From the NCBI GenBank assembly GCA_964035545.1, contig OZ037773.1, positions 1,951,751-2,015,750 on the forward strand: a DNA stretch of 64,000 nucleotides, written 5' to 3'. Every line of letters starts with the position of its first letter. Position 1 is the first letter of the stretch. This DNA is from Bugula neritina (taxonomy: Eukaryota > Animalia > Bryozoa). The translations under genes were made by a program, and so were the position numbers. This document shows, piece by piece, positions 1-64,000 of the stretch. Below the pieces are notes generated by a model, which did no database searches, had not been told where the DNA came from, and saw nothing but the letters and a program-made list of their open reading frames with translations.

Positions 1-605
1 GGTTTTGTCAGCCATTTCGGTGGTGGTCGCTACAGCCATGGTTGTTTCAGCCATTTCTGTGGTAGTTTTGTCAGCAATCTTGGTGGTGGTTGTTTCAGCC
101 ATGGTTGTTTTAGCCATTTCTGTGGTGGTTTTGTCAACCATTTCGGTGGTGGTCGTTACAGCCATGGTTGTTTCAGCCATTTCTGTAGTAGTTTTGTCAG
201 CAATCTTGGTGGTGGTTGTTTCAGCCATGGTTGTTTCAGCCATTTCTGTGGTGGTTTTGTCAGCCATTTTGGTGGTCGTCGTTACAGCCATGGTTGTTTC
301 AGCCATTTTTGTGGTAGTTTTGTCAGCCATCTCTGTGGTGGTCGTTTCAGCCATTTCTGTGGTAGTTGTGTCAGCCATCTTGGTAGTGGTTGTTTCAGAC
401 ACCTTTGCAGAGAGATTTTAGATTGAAAACATACGTTAACAAATAAATAAAATTCTAGTGTAACATGTTTAAGAAATACCACTACACTAAGCTGTTGTGG
501 AAGCTAACCAACTGTATAAGTGGTGCAGAAAATTACTCTCACCTGAGAGACGCATCCTGCTATGATTGATAGACCAATCAGCAGTGTCCAATACTGTGAC
601 TTCAT
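1..605 (-). CDS. Secreted Thr-rich mucin-like protein, 5' part (coding exons 605-543 and 402-<1; continues off window)
   Basis: Minus-strand ATG at 605 gives MKSQYWTLLIGLSIIAGCVSQ (signal-peptide-like), then donor CAG|gtgag at 543/542. A phase-0 acceptor (aag| at 403/402) leads into stop-free VSETTTTKMADTTTTEMAETTTTEMADK... repeats. An acceptor at 650/649 implies an upstream non-coding exon. Confidence 0.8.
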
Positions 606-2799
606 TTCCCCTCACAGGTTTTCTGCGGGATATACTGGTCAACCAGGAACTGTATAACGTAACGGAGCAAGTATGCATTGAGTGTGTAAACAATTTGAAG
701 CTCATTAGATCTTAGCGAACTTTGTAATAATTATCTAACTAGTTGCCGATACTCCCTGCATATGCATTTACTATACATTTATATATCAATGCCAGGTGCA
801 TGGTAAAATAAACTTATAATCACGGTATGTAATATAGTTTCTAAATGACGTCCTATATTATTTTCAACCATGCATGTCATATAACTTATAAGTCTACCTA
901 TATACTATTTACTTCATGTCATATGCTAGCTACCCATTATTATATATTATTGTTTGATTTATGTTCTACAATTTCACGTTTATGTGTCTTATATATGTAA
1001 TTCTAGCTATAATAAATAATTTTTCACATATTACATATTATCTACTTAATGCTTATTGTATTGTCTCTTTAGTCTTATATATTGTATGTCAAATCCCATA
1101 TAATATTATTTCTTTAGTTTTATATATTACCTAATGCACTGTCATATAATATTATTGTATTAGTTTTATATATCATTATTGACCTAATGCTATATACTGT
1201 GTAATTATTTCACTCACCATTATATCTCAAAATTTTACTAGAACTAAATTAAAATGATGCAATAATCTTCATTTAAAATGCTAAGATTGAGTACAATGTG
1301 TGATGTACTGTGATACTATACTATAATTGTTTTAAACTTGTCAAACATTTTATTATGATTTTATTAATTGCAACAAAGTTAAAATAATAGAAAGTACTGA
1401 AACAGCATAAAATTACTTGCTAATCAGTATGTGAGTATGTGAACATGAATATGAAACATAATTGAACCTAGATATTGCTTTTACATATCATTATTATAGT
1501 TTATATTACAATGTATTGTATAATATTGCATAAAATATAACAGTATTGTATTATAATAATATATACCATGAAAGATACTACTCTTATTTAGCAGTGATAT
1601 AATTAAGCAATATGAAATGCATCGATAATATAAAGTAACTATAACTATATAATTATCATTGATACACTTTATATTGCCAAATTATATTATTGCTAAACAG
1701 GAGTAGCATCTTTTATATCAAAATATATTATTAAAATGTGAAATCAAAATATTTCATATAGCGACATTATACTTCTATAGAATATTTATATATTATATAT
1801 AATATATTACATATAACACTGCAATATATCACTATAGTATAAATTTCATATAACAAATGCTGCCCACAATGCGATACCAATATGATTAATATTATAATAC
1901 ATTATTATCATATTATTATACTACTACTACATATTGAAAATACAAAAAAATTATTTTATGATATTACTATGTTATAATATAATTATAAAACCTTGTTATT
2001 TAATATTAATATATAGTACTACTTTAAATTGATAATTATTTAATATTATTTGACACTATTATGTACTGTAATTGTATAATTTTATAAGATGTAACTATAT
2101 AATAATAATTATGTAATAGTATTACCATAAAATGCTACTATATAATATAACATTATAATATTAATATATATAACTCTACTACTTATTTATTATATATTAT
2201 AATTATTTATAATACTATGATATGCTATGTTTATATATTAATATTATATTACACTACTATACATTATATACTTATATACTAGTATTAATATTATATTATA
2301 CTACTATATATACTATACTTCTATACTGGTATTAATATTATAAGATACTATATAATATATTCTAGTAATACCTGATACAATTGAATCTAACTGATTAAGC
2401 AGCTCCTACAAGATGCCAGAGTTCCAGTCTTATGAGCTGCTGCTTCACACCCCACCTTATATACATGCTATCTTTCTTCTCTCAACACAATGGCAGCTCT
2501 CCAACACAATGGCAGCTCTCCAAATATTGGCAGCTCTCTTGCGCACTGGCAGCATTCTACAGATCATTTTATTCCTATAAACAAGTCATGTGATCTCCAT
2601 GAAAAATCATGTGATTGCTAGCTCCTGGTTATGCTGCTGTCACCACCTGGTGCTGTCAGTTACTTTGGTTAGCTTAGAGTTTATTTATAATATCTTCCTT
2701 CCTTCAACAGGTGTCGATTGTGTTGAGATTTAAGGATACAATATAAATATATATATATATTAGAAGAAATAAAATGAGATTTGATTAATATAATGGCGC

Positions 2800-2852
2800 A
2801 TTTATTACTAGTAGTTTCGTACACAAGAACGATGTGCACTCGTCAGATAAAT
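2800..2852 (-). ncRNA. Type I hammerhead ribozyme (reverse-strand twin)
   Basis: Reverse complement of 2877-2929. Confidence 0.85.
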
Positions 2853-2876
2853 TAGCCACTATCTGACGAGTGGCTA

Positions 2877-2929
2877 ATTTATCTGACGAGTGCACATCGT
2901 TCTTGTGTACGAAACTACTAGTAATAAAT
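2877..2929 (+). ncRNA. Type I hammerhead ribozyme
   Basis: ATTTAT-CTGACGA-GTGCACA(tcgttct)TGTGTAC-GAAA-CTACTAG-TA-ATAAAT: stems I and II pair fully, stem III is short, the CUGANGA and GAAA core is intact, and the GUA triplet predicts cleavage after 2923. Confidence 0.85.
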
Positions 2930-3028
2930 GCCATTTTATTAATCAAATCTCATTTTATTTCTTCTAATGTTTACGCTCTAGATTTATTTCTATAGAGCAC
3001 TCTAGTAACGTTTTATAAACACTCATTT

Positions 3029-3081
<53 letters not shown>

Positions 3082-3205
3082 CATATATAAATATATATAT
3101 ATATATATATTTATACATATATAAATATATATATATATATATTTATATATTATATTTATAGTATATTACATATAATTCAATATATGTAATGTGGTATATA
3201 ATATA

Positions 3206-3409
3206 GAGAGCAGCAGTGGTCTAGTTGTTAAAACACTGACTTAGCAAATACGAGGTCAGAGGTGCTAATACCTGGAAAGACCATTGGTGGTGTGTGGAAA
3301 AACAGAATAATTGTCATAATTACTCCTTTGCGACATATAGAGGAAAAGTCTTTAAAACTTTTCTAACAGAGGTTGCCACAGGAATTGTGACTATAAACTC
3401 ACGTGAGTT
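3206..3409 (+). mobile_element. tRNA-derived SINE (older, diverged copy)
   Basis: Aligns by eye end-to-end with 6172-6385 (gcagcagtggtctag...ccattggtg...ctataaactcacgtgag) with many substitutions. Confidence 0.8.
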
Positions 3410-4852
3410 TAAGATATTATAATGTATATAGATATAGCATTTTATATAAGATGTTTCATATAATTTAGCAGGTATATTATAGTATGTACAACAGTGATGT
3501 ACTTCTCATTAAAAGTAGTTTTTAAATCTGTCCATCAGAGCAAAGTTTGAGGTTTGTGTATGCTTGAAATTCTTGTATGTCATCAGCTATTATGTGCCTT
3601 TCCCCAGCACTGCCTCTTCACAACAATAATACATTCTATGAGTGTGTTCAAGTCACGGAGGCAATTTTAGGTGTTGACTGAATTAAGCTGATTGCAAAAT
3701 TCAACTATATATATATATGTGGGTGTGTGTATTAAGTATGTGTATATGTTATGTATATGTATATACTATGTATATGTATATATTATGTATATGTATATAC
3801 TATGTACATAAACCTGTATACAGCAGCAGTTTTAGGGCTTGTCCCCCTCATCAACACAGAACAGAGTACTATGGCCACACCTTAGCAATAAAACAAACAT
3901 TTCAAAGATGTGAAAATTGAAGCCAAAGTGCTCAAGTAGCTCCAAGAATAATGAAGTTTGCATGATTCCTGACATCTTGAACTTGCGGCCATGGTTAAAG
4001 TGCTCAATTACAGAAGTACCCATTTATGAGCATAAAGTGAGAGCATTCTAACTCAATACCATATATATAGAAGTAGGCTACATGAGTACAATTATCCATA
4101 GATAGTATAAGGTACTAGGTACACCTGTAAAAGTAGTCTATCTCAAACTATATATTCAAACTGCAAAAAGGCTACTATTGCAACTCTACATACAAGAGTA
4201 TAATATGAACACTAGTTAATATTATATTGCACCTATAACATGCTGATATAGGCATCTTTTTAGAGCATGTGCGTTAAGGCATGATAAATCACTAAGTGAA
4301 AATGATGAAATTTAAATGCTAACAATTTATGCTTTCAAGCAGTTTATTTAAAAGCATCTTGGGCTGTCGAAACTTAAAATGTTACTACATTCTTATATTC
4401 TTCTAATAAATATAGAGTTGTCCTTTTTAATAACTAGCGTAAAAGCCTTGACATATTGGCGGTAATTATCACGAGGAGAAATCTGTATCGGTGGGCACTA
4501 GCCTCGCATTGTTTTGCGAAAAAGAGATCATTGTGCGCGCATTGGCTTAGTTCAAGGTTTATGTGTGAACGGAAGAAAAATAAAATATAAACAAACCGAA
4601 ACCATATTGATATACAAGCAAGCGTGTTCATTTTCTTAATTTGTATTATTTGATACGCCTACATTAAAGCTCGGCTAGGGTTGTTGTAGTGAAATTATTC
4701 TGCCTTTTTAAATTTGAGTCAGGAAATAGTTGACACTCAATTTCACGAGTCTTACTTGAAATAATATTTATAATATTATTAACCTAAACTAAAACTTAAA
4801 GGCTAAAACTAAAAGTTAAAGTTGAGATTGACAGTTGAAGTTCAAGTTGAAG

Positions 4853-7800
4853 ATGTCGGATGACTTTCCGTTCAAGGCTGAGTATGCTAAGAGTGGCCGA
4901 GCTTCATGCAAAAGTTGCACAAATTCTATAGCAAAAGACGCATTACGTTTAGCTATTATGGTTCAGGTATGTAATTTAAATTAAATTTAATTCTAGTGTT
5001 TTACTAAGATAACTGACAGTAGCTACTAGTACTGGAGTTGATGACTATCTAAATTTCTATAAATCTAAGTGTAACCTAAACTTAAAGTTACTGTATCAAT
5101 TAGCCTATAGATAGTTATCAGCTATGGACTTATGGAGGTCTCTGAATTGTTGCCTTGATTGGTCACAATCAACTTGATTGTTACCAATCAAGGCAATAAT
5201 TCAGAGACCTCCATAAGATAGGATTAAGTTTTTGTTCAGTCAATACAGCACAATCAGTACTAACTGTATGGCTATTGACTAATGACTGTTAACATATTAC
5301 CCATATGAGGCACACTCTTTCCTCCCTCTAGGGCGGTCTAGCGTGATGTTCGCTTTGAGTAAGTTCGTGTAATACTGATACTGATGGTGATAGTATTAGT
5401 CACATACAAATTACAATGTAATTTAAGTTAGGCTACTTAGCCTTATACTTATAGTCTGAGTTATACTTCATACAGTTATATACTTTTAGTTACTTTAAGT
5501 TAGTTATAATGTACTTATAGTTATAGTGTATCTCTATAAGTTAATCTAAGTTGACTTTGAGCTGTAGTGATCACATTTACTGTAACATGATCACTAGCAC
5601 TAGTGTGAGTACTCAGCTGTGTATCAAATTCAATATAAGTATTAATATGACTATGAATAATCACTATGATTATAATTATTACTTGGTAACCTTTTATCGC
5701 CATGACATGATTGGGTGGCGAGATTATCATTATGATCATCAATCAATAAAGTTAAATGAATAAGTATAATCACCATAGACGCATGTGATAAAACTAAGTT
5801 AGCAATATACAGTGACTAGGTTTACGGCTATCTTGTAAGATTGAGTATAACAATTAGTTTATCTGATATAAAATACTATTGTTATAAATTCAATTATACA
5901 TAGACTAAGTGAGTAGTGATAGTCATAGACATAGTGATAGTGCAAGTGATAATGATTCTCATACTCATGGTTCAAATAGGCATTTGGTGCCTCGTATTTT
6001 TATAACTAAATGTAAAATTTATTATTGCATTTGTTATTATATAGGTAATTATTATTTTGTTCATGCCATATAGTCTTAGATAAGATACAGTAAAAATATT
6101 AAATTTTATGCTTAGTTTTAATTTGACTTTTAACTTGGGTATTTTGATATCTTCTTTATTTGTTCATGTTAGGGAGCAGCCGTGGTCTAGGGGTTAGAGC
6201 GTTTGCCTAGTAAACATGAGGTCATGGGTTCGAGCCCAGAAAAAGGCCATTGGTGATGTTAGGAAGAGCATCCAGTCATAATTGCTTCTGTGCCTCATTT
6301 GAACAAGTCCTTAGTCAGTTCTAACAAAAACCCTTCCATCAGGGGTTTCCCACAGGGATAGCTACTATAAACTTGCGTGAAGTTTTTCTTTATTTGTTCA
6401 TGTTGACCCAATTTAGTAACAGCTTGGTGTAGATGTGAATGAGTGAATGCCACAAAAAGTTATAGGCCTACTATACTTTTAGAGTTATTCATATTGAGCT
6501 TTTTTTTTATTTTTTTAGAAGCAATCATCAATATGAGTCTTGAGCTAACTTTAGGACGTATTCCTGAATAATCAAATAAGTTGCATGTTGCAGTCTCCAC
6601 ACTTTGATGGCAAACAACCCAACTGGTTCCATTTTCAATGCTTCTGGAAGCGAGGACGACCCACGTCGTCTACTGAAATCGCCGGGTTTGATGGTCTTCG
6701 TTGGGAGGATCAGGAAAAAATAAATGGGAAGCTTTCAGGTTCGTATTAGTTATTTAAGGGTGAACTGTGCTAACAATTCTTATGCGATAATAAACTATGA
6801 AGGGTAAATGAAGTAAAGTATGGTTTGAATACTTTATGAAGGGTAGAGTGGAGTGTGGGAATGATTTACTATTTTCTTAGAAAGTTTCAGCTGATGATTA
6901 TATGCTCTGTAACATTAGTCATGGTCATGGACTTGCTATTTTAGAACTGGCCACACTATCATAACTCTTCTTTCCAAATAGTCACAGCTACAAGAATTAA
7001 AGCCTACATTGTTGTAAAAATTGTAAAATATGTAAAATAGCATTCGGTAATTGCTAGAAAATACTCATGTGTCTCTGTAACAGCAGATGTAATACCACCA
7101 GTGTGTCTTTGTAGCAGTAGATGTAACAATGTTGAATCAGGTAATTGATGGAAGATTTCACTCTTTTTCACAGGAGGAAGTAAAGGTAGTAGCTCAACAG
7201 CTGGTGTGGCAGAAAGTGGAAACTTCTCTGCGGAATATGCCAAGTCTGGGAAGAGCAAGTGTCGGGGTTGTGAAGACTTCATAGCTAAGGTGTCTATCCT
7301 AATGCTTGTGCATATATACAATGTGCTATACACACACACATATATAATATATATATATATATTACTACACACTGTGTTATACGTATATGCACTGTTTTGT
7401 ACATATATACACTGTGCTGTACATATACAACACTATCTTGTATTATCCCCTGCACCGTGTTATACCTATATAGTACTATACACTGTGTCATACATATGTA
7501 CTACTATACACTGTATTATACGTATGTACTACTATACACTGTATTGTACGTATGTACTACTATACACTGTATTGTACGTATGTACTACTATACACTGTAT
7601 TATACGTATGTACTACTATAAACTGTATTGTACGTATGTACTACTATACACTGTATTATACGTATGTACTACTACACACTGTATTATACGTATGTACTAC
7701 TATACACTGTATTGTACGTATGTACTACTATACACTTTGTTATACGTATATATTACTATACACTGTGTTATACATATGTACTACTATACACTGTATTATA

Positions 7801-10800
7801 CGTATGTACTACTATAAACTGTATTGTACGTATGTACTACTATACACTGTATTATACGTATGTACTACTATACACTGTGTTATACGTATGTACTACTATA
7901 CACTGTATTATACGTATGTACTACTATACACTGTGTTATACGTATGTACTACTATACACTGTATTGTACGTATGTACTACTATACACTGTATTATACGTA
8001 TGTACTACTATACACTGTATTGTACGTATGTACTACTATACACTGTATTGTACGTATGTACTACTATACACTGTATTATACGTATGTACTACTATAAACT
8101 GTATTGTACGTATGTACTACTATACACTGTATTATACGTATGTACTACTACACACTGTATTATACGTATGTACTACTATACACTGTATTGTACGTATGTA
8201 CTACTATACACTTTGTTATACGTATATATTACTATACACTGTGTTATACGTATGTACTACTATACACTGTATTATACGTATGTACTACTATAAACTGTAT
8301 TGTACGTATGTACTACTATACACTGTATTATACGTATGTACTACTATACACTGTGTTATACGTATGTACTACTATACACTGTATTATACGTATGTACTAC
8401 TATACACTGTGTTATACGTATGTACTACTATACACTGTATTATACGTATGTACTACTATAAACTGTATTGTACGTATGTACTACTATACACTGTATTGTA
8501 CGTATGTACTACTATACACTGTGTTATACGTATGTACTACTATACACTGTATTATACGTATGTACCACTATACACTGTATTATACGTATGTAGTACTATA
8601 CACTTTGTCCCGGTAGGGGGAAGCTAGACTTGCTGTCAAAGACTTCACCAGCCAAAGAGCCATAATGTATGGTGCCCAGAACCTCTGGTACCATGTTGAC
8701 TGTTTCGTGTCCAAAAGAGAAGATGTTGGCTTCACTGCGGATATGAACCCAGACAAGTATGATCTCTGTCTATAAATGTATTTGCATATTTATACTCCTG
8801 TATATTGTATGATGCTTACATTATATTATACCTACCTGTAAGTATAAACTACTATATACCTGTATATTATATTATACCTACGTGTAAGTATAAACTACTA
8901 TATACATGTATATTATACTATATCTACGTGTAAGTATAAACTACTATATACATGTATATTATACTATACCTACGTGTAAGTATAAACTACTATATACCTG
9001 TATATTATATTATACCTACGTGTAAGTATAAACTACTATATACCTGTATATTATACTATACCTACCTGTATATTCAGAATGCAAGGGTTTGGCTCACTCT
9101 CTAAAGATGATAAAGATGAAATTCTTAACAAACTGGGAAAAGGAGACAAAAGGTGTGTTTAGATACTTATATGTGTATGAATGCCTGTACGTCTTTGCAA
9201 GTATATGTCTGTGTGTCTACACATTTACGGTTCTGTCTGCCTGTATGTCTACACATTTATGTCTGTAAGTCTGTCTGTGTGTCTACACAGTTTTATTTTG
9301 TCTGTAAGTCTGTCTGTGTGTCTAGTAAAAAGAGAAAAGCAGACACTTCTAAAGATGTTGTTGATTCAAAAAAATCGAAGAAAGATTCAGGAGAGGCAAA
9401 GCAGCTTAAGGTAACTTTTATTTAGCCTTAGAAACTTAGCATTGTAGTTGGGGTGTATGACGCAGTGCTGCTCTTTCTATGTATTGAGGAGATTGTACTC
9501 TGGTTACAGGACCAAAGCACTCTCATATGGAAGTACAGAGATGGCCTCCAGAAGGAGGTGTCCACCCAGGCTATGAGAGGGCTGTTGGAGTACAACAACC
9601 AGAATGTGGTGAATGGAGAGAGTGATCTCTTGAATAGGGTGTCAGACTGTATGGCATTTGGCGCTCTGAGCAGGTGCCCCGAGTGTAAGGATGGTCAGTT
9701 GGTATTCAGGTATGTTCATGTCAACTGTTACTCCGAACAGGTGCCCTGAGTGTAACAATGGTCAGTTGGTATGTTCGTGTCGACTGCCATTTGGAGCAGG
9801 TGCCCCGAGTATCAGGTCATGTTGCAGAACGGATGCCTATCATTGTACGGGAAACTTGTCAGAGTGGACCAGGTGCTCCTATTCTACTAACACCCCTAAG
9901 AGAGTTGCATTCAAGGTGCCAGCTGAATACCACGATGTTGCATTCTTAAAGACCTACAAGTATGTTAAAAGAGACCGTATCATTCCTAAAGCTACCCTAC
10001 AGGCCAGTAAAGTAAATCATCAGGCGTTAGCTGGCACTTCCTTTTTCGCCTACGGTTCGTATCTTATCTCCTCTTTGATTAGTTGTAGATTCTATATTTG
10101 ATTGGCTACTGTTGCACTCTGTATTGTTATGTAACCTGTTAACATTTGCTCATCTGTGATTGGTCAGCATTGACTGTGTATTTCACAGGAAGTACCAGTA
10201 AAGATAAAACGGCTCTGAAAACTTTGATATCTAGTCTCGGTGGGAAACTTGTCTCTAAACTCGATGGCTCTGTAACCGCTGTTATAAGTAGCAAGGCAGA
10301 CGTTGAGAAGATGAACAAGAAGATGGCGGAAGTAAAAGCACTGGACATTCCTGTCCTTGCAGAGGGTACGACCTCTAACACATAGCACTAGTCATATATT
10401 ACTCTATTACTAGTCATATTACTCTATTACTAGTTATATTACTCTATTACTAGTTATATTACTCTACAACTAGTTATATTACTCTATTACTGGTCATATT
10501 ACTCTACTGCTAGTCATATTACTCTATCTGTCTTGATAAATGTGTTTCTCTAGGTTTCCTGGAGGCATGTAAAGATGGTAAACCAATAGAATTGGCTAAA
10601 ACTTACAAGTTGTCAGACTGGGGAAAGCCTTTTGAGAAATGCTTCACTGATGTTGTTGACAGCAAAAGATCAACAAAAAGTGCTGCCGTGCGCGCTGCTG
10701 AGGCTAGAGCAGGTTCGTTTATACTGTATGATACTATACTGTATTATGTTATACTGTATGATACTATACTGTATTATACTATACTGTATGATACTATAAT

Positions 10801-13800
10801 GTATTATACTACACTGTATGATACTACACTGTATGATACTATACCGTATGATACTATACTGTATGATACTATACTGTATGATACTATACTGTATTATGTT
10901 ATACTGTATGATACTATACTGTATTATACTATACTGTATGATACTATAATGTATTATACTACACTGTATGATACTACACTGTATGATACTATACCGTATG
11001 ATACTATACTGTATGATACTATACTGTATGATACTATACTGTATTATGTTATACTGTATGATACTATACTGTATTATGCTATACTGTATGATACTATACT
11101 GTATTATACTATACTGTATGATACTATACCGTATTATGCTATACTGTATGATACTATACTGTATGATACTATGCTGTATGATACTATACTGTATGATACT
11201 ATACTGTAATTATGCTATACTGTAGGATACTATACTGTATGATACTACACTGTATGATACTATACTGTATGATACTATATTGTATGATACTACACTGTAT
11301 GTTACTATACTGTATGATACTATATTGTATACTCACAGAAAAAGAGTTTCTGAAAGATGATGAAGGGGTACAGAAACTGATGGTGAAGGGAGGGGCGGCT
11401 GTGGACCCGGAAAGTGAACTTGACCAGGAAGCACATCTGTTGCAGGAGAAGGGAGAGCCTCTCAACGCTGTCCTCTCTATGGTAGACATCAGCAGCGGCA
11501 GCAACTCTTACTACAAGCTGCAGGTGTTGGAGCACGACTCTGTCAACAGGTACTTTACATTCAGTTCAAGTACCTGCTATGTGTCATCACATAGTACACT
11601 CAAGCTTTGATTTTATTATATAACAGTCTGATAAACAGCAAACTTACATATTGCTTAGAAGCCTGGGGAAATGCCCCTAAAACCCATCTGAACAAGTTGC
11701 TTTTAATTCAAAAACGCATTATTCGCATTATTTTCCACAAATCACCTACTGAACACACGTCACCTCTATTTATCAAAGCAGAAATTCTTCCTATTGATCT
11801 CTTGTATATCTACCGCCTATGTCTTCTTGGTCATTCAGCTTATTATACTCCATCTCACACCAAACAACCACCAACTTACCTCACCAGACATTCTGAACTT
11901 TCCTTACCCTTACCTCTCTCTACCTCCGCAGCAGGTCATCGTCAAGTGTCCTACCAGATGTCTAGCAATTGGAATAAACTACCTCTGACTTTAAGACATC
12001 ATCAAAGCTTTGCCACATTTAAAATATTGTTGAAAAAGCACCTACTAAAATCTTTAACTTAATCTGAATAAATAGTTCCCACTATTTTTTCAACTGCCAC
12101 TTGGGCCCCGCTCCTTGAATAGCTATGCTACTGAGCACATGGGCCCCCATCTTGACTTCGATTGATATTATATATAAATTGAATTTAGCTCTTTTTGTGT
12201 TACTGTTGTATATTTGTATTTTTTTGTCCTTTTGTTTTTTTTTTGATGGAAATAAAGAAAACAAAACAAAACAAGTACCTGCTATGTGTCATCACATAGT
12301 ACACTCAAGTACCTGCTATGTGTCATCACATAGTACACTCAAGTACCTGCTATGTGTCATCTTATAATAAACACAAGTACCTGCTGTGTGTCATCACACA
12401 CTACACGCAAGTACCTGCTATGTGTCATCACACACTACACTCAAGTACCTGCTAAGTGTCCTCACATACATGTTGTCTCATCAGCTTGGTGTTTGCTTTA
12501 GATACTGGCTGTTCCGCTCTTGGGGTAGAATAGGCACAACAATCGGTGGCAATAAGCTGGAGAAACTTGGCTCCAGACATGAATGTGTGGCTAGGTTCAA
12601 GGTGAGCCGTCAATCAACGTGTTACTTTTTCCTTTAAACTTTTAAACCACCTCCAACGTCTGAGTTGCTGATGTAGTGTCTGTGTTAGAACTACTAGAAC
12701 TTATAAATCCAAGTATAGAATATCATTGTATGTAACTGCCATATATTTCATTTCATATTTATTCGTAGAGCCGTAAATAGCGTAAATCGTTTTGAGTAAT
12801 CTTATCCTGAGATGATTTTCTTGGTGCTATTATTTGTCAATTCCTTGTGTATTATATATTTCATTAGTGTAATTCAGGTTTGGTATTTATAAAACTGCTA
12901 TCGATACTCTTGTCAGGACCTGTTTCGAGAGAAAACCGGCAATGTTTGGGGAACTAAAGAATTTGAGAAGAAACCAAATAAGTTTTATCCATTGGAGATT
13001 GACTACGGTCAGGTAATAGACGTCTACCTATTAGTGATATGGTAGGCTATATATATATGAGCGTGCGTGCGCATATATTATATTTGTTTGAAGATTATAT
13101 AATACGCTGTCTATGTAATACTTTAGGAAGATGAAGAAATACAACTTAGCGCAATGGAAGAATCCTCCAAGACGGCCAGCAAACTGAGCAAACCTGTGCA
13201 AGAACTCATCAGAATGATATTTGATATTGAGACTATGAAACAGACTATGTTAGAGTTTGAGGTAAGGGACTGGTAAAACAGACTATGTTATGGTTTAAGA
13301 CTGGTGAACAGACTATGTTATGGTTTAAGACTGGTAAACAGACTATGTTATGGTTTAAGACTGGTAAACAGACTATGTTATGGTTTAGGACTGATAAACA
13401 GACTATGTTATGGTTTAGGACTGGTAAACAGACTATGTTAGAGTTTGAGGTAAGGGACTGGTAAAACAGACTATGTTATGGTTTAAGACTGGTGAACAGA
13501 CTATTGTGGTTAATGCTGATTGGCCTGCTCATAGATTGACATGAAGAAGATGCCTCTGGGAAAGATATCAAAAAAGAACATTTCTAAAGCCTACAAACTG
13601 CTCACTAAATGTCTCAAGGTAAGTCATTGCATTATTGTAGCACCAGCATTGCAAGGTAACACATAATACTCACTTGTTACATATGTTATATTTTTGGTAC
13701 TTTTAGTGTATCTTCGCTGCTTTTATTGTTTTATTTCTTTAATTGTTTCATCTGTTCATTTATCAATTTGATATATTTTAACTAATAATTCAATACCTAT

Positions 13801-16800
13801 TGTACGTGAATATTTTAGCACGCAGCTCTCCTCAATATACTTTACTCAAAATTTGATTGGTTGAGTTTAAGTTTAGCCTTCACTGGTCAAAATAGACGTC
13901 ATTTGTTGTCCATAAGTAACTGGAGTTGTCCCAACATGGTGTTGCTAGTATGGCTTGTCAAGTGTTAAGTGAATGCAGAAAATAGCTGATTACAAAAAGG
14001 TAGAAACTCCATGAGTTGTGAGTCCAGTCTATTTGGTAGTGCCAGTCTAACCGGCTGTTGCAATGGTACGTTGCACTGCTGTAATCTTTATTCTGGTTCA
14101 ACTGAGTCCTTTCTCCGTGTGTTGGTCAGATGGTGGAGGAGAAGGCATCCCCTGCCCAACTGCTTGACATGTCTAACCAATTCTTCACACTCATTCCTCA
14201 TGACTTTGGGATGAAGAAACCTCCAGTCCTGGACACAGAAAAGCTGATAAAGGTGAGTAGTGAGTAGTCAGTTATCAGTAGTAGCACTGGTAGTAGTTGT
14301 AGTCACAGTAATACTAGTAGTGGTAGTGGTGGTAGTAGTAGTAGCAGTGGTACTAGAAGTAGTAGAGTCGTAGTAGTGATGGTAGTAGTGCTGGTAATAG
14401 TAGCAGCAGTAGCATTGGTGACAGCTAGGTTTGGTATTTTAATGTGGTTTTATATGCTTTCACTTTAAGGCCAAAGTAGAGATGTTAGACAACTTGAAGG
14501 AAATAGAGTGTGCATACAATCTGCTGAAGACCAGTGCGGGTGGTGCGGATACCAACCCTGTTGACTCACACTATGAGTCACTGAAGACTAAGATTGAGCC
14601 ACTGGAGAGGTCGAGCGAGGAATGGGACCTCATCAACCAATACACCAAGAACACTCACGGCAAAACTCACTCCTCCTACAGCTTGGATGTTGACGAGGTA
14701 TGGACAGGTGCTGTTTGGGTCGAGTCATCGCTGTAGTTGTCTGCCTTCTGGTTGTACTAATACGTGACTGTTATACAGGTGTTTACAATCAAGAGAAATG
14801 GAGAGAAGTCCAGATATTCACCTTTCCGGGATTTGTCAAACAGGAAGCTGCTATGGCATGGGTCAAGGTTAACTAACTTTGCCGGAATTTTGAGCCAGGG
14901 TTTAAGAATCGCTCCCCCAGAGGCGCCTGTGGTGTGTTATTCGTTCTGATACTATCATATGTTATATACACTGATACTATTGTATGTTATATACTGATAT
15001 TATTGTATGTTATATACTGACATTATTATATAATATATATATATACTGACACTATTGTATGTTATACATGTATATACTGACACTATTGTATGTTATACAT
15101 GTATATACATGTATATACTGATACTATTATATGTTATACATGTATATACTGATACTATTGTATGTTATACATGTATATACTGACACTATTGTATGTTATA
15201 CATGTATATACTGACACTATTGTATGTTATACATGTATATACTGATGCTATTGTATGTTATACATGTATATACTGATGCTATTGTATGTTATACATGTAT
15301 ATACTGACACTATTGTATGTTATACATGTATATACTGATACTATTGTATGTTATACATGTATATACTAACACTATTGTATGTTTATATATTATTGCAGAC
15401 TGGCTATATGTTTGGTAAAGGCATATACTTTGCCGATATGGTTAGTAAAAGTGCCAATTACTGCTTTGCCCAGAGGAACAACCCGTATGGTCTGCTGCTA
15501 CTTTGTGAAGTTGCGCTTGGAAATATGTAAGTCATTTCTTACTCAACTAGTCAAGTCACTTTTGTTGTGTTTAAGTTACTGTTCCGCCGAGTTTAAATCT
15601 TTCTCAATCATATATATGTTGTTCTGATGGTGTTGCAGGCATGAACTGGGCGGTGCCAGTTACATCAGCAAGCTGCCCAAGGGCAAGCACAGTGTGAAGG
15701 GGTGTGGTATGACAGAGCCAGACCCCGCCCACCTTCATGTGACTAAGGATGGAGTACACATACCTCTGGGAGAAGGAGTGGAGGCGAAACCTTCCATGGG
15801 TCGCACTTCTCTTCTCTACAACGAGTATCCTTTGGGTTGTCATTCTCTCTGTGCATTACTTACTCTATACAGTACTTACTCTATACGATACTTACTTTAT
15901 ACAATACTTACTCTATACAGTACTTACTCTATACAATACTTACTTTATACAATACTTACTCTATACAATACTTACTCTATACAATACTTACTCTATACAA
16001 TACTTACTCTATACAATACTTACTCTATACTTACTCTATACAATACTTACTCTATACTTACTCTATACAATACTTACTCTATACTTACTCTATACAATAC
16101 TTACTCTATACAATACTTACTCTATACAATACTTGCTCTATACATTACTTACTCTATACAATACTTGCTCTATACATTACTTACTCTATACAATACTTAA
16201 TCTATACAATACTTACTCTATACAATACTTACTCTATACTTACTCTATACAATACTTACTCTATACGATACTTACTCTATACGATACTTACTCTATATAA
16301 TACTTACTCTATACAGTACTTACTCTATACAATACTTACTCTATATAATACTTACTCTATACAATACTTACTCTATACAATACTTACTCTATACGATACT
16401 TACTCTATACGATACTTACTCTATACAATACTTACTCTATACAATACTTACTCTATACAATACTTACTCTATACAATACTTACTCTATACAATACTTACT
16501 CTATACAATACTTACTTTGTACAATACTTACTCTATACAATACTTACTCTATGCGATACTTACTCTATACAATACTTACTCTATACATTACTAACATTGC
16601 TGTGTATACTCACACTGCTGCATGTACTTACATTGCTGTGCATGTACTCACATGACACTACAATACTTTGTCTAATGGTAGACATGCAGTGTCAGGGTTA
16701 CAATATGAAGACTTCCTTATCGTTCTCTCAGATACATCGTGTACGACGTGGCCCAGCTGAATATCAAGTATCTGGTCAAGTGCAAGTTCAACTACAAGTA

Positions 16801-16804
16801 CTAA
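4853..16804 (+). CDS. PARP1: Poly(ADP-ribose) polymerase 1, 21 coding exons
   Basis: Exons 4853-4966, 6594-6738, 7174-7289, 8617-8756, 9078-9152, 9326-9410, 9510-9709, 9828-10054, 10189-10365, 10554-10712, 11339-11549, 12502-12601, 12917-13012, 13127-13261, 13535-13618, 14130-14252, 14470-14697, 14779-14931, 15399-15526, 15639-15824, 16732-16804 splice in frame. Domains in order: Zn1 ([14 protein letters not shown]...WFHFQCF), Zn2 ([14 protein letters not shown]...WYHVDCF), KKRK NLS, Zn3/PADR1 ([13 protein letters not shown]...[11 protein letters not shown]), BRCT-like, WGR (FRSWGRIGT), regulatory ([16 protein letters not shown]), catalytic (LLWHGSR...[13 protein letters not shown]...LLYNEYIVYD) with H-Y-E triad. 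Confidence 0.97.
5129..5217. repeat. 89-bp near-perfect palindrome (possible MITE) in PARP1 intron 1
   Basis: cttatggaggtctctgaattgttgccttgattggtcacaatcaa-c-ttgattgttaccaatcaaggcaataattcagagacctccataag: 44-nt arms with about 2 mismatches and a 1-nt spacer; ends TA|TGGAGG...CCTCCA|TA. Confidence 0.75.
6172..6385 (+). mobile_element. tRNA-Thr(AGT)-derived SINE with 19-bp target-site duplication
   Basis: A box (TGGTCTAGGGG), anticodon arm CTAGTAAAC, B box (GGTTCGAGCCC), non-tRNA body ending ctataaacttgcgtga. Direct repeat ttctttatttgttcatgtt at 6152-6170 and 6386-6404. Confidence 0.92.
7470..8605. repeat. 28-bp minisatellite in PARP1 intron 3
   Basis: (tatacactgtattatacgtatgtactac)n. Confidence 0.95.
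8820..9075. repeat. Approx. 47-bp minisatellite in PARP1 intron 4
   Basis: (tatacctacgtgtaagtataaactactatatacctgtatattatat)n, running into the acceptor. Confidence 0.85.
9668..9815 (+). repeat. Degenerate triplication of the PARP1 exon 7 3' end forming intron 7
   Basis: (g)agcaggtgccccgagt... recurs at about 9668, 9735 and 9794; the second copy still encodes [11 protein letters not shown] versus exonic [11 protein letters not shown]. Confidence 0.85.
10718..11332. repeat. 15-bp minisatellite filling PARP1 intron 10
   Basis: (atactgtatgatact)n. Confidence 0.95.
11605..12274 (+). mobile_element. 5'-truncated LINE (CR1/L2-like ORF2 C-terminus plus 3' UTR)
   Basis: ORF 11607-12062 [18 protein letters not shown]...[12 protein letters not shown]...WNKLP...FKILLKKHL resembles the post-RT C-terminus of CR1/L2-group LINEs. 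Ends in AATAAA plus an (AAAAC)n tail and interrupts a 34-bp minisatellite. Confidence 0.85.
12272..12470. repeat. 34-bp minisatellite (first unit at 11567-11604, split from the rest by the LINE)
   Basis: (caagtacctgctatgtgtcatcacatagtacact)n. Confidence 0.9.
13238..13503 (+). repeat. 30-bp repeat derived from the PARP1 exon 14 end and donor
   Basis: aaacagactatgtta first occurs in the exon; a full second GAGTTTGAG|GTAAGG lies at 13441-13455. Confidence 0.9.
14947..15385. repeat. 31-bp minisatellite in PARP1 intron 18
   Basis: (tatactgacactattgtatgttatacatgta)n. Confidence 0.95.
15825..16731 (+). other. U12-type (minor spliceosome) GT-AG intron of PARP1
   Basis: 5' splice site GTATCCTTT; branch-like TTCCTTATC at 16713-16721, 10 nt before the end of the intron; splits the catalytic Glu codon GA|A. 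Confidence 0.9.
15855..16590. repeat. 16-bp minisatellite inside the U12 intron
   Basis: (caatacttactctata)n. Confidence 0.95.
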
Positions 16805-17030
16805 ATATTCACTTTCTTTTATTCTCAAGTCTTTCCGCTCCATCCAGAGTACATCTCTAGCTGTGTTCACCAAGCAATCAAATAATAGTATCCACTTTTA
16901 TATTAGCAGTAACGTGCTTATAGCTTTATTATTGCTATCTCTATTTTACTTGAGGTTTTTTATATCATTTCTAACTTTCACTGTTCAGAAATGGCAACCA
17001 GATTTGCATGGGTACAGGTTTATAATATAT

Positions 17031-17036
17031 AATAAA
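17031..17036 (+). terminator. Candidate polyadenylation signal of PARP1
   Basis: AATAAA about 230 nt after the stop codon. Confidence 0.45.
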
Positions 17037-18965
17037 AATACATATTTACTCTTTATAATAACGCATATTCTACACTGTATGATAGCACATATTTACATTG
17101 TATAATAACACATGTCTACACCGTATAATAACACATGTCTATTCTGTATAATAACACATGTCTATTCTGTATAATAACACATATCTACACTGTAAGTGTA
17201 TAATAATGCATATCTACACTGTATGATAGCAATACCTGCACTGTATGATAGCACATATCTACACTGTAAGTGTATAATAATGCATATCTACACTGTATGA
17301 TAGCAATATCTACACTGTATGATAGCACATATTTACATTGTACAAGCATGGTTTAAAATACTCCATTATTTAGTAGTCATGGTTAATAATAGGTAAAAAT
17401 TGGATGACGTTAATATTGTTTTATTGTTGCCTTCCCCCCCCCCCTTCCGAGGGTCAGCATCTGCTCAGATATTTTGTTCACTAGATGGAATTAAAAAGCT
17501 GCTTACATGCACGTGGGTGCTAGTGACTGTAAACCTAACACAAAATATAGTTTAACAAACTACAAAGTCTAACTTACGCTACACAGTTTACTACACTGTC
17601 TAACATACTACACACTCAAACACACTACACAGTTTAGCACACTGAATAGTGTAAAACACTACACATTGTGTTTTACTCTAAAGTTTTTCATACTGCATTA
17701 AAATTTATGTCTTTGGAATCGTCTTATCATGTACTGTCCTAATTTTGCCCCTTTGTATTTTGTTTCAGAGTTATCTTTAAAATATTTTGTCTAGAGATTG
17801 TCTTCAAATCTTGCCACAGAAATGTTGATTATATTGCCGCTAGAGTTATCTTCTCTCACTAAACTTGATATTTTGAACTGTGCTGTATCAACTGATTAAT
17901 GTGTAAATATTGAGAGACTTGCAGCTAATATTAAACTTAGGGCTGCTGCAAAATTTCTTGCTATTCAGGCTACTTCTGTCATTGATGAGTTTTCTATTAA
18001 TTAAAAAATATTGCAATCAAGAGTTGGCAGTGTGAAACATGAGCAGGAATGAGCTAGATTATAATCTGATTACTCTTCTGAACATCCTGCTGTTGCTACC
18101 CACCTCACAACTACTACTGATAACCACAGATACTGTTGACACCCATCAGCTATTACTGACACCCTGCTACTAGTGCTGATACATATCAACTACTACTGCT
18201 GATACATATCAACTACTACTGACACAACCTAGGCTGCTGAATGCCAAGCTGTGTCAGGGTTTGACTTGCTTAATATCATATTAATACGATTCTAGTGATA
18301 ATATAATTAGTTGTGGTGCTGATGAAATTTATTATTGAATATTCACTTTAGTATGCAATGCATACAACTAAGTGAATATAAAGCCAGTCTGATTCTATTT
18401 AATATACTACTATACTATATTTAATATGCTATTATACTCGTATGTATCCTTTTTGTTCTAGCAATTCCCTCCTTTTATTGTCTACTATAACCTGTATGAA
18501 GGCTTCTGTAATCAAATGATGAATAGCCTAACTTAGCCCTGGGTCTACACTGCCATGCGTAAACAATGGGCTGCAATGTTAGTGCTTCCAACTGTAGCTG
18601 TTTACCTGTGGTTACTTTATTAAGGCAGCACGGCTAGACTGATGCTAGGATAAAATGGGTTGCATAGTAGCTTGAGGTAACAGTTTGTATGCTACTGCTG
18701 CTGCTGCTGCCTCTACTACATCTACACTAGCACCTGCCCCTACCTGGTAAGATATGTCTACTGTGATTGGGTAGTTTAATGGGAAGCAGCATCACACTGT
18801 GCTGACTTGCATGGTTATTGTTTTTAATGGAGTTCATGAATTAGAAAACCATATAGTTCTTAATTTATTTAAATTTACGAACCAGTTGCTGCATATGCGT
18901 GTACAGTAAGTGTGTACACATTAAATATTCTACACAGTAGGTATATAGGTACAGTAAGTATATAT

Positions 18966-19167
18966 CTCATGCAAGTTTATAGTCGCCATCCCTGAGAACT
19001 CCCTGATGGAAAGGGTTTTTGTTAAATCGGACTAAGGACTTATTCAGATCGGGTACAGGAGCAATCATGACTAGATGCTTTTCCTAACATCACCAATGGG
19101 TTTCATCTGGGGTTCGAACCCATGACTTTGTGTTTAACGCTCTAACCCCTAGACCACAGCTGCTCTC
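18966..19167 (-). mobile_element. tRNA-derived SINE
   Basis: Reverse complement of the 6172 family; flanked on both sides by gtaagtatata. Confidence 0.9.
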
Positions 19168-19611
19168 TGTAAGTATATACACAGCAAGTATATACACAGT
19201 AAGTATATAAAGTAAGTATATACATTAAGTATAACCACAGTAAGTACATACACTATAAGTATATACAGTAAGTATAAACATAGTAAGTATATACAGTAAG
19301 TATATACAATAAGTATGCACAGTAAGTACATACACAGTAAGTATATACAGTATGTATATACACAGTAAGTATATACAGTAAGTATAAACAAAGTAAGTAT
19401 ATACACGGCAAGTATATAATGTATGCATTTATTATTCAGATAGTAAGCATTTAAGGAGATGCAGTCTGCAAGGGTTGTTATCTGATAATAATAAAGTGAA
19501 CTCTGTTTATTCAATGCAATGTTTGTACCTATATTTACTGACAGATTCTAATATACTACAATGTGCTGCCAAATACACTGACACCCTGTGTGCTGCCAAT
19601 ACACGCTGCCG

Positions 19612-22600
19612 ATGGCTGCCAACATGAGTATGAGTCCGGTGATGGAGGAAAGCTTCTCATCAGATGGTGAGTCACAGACTTAGATCTTGTTCTGATGCCC
19701 AGTTTAGGTGCATAAGTTTTCTTCTGATAATTTAATTGATGGGGGCCCAGGCTATTAGTCTGCGAGTTGGGGGTGGTGGGATATATGTTCCCTAGCCTAT
19801 ACTGCAGTATCTCCTACCCTATATACTACAGCTGTCCCTCTGCTCTATGCCTCAGTGCCATTGACATAGTGCAAACCTCATTGATCTGACTGCAAACATC
19901 TCAGTATTTGTTGAGTTTAGGGTTTCATAGAATGTAGATTTTCTTATCAAATATGATATATCAACTGTGTTATATGCTACCTGTGCTACATTTTACCTGT
20001 GCTTTATTAGCTACTATATTAAAACAAAATGTTATAATACATTAGATGCAATGTATTATATTAAATACAATATATTGCATTTAAAATGTTATATAAAATA
20101 AAATATGTTATAAAATATTTAATGTTATGTTATACCCCAACTCCATGCTGCTATTCTAACTCTGCTCGAGAGATGTGAAAGAGCAGGTTGTAACATTTCT
20201 CGAGAAATGGTGCAGTTTTGGTTGTCAAGTAGGAACTGGTTTGTTCTGCAGAGCCAGAGCTGGGTAATCTGGGGTCACTTAGTGCTGCCATTATTGCTGC
20301 CACGGAGAGGGCGGAGTCTGTGGCCCAGGAGACTGACAGGTGGCTGACAGGTCATCAGGAGTTCAACAATCTGGATGTGGTGGAGGAGTTGCTTGGTGAG
20401 GCTGAGGTAAATAGGTTATTGCTGCTAGTACTAATGCTGTTACTGCTGCTAGTTGCTACTGCTGCTGCTAGTACTACTGCTGCTAGTACTAATACTGCTG
20501 TTACTGCTGCTAGTACTACTACTGCTGTTACTGCTGCTGCTATTACTGCTGCTGCTGCTGCTAATGCTAATACTCTTACTGCTAATACTATTACTGCTGC
20601 CGCTACTACCACTACCACTATTCCGCTGTCTTATGAACTAGTCTGCTTTTCTGGTTATTTGTATGCTCTTATATGCCTAACTCGAAGCTTTCACCAATCC
20701 CTGCATCTGCAAGAAGTTACTCTAAGTGTAATCGGTTATTAAAATTGTCCACTCAGATTATTTGTTTGTGTTTCATACTCGCATAGTTTAGTCTAATTGC
20801 AAGCTTTGTCTCTCTTTTACCTGTGCCAATAAACACATTGTTGGTTCACTCATTGCATATTTTAATAGATTGTGTGTATTTCAATTGACTCTAGTTTAAT
20901 GATCAATGAATTTACATAATGCATGCTATTATGTATTATATTTAGAGTTAGATATGTGGTAGCTGAAAGCTTTCTTTTAATGTAAAGTAAGGCAGTCTAT
21001 ATTATTATGTGCAACTCTGTTTACTTTTGAAACCATGAGCTTTTTGTCCTGCATATACATTACTATGATAACAGTATATATACAGCATGTAGTATGCATA
21101 TATGACTATGATGACATTATATACACAGCATGTAGTATGCATATATTACTATAGTGACAGTATATATATTACATGTAGTATGCATATATTACTATACTGG
21201 CAGTATACACACAGCATGTAGTATGCATATATTACTATGATGACAGTATATATACTACATGTAGTATGCATATATTACTATAGTGACAGTATATATACTA
21301 CATGTAGTATGCATATATTACTGTGTAATGCAGGGAAGGCTGGTGCAGCTCCAACAGATGACTGTTATACAGGAACTGGACAGGTTCATGGCTGAGATTA
21401 CAGTAAATGCACCAGCTGATCAGGCCTCTCAGCTCAAAGAGCTTGTGAGGAGCACAAAAGATACCTTCTCAAGGTAACATGGCATATTATAGCATGGTAG
21501 GGCATATTCTAGCATGGTAGAGCATATTATAGCATGGTAGAGCATATTATAGCATGGTAGAGCATATTATAGCATGGTAGAGCATATTATAGCATGGTAG
21601 AGCATATTATAGCAGTTCTAGGATATTTTAGCATAATATAGCATTTTCTAGCCTGATATAGCATATTATCACATCATATAGCCTTTTCTAGCATTATATT
21701 ACATAATATAGCATATGTCAGCATGACAACATATTCTAGCATGATATATCTCATTTTAGCACACTATAGCATATTCTAGCGTAGTAACATAGCATATTCT
21801 AGCATGGTATAGCATATCAAAGCACCTGCATGTGTATGTTGCAGTGCCATAGACTCTCTGGAAAGGTTCATTCAGAAGACAGAGAACATACAGAAGGCAT
21901 ACACCAAGTACAAGGAATCTGCGTCTGTACTCAGTAGAGCTTTGAATGACTCATCAGCTACACTCCAGATCATATCTCAACATAAGTCAGTTTATTACAT
22001 TATATTACTTTATGTTATATTATATTACTTTATGTTACATTATATTACTTTATGTTACATTATATTACTTTATGTTACCTTATATTGCTTTATGTTACAT
22101 TATATTACTTTATGTTACCTTATATTACTTTATGTTACCTTATATTACTTTATGTTACCTTATAGTACTTTATGTTACATTATATTACTTTATGTTACAT
22201 TATATTACTTTATGTTACCTTATATTACAATATATATTATATTATATTTTACTATGTGACCTTATATTACACTGCATTACCTTATATTACAATATATTAC
22301 ATTATATTACAATATATTACAATAATTACAATATATTACATTATATTATACTACGTTACCTTATATTATACTACATTACCCTATATTATACTAAACTCCT
22401 TTATACTACATTGCATTACGTTACATTATACTAAATTATGTTATATTACACTGCATTACATCATATCACACTATATTACATGGTTTTACACTACATACAC
22501 TATATTACACTATGCTATCTTATACACACTAAAGTGATGTTGTTTATATTGTATACAGCTACATATATTTTCAGAGACTTGTCAGAGTTGTCTGACCAAA

Positions 22601-25600
22601 TGGATGCTGTTAAATCGAGTAGAAATATGTTGAATAAGATGAAGTCATGTCTGAGAAACATGAAAGATGCTATGGCGGGCATAGAGAGTTTAACGCTAGC
22701 TGTGTGTGACCTTGGTATGGATGACTACGTCAAACAGTAAGTATATGGTGTTGTAATACTGATATCTTCAATCTGTCATGTATTTATCATCTTAATTATA
22801 AATATACTTTTTATTATCTTATCTTTATAATATGTTTTTAAATAAAAGTCCTCCAGTTTTTGACCTATTTAGTACTATCATAATTTAGGTCACCATTGAG
22901 ATCACAACTCAATAGGTAATACCTTGTGTACTAGTCACCCTGTATACTCCTGTAATTTCTACATCTTTCTCCCCCACAGTCACAATGTCACACTGTCACA
23001 TTGTCACATTGCCACACTGTCACACTGTCACACCCATTAAGATATATCACAAGCCCACCTCTTGTTTCCCTTTTTTTCTGTGAACTACACCCCTCAGTAA
23101 TAAGCCTCGGGTATTCTGAAACCAATATGTTCTGTTAATCAAGGACACGCAGGTAAGTTTTGTGTTGTAAAAGATTTTGTCCTCTCACTTAATGCCCCTG
23201 TCTAATAACTTTCAACTTTCGCTGTTGTAGGTGTTGTCTTGTTATTTCAGCTTTCCCTTTATGTATCTAATGTTAACTGCTTTTTTGGCAAACTTATACC
23301 ACCAATTAATTTGTAGCTACATGAACACACTTGTTATCTCTTCTTTATAGACTAAGTGAATGTCATTATAACCATTTTTTTGTTGAAGAAAGGATAAAAT
23401 TATTGTTGAAACGAAAAATATGGCAACAAATTTATTTATTGTAGCTGCCAGAGGTTGTTTCTTGGAAAAGAAGACAACTCTGTTTAATTAAAACAATTTC
23501 AATTTATAATAATTGATGTACTACTAGATCAACCTAAACATTATAGTTAGCTAAACTTTCATGCTCATATTTACACAGTGCAAAGTTACACAGTATAGAG
23601 TTATATAGTTTGGAGTCACACAGTCTAAAGTTACACAGTATAGAGTTACACAGTCTAAAGTTACACATGGTGCAGAGTTACACAGTCAAAGCTACACAGT
23701 CAAAAGTTACATAGTCTAGAATCACACCGTCTAGACTCTAGAGCTACATAGTGCATAGTTACACAGTGCAGAGTTACACAGTCTAGAGTCACACAGTCTA
23801 GAGTCACATAGTTAGCACAGCACTGAATTGCTCTACAATCGTTCAGGTACAAAGAACGGCGGGCAGAGTTGTCTGAAGCTTTGTTGAGACTGGAGCTGGT
23901 GCAGTCACAGATGGAGGGGTTCAACACTCTGCAGGAGAAGAGTGAGGCCAGTATAGCTGAGATAAACTCCGCGTTGAAGGACTTGGTGACTGACAACAGA
24001 GACTTAGACCACTTGAGACATTGGAGTGAGCAGGTCAACTCCAATATACAGGAGATGGAAAACTTGGTGGGTGGATGGGCTCCATGATGTGTCTTTCTAT
24101 AACACTGCTGATATTATACTGAAATGATTGTCCTACTACTATTAGATGATGTGCCTATGTAATACTGCTACTATTACATAGTGTGTCTCTGTAATACTGC
24201 TACTACTACATAGTGTGTCTCTGTAATACTGTTATTATTAGATGGTGTAACTCGATAACACTGTTACTATTAAATGGTGTGCCTCTGTAATAATGTTACT
24301 ATTAGATAGTGTACCTCTGTAATAATGTTACTATTAGATAGTGTACCTCTGTAATAATGTTACTATTAGATGGTGTACCTCTGTAATACTGCTACTATTA
24401 GATAGTGTACCTCTGTAACACTATTGCTATTAGATGGTGTACCTCTGTAATACTGTTACTATTACATGATGTACTTCTGTAATACTGTTACTATTAGATG
24501 ATGTACCTCTGTAATACTGTTGCTATTAAATGATGTACCTCTGTAATACTGTTACTATTAGATGATGTACCCATGTTGCAGGTGCTTGCGCTGAAGAAAG
24601 AAGGAGTTGATGGCAACTATCAGGGGAGGGTTTCCGCTCTGAAGGAGAATTATTCCCACCTGATAAATAGACTAAGGTGTTTATATACAAACATTTGAAT
24701 TTGAAAGTGTTCCTCATTTATGCAATTATTTTCTCCTGGCAGTGTCTTGTAAACAGATTTGACTGTTTTAGTGCGGTGACCAGCACCAGCTATCAGAGTG
24801 TTGTCCATGCGTCACCGCTCTCAGCCAAGTCGTCCCCTCGCAGATCTCCCAGACGGCAAACTCCCAGCGACCCAGGAACTCCTCGGCATAGTCTGAGGAA
24901 ATGGCTTAGGTAAGTCTAGTATGACATCATAGGTTCTGTTGAGATAGAGTATGACATCATAGGTTCTGTTGATATAGTGCAAGGATTTTCTTTTTTAGAA
25001 CAAAGACAGATGAGCTACAAAATCTCATGTCACAGCCGTTTCCATTTGAAGACAAGAGCATTCAGTCTTTCTGGCACAGCATACAGAAGTACCAGGGGGA
25101 TCTGGTAGTGACTGGCGAGGAGTTTAGTCTGTATGCCGCAGAGGATGAGACCGACCAACCGGCTATGGACCAAATCACTCCTCTTATAGACACATGCTCT
25201 GATCTCAGTTATAGACTTGATACTCATGCGCGGCTCTGTGTACAGTACACTGCTGACCAGGTATCCGCTCATAACACAACTCTTCATTGGCTAATTGTGT
25301 GTATTGAGAGGCTTGATTGGCTAACTGAGTGTAATGGGACTTCTCATTGGCTAACTGTATGCGCTAAGGTGCTTCATTGGCTAACTGTGTGTATTGGGAC
25401 TCTTCGTTGGCTAACTGTGTGTATTGGGACTCTTCGTTGGCTAACTGTGTGTATTGGGACTATTCATTGGCTTATTTTTTGTAAGTTATTGACTAGTTTA
25501 ATGTAGCAAGTTGCTAAAATTTTTATAATATGTCATAAGAAATTTTATTGGCTACTAATATATTATATAACAGAATGGTTTATTGGCTGAACTGAGAAGT

Positions 25601-28600
25601 TTAGAAGAAGCCAAAGCAACATTGCAGCACTCGGAGGTTCCTCTGAGAGATCAGCACAGGATGTGTGGAGAGTTGCTGTCTCAAGTAGCGAGTCTGAAGA
25701 GAAAGGTTCATGACCAGCTCTCTATTAAACTGCCTCCCATATCTATCAACCTGGCTAAGAAGGAGGGGGGCGCTCTTCTCTCTGACACAAGGTAGTTCTA
25801 TACTCTGTACTCTATATTCTATACTTTGTACTCTATATTCTATATTATGTAGTCTATATTCTATACTGTGTACTCTATATTCTATACTGTGTAGTCTATA
25901 TTCTATACTATGTACTTTATATTCTATACTGTGTAGTCTATATCCTATACTCTGTACTTTATACTACGTAGTCTATACTCTGTAGTCTATACTCTGTAGT
26001 CTATACTCTATACTATGTAGTCTATATACTATACTCTGTAGTCTATATTCTATACTATGTAGTCTATACTCTGTAGTCTTTATTATATACTGTGTAATCT
26101 ATATTCTATATTATGTAGTCTATATTCTATACTCTGTAGTCTATACTCTATACTATGTAGTCTATACTCTATACTATGTAGTCTATATTCTATACTATGT
26201 AGTCTATACTATGTAGTCTATACTCTATACTATGTACTCTATATTCTATACCGTGTATTCTATATTCTATGCTCTGTAGTCAATACTCTGTAGTCTATAT
26301 TCTATACTGTGTAGTCTATATTCTAAACTATGTAATCTAGATTCTATACTGTGTAGTCTATACTCTATACTATGTACTCTATATTCTATACCGTGTATTC
26401 TATATTCTATGCTCTGTAGTCAATACTCTGTAGTCTATATTCTATACTGTGTAGTCTATATTCTAAACTATGTAATCTAGATTCTATACTGTGTAGTCTA
26501 TACTATGTAGTCTATACTCTATACTCTGTAATCTATATTCTATACTATGTAGTCTATACTATGTAGTCTATATTCTATACTATGTAGTCTATACTCTGTA
26601 GTCTATATTCTATACTATGTAGCCTATACTATGTAGTCTATATTCTATACTATGTAGTCTATATTCTACACTCTGCATGTTTATAGTATATCAACAATGA
26701 ATGTAACTAGCCATCTTTTACTCTAGTTTTCTACTTTCTCTTTCTCTCCTCTTAGTATGTCATGCAATGTTTAATATAGCAGTTGATGTCTTCCAGTGAG
26801 CTAGACGCTGCTGTAAGTAAAGTGAAGTTAGAGATCAAGGCATTTCACCAGTCACTGGAAGCTTCTATATCCAACCTTGATCAGCTCACCAGGAAGTTGA
26901 GTGAACTACACTCGGATTCCAACCAATTAGAAACAGTCTCTAATAACTTTACCTTCTCTCAGCCAATCAGCAATGATAATGTATCTGAGGCCCTACAGAA
27001 CTGTAAGGTTAGAGCTGTCTTCTCACCACTTCTGATTTTAAAGGGTAAAAGTTGTGATGCACTAAAAGTGCAAGCAAAATAGGAACTTTTCTTCCCACAC
27101 ATCAAGATCACTGCAAAATGTTTTTCCATAAAATTCAATGCGTTATTGGCTAACAGTCCTAGCTTCAGTTCATGGAAAGACATGATTGGGTGTTCAATAC
27201 ATACACATAGTTAGTACTGATGCTTTGTGTCTTTGCTCAAACATGTCTGCTATGTATCTATGACAAAAACATCTACTATAGATTTATGTAGAGGGGAGGG
27301 GGTATGCTAGAGATAGTTGTATATACCGCACACTGACTTTACTGGGTCAGTGTCTTTCTGTTAACGTACTATGAATTTTCGCAACTTGATACATATTGGT
27401 GTGTTCTGAGAGTCATTTAGGCTAAAAATTGCAAATCTGATATGCAAGCATTTGTTATTAATATGCATAATGTGCATATTATAGTGTGTGTATAGTCACT
27501 ATATAGTATATAAAGATATATAGACCACACACGGTATGCATATAGAGTATGCACATGATGGGCTGATATACGAGTATCTTTATCTATGAGTACTATTTTC
27601 AGAGACAGTTAGCATCTCTTAAAGACAAACAGCAGTACGTTGATAAATTACTGAGTAAAAGGAGTGTTTCTATTGGTCGACTACCCAGTCAGGACGACAG
27701 CCAGCTCGAGGAATCTATTTCACAGTCTAAGGGTGTCAGTGAAGAAGTTATTCGTAAACTTGAGCAGCACCAGAGGTAGACTATCGTATATAGTTTAAAT
27801 ATAGTATAAATATAGTATAAATATAGTATAAGTATAGTATAAATATATATATAGTATAAATATATATATATATATATTTTGAAATTAGCATTGTTTATGT
27901 ATCGCTACGCTTGAATGTCTTAACTAGCGTCTGTTAAATGCGCGAGTAAAAATCTACGTTTGTGTCTGCATGAGGTGGAGAGCTCTTTTCGTTTGTTGAG
28001 GGAGGATAATTCCGGTTGTTTTAAAATTACATATTTCTCATAGCTGCATAAGTTACATCTGTTGGTTAGGCTTGAGTATGATTTGCAAATTTTTAAAATG
28101 TTCCATTTTAAGCTGAATTTCGTGTTGTTGTCTTTTAAATTCCAAATGTGTCTGCTGAGTTGTGTGTTGTTGGCTTTATCTGCATGTAGGAAAGAGGCTT
28201 TATGGTTATTGAATCTGGTTTTGAAGGTAGTCGAACAGAGTCCTATGTATGAATGGCTGGAATTATTGTCCTGTCTTGTCACAGTTGCTTGGTATATTAC
28301 GTTTTTGTATAAGCATTTACCATTTAATGGACAGTGGGAAGGTTGTTTGCAGTTACATTGCGTGTCATTTAGTTTAGTAGCGGTAGTAGGGATGTGTGCG
28401 GTTTTAAGTTTGTGATGGTTCGAGCCATCAATAATATTTTTCATGTTGGGCATGCATGAATAACTAATTTTTATGGTTTTCCTATTAAAAATTTTACTTA
28501 GTTGGTTGGATGGTGGAATGCATTTGTCGATGGTTTGAAGAAATTTCTTCCCTATTTTGGTTTTTACTGTTGAACTGAAAGGTGGGTTGTACCACAATAT

Positions 28601-28824
28601 GTTTCTATTTCTATTTTTATTATTGCTGTTGGATTTAGGTGTCGGGTTATATTTTAATTTATAGTCATATCCACTGTTTGATAGTGCTTCTTGGTATGGT
28701 TGTATGGTGGTGAAAAAATCTTCCTCATTGGAGGATATATATATATATATATATATATATACTAAAGAGAGCACATGAAACTAGTAGTAATAAAGTGTTT
28801 TAAATCAAATTTTATCGTTCATTA

Positions 28825-28859
<35 letters not shown>

Positions 28860-31800
28860 ATATATGTGTATATAAAAGTAATGAACGATAAAATTTGCTT
28901 TAAAACACTTTATTACTACTAGTTTCATGTGCTCTCTTTAGTGGTAAACTATACACCATTTTATATATATATATATATATATACACTGTATATATATATA
29001 CAGTGTATATATATATACACTGTATATATATATATACAGTGTATATATATATATATACTGTATATATATATACAGTATATATATACAGTATATAATATAA
29101 CAGTACATATGATACATATTGAAATTATCAAGTTTAAATTATCACTGTTTTCCTGTTATGAAAATAAAACAAATACTATAATACTTGTTCAACAAATAGA
29201 TGTATGATTAGATAAAGATTGTAGTAATGTTACAGTTTGCACCTTCACTTGTACATGTTATAAGTAAGTTAATATTTACTTTTCTACTCTATTTTTAAGA
29301 TTCTTATCAATTGTTTCTCTTTAGCAATCTCAGCTCACTTCACCAGACTGTGGAGAAGTTTGACAAGCAGTGTGAGGAGGCAGAGCTGAGTCTAGCAGAT
29401 GCGGAGGTGTTACTCAGCAAAGCCATACCTACGGCTAATGAAGAACCTATTGTAATGCAAAGCGTTGAAGTTGTGAAGACGCAGTGTAAGACACGACTAC
29501 ACGAGTGTGTAACGCGCCTCGAGCAAGCTGAGATAGCTGTCACTGAATTACAACAGAAAAATAGTGGACTCAGTGAAGTGGAAACGCAAAAAGACATTGT
29601 TAAAGGTGCAGTAGATCTATAGTAATATAATATGGTATGTTGTATATACAACTTGATAATATTATAATATAACAGTATGTAGTATACAAAACTTTATAGT
29701 ATTTTAATGATAGTATATACAACCCTTTAGTATTACATGTATATAATAGTATCATGCACAATTCTATAGTATGATATTATAGTATATGGTCTATGCAACT
29801 TAATAATGACATAATATGACAGTGTGCAGTATTTGAAATATTTTAGTATTATATGACAGTATATACAACTATACCATAATATTATAATGGTATACATGCA
29901 CAATTTTATAGTATGATCTTATAGCCTATAGTATATGTAACTTTATGTTATTATATGATAGTATATAGTATATACTGCTCTAAAGTATTATATGATAGTA
30001 TATAGTATATAAAACTCTAAAGTATTATATGATAGTATATAGTATATACAACTCTAAAGTATTATATGATAGTATATAATATAGATAACTCTATAGTATC
30101 AGGGGAGATAATTGTGTGGTCTCATTATTTAGTCATCCAAGCTAAACACAAAACGCTGTCGGAGAAGTTACAGGAAGTAGAACATAAAATGACAGCAGCT
30201 GCAGACACCCAACGAGCTCTAGAGTGTCTTATACAGAAGTTTGACAACTGGATGGAGAGATCAAGGAGTACTGTGGGAGAAGAAATTAGTCTGACGAGTG
30301 GACTGAATGATATGCGAGATCATATTATAAGACTTCATGTGAGCTGTTTACATTAGACAGTGCATTGTGGGTATAGCAGATGGTTACATTGTCGAATGCA
30401 TTCTTGAAATAGTATATTACATATTGTCAAATGCATTATGGGTACATCAGATGTTCACATTAGCCAATGCATTGTGGGTATAGTTGTTCATGTTGTCAAA
30501 TGCATGGTGTGGGCATAGTTTTTTACATTGGCAATTGCAATGTGAGTATAGTTGTGGGTATAGCAGATGGTTACATTGGTAAACGCATTGGTGGTGTAGT
30601 TGTGCATGTTGTCAAATGCATTGTAGTTATGATTGTGTACAAACGTTAGAGGTGATTGTAGGAACTAGAGAAGTCTGAGGAGACGACGGTAGGTTGGGTT
30701 ACCGAGATGAAGAAAATGGTGCGGTCTCTCGCTCCATTCTCCAGCAAACAAGAGCAGACGTCTTTGTCAAATCGCATAGCTGCTAAAGAGAAAGGATTTG
30801 ATGAGCTGAGACGTGAGTTCTTCTAAAGATCATTGAAATATTATCAAATATGACGTAACATCTTTCCGCTTACTCTATCTGTTAAATACCTGCTACTTGT
30901 AGACACTGACTAGTAGTATAGAGATGTGTAGACTAACTCTCATCTATTTATTATATATTCTGGCTAATAGAATAGAATAACTGTCATGTAATTATTATAT
31001 ATTCTGGCTAATAGAATAGAATGTGTAGACTGACTGTCATCTATTTATTATATGCTCTGACTAATAGAATAGAATGTGTAGACTGACTGTCGTCTATTTG
31101 TAGACACTTTAGCTGACAAAATAGCAGGCCTTTCTAAAGAAATGGATGTGGTGATAACATGGATACAGAAATCAGCCTCTCTTTCAGAACGGCGCAATAA
31201 GTTGAAACACCAGCTGTCTGATCTTTCTAATATAGAAACTACTGAAGAATCTGTTTCTTCTAAACTCAACACATTGCAGGTAAATATATACTCTAAACTC
31301 AACACACTGCAGGTAAATATAATATACTCTAAGCTTATTTAAGTGTCATAAATATTTAGTATATACATGGAATAACCTCATATATACATAATATATATGT
31401 ACATGTAAAATGTTGTCTGTTACAGTCACATGTTTCATCAGTTGAAGAGCTTCAGCGGGAGCTTCATGAGCTAACGTCTGCAATACCAGCAGCTGTCACC
31501 GAAAAGCAGCGCAAATCTTCCCAGAATGCAGGGGTCAGTTTTGCCGTCGGCTCAGTAATACTTTTTGTTCGTTTCTATTGGTTGATTGAGCAGAGTGGTA
31601 TATTTCTCTATTGGTTGTATTAAACAGACACACATGATATATGCCTTTATTGGTTGAGTCAAATAGATGTATTCGCTACACGTTTCAGAGGTCATGTGAC
31701 TCTCTCTACTCAGAAGTTGTTTCTATGCATAAGACACTGGAGCAGACAGACAGAGTTTGGGCACAGTTCAAACATCTATCTGGTCAAGTTAAAGATCATC

Positions 31801-34800
31801 TTCGTCATTGCCACAGTCAGATAGAGGCTGTCAATGTGCCTGGAGTGTCACTAGATGCTAGAAGAGAAAGATATGAGGTGGGTGTGTCTATACAATACAG
31901 AGTGGGTGTGTCTATACAATACAGAGTGGGTGTATCTATACAATACAGAGTAGGTGTGTCTATACAATACAGAGTGGGTGTGTCTATACAATACAGAGTG
32001 GGTGTGTCTTTACAATACAGAGTGGGTGTGTCTATACAATACAGAGTAGGTGTGTCTATACAATACAGAGTAGGTGTGTCTATACAATACAGTGGGAGAG
32101 AGTCTATACAATACAGGGTAGGTGTGTCTAGACAATACAGGGTAGGTGTGTCTATGTAATATGGAGTAGGCGAATCTTAAGGTGGGTGATATGTTTGTGA
32201 ACACAAAGCAATTTTATTTTCAGGAAATCTGTGAAGCCTTAGAACATTACCCAGAAGGCTGTTCCCCACAGGGCCTACAGGAACTTCTATCAACCTGTCC
32301 CGTAGCATCTCCAACTTTGTATCCTGAGGCTATAGCTATTCTAGATGACCATGAAGCTCTTAGCGCTGAAGTACGAAAAGGTGTGTGTATATATTTATGC
32401 TACACAGAGCACATTTCATGTGTTGCCACTATATTACACAGATCACAAATTACATGTTGTTACTGTACGACACAGAGTAAATGTCACATGCCACTGCATT
32501 ACACTAAACACACGTCACATGTTGCCACTGTATGACACAGAGCACATGTTGTACGATGTCGCTGTATGGCACGAAGAATGTGTCACATGTTGTCACATGT
32601 TGTAACAGTACACTGTACTACACAGAGCACATGTCACATGTTGTAACTGTACACTGTATCGCACAGAGCACATGTCACATGTTGTCACTGTACACTGTAC
32701 TACACAGAGCACATGTCACATGTTGTCACTGTACACTGTACGACACAGGTGCTGCTCAACTCACCAAAAAGCTGCTGGCCAGATCTGCTTTGGAAAAGAA
32801 CCTTAAAACAGCCAGTGAGACGCTGCAAGGTGTAGGCAAAAGAGTACACAGCTCTTTGGTGTTAGAGGACTGGAATGTCAGCTCATGTGACACTATTCTC
32901 AGGTTCCTAGAGGTAACAATCTGATTCCCTTGTTGTGATCATTTGTAGACAAGATGTCTTGTATATAATGTATATATATATCCTGTAGGCTAAGTCTAGA
33001 GTATATAGCTATTATATAGACAGAGTATAGAGTATATATATACATTATATCGACAAAGTATAGAGTATATATTCATTATATAGACAAAGTATAGAGTATA
33101 TATACATTATATAGACAGAGTATAGAGTATATATTCATTATATAGACAAAGTATAGAGTATATATTCATTATATAGACCGAGTATAGAGTATATAGTTAT
33201 TATATAGACATAGTATAGAGTATATATTCATTATATAGACAGAGTATAGAGTATATATACATTATATAGACAGAGTATAGAGTATATATTCATTATATAG
33301 ACAGAGTATATAGTCGTTATATAGACAGAGTATAGAGTATATATTCATTATATAGACAGAGTATAGAGTATATAGCCATTATATAGACAGAGTATAGAGT
33401 ATATATTCATTATATAGACAAAGTATAGAGCGTATATATACATCTTGTAGACAGAAGAGCAAGAGGTACAAGCCATGTATGCTCAGATCAGGCCCATGAT
33501 CACAGCACAGAAAGAAGAACATTCTAGTAAGGAAGAATCAATGACCCTTGACCTCAAAGACAGCATTGAAGAGTTTGAAGATAGTCACAGAGATGTTGTG
33601 GCACTTGTACTGCAGGTATTCATGTGATCATTACTAATAACTAGATATTCATTACAGCGAGTAGGCCTAATAGTTGAGTAGTTAGCGAGTGATTACAGTG
33701 AGTGACAATTGAGTAGTTAGTGAGTGATTAAAGTGAGTGACAATGGTGTAGTTAGTGAGTGATTCGAGTGAGTGACAATTGAGTAGTTAGTGAGTGATTA
33801 GAGTGGGTAATAGTTGAGTAGTTAGTGAGTGATTAGAGTGGGTAATAGTTGAGTAGTTAGTGAGTGATTAGAGTGGGTAATAGTTGAGTAGTTAGTGAGT
33901 GATTAGAGTGGGTAATAGTTGAGTAGTTAGTGAGTGAATAGAGTGAGTGACAGTTGAATAGGTAGTTAATGAGAAATTACAGTGAGTGATAGCAGAGTAG
34001 TTAAAATTTGGTTGACTGTTTTAATACTTGTTGAGTTGTATTTGTATTACATAATCAGCCAGGTGTTATGTTTTTGTTATTTGCTATTATGATGTAGACT
34101 GACTTTATTTTACACTATAATTCTTTTCACATGCGAAACATGATGATACATCACCCATTATGTGGTTAGATGGCTTCATTCTTGCAACATAGGTCATATT
34201 ATAAAACATCACAACAGTTTCTGTAGATAGCCATATATTATATTAAAGGAAAAGGAAGTGTTGACATTGGCCAAAGAGTTCTGCCAGTATATAACCGAGT
34301 CTGTAGAGGTCATTGAGGCCTGGTTGGCACAAACAGGTAAACTGTGCGAAGACATCGATAACTGTAATTTACCTGTTGAGGAGATTGAAGAGAAGCTTCA
34401 GGTGCGGCTTTTTACATTAGATGAGATATAGGCTATTCTATATATTTTATTATATACTATATTTAGTAGATGTAGTGTGCTATATACTCACACTCACGCA
34501 AGTTTAGAGTCGCTATCCCTGTGAGAAACCCCTGATGGAAAGGGTTTTTGTTAGAACAGGCTAAGGACTTATTTAAATAAGGCACAGGAGCAATTATGAC
34601 TGGATGCTCTTCCTAACATCACCAATGGCCTTTGTCTGGGCTCGAACCCATGACTTCATGTTCACAAAGCAAACGCTCTAACCCCTAGACCACGGCTGCT
34701 CCCTATATAGTATGATATATAGTATACAATATATACTATATCTAGTAGATGTAGTGTGCTATATAGAGTACAAACTACAATATATACTAAATCTAATAAA

Positions 34801-37800
34801 TGTAATATTTTCTATATAGAATACAATACACGCAATATGTTGTATATTGTATTTTATATAAAATACAATATACACTATGCAAATCTAGTAGATGTTTAAG
34901 AGCTACTGGCTTTGTCATAACTGAAAGTAATAATTTACATAAACATACTTTAATTGTGATCATTTGTTAAATAATATGGCATAATTCTTCAACAATGAGC
35001 ATATTTTATAGAAACATAAATAATTTGAATTTTTGCTGTGTATTATTTAGTGTTGCACAGTAGGTTAGATTATTGAGTGATTTCAGTCAGCTTTGAGTGA
35101 TGTGGCTGGACTCCGACAGCACCTCTGTAGACTCAGTCAGTACACGCAGCAGGTTGCTGATTCCCTGAGCCCGGCAGCACGTGCCAAACTGAGTGAGTTG
35201 GTTGACAGCCTGACTGAGAATACTGACAGTCGGTGAGTATCACTATGTACTATGTACTATATACTATCACTATGTACTATATACTATCACTATGTACTAT
35301 ATACTATGTACTGTATACTATATACTGTATACTATATACTGTATCCTATGTACTATGTACTATATACTACGTACTGTATACTATATACTGTATACTATAT
35401 ACTGTATACTATATACTGTATACTATCACTATATACTGTATGCTATCACTATGTACTATATACTATCACTATGTACTATATACTATCACTATGTACTATA
35501 TACTATCACTATGTACTAAATACTATCACTATGGACTATATACTATCACTATATACTATATACTATCACTATATACTATATACTATCACTATGTACTATA
35601 TACTATCACTATATACTATATAGTAAGAACTTACCATAAATCAACATTTCTACAACACTGTAAAGTGAGCACTCTATATTAAAGTATATACTATGTTATG
35701 TTGTATAGAGAGAACGCTATAGCTCAGCTATTAGACCTTCATGGTGAACTGGGACAGACTCGGGCTCAACACGCCACCCAGTACTCTCACTTAGAGCAAC
35801 TTATTGACTCCTATGCTAATCAACTTACTTCCGCTGACTCTGCCCCTCTCTCCAGTCTCTCTGTGTGTCAGAAGAAACTGAAGCAGCTGCAGGTGTGCTG
35901 TCGCTCATATATTTACATCATCATCTCTGTATTCACTAATTACCAAACAGAACTCCTTTGTATCTGTGTCAGTCTAACTGAAACTTATCATCTATCAGTC
36001 AATAGAAGCGGAAGAAGCAGATATCCAGCAGTCCGTTATGGCTCTTCAGGAAACAACCAACACCCTGTCTAAACTCATCCCTCCTGGCAACAAGCTCCGC
36101 CTACCATGTGGCGGTAAGCTCCACCCATCTGTTGCCGAAGCTGATATGCTGGAAGCAAAAGTGAAGGCGCTGTGCGCTGATCGATGGTCAAATCTCAGTG
36201 CCAAGTTAGCAGAGGTAGTATATTACAATATGACTATCTATATTATTACTATATTACAATGTGACTATCTATATTATTACTATATTACAATGTGACTATC
36301 TATATTATTACTATATTACAATATGACTATCTATATTATTACTATATTACAATGTGACTATCTATATTATTACTATATTACAATATGACTATCTGTATTA
36401 TTACTATATTACAATGTGACTATCAATATTATTACTATATTACAATATGACTATCTATATTATTACTATATTACAATGTGACTATCTGTATTATTACTAT
36501 ATTACAATGTGACTATCTGTATTATTACTATATTACAATACGACTATCTATATTATTACTATATTACAATGTGACTATCTGTATTATTACTGCATGATCG
36601 TATGACTATATTATTAATATACTGCAATATGGCTATCTACATTATTACTATTGCTGTTAGCATTTATTATCAATTTTCACAACCAGGTGAAAGAAGAAAC
36701 GGCTTGTGCTGTGAAACTGTACAACCAATTAGAAGAGAAGCAGAGAGAAATAAGAGGTGACAAACTACAACAAGTCATGTCAGAGCTAGCGGAAGCTGAG
36801 TCTAAGAAATTAACTTCTCTACCTTTATCAGAGCTAGGCAAGCTGTCACAAGCAGCCAACAAGGTAACATCTGCTCTCTCAATAAACCTCTAGCTATCAC
36901 CTTAATACTTCATATGCTAGTATGTTGATATCTTAATGGAATATTTTGCGTATGGTATAATAATATAGTTTATTATATTTACCAGAACTCTGCAGTCATC
37001 AGTCAGTTGTGGCAGAATTTCTTGTCTGCTAAAGATTTGGAGTCGTCTCTTTGTTCGCGGGTTGGAAATCTCAGTGAGCCGGTTATAAGCCCAGAAATCG
37101 CGACTCAGTTATCAGAGTGAGTGACAACCTCTATAACGATATGATATATCAGAGTAAGTGGTATGATATATCAGAGTAAGTGATATAATATATCAGAGTA
37201 AGTGGTATGATATATCAGAGTAAGTGATATAATATATCAGAGTAAGTGATATGATATATCAGAGTAAGTGGTATGATATATCAGAGTAAGTTATATGATA
37301 TATCAGCTAGAGTAAGATATATGATATATCAGAGTAAGTGATATGATATATCAGAGCAAGTGGTATGATATATCAGAGTAAGTTATATGATATATCAGCT
37401 AGAGTAAGATATATGATATATCAGAGCAAGTGGTATGATATATCAGAGCAAGTGGTATGATATATCAGAGTAAGTGGTATGATATATCAGAGTAAGTGAT
37501 ATGACATATCAGAGTAAGGGATATGATATATCAGAGTAAGTGATCGTCTTTCCAGTTAGATGATTTCTCATAATACCGTGTTAGTAGGAATGCTAGTAGT
37601 AGAAATACTGGTGTAATATATGGTATAACTTTACTGCATGGTATAATATACAGTATAGATTTATTAACATTAGTGTGTACATGCAGATATTTATAGATTC
37701 TACAAGTAGTTATAGCGATAGACATAAACACATTAATAATTGAACACTATGCATTATAAAAGACAGCATAAAAGTGTGATAAATGAAGAATCCACAACAA

Positions 37801-40800
37801 AACTGCAGGGCAAATATAATAAGCATGTTTGTTTTATCAACAAAGCTCGACAATTTTCTTCCTTTCTCTTAGCAAATGCAACATAAATTACTTGAATTTT
37901 CAAAAGAGATATAATTTTACTACTTCTAGCAGCATTTTTTGTGCATCTTTTTTATTTCTTGTGTTTAGTTTGGCATCTCGCTGTCAGAAGGTAGAAAGTG
38001 ATGCTGACACTACCTCAGCTAAGGTGAATCGGGCACTCACTACTCTACAGACTAACTTTGATGATTTGAAGAAGTTGGAAACTGAAGCTAAGGATTGTAA
38101 TTCACAGGAAGTGGAGGAAATGCAGGCTATGCAAGAACATCTGCAACAGTTGAAGGTATTTTTAAGTTATTCCTTACTAGATGTCATTGCATTCTGCTAT
38201 ATATACCATAGAACAGTATATCTTTTATACTATATACACTATACTATAGTATCTCTCTTATACTATAGACACACTATACTACAGTATCCTTCTTATACTA
38301 TAGACACACTATACTATACATTATACAATATTACATTCTTGTCTCATTCAGAGTCAAGTCACTAAACTCTACCAATCTAGTAACGAGCTTGTCTCTTCTT
38401 ACGGTGCGAACCTGCCACCAGAGGTCTCTAGTGCAATGAACTCTATACAGAATGTACACGAATCTCTCCTTTCTGAAATTCAGCAAAAGTCTGGACAAAC
38501 AGCAGAGTAAGTAGAATGGCCTTATTTTATTCTGATTGCTCTATTTTATTGTTATTGTTATATTTTGATTGTTATATTTCATTTTAATTGTTAAGTTTTA
38601 TTATAACTGTAATATCTCATTCTGATAGTGTTTTATTCTGACTGTTGTACTTTATTTTTAGTGTTATATTTTATTCTTGTTGTTATAATTTATTTTGATT
38701 TTAATATTATGTTCTGATTGTTATCTTTTGTTCTGATTGTTGCATTCTAATCTTATTGTCGTAGAATTATGGAGCAGTACAATGTAGTGCACACAATACA
38801 GCAGGACTTGGAGAAGTGGATATCCACCACTATGCAGACTATTAGTGGGGATGTAGTAGATAGTCAGATTGCTTTAACACAGCAGGTGAGTCATTAGAAG
38901 CCATACTTTGCACTCTTAACTCTGATTAGTGAGTTAATATCAGTTATAGACTATAGACTATATAGTCAACTATATAGTATAACTGCTATGCTGGTATATT
39001 AATTCACAGAAAGATCTAGAAGAACGAGTACTGGAATACAACAAGAAGCTATCAGAGTTTACCAGCAAGTCACATGACCTTGAGAATAGCCTCGGCTCCA
39101 AAGAAAGTCAGCGACTCCTTGAGACAGTCTCACATTTTCAGAAAAGTTTTAGTGGAATCAAGCAAGGTATTGGGAAGATACAAAGCAAAATTAGTATAAT
39201 AACTAATATTATAATAACTAATATCCTTGTTGGGGATTGAGACCAATGTATGACATCACTTCCAGGTGTTGACAGAAGACGCAGTCAAGTTTCACAACTT
39301 CTCACGGAAGAAGAGAATTTCCACTCGGACCTTAAAGAAGTAGAAGAGGTTCTTTCAGTTATGGAGGCGCTAGTTAAACAGGAAGTCACCGGAGTAAACC
39401 TTGAAAAGTGTGAAAAGTTGACCAATGAGTATCAGGTGTGTTATATGGTTGACCAATAAGCATTAAGTGTGTTATATAATTGACCAATGAGATACAACTA
39501 CAGTGCCGGGTTTACTTAAAAAAAGTAATACTGCCATTGATAAAAGTAAAGTACTAATCAGGACAGGCTTTACAAGCGGTCGTCCAATAGAATCAACTGG
39601 CAATCATTTAGTTATGCTAATAATACATTATCCACTTGCAGAATGAGTTGAAGAAGTTGCCACAGTTGGATCAGAAGCTCAATGACCTTGCCACCTTGTC
39701 AATCAGACTAGCTGACTCCTCCCACAATGCCAACACGTCAACTAAAGTTCTTGATCTCAAGAAAAACTGGGCTAGACTGAAAACTCTTGTCACACAGCAA
39801 GCAGGTTCTCTCAAGGTGAGCTATAGTGCTATAACTGGCAGGTGATCTCAGAGTATGGAGGTGTGACAGCTAGCTGATTTTTGTGAGGGTATGACAGCTA
39901 TCAGGTGCTTTAAAGGTATGGCAGCTAGCATGTGCTGAAATATGACAGCTAGCAGGTGCTGTAATATGACAGCTAGTGGATATAGAGTTATGACAGCTGG
40001 CAGTTACGCTTGACTTAAACAGGTGCTCCCAGGTACTCTACGAGATGATTTAATGTGTTTCATATTTAGGAGACAACAAAGCTGCTTCTAACAGCCCCAC
40101 AGTTAGTGGTGACTCATGAGGAATGGGCAGCCAATCAGCAAAGAGCAAAATCTGAAGCCGAGGATAGCCTTAGAGACTTGCACAGTAAAGTGGACGGCAG
40201 TGAGGTAAATGGAAGGATTTATAAAAGAGTTGGTAAAGTCCATGTATGAGTGTAGATAATTCATTGTATCTACACGTACGTAGTGATACACTCCACCTAT
40301 GTGCTTTAGTTGCTTGGTACTTGTAGATAATGCAAACAGATGGAGTTATGGAACAGTTGAAGGCCTACGAACTAGAGGATAGCAAGTTAAATGGTCTCTC
40401 TTTAAGGATAGACGAGCTGAGGAATAGGAAAGAGAAACTTCTAAGTGCCAGCGTAGATCCTCTCATGGTTAAAGATTGGGCAACGGAAATGAACGTAATA
40501 ATTCCAACCACTTTCTGTTATTGTCATTGAATTGTCATATGAATCTCTAACTATAGCTTTGTTTCAGTTACTATTGACTATACACATTTGCACTCTGTCA
40601 CTTTGTCAACTGTAATGTAATGCTTGTGAGTCACATGTTTGGTATGTCACATGCTAGCGATGTCATACACTTGTGATGTTTGCGGTGTCATGTAGCTGTG
40701 ATGTCATATATGTTTGTGATGTCATTCAACTGTGATGTCACATGTTTGTGGTGTGTTTACAGAAGATCAATGGCGAATTGAAGCAGTTGTACATGAAGTC

Positions 40801-43800
40801 TGAAGAGACACTGAAGAGACAGTCTAGTATTGTAGAAAAAGCTAACAGGCTGGCAGCTGAAGGAGTTAAAAGAGAGTGCATGTAAGTATTGGCACTGTAT
40901 CAGCATTGTATTAACAATAAGTCAACATTAATTCAATAATGAGTTGACATTGCGTCAACGAGTCAACGTTATGTCAATATTATGTCGACAATGAGTCACT
41001 ATTATGTCAACAATGAGTCAACAATGTGTCAACATTGTTATAAAATATACTGTGTATTTGTAGAGAGGACATCATAGCCCCTGTTCCAACACAAGTCCTA
41101 AATAATGGTATAGACCCAGCACCAGCGCCAGTGTTAGACCTAAGTCTAGACTCAGATCTCTGTGTAGAGGACGTCATAGTACCACAGCATAGTCAGCGCC
41201 AGTCTCTGGCTCAAGATAGTCAGGCAGCGAGACTTTTCACAGTAAAGAAGAACCGCGGCTCTCTAGAGGTTGTGACTAGAGTCTGCATATACTACAGTTT
41301 ATATTATATTACTTTATCTACATATTATATTACTGTTCATATTATAATACTCTATCTACATGTTATATTACTGCTTCTATTATAATACTCTATCTGCATA
41401 TATTACTGTTCATGTTATAATACTTTATCTACATATCTTACAAATTATATTATATTGCTCTCTATCTATACATACTGCAAGTTATATGTTCCTCTACCTG
41501 CATGTGTATGTACACACATGACTATAACACGTACACACATGACTATACATACATACATACATGACTATAACACATACTCACATGACTATAATACATACAC
41601 ACATGACTATACTACATACACACATGACTATAATACATACACACATGACTATAATACATACACACATGACTATAATACATACACACGTAATACAGTAGCT
41701 CAGTGCATTATATTGCAATACTCAATTGTTAAGGTGGAGGAGAAAATGCAGAAAATGATTTCTGAGCAGCAACATCTGCAGTCATCAGTTGCGGATGTTA
41801 ACAGAGAGATCACAAAGTGCCAGTGGACCTTAGACCAAGACTACCACACCACGGAGGAGCTTAAGCAATGTCTCAGTTCAATACAAGGCACTAAGGCTAA
41901 ACTAGGTGGGTGTATTTCTCTCTTTCTACTGTCTGTCATCTTCTATTGCAACTCTAAAGTAATGTCATGCTACTGGGTGTTATAGATGGCTTATCTAAGA
42001 TGGAAGGGGCGTCTCACGAGCCCTCCCTCCCCGTTCTGAAGATGAGTGTAGAGACGCTAGAGCTAAGGTGTCTCTCAGAGTTGCAGAGACAAGAGACAAA
42101 CGACAGTCTGTCACAGGAGCACCGAGACACTCTGGACAGCATCGAGGAGGAAGTGGCAGCATGCCAGAAGTACCTCCAGTATCTAGAGACAATGCCAGGA
42201 GGGGCTGAGGTAGTGTATATCTGTATAGTATCTCTCTCACTGTTTCAGCTCTACACTCTGTCTTTCTCACTGTTTCAGCTCTACACTCTGTATCTCACAC
42301 TGTTTCAGCCCTACACTGTGTTTCTCTCTATAACTGTTTCAACCCTACGCTGTGTCTCTCACACTGTTTCAGCTCTACATTCTGTCTCTCTCACTGTTTA
42401 AGCCCTACACTCTGACTCTCTCACTGTTTCAGCTCTACACTCTGTGTTTCTCTCACACCGTTTCAGCCCTACACTGTGCCTCTGGTTGTCTCATTGCAGG
42501 AGAAGCTGCCTGGTGTTGAACACAAAGTAAGTAAACTGCAGAGAATGTTTCAGACCCTCCAACTGATCAACCCCACTCTGTGTGAAGGATCTCTTGTCTC
42601 AGAGTATCTAGGCCAGCTTATGAATGACCTCCAGGCACTTCAAGGTCGCCTTGAGGTCATACCAGAAGAGGGAACATTTCAGAGTCATGGAAGAGAATTG
42701 CATACTTGGCAAGAACATATTTCTGAACATTTGAATAGACAAGAAGATGTAAGTTGTTAACATATACTTGCATACCCATGACCCACACATGTAAAACAGT
42801 TGAATACTGATCTTTATGATTTAGCATGCAGTGACTATCAATGTGATGCTGTGTAGTATGTTGATGAGCTGATACTTACTTTGGTTTCTGCGTCTTGTTT
42901 ATATAATATATATAATACTAGCAAACTATATTATTTTCTAATCATACATGTGTATTCCAACATCGAATTTTTTTTTGTTATTCTGAAAACTGAACAATAT
43001 GTGCTTCAATGGTTAGTTTTTAAGTTGTCCGAATAATTGTTAGAATATTCTTTCTAATGACTCATTCTTAGAATATTCATCATGATGACTCATTCTTAGA
43101 ATATTCATCATAATGACTCATTGTATAACCAGATGTACTTTCCTCACAGGACTCTGACCAAGAGTTTATAGAAAGTATCCTGGCAGAACTCTCTGCCTCT
43201 CTACAGACTCTCTTACAGTCTGACCAATCTGATGGCTCCATACATCCTACACTGGACTTTCTTTCTGTCTACAAGGAAGTGTTATCTGCAGCAGAAAAGG
43301 GTGTCAACCAAGATAGGTTGGTTGATGCAGAACAGGTTGATGATCATCGAGAGAATTTACAGGTTGGTGTATGGTAAACTTCTGGCTAGAAATATTGAGT
43401 TATTAGACAGAGGTTTTTTAATAGGAGCTGTCTACGCACTTCTTTCTACTGTTGCTATTTTCACAGCTAGTAAAATGATAGAGTTGTAACATTATACGCT
43501 AATACTATATGCTAAAGCTTTAGGCTGAGCATTGGCCAGTTTTAAACTATAAGTAAGTTTTAAGGTGCATTGAAATTATTTATGATCAATGTAGTCTGTT
43601 TTCTTATGATTTGTAGCACACTGTTTTTAAAATAAACTTGCCTGAAAACTGTTCTAGAAAATCTCCAATTCCTTAAAGTTTATAAAATGGTTAACATTCA
43701 AATCTTTGTGTACTTGTTCATCTGTTATCTAGAGGCCGAAGCTATGTTATTTTGTTATATAATAACAACAATAATGTGCAACATACAGTGTACGTGGTGT

Positions 43801-46800
43801 CTTTACAGAACCTGTTCCAGCTCTTTGAGAAATACAGATTGTATTTGGGAACTTTGAGTTTTTCCTCAAACGAAAGACAGCTAGAAAAGACAGTGAGAGA
43901 GCTCATTGACTCCACTCAGTCTCTACAGAAGTCTCTCTGGTGTCAGTCGGAGAAATCAATGAGGTTGCAGACGCTTACTTCCTGTCTCTACTCAGACTGT
44001 GACTCAATGCTGAAGTCACTCACTCAACTAGCTACTGACTACAATAACAATAAGACAAGTGAGTCACACATTGAATAGTGTAACTGCCAAGTCAATGTGC
44101 TCTTGTGACTATAACGTCTTTGCTTGAACTCAACTCTTTATTAACTGTTCTTGATTGTAGGCGGAGCTAAGCTACAGAAGTTGCTCGCGCCAATGGGGGC
44201 AGAATATCATGGACTAGTGGAGGCTGTTGATCAGCACCTATCAGAGTCTGTTCGAAGTCCAGAGTTACGAGAACAGACCAGGAGCATACAGCGAGTGTGG
44301 TCCTCCCTTCAGGAGCTGGTGATGAGTGACTGGTATGTGTTTATAAACATGGGAATAAATCACAGATACAAACAGATAGCCAGTGACTTCTGGCTGACAG
44401 TTGACATAGATTAGCAAGTGGTTGACACAGATTGACTAGTAGTTGACATAGATTAGCAAGTGGTTGACACAGATTGACTAGTAGTTGACATAGATTAGCA
44501 AGTGGTTGACATAGATTAGCAAGTAGTTGACACAGATTGACTAGTAGTTGACATAGATTAGCAAGTGGCTGGCATAGATTAGCAAGTGGTTGACACAGAC
44601 TGACTAGTAGTTGACATAGATTAGCAACTGGTTGACATAGATTAGCAAGTGGTTGACACAGATTGACTAGTAGGTGACATAGATTAGCAAGTAGTTGGCA
44701 TAGATTAGCAAGTGGTTCACATAGATAGCTAGTGCTTGACACAGATAAGCTGGTGCTTGACATACGTAAATTAGCAAGTGGTTGATGTAGATTAACTAGT
44801 GGTTGACACAGATCAGCAGGTGATTGTTTCTCTTCAGTGGACCAGATGATGAGGCAGTGAAGCTATACACTGAGTTGATGGAACACCAGAACTCTCAGAA
44901 TTCTGTTCAGAAAACTTTGGATCTGTCTGTCCCCCTCAACCTGTGCCTTCCCCAGGCTTTAGAGTTGCTCGTCGAGTTGGATATATTCAACTGGATATAC
45001 AAGGACCTCTTCAGTGATGGAGAACAAGTAGATTTAGATATCAAGTCGAGCGTTCTTTCCATCAAACCTAAAATTAATGCTATAAAGTATGTGTATTTTC
45101 ATGAAGCTAGGTATTTGCAGCATAATATGTACATGAAATATTGTATTTACGTTATATGTACGTACATGATTGCATATACTTATAGTAGAATACATACTTA
45201 CATTAACCGTAGAAAACAATGAGTAATTCATCTCCATATTATTAACACACAGGTCGAGTCTGCAAGAAAAGCTAAGGGAGTTTTCTCCCTCTGACTCTGT
45301 CACATTGTGTAAAGTATACACGTGGCTGGGAGATGTCAAACCATTCAACAAACAAATGACAACCATATCAGAAGTGCACAGTTTCTACCTTGACCTATTG
45401 GTATGTAGCTTTAGATCTATTGTCATTAGTTAAATACTGAGTATATACTTATTAATAGTTGTATGCTGAATATATACACAAGACATGGTCGCAATGTTAA
45501 TCTATATTTACTTTTATAGACCTACCAGTGCAATCTCAGTCAACGCACTTACCTAACTGGCCTGATGATGTCACTCATTGTGTCATGTGATTATGATGTC
45601 ATTGTGGCATCACAACACGCCCTCAAGTCTTTACACGACGCTAAAGTTGCAGCCAGCAAACAGCTTTTTGTCAGCAGTTCTCTCCGAGAATCTTATAAAG
45701 TAAGGCATGGTTTGGGCAGCATGATATTATTTACATATAAGTTACACCGTTTTATGATACTATATGGCTGTATAACATAAATTGGAATGTAGCAATGCAC
45801 TGCTGTGTAGTGTATCGGAATAGAATATATATTGTGTAAATGTTTCAAAATAATTTAATGTAATACAATGCTAGACTGTATAATTTGCTGTAATATAATA
45901 TTATAATACAACTCTATAAATTTTTATAATATAATACTATATGACTGTATAATACAATAAGATATATTACTACACAACTGTGTGTCATACTGTACTAGAA
46001 TATCATGCAACTGTATAATGTATTATATGACTGTCTATGCACTAGAATATAATACGATACAACCGTGTAGTATAGATATATACTGTACTATAATACTATA
46101 CAATTATAGAATGCACAATGCTCGAGTTAACATAATATTATTTTATGGCATGAGGTTTCAAGATATTCAAAAGGCAATTGCTGAATTTTAATTTAGAGAT
46201 ATAGTACGATGAAAAAAGATTTTGAAAAATGGATCAACGCAGTGAGCTGTCTATGCAAAGATTGTCCAATTGGATCCCAGCATTCTATCACATGGTTACT
46301 ACAACAGTGTGAGGTTTGTATATATTTCATATGTAACTGATTGAGGTCATGAATTGCAACTGATCGTATACTATGATGTCACACTATATACTATAATGTC
46401 ACACTATATACTATGATGTCACACTATATACTATGATGTCACATTACATACTATGATGTCACACTATATACTATGATGTCACACTATATACTATGATGTC
46501 ACACTATATACTATGATGTCACTTTTATGATGTAGGTGTTGCATTCTTCTGGCGTCAAATTGAAACAACTCAAAGAAGATTTTGTGAACGAATCAAAGTC
46601 ATTGAGCTCTAAAGAGATGTGCAGTCAAGTGGCCAGTAAAGAAGCTAATAGAAATATCAATGAACTTCTCAACAAACAGGTTCTCACTCAGCTTTACGAA
46701 ACTATAGGATCAAACTTACCTGGTTCTGTCAGTTCTTGGCAACCTTTTGTGGAAGTTGCTCAGGAAATATGGCTGATCCTAAGTACATGCTGAGACTGTT

Positions 46801-49800
46801 GATTAAATCTAGCACTTTAAACAGTCTGTTCTGGTGTCAGAAAAAATATTTTCTGATAGCAATTACCTCCGAGTTTTACGATAACAACACATCTGCATAT
46901 TTTTCCGTAGCCCGGGAGTGATGTATTAGCAAAAGTGATTGTTGGAACTAAGAAATGCATATTGTTAAGTTTAACGTCTGCTTTCTCGATTATCGATTGT
47001 TGAAATTCCTTTTGAGTTTTATGTTCTTGTACTTGTTTGGTGCACAGGAAGCATGTATGTTACAACTCAGCTCATTGGCTGACACCCTCAAAGCAGTGGA
47101 AAGTGGTTGGACAAATTTCAACAGAGTTTATGAGGAGAGTTATCTGACCCTGGATGACAAAGAGTCTCAGTTTGAGATGGTGCCCTGTTTATCTATCACC
47201 AACTGTGTCAAGGTATATATTAGTTTAATTATAATTAGTTTTATATTAGTTAATACTATACTTTGCTTCTCTCTGACCAACTTTGTCATTGTATATTAGT
47301 TTACGGTAGTGCTCTGTTTATTTCTGACCAAATTTATCATGGTATTTTACGGGAGCAGCCGTGGTCTAGGGGTTAGAACGTTTGTCTAGTAAACACGAAG
47401 GTCATGGGTTCAAGCCCTGACAAAAGCCATTGGTGATGTTAGGAAGAGCATTCAGTCATAATTGCTCCTGTGCCTCATTCAAATAAGTCCTTAGCCCGCT
47501 TTAACAAAAACCCTTTCTATCAGAGGTTTCTCACAGGGATAGTGACTATAAACTTGCGTGAGTTTTGTCATAGTATTTTAGTTTAACATATTACCCTGTA
47601 TCTGTGTAAATCACATCGTCAAGTTATATTAGTTTAATGCAATACCTTGTATCTGTTGGATTAACTTTGTCATAGCATATTACTCTATTGAATATTACCC
47701 TGTATATGTTAATCCTAGGAGTTTGAACGTCATGTGACTCACCTTCAACAGATACTGAATGGATCTGAAAGAGAGGCTGACAGAATTCAGTCCGTGGCTC
47801 ATAATCTACGACTCAGTGTGACGGTGCCTTCAGTTTTACAGGTAACTTCTCTTGTGTATTATATAATGTCTATTTTCACAGGTATGTTTTACAGTGTATC
47901 GTATAGTTCATAAGTGTATTATATAATGTATATTTTCACAGGTATGTCTTACAGTGTATTGTATAGTTCATAGGTGTATTATATAATGAATAGCCTATGG
48001 CGTATATATTCAGTCTGTTGTATTATATCATTACATTATATATCATATCACATTACATTATATTATAGCATATCATATATTGCATCGCGTTATAACATAT
48101 CATATAGTATATCATGTTATTTTATATTATGTAATATAATATGACATATATATTATGTTATACTATAACATATCTACATAATCAACAGACACTTGACAAA
48201 CAGACCAAGAGTGTCAAATCTAGAGAATCCAAACTTTATACTCAGAAGTTGCCACTGACTATTGAGAGATGGCAGAAAGCACAGCAGCTGCTTGTCAGAT
48301 ATGAAAAGTCATGTGACCACATACGACAACTACTTCAAGGTGCTCTATTCTATAGTATGCATGAGACCTAATACAGAGTGCTCTATTCTATAGTATGCAT
48401 GACAATTAATACAGAGTGCTATAATTTCCCAACATAATATTATAAACATGGCAATTAATCCAATGTACTTTCTAGGAGTTTTATAGGAGTTTCATATAAT
48501 GTTTTGTATTCTGCTCTCATCGTATGCTACATAATAAGCTTATTCTACTGTAGATGTCATTTCGTGCTTACATACTGATGACAGTAAGTTTAGCCCAAAA
48601 GATTTGGAGTTGTCTCTCTGCAATCATCAAAAGCTGCTACAGAAGGTCTCTTCCATTGACTGGGATGACGTGAAGAGACAAGCTCAAGGAATCTTTACAC
48701 TCACTAGACTCCGTCTAGACCATGTAAGATACTGTTGCTATACTTGATCAGTATTTTAATACTTCTCACACATGTCTTACCCTCGCTGTTCAACCAAGTA
48801 TCTGTAAATTCCTATACTTCTCTACTGTTATACTGATACATACTGTATTACTATATTACTATGTCTATATTGTTATACTCATACGTACTGCGTTACTATA
48901 TTACTATGTCTCTATTGTTATACTCATACATACTTTATTACTCTATTACTATGTCTCTACTGTTATACTCATACGTACTGTATTACTATATTACTATGTC
49001 TCTATTGTTATACTCATACATACTTTATTACTCTATTACTATGTCTCTACTGTTATACTCATACGTACTGTATTACTATATTACTATGTCTCTATTGTTA
49101 TACTCATACATACTTTATTACTCTATTACTATGTCTCTACTGTTATACTCATACGTACTGTATTACTATATTATTACTATGTCTCTATTGTTATACTCAT
49201 ACGTACTGTATTACTATATGTTGACAGGTTTCCCACCTGAAGCTGCAGGTCTCTTCTCATCACACTCAACTAGTTAGGAAAGTTTCCTCAATTACGGAGT
49301 TGTGTACTCGCCTGTCTCTCTCCGCTCAAACCATCCACTCTTTAGAGAACCGGCTGAGTAGGATGGAGAGAGATCCTTTGCTTACTAGTACTAGCACCAA
49401 GATGTCTCTACAGGTAGGTCTACTACATTGCTTACTAGTACTAGCACCAAGATGTCTCTACAGGTAGGTCTACTACATTGCTTACTAGTGCTAGCACCAA
49501 GATGTCTCTACAGGTAGGTCTACTACATTGCTTACTAGTACTAGCACCAAGATGTCTCTACAGGTAGGTCTACTACATTGCTTACTAGTGCTAGCACCAA
49601 GATGTCTCTACAGGTAGGTCTACTACATTGCTTACTAGTGCTAGCACCAAGATGTCTCTACAGGTAGGTCTACTACATTGCTTACTAGTACTAGCACCAA
49701 GATGTCTCTACAGGTAAGTCTACTACATTGCTTACTAGTACTAGCACCAAGATGTCTCTACAGGTAAATCTACTACATTCAACAGTAACAACTGCCTCTA

Positions 49801-49908
49801 TCACCGTTCAATGTTACCATCACTTACCATCACTAATACTACTACTGCTACTGCTATTACTACTGCTACTGCTATTACTACTGCTGCTGCCGCTGCTACT
49901 ACTACTAA

Positions 49909-49964
<56 letters not shown>

Positions 49965-52900
49965 TTACTACTACTACTACTACTAATACTACCAGTACTA
50001 CTAATACTACCAGTACTACTGCTACTACCAGTACTACTGCTACTACCAGTACTACTGCTACTAGTTTATAGCTTTAATTATTATCTTGTATTTTGACAGA
50101 AGAAAATGGAGAGAAACAGGAAGACACAGGGGCTGCTGTCAGCTCTGCTTACAGAGAAAGTACAAGTCGACAGCCTCAGGTTACAGACTTCACCCTTGTC
50201 TAGACCAGTCTCTGCAGACACCAGTATGTTACACTTTACTGACTAGTACCTAGTAGTTAGACACTTAGCTGATACCATGAAACACCTGAATGACACTTTT
50301 TTGTTGCTTTAGTTAATGGCATTGCAAGATTAGAGGCGCGGGTGAGTCACCTCTCCACACGAACAAGCAGTAAGTTAAGAAGTTTGTGTGAAAGAATGGA
50401 GACAGACGAAGAGCTCAATGAACTGCACAACCTCTACTCTGACTGGAGGAACAGAGTGACACACTTTGCTGCTCAGCCAATCACAGGTTGCGTAAATTTA
50501 GCAACTCCTTACTAGGTCATGTTAGTCAGACTAGTGAGTTACTGGCAGTTAGTGAGAGTTACTGGCTGTTAGTAAGTTACTGGCAGGTATAATCACTTAC
50601 TTTTGTTTTTCTGCAGGTGACGTGGCAGAGTTGCAGGCAGAGAAAGCCAGCTGTCTCTTCTACATAACTATGGCTGAAGTATACAAACTCTCTCTCACTT
50701 CTCACCCCTCTTTCCTTGCTGACAACCACCAGGAACTAGTAGGACTAATCCAACTGAGGGAACACAGTCTGAGCTCTTTGATACAGAAACACAGTTTGTT
50801 TGAGAGGCTGAAAGAGAAAGTGACTGACTCGCTGTTGCAGCTTGAATCTCAACTACTCTTGCCGGACGGCAGTTACGGCAGCCATGTTGGACTCAACAGC
50901 CGAGTCCCAAAACTCAAGGCAGCGTTTGAGCAGCACCAGCGGACATGTCTTGTCATGAGACAGATCTGCCAAGAGTTGCTGCCGCACTGTAATGGTGGAG
51001 CCAAGACTAGGCTAATAGCAGCAGTAGAGAGGTCAAGCAGTCGGTGGCAAGGAATTCTGTCTAAACTGATGTCACTTAGTGAAGAGTCAGCGGCTATTGT
51101 CACCAATTTTAGAAACTTGACGCATAGCCTAGTGTCTTTTGCTAAGGAGGTAGGTAGTGTGAGGCGGGGTACGGGCGGCCCCATACCTGAACATCAAGAT
51201 GACCTGCTGGAAAGACAGTCACAGGCTGATGTGTTTGACTGGAAGTTGGAGAAACTCAACACCAAGTACTCCGTTATAAAATTTGAGTTTACAACTCTGT
51301 GCTCTCAGGTGGAGCAACCCGCAGACATGGAGCTATGCTTTAGTTTGGGTAGACATCTGATGGAAGGCGCAGAGTTTATGGTAGCCGGTGTGAAACACGA
51401 GCTGAACGATAGCTTGTCTGTCTGGAACTATTTCATATCTGATGTCAACTCAACTCTCTTAGAAATGCACAAACTTGAGAAGCTGTATCTGAATGAGCGA
51501 CAATTAACGATTGAGGAGCTCTTGGAAGAGATGAAGACACAATATTCTGCTGACTCGCGTAGAGTCATACAGAAGGTGCATACTGGGGCATATGCTATAT
51601 TTACTTGCACTTTAGAATACAATTTAGTAATATACACTGTATATACTTACACTGCGGTAGTATGCACTGTAGTGGTAGACACTGTGGTAGTCTACACTGT
51701 AGTAGTACATACTGTATATACTCACACTATTTATATTGTAGTACACACTGTAGTAGTACACATTGTAGTGGTACACACTGTAATAGTATACAATGTAGTG
51801 GTATGCACTGTAGTAGTACACACTGTAGTAGTACACACTGTAGTAGTAGACACTATAGTGGTACACACTGTAGTAGTACACACTGTAGTAGTAGACACTA
51901 TAGTGGTACACACTGTAGTGGTACACACTGTAGTAGTACACACTGTAGTAGTACACACTGTAGTAGTAGACACTGTAGTGGTACACACTGTAGTAGTACA
52001 CACTGTAGTAGTAGACACTGTAGTGGTATACACTGTACTAGTACACACTATTATCATATCATCTGCAGGCGGAGCAGCTGGTCTCCAAGGGCACTCGTCT
52101 TCTCACTCTCACTAGTGACGTGTTTGGTTCTGCGATTCAGCACGGAGTTGTCTCTCTCCAGAGTGCTATCACACATCTCACTAGACTGTCTGCTGCTAGG
52201 GCTAGTAAACTCAAAGATACAATGTCAGCCATCTTAGAGTTTGAGTCTGGGATGAAATCCTTGAACCAGTGGCTCAAGGCCACTGAAGGGTCACTCAACT
52301 TCACTCCGGCAGACTGGCAGGAAGGCACAGTGCTAGCCAAGTACTTTGTTTCACTGTATAACATATATGATGTGTGAATATTCACTATGTACTAGCATTG
52401 GGATGTCTTTGTAAACTGTACATAAGCATCTTATTCTGTAGCCACCAGTACCTGAAACAACTGGAGAAAGAGATCTCTCACCACTCTAGAACTGTAACTG
52501 CTGTGATTAATCTCTGCAGTCTTCTGCAGTACGACAAAGATGCAGGATATGACATCACCGTCAAACAGGAGTTGTCTGCCGTCAAAGATAGGCTCAAGAG
52601 TCGCTGGAAAAAGCTGTGCGAAAAGGTAGATGAGAATCTGGTGGTTTGTCTTTGTTCTTCTGTAATTAATTGTTGAATACTTCAGTAAATTACAGTTCAA
52701 TTAATTATATCTGTAGATTGCATTCTAACTAAAAAAATTTCTGGATTACATTCTTATTAATTTTCTGTAGATTACATTTTGGTTATTATTTTCTGCAGAT
52801 AATCACTAAGAAAGAACAACTGTATGATCTTGATCAAGTCTGGTCACAGATGAGATCTCAAACAAGCTCATTGATCTCTAAGCTGCTAGAATACAAAGAG

Positions 52901-55900
52901 AAGTGTGATGACCAAGAGAGGTCTATGTCTATAAGGTCAAGGACTCATCAGTTTGAACAGTTCAGCCAAATGCTTAAAGATTGTGAAGCTAAGCATGAAG
53001 ATATGAGGCTACTAAACAATCGACTGAGGTAGGAGCTTTTCAACAACATTTTTGCTGCTTTAGTTTGATTTTACTGATTAAATAATCCAGTGTCTGCTAC
53101 AACCATGTTTCAGTCAACTATGCCCACATGTTTATCAATTTCTCATTGCAAAGATATCTTACACGGAATAACATGATCGACAAGTCTGAATGCGTGAAGA
53201 AAGCAGTAGCTCGGTGCACGGAGTTGTGGGACACCGTCTACCAGTCTCTCTCTCAACTTGTAAAACAGATGAGGAAATCTCATGAGGCGTGGACAGACTT
53301 TGTTAAGGAACGTGATGTCTTACTTATCAAAGTTAGCAATCTCAGTCTAACTTTGAAAACAGACTCTTCCACTCGAGAGAATGTTGAGGAAAAGCTGAAA
53401 AAATATCAACTTCAGGTAAACCCAGATATTTTAAGTCATTTTCTATTATCTGGCAATAATTTTTAGTTGTTTGCCATCTGACATTATTTTCTAATTGTGT
53501 TGAGTCAGGAACTTCCCCTTATTTCTGCTTGTGTATTATGATCATCTTTGTCTTTATGCTGAGTCTCTGCTGGTGTTTCTGCAGATCAATTCTCTCCTTG
53601 ACCTTCCGGTAACCAACCTGCGGGCAGTGTGCACTACAGAGGAACATTGTAAACTTGATAAGCTGATACAAGAGCTCAATGTCAGCGTCAATACGTTGCG
53701 TTGTGAGCTGCGACCTCAGGATGACTTCCACTCTGTAGAGAAGGAGCTGGAGCTGGCCCTCCATCAGACAGAAGACTTGGAGCATGGTCAGATAGTGTAT
53801 TATGATTATTCTCACATTTTTCTTTACTATCACACAACATAACGTCATATCTAAAGGCAGATTTAAAGTAGTGTGGTTGTACTGGTTTTATTTTTTAGAT
53901 TTAGAGTCGTTCAACTCTGACCTCAGGTCATCCTCTTCCGTCCCGACCTCTGACCTTTTACCAGATGAGAGCACACTAGAAACTGACAGTAAAGTGAAGG
54001 AAATTGAGAGGAGAGTTGACCAAATAGCACAGCGAGCAGCCATACGTCGTCAGCTCAGACCTCCCATATCGCGACTAGAAAGGGCACAGAGCCAGTCGTC
54101 TGCTGTGTCTGTCAGTTCAGAAAGGGCTACAGCTGACACAATTAGATCACGTAGAAACACACAGACAGCTCATCCCCACATCACACATTTCTCAACTACT
54201 TCTCGGAATTTTTCACGGCGTTTACGAACTCGTTCCGCTGATAATCCTTCAAGCCGACCCTCAAGTCATGATGGTGAGAAGGACATGAGCCTAAGGCTGA
54301 GAGAAATTGCTCTGTCATCACCGCTACCTCTCACAATAAAGAACTTGCAAGCCTTTAACCAGAGTGTTCTTCCGTCTACATTCAAATTTGATTGGTTGGC
54401 TAATCAAGGAGCACGCTCTGTAACCAGCACAGCTCTAACCTCTGCTACTAACTTAGCTACTAGTAAGAGTTGTTAGTTGACTAACAAATAGCATTAGATA
54501 TACTAGTGTACTAATGTACAAGTGCGTAATATACTCAATATACTCTCTACTCTGTACTGTATAGTGACTATTCAATATACTCTCTACTCTATAGTGACTA
54601 CTACTCAATATACTCTCTACTCTATACTGTATAGTGACTACTACTCAATACACTCTCTACTCTATACTGTATAGTGACTACTACTCAATACACTCTCTAC
54701 TCTATACTGTATAGTGACTACTCAATATACTCACTACTCTATACTGTGTAGTGACTGCTCTATATACTCACTACTTTAAGCTCTATACTGTATAGTGACT
54801 ATTAAATATACTCACTACTCTATACTGTATAGTGACTACTACTCAACATACTCTCTACTCTATACTGTATAGTGACTATTCAATATACTCTCTACTCTAT
54901 ACTGTATAGTGACTACTCAACATACTCACTACTCTATACTCTACACTGTATAGTGACTATGCTATACGGTAAAGACTTTCAACGTGTTATTTGTTTTTCA
55001 GCAGCTGAGGCCATGCCTCCTTTTCAAAAATATCTTAATGCTAGACGTAGGAGTTTCTCACAAGAAAGACAGGGTAGTGTGAAGGGTGCAGCTAAGTTCC
55101 CTCCCAACAGGTTTGTTATATGATACTACAGATACTCAGTTTATGATTGCAGAAATCTATTCTTCTCTAGCCAGTTCTCTGTGTACGCTGTGCATCATTC
55201 TATCACTTCTCTCTCCATGTAGAACTAGGAGCTTGTCTTTAGAGCGGAATCTGACTGGAGAAGCATTGCTTCAAAGGTCAAGATCAACCACACCTACAAG
55301 GCAAGGATTGCATAACACTTTGTCTCCTTTACCTGCACTATCGGTAAACTCGCAGTCTACAGGATTTCTTCTCTCAGCTGCACCCGTCCTGTCCAGTCCA
55401 TCTACTAGGAGGTCTCTTTGTAAGTCAGCATGCCTTGTTCTCTTTTGTATGTTCCTTTTATTCAGTATATGCTTTTTAATTTCTGTATCCATCTATAGCT
55501 TTTTTCTATATTTCTTCTATACTATCTCTATATTCATCACCTTCTATACTATCTCTATATTCATCACCTTCTATACTATCTCTATATCCATCACCTTCTA
55601 TACTATCTCTATATTTATCACCTTCTATATTATCTCTATATCCATCACTTTCTATATTATCTCTATATCCATCACCTTCTATACTATCTCTATATTCATC
55701 ACCTTCCATACTATCTCTATATTTATCACCTTCTATATTATCTCTATATCCATCACCTTCTATACTATCTCTATATTCATCACCTTCCATACTATCTCTA
55801 TATTTATCACCTTCTATATTATCTCTATATCCATCACCTTCTATACTATCTCTATATTCATCACGTTCTATACTATCTCTATATTCATCACGTTCTATAC

Positions 55901-58900
55901 TATCTCTATATTCATCACCTTCTATATTATCTCTATATCCATCACCTTCTATACTATCTCTATATTCATCACCTTCCATACTATCTCTATATTTATCACC
56001 TTCTATATTATCTCTATATCCATCACCTTCTATACTATCTCTATATTCATCACCTTCCATACTATCTCTATATTTATCACCTTCTATATTATCTCTATAT
56101 CCATCACCTTCTATACTATCTCTATATTCATCACGTTCTATACTATCTCTATATTCATCACGTTCTATACTATCTCTATATTCATCACCTTCTATACTAT
56201 CTCTATATCCATCACCTTCTATACTATCTCTATATTCATCACCTTCTATACTATCTCTATATTCATCACCTTCTATACTATCTCTATATTTATCACCTTC
56301 TATATTATCTCTATATCCATCACCTTCTATACTATCTCTATATTCATCACCTTCCATACTATCTCTATATTTATCACGTTCTATACTATCTCTATATTCA
56401 TCACGTTCTATACTATCTCTATATTCATCACGTTCTATACTATCTCTATATCCATCACCTTCTGTACAATCTCTATATCCATCACCTTCTATACTATCTC
56501 TATATTTATCACCTTCTATACTATCTCTATTATATTCATCACCTTCTATACTATCTCTATATTCATCACCTTCTATACTATCTCTATTATATTCATCACC
56601 TTCTATACTATCTCTATATTCATCACCTTCTATACTATCTCTATATTCATCACCTTCTATACTATCTCTATATTCATCACCTTCTATACTATCTCTATAT
56701 TCATCACCTTCTATACTATCTCTATATTCATCACCTTCTATACTATCTCTATATTCATCACCTTCTATACTATCTCTATATTTATCACCTTCTATATTAT
56801 CTCTATATCCATCACCTTCTATACTATCTCTATATTCATCACCTTCTATATTATCTCTATATTCATCACCTTCTATACTATCTCTATATTTATCACGTTC
56901 TATACTATCTCTATATTCATCACCTTCCATACTATCTCTATATTTATCACGTTCTATACTATCTCTATATTCATCACCTTCTATACTATCTCTATATTCA
57001 TCACCTTCTATACTATCTCTATATTTATCACCTTCTATATTATCTCTATATTTATCACCTTCTATACTATCTCTATATCCATCACCTTCTGTACAATCTC
57101 TATATCCATCACCTTCTATACTATCACTATATCCATCACCTTCTATACTATCTCTATATTCATCACCTTCTATACTATCTCTATATTTATCACCTTCTAT
57201 ATTATCTCTATATCCATCACCTTCTATACTATCTCTATATTCATCACCTTCTATACTATCTCTATATTCATCACCTTCTATACTATATCTATATCCATCA
57301 CCTTCTATACTATCTCTATATTCATCACTTTCTATACTATCTCTATATTCATCACCTTCTATACTATATCTATATCCATCACCTTCTATACTATCTCTAT
57401 ATCCATCACCTTCTATACTATCTCTATATTCATCACTTTCTATACTATCTCTATATTCATCACCTTCTATACTATCTCTATATTTATCACCTTCTATATT
57501 ATCTCTATATTCATCACCTTCTATACTATCTCTATATTCATCACCTTCTATACTATCTCTATATTCATCACCTTCTATACTATCTCTATATTCATCACCT
57601 TCTATACTATCTCTATATTCATCACCTTCTGTTTCCTGTTTCAGCTCCCCTCTCAGTCCGATTCTCACCAGCTGTTGAGAGAGAGTTGTTGTCTCCATGT
57701 GAGAGAAGTGAACCTCACTTTGACATCAAGCAGTGTCTCCAGTGGGTGGATAAGCTAGAAGTTTTACACACGAGCATATGGAGTGTGAACAGTGTGATGG
57801 GGGACAACCTGAACACGCTAGTCGCACACTGCAAACACTATAATGTAAATTCACTCACCATGTTTTGTGTTCTATATCCTACTCTATGCAAACTGCCAGT
57901 TCTAACAGGTTTACTCGGCTTCTCCATTACTGCACCTACCACCATCTAGATGCCGTAGTGGAGAAATTGAGATAGCCTAAGTTTTTAGAAAAATGTTTTA
58001 GATTTTGGTTTGGGGCACGGGTGGAAATGTTTGCGAGAACATAACTTCTTTTGCTACATTTCTAATCTAGAACACAGGCTTTTCTCAGTTTGTCCATATT
58101 TGCGCCTACCACCATTATTGCAGGAACTCTTGTCGCAGAGCCAATGTTACAAGGCGGCCATTTTTCCTACCTCCACCGTTACTCAGCGAGAGCAGTTAAA
58201 CGCTCGGTGGAAGCAAGTAGAAAGATATTTCTCATCAAGAAGGGACACTCTAGTTCGAGCTCTGGTGGCCAGTGCTGAGTTGAAGAAGTTAATAGGATGG
58301 TTTGCCGATGATGTCACCCACGCTGAACTCAAGTTACTAGGTGGAACTCAGTCTAAACAGGTGAGTCATTTCTTTTACTTCCTGTATACCATAGTGTATG
58401 TGTAATTCCTCTGTATACTGTATATGCACTGTACTTTCTGTATATACAGTAAGTACAGTGCATATACAGTAAGTACAGTACATACAGTACTTACTGTATA
58501 TACTGTATATATGCAGTGTATGCTGTATATACTGCACTTACTGTATGTGTACTTACCGTATCTAATGTATATACTGTATATGTACTTAATGTATAATGCA
58601 TATACTGTATGTGTATTTACTGTATATACTGTATATGTACTTAATGTATAATGCATATACTGTATGTGTATTTACTGTATATACTGTATATGTACTGTAT
58701 ATGTACTGTACATGTACTGTATATGTACTGCATATACTGCATATATACTGTATATACTGTATACGTACTTCTTCTATATAATGTATATGCACTGTACTTT
58801 CTGTATAATATACAGTAAGTACAGTACTTACTGTACTTACTGTATATACTGTATATGTACTTACTGTGTACTTACTGTACTTACTGTATATACTGTACAT

Positions 58901-59080
58901 ACTGTGCATATACTGTATTTACTGTAGACTGTACACGCCGAAGTGAGAGACATATTAGTGTCTGTCAGATCATACATCACTTCCTTTACCAGTCTGCTAT
59001 GTGAATCTGAAAGCAAAGGGCAACAACTCCTTCACACTCTCAGGACATGCGAGGTGAAATGCCAGAATCTTCTCATGTGA
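19612..59080 (+). CDS. Giant spectrin-repeat protein, nesprin-1/SYNE1-like (about 67 exons, roughly 4000 aa estimated)
   Basis: A chain of short helical L/E/Q/K-rich exons splices in frame from MAANMSMSPVMEESFSSD (19612-19666) through exons starting near 20252, 21334, 21845, 23847, 24999, 26797, 29325, 31689, 35709, 37969, 39642, 42500, 44838, 47048, 49229, 50617, 52442, 53899, 57645, 58124 and 58928, to TGA at 59078-59080. The segments EISHHSRTVTAVINLCSLLQYDKDA...RWKKLC and LLNNRLRYLTRNNMID...LWD resemble, from memory, C-terminal spectrin repeats of nesprin-1. The start codon and one donor (near 46680-46780) are uncertain. Confidence 0.75.
20415..20622. repeat. (CTG/CTA)n trinucleotide repeat
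   Basis: Imperfect gct/act runs directly after a donor. Confidence 0.9.
21050..22230. repeat. Three distinct intronic minisatellites (about 40, 20 and 20 bp) in consecutive introns
   Basis: 21050-21320 (catgtagtatgcatatattactat...), 21480-21615 (agcatattatagcatggtag), 21990-22230 (tatattactttatgttacat). Confidence 0.9.
23570..26680. repeat. Intronic minisatellites between nesprin-like exons
   Basis: 23570-23810 (agttacacagtctag), 24130-24570 (tgtaatactgttactattagatggtgtacctc), 25280-25470 (attggctaactgtgtgtattgggactcttc), 25795-26680 (tctatattctatactatgtag). Confidence 0.9.
27880..28735 (-). mobile_element. 5'-truncated Penelope-like retroelement (RT C-terminus, Cys linker, GIY-YIG endonuclease)
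   Basis: ORF 27920-28734: WYNPPFS...KISYSCMPN...CNCKQPSHCPLNGKC...VIYQA...YIGL...FKTRFNNH...CNLCSYEK...LNKRKE...CRH; stop-free; (TA)n on both sides. Confidence 0.92.
28761..28962. repeat. Approx. 70-bp inverted repeat around a (TA)n spacer, pLTR-like
   Basis: 28761-28830 is the reverse complement of 28873-28942 and contains GAAACTAGTAGTAATAAAG, close to the hammerhead 3' half GAAACTACTAGTAATAAAT at 2911-2929. Confidence 0.75.
31875..32170 (+). repeat. 24-bp minisatellite seeded at a splice donor
   Basis: GAG|gtgggtgtgtctatacaataca repeated as (gagtgggtgtgtctatacaataca)n. Confidence 0.9.
32395..33965. repeat. Intronic minisatellites
   Basis: 32395-32748 (acacagagcacatgtcacatgttgtcactgtacactgt.c), 32995-33435 (cattatatagacagagtatagagtatatatt), 33670-33965 (gagtagttagtgagtgattagagtgggtaatagtt). 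Confidence 0.9.
34492..34703 (-). mobile_element. tRNA-derived SINE
   Basis: Full-length reverse-complement copy with intact A and B boxes. Confidence 0.92.
35236..36650. repeat. Intronic minisatellites
   Basis: 35236-35622 (tactatcactatgtactata), 36218-36650 (tattacaatgtgactatctatattattacta). Confidence 0.9.
37111..37545 (+). repeat. 22-bp minisatellite of amplified exon end and donor
   Basis: Real junction atcaga|gtgagtg; repeat unit atatcagagtaagtggtatgat, about 18 copies. Confidence 0.92.
41505..46525. repeat. Intronic minisatellites
   Basis: 41505-41690 (acacatgactataatacatac), 42230-42478 (cactgtttcagctctacactctg...), 44395-44815 (gttgacatagattagcaagtg), 46366-46525 (ctatgatgtcacactatata). 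Confidence 0.9.
47351..47564 (+). mobile_element. tRNA-derived SINE
   Basis: Full-length copy with a degenerate TSD-like flank tttRtcatRgtatttta. Confidence 0.92.
48845..49220. repeat. 45-bp minisatellite with 90-bp higher-order period
   Basis: Alternating ...catacatactttattactc... and ...catacgtactgtattacta... units. Confidence 0.9.
49378..49780 (+). repeat. 8 x 50-bp tandem repeat of exon 3' end plus donor
   Basis: ttgcttactagtactagcaccaagatgtctctacag|gtaggtctactaca, with CAG|GT junctions at 49413, 49463 ... 49763. Confidence 0.97.
49830..50062. repeat. (CTA)n microsatellite
   Basis: Long act/gct run. Confidence 0.95.
51635..54960. repeat. Intronic minisatellites
   Basis: 51635-52050 (cactgtagtagtaca), 54525-54960 (ctcaatatactctctactctatactgtatagtgacta). 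Confidence 0.9.
55511..57630. repeat. 27-bp minisatellite, about 2.1 kb
   Basis: (catcaccttctatactatctctatatt)n, about 78 units, filling intron 55420-57644. Confidence 0.97.
58410..58925. repeat. Low-complexity (tactgtata)-type repeat in the last intron
   Basis: Irregular atactgtat/gtactt units. Confidence 0.85.
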
Positions 59081-59739
59081 CTTCACTTAATGTGACATTA
59101 TGTCACGCTTAGCGTTATACGTGACGTATTTATTAGTCATCCATTCATGTTCACTCTTGCTATGGAATGATCAAATTTGATCTCACGTGTTATTCATTTA
59201 TTGTATTGCTCAATATAGATATTTATTCTTTGTTTATAATGTGCATTTTATCAGAGAGTTTATATTATTTTTATTCTATTTATAAGGTCATGTTTTACTT
59301 TATGACTCGTAGTGCTTTTTGTGAAGCTGGTCCAAGTAACTTCCACTCAAGCACTTTAAACTGTTTACTCTTAATTTTTGGTTTTATAACTAAACAAAAA
59401 AATTTTGTAATGGAATTAAATTATTATACACATATATCTAAAACATTTCAACTAATAATTTTGCTGTTTTTTCAACGTCAAACAAAAAAGGTCCTTGTGT
59501 AGTTGCTAAGATGTGATAGCTATAGCTTAAGTTACGATTTCTTTTGTACTGCCTACATAAATTGCAGTTTATCAAGCTTGCTTCTCTATTAGAATACTTA
59601 ATATGAATTGGATCAGCTTTGGTTGAATTATTGCATTTCTGTCTTTGTATTTTGGATTTTTTTCTCCTTATATATGTGCTGTGAAATAGTTTTTACTTTT
59701 AACAATTTCATTCCGTCCTGCTAGTTTAGATTTTGACAA

Positions 59740-60550
59740 AATGTATGTTTCAAAGAGTTTCTGTGATATAAAAGAGATATAATTTTATTACGTATAATAA
59801 AGTAATATATGCATGTAATATAGAGCACCACCTCTTTATACTCTGCATTATCTCCACCTGTACTATATATTATACTATGTGTTATCTCCACCTGTACTAT
59901 ATATATATCATACTATGTATTATCTCCACCTGTACTATATATTATACTATGTATTATCTCCACCTGTACTATATATTATACTATGTGTTATCTCCACCTG
60001 TACTATATATTATACTATGTATTATCTCCACCTGTACTATATATTATACTATGTATAATGTATGTTTCATTATGTTATATAATGTATGTTTCAAAGAGTT
60101 TCTGTGATATAAAAGAGATATAATTTTATTACGTATAATAAAGTAATATATGCATGTAATATAGAGCACCACCTCTTTATACTCTGCATTATCTCCACCT
60201 GTACTATATATTATACTATGTGTTATCTCCACCTGTACTATATATATATCATACTATGTATTATCTCCACCTGTACTATATATTATACTATGTATTATCT
60301 CCACCTGTACTATATATTATACTATGTGTTATCTCCACCTGTACTATATATTATACTATGTATTATCTCCACCTGTACTATATATTATACTATGTGTTAT
60401 TTCCACCTGTACTATATATTATGCTATGTGTTATCTCCACCTGTACTATATATTATTCTATGTGTTATCTCCACCTGTACTATATATATATTATACTATG
60501 TGTTATCTCCACATGTCCTCTATATATGACATGTTATCTCCACCTGTGAT
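59740..60550. repeat. Approx. 341-bp tandem duplication containing a 33-bp minisatellite
   Basis: aatgtatgtttcaaagagtttctgtg... at 59740 and 60081, each followed by (tatctccacctgtactatatattatactatgt..)n. Confidence 0.9.
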
Positions 60551-61453
60551 CTATATATTATGTACTTTTTTCTATTGAGAGCTCAGAGTTAATGGTGTCC
60601 AATGTAGTGCTACAGCTTGCCACACACATGACCTTGGGTAAGACAGTAAAACATTCTTTTCCAATATTGAGTGGAATTAAGATATACTAATTTTATTTAG
60701 CTTGAGTATTTTCTTATAGGAGAAAATTCAGGTTCAATGTCAAGATATTTTAATCTATGAGCAAGCAACTCTACTCATAGAATTATAATGGACATATAGA
60801 ATATATGTAGCTTTTCTGAAGCTAAAACAGGCACTTGGAGTTGTGATTGTAATTATGGGACTACCCAGTTAGTAATTCATATTTTGCTGAATAATTATGA
60901 GGTGATTCAGGACAACATGCATATCAAGGGAACCTAAATCTGTTTTCTACAAGAATATTAGGACAGAGAGAATAGGAACAGGAATAATAAACACATAATA
61001 TTAGCTCAAACCAGATAAGTTGTTTGAGGAAGGTAAGTATTGTATTTACTCTGAGCTTATCTGGCATACCTACTTGACAGTGTATTCATATCTGTTACAG
61101 GGTATGGGATAACAGGCACATCATAATATACTTTTAAATGTGTATTGCTTGATGAAGTAGTTTATTGCCCCCATCACTTGTCATCAAACCTGTTACATCC
61201 CTTACTTTCATAGCATATTGGTATTTTTGTTTGAAGTCAGTTGATTGACAGTATGACTCCATTTGATTGATCACTTGTGTCTCTGGTAATTTAGTTTAGC
61301 AAATCCGCAATTTTTATTAAAAGTTTTGGCAGAATAATTTTTCTAAATGAGGATGCCGTTGCTAGCATAGATAGCAACAGGGTGTGGTGCAAATGTAGCA
61401 TTGGCAGCATGTTGCAAGTAGCCGTTGTAGTCTCGCTGACACTACAATATTGA

Positions 61454-61490
61454 CCAATCAGCAGCAGCGATACAGTGTGTCTGGTATAAA
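61454..61490 (+). promoter_or_regulatory. CCAAT plus TATA core promoter of the downstream membrane-protein gene
   Basis: gaCCAATcag (CCAAT at 61454) and TATAAA at 61485-61490, followed by a putative non-coding exon ending CAG|gtagta at 61609; matching acceptor ttgcag|ATG at 63241. Confidence 0.6.
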
Positions 61491-61754
61491 CATGCTTAGC
61501 TGGTCTGTTTCAACTCACTACTAAAAAACTGCTGCAAACATGACTAGTGAGTAGCAGTGCATGTTATATAAAGTCTGTTTACACTGAGGAATACAAAGCT
61601 TACAACCAGGTAGTAGTATCATGTGATGAATGTTGCTAACTCTAAGTGTCTTTGCTTGCCTTAACCTGCAGTTGCTAATGGCATATGAGAAATCAGACTA
61701 TAAAAGAGCAATATGATTCTTCCGGTATTGTAGTAAGTACAGCATGCTGTTGTA

Positions 61755-62765
61755 CAGTAAGTGTAATATACTGTTGCATAGTAAGTGTAATATACTGTTG
61801 TATAGTAAGTGAAATATACTGTTGTATATAGTAAGTGTAATATACTGTTGTATATAGTAAGTGTAATATACTGTTGTACAGTAAGTGTAATATACTGTTG
61901 CATAGTAAGTGTAATATACTGTTGTACAGTAATTGTAATATACTGTTGTAAAGTAAGTGTAATATACTGTTGTAAAGTAAGTGTGATATACTGTTATAAA
62001 GTAAGTGTAATATACTGTTGTATAGTAAGTGTAATATACTGTTGTATAGTAAGTGTAATATACTGTTGTATAGTAAGTGAAATATACTGTTGTGTAGTAA
62101 GTGTAATATACTGTTGTACAGTAATTGTAATATACTGTTGTAAAGTAAGTGTAATATACTGTTGTAAAGTAAGTGTGATATACTGTTGTAAAGTAAGTGT
62201 AATATACTGTTGTATAGTAAGTGTAATATACTGTTGTATAGTAAGTGTAATATACTGTTGTACAGTAAGTGTAATATACTGTTGTATAGTAAGTGTAATA
62301 TACTGTTGTATAGTAAGTGTAATATACTGTTGTACAGTAAGTGTAATATACTGCTGTACAGTAAGTGTAATATACTGTTGTATAGTAAGTGTAATATACT
62401 GCTGTACAGTAAGTGTAATATACTGCTGTACAGTAAGTGTAATAATATACTGTTGTATAGTAAGTGTAATATACTGTTGTATAGTAAGTGTAATATACTG
62501 TTGTAGAGTAAGTGTAATATACTGTTGTAGAGTAAGTGTAATATACTGTTGTATAGTAAGTGTAATATACTGTTGTACAGTAAGTGTAATATACTGTTGT
62601 ACAGTAAGTGTAATATACTGTTGTACAGTAAGTGTAATATACTGTTGTACAGTAAGTGTAATATACTGTTGTACAGTAAGTGTAATATACTGCTGTACAG
62701 TAAGTGTAATATACTGTTGTACAGTAAGTGTAATATACTGTTGTACAGTAAGTGTAATATACCTA
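61755..62765 (+). repeat. 24-bp minisatellite with GTAAGT in nearly every unit
   Basis: (agtaagtgtaatatactgttgta[c/t])n, about 42 units. Confidence 0.95.
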
Positions 62766-63241
62766 CTGTTATAGATATTTCAATACAATATACAGCTTAT
62801 AGTTTACAAAGATGTAAAGATGCAGTGTTTATTAATTGACATGAAACAGGTGCCCGCCTGGCATTTTTATTAACTGCAGGATTGTAGTCTTATTTAAAAC
62901 TACAAAAATATCCCTGAAATCGGTTTGTAATTTGCATACATTCCAGTATCTAATTAGAACTGTTTTTAACTTCATGACTTGTTACTTAACCACCACTTGT
63001 TACTCAAGTAGTACTTGTTATTCAAGTAATACTTGCTACCCAAGTACTACATGTTACCTGAGTAATACTTGCTACTCAAGCAGATACTTTAATTTACACA
63101 AATCCCAAAGTTGAAGCAAATAATATAAATCTCACTAATAAAACACATCACATATGCTATGTTGCACATATATTTATCATATTATAATATAACTGATTAC
63201 ATATAATACATTGTATAAATCTAATATATTATATATTGCAG

Positions 63242-63953
63242 ATGCCATATGAGGAGATAGAACTGAGAGAGTCAAAATCTGACCTCATGACGTCACCACA
63301 CAATGAAAAAGATAGTAAGGGTTGTACCCTCTCACTTCCCATGGGCTTCCTCCTTCTCCTATTGGCTGTACTCCTGTCGGTGGGCGTCGGCCTGATTGTG
63401 TTCTTTGCTACAGGAAACAACCAAGTGAAATGTGCAGACTCAGATGTAAGTTACCTTACAATAAAATATCCCACAAAACAACAGATAGTGTCGTCTTAGT
63501 GTCTTCTTACAATAACATCTTACGCAAAATAACATACAATGTCTTCTCTATTCAAAATATGTTTCTACTTTGTAGGATGTTTCTGGTGGGACAGGAGCTC
63601 AGATTGGAGGGAATGGTGATGGAGTTTGGTGGCCAGACTCTATGTGTCTTGTGACTTGTGAGTATCTATAGTATTTGTAATATGTATTATTGCTAGTTAG
63701 TGTTACTAGTAACAGTGTTTATGAGTTATAACATATGTTGTTTCTAGTTAGCACTACTAGTAAGAGTATTTATCATATATTATATTGTTATTAGTTAGTG
63801 TTACTAGTGTCCATCTTTGCTGTTACAGGTATTAACAATGGCTACTGCAAGGGTGATGTGAGTCATCCACTAAATACTACTAAAGCTGCATCACCCACTC
63901 TACCAACCACCACATTACCTACTACTACAGAAATTACCACAACACCTGGGAAA
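63242..63953 (+). CDS. Type II membrane protein N-terminus, aminopeptidase N (M1)-like; continues off window
   Basis: Exons 63242-63445, 63577-63657 and about 63830-63953 splice in frame: short cytoplasmic tail, TM segment (GFLLLLLAVLLSVGVGLIVFFA), small Cys cluster, Thr/Pro stalk. No catalytic domain is visible, so the family call is inferred from topology. Confidence 0.6.
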
Positions 63954-64000
63954 GTGAGAATTTCTTTTACACAAACCTTCTCTATGTTATCAGCTGTGTT

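Follow-up and report, generated by a model that had tools for sequence, protein, structure and literature searches.

The window, by which we mean the whole stretch of 64,000 nt of Bugula neritina DNA analyzed here, carries a palindrome of about 200 bp set in (TA)n-rich DNA. A PARP1-like gene follows on the plus strand, its ATG lying 1.9 kb downstream of the palindrome. Exon 1 of this gene occupies 4853-4966, with a GT donor at 4967. Two zf-PARP fingers were found in its first exons, and further zf-PARP exons lie at 6585-6749 (Pfam PF00645, E = 6.8e-09, below the Pfam cut-off) and from 7206 (7206-7290). The intron after 7290 contains a long minisatellite (7300-8620) that reads as open in several frames. 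The initial annotation had placed the palindrome between two divergent genes; the PARP1-like gene at 4853 (+) agrees with this on the right, but no minus-strand gene could be shown to the left. Further along the window, a 497-aa ORF (50622-52115) with no Pfam match lies in the most GC-rich part (0.44); it could be either a gene with one exon or the ORF of a transposon. At 55086-57758, an 890-aa ORF (+) overlaps a 730-aa ORF (-) in DNA of extreme GC skew (-0.73); instead of a gene, this is probably repetitive DNA of low complexity.

The core of the palindrome is a 63-nt inverted repeat (2798-2860 and 2869-2931) that is 100% complementary, with 8 nt separating its arms. In a global alignment of the arms in element orientation, the similarity reaches 2761-2862 and 2869-2967, broken only by a substitution at 2936 and a GC indel of 2 nt near 2797, which bears out the palindrome of about 200 bp initially annotated at 2760-2967. 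The RNA fold of 2755-2970 has an energy of -158.3 kcal/mol, against -37 for shuffled sequences (z = -31.6). A short filler joins the arms at the center (Table 1). Together with the AG of the right arm it spells a third CTGACGAG (2863-2870), and it creates a 13-nt direct repeat of TATCTGACGAGTG (2860-2872 and 2880-2892); as it copies this nearby TATCTGACGAGTG, the filler looks like templated junction repair. The tail that follows the right arm does not convincingly resemble either the arms or the upstream snippets of the parent element described below. While (TA)n had been noted on both flanks, it abuts only the left arm (2744-2760), and on the right the 64-nt repeated tail intervenes before (TA)n resumes at 3032. 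The whole insertion (2761-3031) measures 271 bp (102 + 6 + 99 + 64 nt) and is made of duplicated 3' parts; we rejected it on this ground as one full element unit.

Table 1. Features of the palindromic insertion and its surroundings, in window coordinates
Feature	Position	Strand	Basis and remarks
Left remnant of the (TA)n target microsatellite	2744..2760	.	Abuts the outer (3') end of the left copy; GC 0.08 over 2735-2760
Left copy, 3'-terminal 102 nt of the hammerhead retroelement, 5'-truncated at the palindrome center	2761..2862	-	Arm alignment, contig depth, loose ends
Type I hammerhead, left copy	2800..2852	-	RF00163, 28.3 bits, E = 6.8e-05; own descriptor; predicted cut 2806/2805
Junction filler CTGACG, 6 nt	2863..2868	+	Sequence
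Right copy, same 3'-terminal part of the element, 5'-truncated at the center	2869..2967	+	Arm alignment, contig depth
Type I hammerhead, right copy	2877..2929	+	RF00163, 28.3 bits, E = 6.8e-05; own descriptor; predicted cut 2923/2924, after A2923
64-nt extension (tail), right end only	2968..3031	+	Contig depth 26,000-63,000; loose ends at 3030
Right part of the (TA)n-rich target microsatellite	3032..3150	.	GC 0.02 over 3032-3160

Each arm contains a type I hammerhead motif. Our own descriptor (core, helix II of at least 3 bp, helix III hairpin and helix I of at least 4 bp) matched exactly these two sites in 64 kb, with a stem I of 6 bp, a stem II of 7 bp and a stem III of 3 bp; for a looser core pattern the chance expectation was 0.02. 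The Infernal and Rfam check proposed with the initial annotation gave a divided answer. Rfam RF00163 (Hammerhead_1) matched both motifs in a 501-nt search, to which the E-value in Table 1 refers, but at 28.3 bits they lie under the gathering score of 34, and default scans miss both: there was no RF00163 match at the gathering threshold, nor in an E-value scan of the whole 64-kb window. Matches to miRNA, rli53 and snoRNA models in the 501-nt scan were rejected as generic hairpin or TA-repeat hits, far under their gathering scores.

The catalytic core is complete, with CUGACGA, the G10.1-C11.1 pair closing helix II, GAAA, the A15.1-U16.1 pair (A2914-U2922) and a non-G residue at the cleavage position (A17 = 2923). 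In the predicted fold, helix I consists of 6 bp, a UA bulge and 6 bp, and helix III of 3 bp capped by a loop of 3 nt. The two identical type I hammerheads annotated on opposite strands, with a complete core, a 7-bp stem II and a tiny stem III, are confirmed by both RF00163 and the descriptor. The third CTGACGAG noted across the palindrome center is indeed present, but it derives from the junction filler and has neither a stem II nor a GAAA in register, and we rejected it as a third ribozyme. The two hammerheads have their 5' ends at the center, with 24 nt between the motifs. Because both, each with a complete core, face outward, both outer ends of the palindrome are 3' ends of the element.

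We investigated the wider occurrence of this sequence by aligning contigs of four public runs to positions 2560-3031 at a similarity of at least 85%, using contigs only. In the unique flank (2560-2734), run X1 gave two contigs with depths of 116.6 and 115, one identical to the window and the other with 14 differences and 4 gaps, which we read as two haplotypes. Compared with about 116 per haplotype in this flank, the summed X1 depth over 2768-3031 was 27,000-139,000, and word depth in the left copy was 27,000-58,000. The arms and the 64-nt tail belong to a family of roughly 10^2-10^3 copies, a rough figure as summed contig depth does not equal copy count. Loose contig ends show that many copies stop at 2967/2968 and others at 3030/3031, in both cases followed by (TA)n. 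Other copies are truncated at 2871, 2879 or about 8 nt upstream of the center, where they adjoin unrelated DNA or (TA)n; 2890 is a further truncation point. The family is dominated by solo copies without an inverted partner, in which the 5' end varies and the 3' end, beside (TA)n, is constant. Contigs of X13 and X16 run upstream past the center with a common sequence (…TATAGCTGTAA[A/G]CA…AT-AGTGGC…), and this shared continuation past 2862/2869 identifies the arms as 5'-truncated pieces of a longer parent.

Sequence variation within the family spares the ribozyme core: no variant reached 10% among family contigs at 2883-2890 and 2911-2915, and variable positions were 2902 (loop 2), 2905, 2931, 2936 and 2974. 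The T at 2936 in the right copy is private to the locus (A in 105,169 of 105,330 depth), and the 2-nt GC insertion of the left arm is also present in other family copies. Each arm is about 98-99% similar to the family majority and the arms differ from each other at only 2 sites, which marks the insertion as young. Family sequence also occurs in contigs of X13 and X16, two runs labeled or presumed to be RNA; these include an uncut X13 span (2906-3031), and no circular junction was seen. An exact 19-nt hammerhead word had 0 matches in viral contigs. Its sole match in JGI metagenomes, at a contig end, reads as bacterial coding DNA and was taken as chance.

Head-to-head junctions of this kind are not confined to the locus. 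A 65-nt X1 contig with a depth of 1135, equivalent to several loci, has the same center without the 6-nt CTGACG, forming a loop-less palindrome (…GCCACTA|TAGTGGC…), and carries one diagnostic substitution. Two further inverted centers were found, CCAC-TAT-GTGG in an X5 contig and GTGCAC, inside helix II, in an X1 contig, along with an asymmetric joint (2876|2916) without microhomology in an X5 contig. These junctions bear on whether the palindrome might be an assembly artefact, made by a chimeric fold-back long read or a mis-joined repeat. The exact center with its 6-nt filler was not recovered among X1 contigs, which contain variants of it only; this could speak for an artefact. However, independent short-read contigs (from X1, and from X5 with its joint and loose ends) span closely similar head-to-head centers, and the arms bear different family variants instead of being exact mirror copies, making an artefact highly improbable.

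Several loci sharing one palindrome center, and arms that amount to almost the entire element, might also be expected of a DNA transposon of the fold-back or MITE-like type that happens to have a captured hammerhead in its terminal inverted repeats. We consider this very unlikely, as the predominance of solo copies with variable 5' and constant 3' ends beside (TA)n is a signature of retrotransposition, the tail at one end breaks the symmetry, and no target-site duplication is discernible in (TA)n.

The window contains a second inverted pair within (TA)n (28736-28983). Its two copies of about 70 nt (28762-28835 on the plus strand and 28945-28872 on the minus strand) lie tail to tail around a central (TA)n, and both begin at the same point, beside (TA)n. 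Their similarity to the 3' part of the hammerhead element is about 76%, and they have a dead core (CTAAAGAG) and a collapsed helix II. This pair is older and belongs to a related family.

The 1342-nt X1 contig of the second haplotype matches the window up to 2734 and then runs on for 1139 nt as one contig, and an X5 contig behaves alike. As a single contig through a repeat of about 1000 copies is hard to obtain, this suggests an empty allele. The insertion is probably absent from the second haplotype and probably still polymorphic, judging from contigs whose similarity ends at 2734 within an aligned stretch that itself ended at 3031. As a separate observation, the two X1 haplotypes show 14 substitutions and 4 indels in 146 nt of the flank (about 88% identity), and an X5 allele is similarly divergent; this very high heterozygosity at 2560-2734 adjoins a 19-nt minisatellite (2479-2552).

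We further investigated in silico how transcripts of the locus could fold. The isolated 53-nt motif has an MFE of -8.7 kcal/mol with helix II alone, while the full three-helix fold reaches -6.0 kcal/mol, with a probability of about 0.005. The 99-nt arm by itself folds into helices I and II, and a homodimer of the motif pairs through UACUAGUA at -26.8 kcal/mol, as expected of dimer-dependent hammerheads. Each arm alone can be modeled with stems I and II of an active-looking hammerhead, and, as in other hammerheads of the PLE type, a partner copy should be needed for helix III. With only 39 nt of the opposite arm added, a transcript already forms a long hairpin at -58.9 kcal/mol, and one that crosses the center is predicted to fold as a hairpin of roughly 100 bp that buries the ribozyme. 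Read-through would yield a transcript with one motif in sense and one in antisense, which would allow neither dimerization in cis nor escape from the hairpin. The competition between hairpin and ribozyme foreseen in the initial annotation is thus supported in silico, at -158 or -59 kcal/mol versus -6 kcal/mol. Its consequence, in these models, would be a poor ribozyme and not a switch.

This bears directly on the proposal, made in the initial annotation, that the locus could act as a bidirectional cleavage or dsRNA switch. In this scenario the palindrome would act on two neighboring genes, the ribozyme of each direction being gated by the antisense arm. The position upstream of the PARP1-like ATG, the intact hammerhead cores and the predicted competition between folds are all compatible with such a role. 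However, the locus is one among very many near-identical copies, and the further course of the second haplotype's contig past 2734 suggests that the other allele has no copy. No gene was shown to the left, there is no evidence of transcription, and the monomer hammerhead fold has the very low probability given above. The switch finds no support in these results, and we rank it as the least probable of the explanations weighed here. No host function of the locus is indicated.

The same hairpin could instead make the palindrome an hpRNA locus, whose read-through duplex of about 100 bp would be diced into small RNAs that silence the hammerhead family. The hairpin is near-perfect, its arms are near-identical to a family of 10^2-10^3 copies, and a palindromic sub-family with the same center was found several times. 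Yet the unique flanks are present in no RNA run, the locus is probably polymorphic, and every inverted pair of transposable elements has such a potential, so that selection need not be invoked. An hpRNA locus is very improbable.

Altogether, the locus very probably consists of two 5'-truncated 3' parts of a high-copy, non-coding hammerhead retroelement, laid head to head with a 6-nt filler and a one-sided tail in (TA)n, in an insertion of the type made by Penelope-like elements (PLEs). Insertions of PLEs are strongly 5'-truncated and often have an inverted, likewise 5'-truncated copy directly beside them, with a tail of 30-40 bp at one end only and a preference for (TA)n (Craig et al., 2021; PMC8557442). 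The anatomy of inverted 5' duplication that the initial annotation described for PLEs is found here: 5'-truncated copies share a constant 3' end, an inverted copy of the same kind adjoins the 5' end, the target is a (TA)n microsatellite, and an extension at one end may correspond to the tail. The locus further resembles PLE insertion units in carrying the hammerhead in the repeated terminal part (Arkhipova, 2006; PMC8557442). Unlike these units, it has no RT/GIY-YIG ORF, its copies are only about 100 nt long and its tail is 64 nt instead of 30-40. This tail, which is repeated in the genome and present at the right end only, could be a longer 3' end of the element.

The hammerheads themselves point in the same direction. 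Those of PLEs have a helix II of 7-8 bp and a small palindromic helix III, and are thought to act as dimers; pairs on opposite strands, 100-700 bp apart, have been noted (Cervera and de la Pena, 2014; PMC4209133). The attribution of the motifs to the Penelope type held up in view of their long (7-bp) helix II and small quasi-palindromic helix III (UACUAGUA). Like metazoan PLE hammerheads, they are of type I and lie on opposite strands; helix III is predicted to form in trans, and the monomer folds weakly. They differ in lying only 24 nt apart, 5' end to 5' end, in a near-perfect palindrome, and in their long helix I.

Ten ORFs of the window were compared with Pfam, and none matched a PLE reverse transcriptase or GIY-YIG domain, nor did any such ORF lie beside the locus; the element is therefore a non-coding rider, and non-autonomous if PLE-derived. 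Its parent may be an animal "non-LTR retrozyme" or a rider of Penelope-like elements of the solo-pLTR type, and a retrozyme and a solo pLTR of a coding PLE fit equally. It has been proposed that animal retrozymes derive from PLEs and are non-autonomous (Li et al., 2026, preprint; 10.64898/2026.07.22.740005). The locus shares with animal non-LTR retrozymes its non-coding and AT-rich character, high copy number, type I hammerhead and likely PLE-dependent origin. However, tandem direct repeats are the defining trait of retrozymes (Cervera and de la Pena, 2020; PMC7229834); these repeats, of 150-450 bp and each with a type I hammerhead, release circular RNA, whereas the window has two hammerheads only, on opposite strands, and the locus consists of inverted fragments from which no cleaved unit could be released. 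We class the locus with inverted insertions of the PLE type, here of a hammerhead element, and not with retrozymes proper.

A different parallel is offered by the Avsunviroidae and other viroid-like RNAs, in which plus and minus hammerhead sequences, opposite each other in a rod, are likewise base-paired and hairpin and ribozyme folds are mutually exclusive. These are replicating RNAs with selected imperfect pairing, in contrast to the locus, which is an inverted duplication at the DNA level with perfect pairing and no evidence of RNA replication.

The mechanism behind tandem and inverted PLE insertion structures has been described as undefined (PMC8557442). The pair most likely arose in one PLE-type integration, perhaps as follows. 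A PLE-type GIY-YIG endonuclease and reverse transcriptase would cut the self-complementary (TA)n target, after which either strand of the target could serve as primer at the same RNA 3' end, and two cDNAs would converge. These incomplete cDNAs may then be joined midway, through end joining or, alternatively, when they snap back or anneal at short palindromic motifs, in this case CTATAG. The asymmetric joint seen in X5, which lacks microhomology, speaks against two-sided priming.

Going further, head-to-head pairs might be a systematic product of PLE-type integration at (TA)n, in which cDNAs of like polarity pair only at palindromic motifs (CTATAG, GTGCAC), with at least one palindrome later re-amplified as a unit and possibly serving as a source of hairpin RNA against its own family. 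Pairing restricted to palindromic motifs would explain the symmetric, loop-less palindromes. The suggestion of re-amplification is based on the same center and shared diagnostic substitution found at the depth of about 5-10 copies. We offer this extended scenario as a speculation and consider it rather unlikely.

Taken by itself, the locus amounts to a common transposon footprint, and annotation as a regulatory ribozyme would be unwarranted. Its value is modest: it offers a clean and young example of hammerhead-bearing PLE riders inserted as inverted pairs in (TA)n, in which both 3' ends can be seen along with truncation points, filler and tail. As the PLE insertion mechanism is described as undefined and only tandem arrangements appear in the retrozyme papers, a genome-wide census of junctions of this kind could inform this mechanism. 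If systematic head-to-head integration proved true, it would give a concrete and testable step in the unresolved transposition cycle of PLEs.

Follow-up and report, generated by a model that had tools for sequence, protein, structure and literature searches.

Private minisatellite arrays in the short introns of a Bugula neritina locus overlap splice donors at chance level and hardly ever span acceptors

Results

Two genes on one strand

The window analyzed here is a single stretch of 64,000 nt of Bugula neritina DNA (contig OZ037773.1). It holds two gene models on the same strand and a short region between them:

7174..16803, + strand: PARP1 homologue, 19 modelled exons, 18 introns, continuous 897-aa frame
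16804..19611, no strand: intervening region of 2.8 kb, 6 arrays, 29% repeat
19612..59080, + strand: giant coiled-coil gene, 67 modelled exons, 66 introns, 4383-aa open frame, 5' and 3' ends uncertain

The exons of the PARP1 homologue match the Pfam profiles PADR1, WGR, PARP_reg and PARP as well as PARP1 chains in the PDB. The giant gene gives a weak hint of an ANC-1/nesprin spectrin-like protein (Pfam Spectrin_Anc-1, E = 0.017, below the cut-off); a KASH-type terminal exon was sought for it and none was found. Rfam at gathering threshold and ARAGORN returned no matches over the window. The exon boundaries are supported by RNA between 45.1 and 51.1 kb (11 introns) and by homology in the PARP1 gene, and elsewhere follow an ORF and splice-site model. 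The model of the giant gene was obtained by dynamic programming and curation, tuned on the RNA-confirmed 6 kb and edited by hand; an untuned model called too many tiny exons within arrays. At 20406, 25260 and 31279, a longer in-frame exon extending into the array is possible.

Array load and distribution

Tandem arrays were called with TRF on the whole window and overlapping calls were merged. The resulting 88 arrays cover 35% of the window (22.4 kb), compared to 0-5 arrays and at most 199 bases in second-order Markov resamples of the same sequence. Between positions 7290 and 62765 there are 77 arrays covering 38% of the bases; 62 of them have a unit of 15-60 bp, 41 have at least three copies and 18 at least ten. 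An earlier reading made from the sequence only had counted more than 30 arrays with units of this size and largely different sequences, and both statements hold. The units are private to their locus: 81 arrays fall into 76 similarity components, related pairs occur only inside one intron, and a comparison of the flanks of these 81 arrays found none in common. Two of the arrays fill their introns:

7453..8604, + strand: 28-bp x 41 array, fills PARP1 intron 1 (7290-8616)
55514..57630, + strand: 27-bp x 78 array, the largest, fills a 2225-nt intron

Higher-order periods of 90, 92, 126 and 140 bp were detected by TRF, and a recurrence of about 476 bp is visible by eye in the 7453 array.

Tandem repeats occupy 55% of the sequence in the 84 modelled introns of the two + strand genes and 27% of the window outside the gene models. 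In exons they occupy 0.8%, all of it junction overlap. An array is present in 55 of the 84 introns (10 of 18 in the PARP1 homologue) and accounts for at least half of the length in 38. The short introns have thus been inflated by local, private arrays, as had been proposed. Array-free introns have a median length of about 119 nt and the unique remainder of array-bearing introns one of about 98 nt. Some introns collapse to only 30-60 nt once their arrays are removed, so the arrays must also have displaced unique sequence. The exclusion of arrays from exons, which the sequence-only reading had also noted, is confirmed. The 6 arrays between the two genes show that arrays are not restricted to introns. 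Array density is 1.9 per kb in introns versus 1.2 per kb outside (p = 0.09), and base coverage is about twice as high in introns. Pure neutrality does not predict an excess of arrays in introns over the outside.

Two compositional features were observed as well. The 6-mers CACTGT and ACTGTA recur in 8-10 unrelated arrays and hint at a sequence preference that lies outside a model of neutrality plus selection. On the sense strand, the AG/CT ratio rises from 0.41 within intron arrays to 0.70 in unique intron sequence and 0.86 outside.

Arrays at donors

The following arrays lie at or close to a splice donor:

9668..9827, + strand: diverged old copies of the last ~40 exon nt, inside intron 9710-9827; copied donor deleted
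13238..13504, + strand: 30/90-bp array in PARP1, unit of 24 exon nt plus donor; second perfect donor copy at 13449/13450
25792..26675, + strand: 21-bp x 45 array from the first intron base; junction copy has ~12 exon nt
31259..31321, + strand: two 33-bp copies, exon end plus CAG/GTAAAT, at the modelled donor
31878..32155, + strand: 24-bp x 11.6 array, begins exactly at the donor GT; 18 decoy donors
37138..37544, + strand: 22-bp x 18 array, CAGA/GTAAGT-like units, begins 21 nt past the real CAGA/GTGAGT donor at 37116/37117
39416..39491, + strand: 31-bp x 2.5 repeat, 20 exon nt plus donor, modelled junction
47213..47305, + strand: two-copy repeat, ~85-nt period, exon end plus donor; downstream donor copy destroyed, donor RNA-confirmed
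47854..47993, + strand: 60-bp x 2.3 repeat, CACAG/GTATGT decoys; RNA uses the first donor, 47841/47842
48325..48420, + strand: 38-bp x 2.5 repeat, 15 exon nt plus donor; RNA uses the first donor, 48339/48340
49378..49779, + strand: eight 50-bp copies, 98% identical, last 36 exon nt plus CAG/GTAGGT; RNA joins 49413 to 50100

Exon end and donor have been copied together at seven to nine donors. The junction arrays are head-to-tail, with TRF units of 22-60 bp in 2-18 copies. Seven donors beat both permutation nulls in the junction window, as do six to seven when the last 40 exon nt are scored, while exon-interior controls give 0-2 marginal matches under the same nulls. Among the sites at which the sequence-only reading saw the exon end or donor included in the unit, six are clear (9668/9710, where the score is 29 versus 11 for the null, 13238/13262, 31261/31280, 39420/39436, 48339/48340 and 49378/49414). 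Two further cases, at 25792 and 47213, extend that list. The remaining sites are weak and inseparable from the splice-consensus background: 8 exon nt are involved at 37111, where the junction score (37111/37117) falls within the null range, and about 10 of 11 nt match at 47833, while the array at 31875 starts from intron base 1 and its exon share is not measurable. The pentamer GTAAG is not enriched in the units (3 of 64 arrays versus about 1.6 estimated).

Despite these copies, the first donor is used at five junctions, as had been expected of the spliceosome. In RNA contigs, an assembled form of evidence in which minor use of decoy sites would be invisible, 47841, 48339 and 49413 are spliced to the next exon, the last of these being the first of the eight 50-bp copies; its joint, 49409(+4) to 50096(+4), is found in three RNA runs from two studies. 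For 13261 and 9709 the evidence is protein homology. PARP1 exons 13127-13261 and 13535-13618 align to consecutive segments (residues 4-37 and 38-62) of a PARP1 chain of known structure, which means that the array between them is absent from the protein, and the Pfam zinc-ribbon profile is unbroken across PARP1 exons 5 and 6. At 31259..31321 the unit of 33 bp is in frame, so the choice between its two donors is ambiguous. Seven decoy donors within 49378-49779 score in the range of true sites, and a comparison of the best PWM scores of sense and antisense strands revealed no selection against decoy donors (p = 0.86).

Arrays at acceptors

Arrays also run up to acceptors, reaching to within 0-13 nt of them at 32591-32748, 46367-46522 and 30929-31099. 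Two are described here:

32591..32748, + strand: 41-bp x 3.9 array, ends on the last intron base; ACACAG decoy acceptor in every unit
46367..46522, + strand: 20-bp x 7.8 array, intron 46314-46535 (confirmed by RNA); unit-like sequence continues to the acceptor, upstream copies without AG

The units in the introns at 32395, 46366 and 30897-31105 had been said to end in the acceptor. The arrays indeed extend that far, but their exon content is at most about 5-8 nt. Arrays that span an acceptor amount to 0-2 weak cases with no more than 8 exon nt, against 6-8 expected (P from 1e-4 to 0.04). Decoy acceptors are weakly depleted when the best PWM scores of sense and antisense strands are compared (p = 0.037).

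Position of arrays relative to junctions

In our seeding null, duplications are placed uniformly at random in ancestral introns of about 100 nt, and an array counts as spanning a junction if it includes at least 6 exon nt. Among 64 intronic arrays, 7-9 span a donor, compared to 6.3-8.1 expected (P(X>=7) = 0.44-0.72). Within the unique intron remainder, array positions are statistically indistinguishable from a uniform distribution (KS p = 0.22), although their histogram is mildly U-shaped (13, 5, 9, 3, 14). Positions are also symmetric: of the 44 arrays that are alone in their intron, 12 begin no further than 10 nt from the donor and 10 stop equally close to the acceptor. Thus, neither the proposed amplification anchored at exon-intron boundaries nor an enrichment of array starts near donors is borne out; overlap with donors is at chance level, position is symmetric, arrays also lie between the genes, and array starts in the window show no departure from uniform seeding. 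On the basis of the seeding null and the position test, we reject boundary anchoring in this window. Of the three outcomes that the sequence-only reading had named as refuting its proposal, two have thus essentially been observed.

Relatives and turnover

Two arrays can be compared with related sequences:

50532..50586, + strand: 20-bp x 2.9 array, non-junction; exactly one unit fewer in L001
51613..52049, + strand: 15-bp x 29 array; intron length 493 nt, versus 313 nt (L001), 234 nt (L003) and 217 nt (L002)

L001, an independent metagenome contig from a close lineage, carries the same 15-bp array family in the same place. The distant relative L002 has the same 151-nt exon, with a different array in the corresponding intron. 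Intronic arrays are also present in both L002 and L003. Since exon lengths and positions are common with a distant relative, old introns have been inflated rather than new introns made. L002 consists of about 5% repeats, and the contrast between this value, in a relative with the same exon structure, and the 35-55% found here is the basis on which a recent origin of the arrays is considered below. Metagenome scans with the exon before the 49378 array and with a PARP1 exon yielded no related contigs.

Discussion

A probable course: birth and expansion followed by selection

The pattern is probably the product of very high rates of minisatellite birth and expansion in unconstrained DNA, followed by selection at the splice sites. 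As the likely route, we infer local tandem duplication and subsequent slippage or unequal exchange of whole units and of multi-unit blocks. The starting introns would have been short, approximately 80-170 nt, and because introns are short a seed duplication of 15-60 bp would often touch a splice junction by chance; after expansion, the array would soon form most of the intron. Duplications within exons would be purged by selection. A duplication across a donor would be harmless, as the 5'-most donor is used and the extra copies become intron, but one across an acceptor would put a complete acceptor, with the beginning of the exon, 5' of the genuine site and would be removed. The expected outcome is a set of private arrays extending from just past the donor to just short of the acceptor, in which the share that spans a donor is at chance level and hardly any array spans an acceptor. 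The non-random signal at the junctions is the acceptor deficit, which fits selection because donor duplication is harmless if the 5'-most donor wins; we infer the role of selection from this asymmetry.

A specialized, lineage-specific repeat generator that favors transcribed introns and/or a CACTGTA-like core, rather than simple neutral slippage, is unlikely but deserves consideration. Of 70 unrelated arrays, 8 contain CACTGT and 9 contain ACTGTA, where the frequencies in unique intron sequence would predict about 1-1.6, and the strand bias is 8:1; yet the core is found in a minority of arrays, and the bias may come from selection against AG or from intron composition. Likewise, the repeat share of introns is twice that of the outside and the conserved introns of L002 stand beside a low repeat content, but the contrast per kb is not significant, the outside includes younger transposon DNA, and no candidate enzyme or element was found. 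Rather unlikely, too, is a related proposal in which a recent, hyperactive minisatellite generator prefers introns and CACTGTA, and in which junction units of the form YAG/GTRAGT would act as chains resembling recursive splice sites. Splicing to the AG of a copy would regenerate the same donor, and errors inside such arrays would therefore correct themselves.

Dedicated amplification targeted to junctions, for instance through breaks coupled to splicing or R-loops, with arrays growing outward from the splice site, is improbable. The seven to nine arrays that contain exon end and donor, the 12 of 44 that start next to a donor and the U-shaped histogram would be in line with it. However, the donor overlap equals the expectation of random seeding, acceptors are abutted as often as donors, six arrays lie between the genes and most arrays begin 20-800 nt from any junction. 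Arrays that erode their unique flanks as far as the constrained splice signals would likewise show a preference for intron edges.

Delivery of the arrays into introns as satellites of dispersed mobile elements such as MITEs, Helitrons or SINEs is very improbable: fragments of transposons do occur in some introns, as does a tRNA-derived SINE of very high copy number, but the arrays form almost as many unrelated groups as there are arrays, junction arrays are demonstrably built from local exon sequence, and one transposon fragment interrupts an older array (units 11565-11598 and 12272-12469). A transposon-borne satellite is largely refuted, as no unit or flanks recur across loci among the 81 arrays compared. 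Assembly artefacts can be dismissed almost entirely: short-read DNA contigs (run X6) break within arrays, but they enter them from both sides without differences, L001 shares one array family and has another array one unit shorter, L002 and L003 have intronic arrays too, and reading frames are open across all 84 modelled introns.

Relation to known systems

Minisatellite-like duplications of exon-intron boundaries, termed 'mirages', are known from amphioxus globin genes (PMC3087553), TnC and PGBD5 (PMC3902484), and Adh3 (Canestro et al., 2002, NAR 30:2871, as cited in PMC3087553). Their units are 10-160 bp, differ by locus and vary in copy number between haplotypes (PMC3087553, PMC3902484). 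The arrays of the window are alike in that the unit holds the exon edge and splice site and normal mRNA is made despite the GT/AG copies; unit sequence here also differs by locus. The one-unit length difference from L001 concerns a non-junction array, 50532-50586. In the amphioxus globins, both the 5' and 3' boundaries are duplicated, whereas the acceptor side is nearly empty in the window, and unlike in amphioxus the mirages (about 10-14%) are a chance-level subset of a larger private-array load that makes up more than half of intron DNA. In its GC content of 35% and its intron length of about 100 nt, the window looks unlike amphioxus as well.

In human F7, the first unit of a 37-bp VNTR in intron 7 (IVS7) straddles the junction with exon 7 (Borensztajn et al., 2006, PMC1557585); identical pseudo-donors follow the authentic donor and the most upstream one is selected (PMC1557585). 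The 49378 array, with its eight 50-bp copies and the first donor in RNA, is laid out in the same way. In F7, a single human locus, 5'-to-3' scanning has been proved by mutation, and the window offers several loci in 64 kb with RNA at contig level. Tandem duplications across AGGT through which introns are gained or slide have been described in Drosophila (PMC2891723) and by Hellsten et al. (2011, PMC3265369). Here, too, duplication of the splice signal is tolerated and one copy is spliced out, but AGGT duplications create introns inside exons, whereas the window arrays inflate existing introns, as the 151-nt exon also present in L002 illustrates. Introns rich in minisatellites are also known from fast-evolving vertebrate regions, the mouse pseudoautosomal region and bird dot chromosomes (bioRxiv 10.1101/2022.03.26.485930, 10.1101/2025.09.16.676548). 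Unlike those vertebrate regions, the locus studied here is AT-rich, and its repeat load seems to be a trait of the lineage. The vertebrate regions are GC-rich and driven by recombination.

The arrays of the window therefore belong with the amphioxus mirages and the human F7 VNTR, and no new boundary-anchored mechanism is needed. The sequence-only reading had considered the pattern a candidate for an undescribed system; boundary-spanning repeats with intact splicing are already known from amphioxus and human F7, and what stands out compared to these cases is the scale, while no new molecular system is revealed.

If the pattern is genome-wide, it would provide thousands of natural duplications of splice sites and thus an in vivo test of donor and acceptor choice. 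The asymmetry is already apparent in the window, where duplicates of donors are tolerated and those of acceptors are not, as a first-donor-wins rule predicts. On the same condition, this lineage would represent an extreme case of intron growth by minisatellites rather than transposons, recent enough for comparison with its relatives.

Gene Models and Transcript Support

The window is AT-rich (GC 29-44%) and its source is an animal genome. The interval 7290-62765, where the sequence-only reading had placed private intron minisatellites, is mostly occupied by two genes:

7174-16803, + strand, PARP1 homologue, whose exons match Pfam PADR1, WGR, PARP_reg and PARP as well as solved PARP1 chains
~19.6 kb to at least 59 kb, + strand, giant coiled-coil gene, with a sub-threshold ANC-1/nesprin spectrin-like match as the sole hint of family

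Exons were modeled with a small exon-chain dynamic programme, trained and tuned on the RNA-confirmed exons and region, and the models were then hand-curated by RNA, PARP1 homology and donor quality. The PARP1 model comprises 19 exons (897 aa) and that of the giant gene, both ends of which are uncertain, 67 exons (4383 aa), each with an uninterrupted frame. Together they hold 84 introns, most of them modeled; at positions 20406, 25260 and 31279 the real exon may be longer, extending in frame into an array. The analysis covers one window with both genes on the same strand.

In the PARP1 homologue, the first coding exon (7174-7289) is without in-frame ATG, carries GTG at the position aligning with Met1 of PARP1 and is preceded by an acceptor-like site at 7173; translation may start at a non-AUG codon or in an exon farther upstream. 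The model contains just one PARP-type zinc finger.

RNA-type runs have two sources, a 'symbiont metagenome' study and the organism itself, and contigs of three runs (X1-X3) were aligned to 45100-51090. This RNA coverage of ~6 kb, which consists of contigs only and is blind to minor isoforms, yields 11 spliced joints, all GT-AG and in a single open frame once between-individual sequence differences are allowed for. One DNA run matches the window, with zero differences outside repeats. The RNA contigs differ from it at ~5% of exon positions (45253-51090) and therefore derive from another lineage, and the JGI contig of a close relative (L001) differs by ~11%. Both figures imply that the sequenced individual is not the source of the public RNA and metagenome data, which stem instead from lineages that have diverged from it or from cryptic species.

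Private Minisatellites in the Introns

After merging, TRF detects 88 arrays, which occupy 22.4 kb (35%) of the window, compared to 0-5 arrays in second-order Markov resamples. The interval 7290-62765 holds 62 arrays with 15-60 bp units, 41 of them with at least three copies. Arrays are present in 55 of the 84 introns and make up at least half of the intron in 38. Array-free introns have a median of ~119 nt and the unique remainder of array-bearing introns one of ~98 nt; ordinary introns of ~100 nt have thus been inflated, up to 2.2 kb. Higher-order periods of 90, 92, 126 and 140 bp (TRF), and of ~476 bp in the 7453 array (by eye), point to duplication of whole blocks, a feature of classical minisatellites.

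The picture of private minisatellites in many introns beside unique exons is borne out: 81 arrays fall into 76 similarity components, related pairs occur only within the same intron, and repeats occupy 55% of intron bases vs. 0.8% of exon bases. Transposon-borne satellites are ruled out by these private components together with the lack of shared flanks among the 81 arrays. Arrays are not confined to introns, as six (29% repeat) lie in the 2.8 kb that separates the genes. Introns show a modest excess over the DNA outside in arrays per kb (1.9 vs. 1.2, p = 0.09) and in repeat share (55 vs. 27%).

On the sense strand, intron arrays are depleted in AG as against CT, with a ratio of 0.41 compared to 0.70 for unique intron sequence and 0.86 outside. 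Sense-strand arrays contain ~109 donor and ~110 acceptor decoys scoring within the range of true sites. The 6-mers CACTGT/ACTGTA turn up in 8-10 of 70 arrays that have nothing else in common (e.g., 7453, 17032, 22975, 28962, 32591, and 51613), where ~1-1.6 are expected, with an 8:1 bias to the sense strand.

Arrays at Splice Junctions

The repeat unit had been said to include the exon end and/or the donor at nine sites. Copies of both are confirmed by sequence reading at six (9668, 13238, 31261, 39420, 48339, and 49378), while at 31875, 37111, and 47833 the match is so short that it is indistinguishable from splice-consensus similarity. In a permutation test each junction was compared with its own intron, against the other 83 introns and against the other junctions on its intron. 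Seven donors score above both nulls (13262, 25792, 31280, 39436, 47213, 48340, and 49414). With the last 40 exon nt as query, 6-7 donors match, 9710 among them, and exon-interior control windows give 0-2 marginal matches. On the acceptor side there are weak matches only (scores 13-16 vs. nulls of 12-14), which take in at most ~8 exon nt except for one weak, mismatch-rich alignment at 25261-25573.

The suggestion that the first donor is chosen holds where it can be followed. In the RNA contigs, to which minor isoforms are invisible, the first duplicated donor is joined to the next exon at 47841, 48339 and 49413, the latter being the donor of the first among eight near-identical 50-bp copies. 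On a solved PARP1 chain, PARP1 exons 13127-13261 and 13535-13618 match residues 4-37 and 38-62, which directly adjoin each other, and the PADR1 zinc-ribbon profile runs from position 15 of exon 5 on into exon 6; neither the 13238 array nor the 9668 array is therefore part of the protein.

Whether such overlap exceeds chance was judged by a seeding null for all intronic arrays whose unit has at least 7 nt (64 arrays). All arrays in an intron were collapsed to one unit, and random seeds of the given unit length that take in at least 6 exon nt were counted. The expectation is 8.1 ± 2.6 arrays per junction type, or 6.3 with collapsed introns floored at 150 nt. With 7-9 observed [P(X ≥ 7) = 0.44-0.72], donor overlap is not enriched above random seeding. 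The acceptor deficit is real (0-2 observed, P = 1e-4 to 0.04). In introns with a single array, its position in the unique remainder shows no departure from uniform (KS p = 0.22). Placement is symmetric with a mild U shape: 12 arrays come to within 10 nt of the donor, and 10 approach the acceptor as closely. The amplification anchored at exon-intron boundaries that the sequence-only reading proposed is not supported by these data.

Arrays in Relatives

A protein search with the 959-nt exon retrieved genomic contigs from four relatives, one of them close and the others more distant. The close one (L001, 88.7% DNA identity) has a 15-bp array family identical in kind and place, and exactly one unit fewer in the 20-bp array 50532-50586. 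In a distant one (L002, 41% protein identity) exon structure is conserved: the orthologue of exon 48189-48339 is likewise 151 nt long and bounded by AG and GT, the intron upstream of it holds a different, 30-bp array, and overall repeats amount to just ~5%. Elsewhere in L002 a 19-bp array of GTAAGT-containing units (3484-3740) follows a GAG|GTAAGT site and may be a case of a donor-derived array in another species. The intron after the long exon measures 493 nt in the window, 313 nt in L001, 234 nt in the further relative L003 and 217 nt in L002. Conserved exons with differing arrays imply that the introns are old and the arrays young and lineage-specific. The propensity to form arrays is clade-wide and extreme in the window's lineage.

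Other Elements in the Window

A tRNA-derived SINE-like element occupies an RNA-confirmed intron (47351-47566). ARAGORN calls no tRNA in it, and a contig word depth of ~10^5 in every DNA and RNA run compared marks a very high-copy family. Two type I hammerhead ribozyme matches form an inverted pair (2800-2852, −; 2877-2929, +) at 28.3 bits each (E = 6.8e-5), below the Rfam gathering score of 34; at that threshold Rfam yields nothing. In the stretch 11565-12469 a transposon fragment divides a 34-bp array, with one unit at 11565-11598 and the others at 12272-12469, so this array is older than the insertion; the ORF 11607-12062 of the fragment resembles a reverse transcriptase tail and has no Pfam match. 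On the opposite strand inside a giant-gene intron, a cysteine-rich ORF of 284 aa (27920-28774, −), likewise with no Pfam match, is probably part of a mobile element. The 63/126-bp array at the window edge (1-407) has a long open frame with V/S/A/I-rich repeats and may be the coding repeat of a neighboring gene instead of a non-coding minisatellite. Downstream of the last modeled giant-gene exon, a 341-bp unit is present twice (59740-60561) with 100% identity between the copies, which looks like a very recent large tandem duplication.

Discussion

The simplest account is that minisatellites arise and grow locally at a high rate wherever DNA is unconstrained, with very short introns as substrate and selection on splicing as filter. 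Duplications inside exons would be lost. Those spanning a donor would be neutral because the 5'-most donor is used, and those spanning an acceptor would be lost, as the upstream acceptor and the copy of the exon start would be spliced in. Such a combination would yield chance-level donor overlap, the acceptor deficit, arrays between genes and private units. It leaves unexplained the repeat-proneness of the lineage, the modest intron excess and the 6-mers shared among arrays.

Boundary-spanning tandem repeats that leave splicing intact, the 'mirages', have been described in amphioxus Adh3, globins, TnC and PGBD5 (PMC3087553, PMC3902484). The human F7 intron 7 VNTR opens with a unit that crosses the boundary of exon 7, and of its identical donors the one farthest upstream is chosen through 5'-to-3' scanning (PMC1557585). 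As far as testable, the window's junction arrays share the features that define both, except that acceptor-side mirages are reported in amphioxus and the window is nearly without them. Rather than the undescribed system first suspected, they are thus a fresh instance of an already known kind, and what makes the window's case stand out is the density of its arrays.
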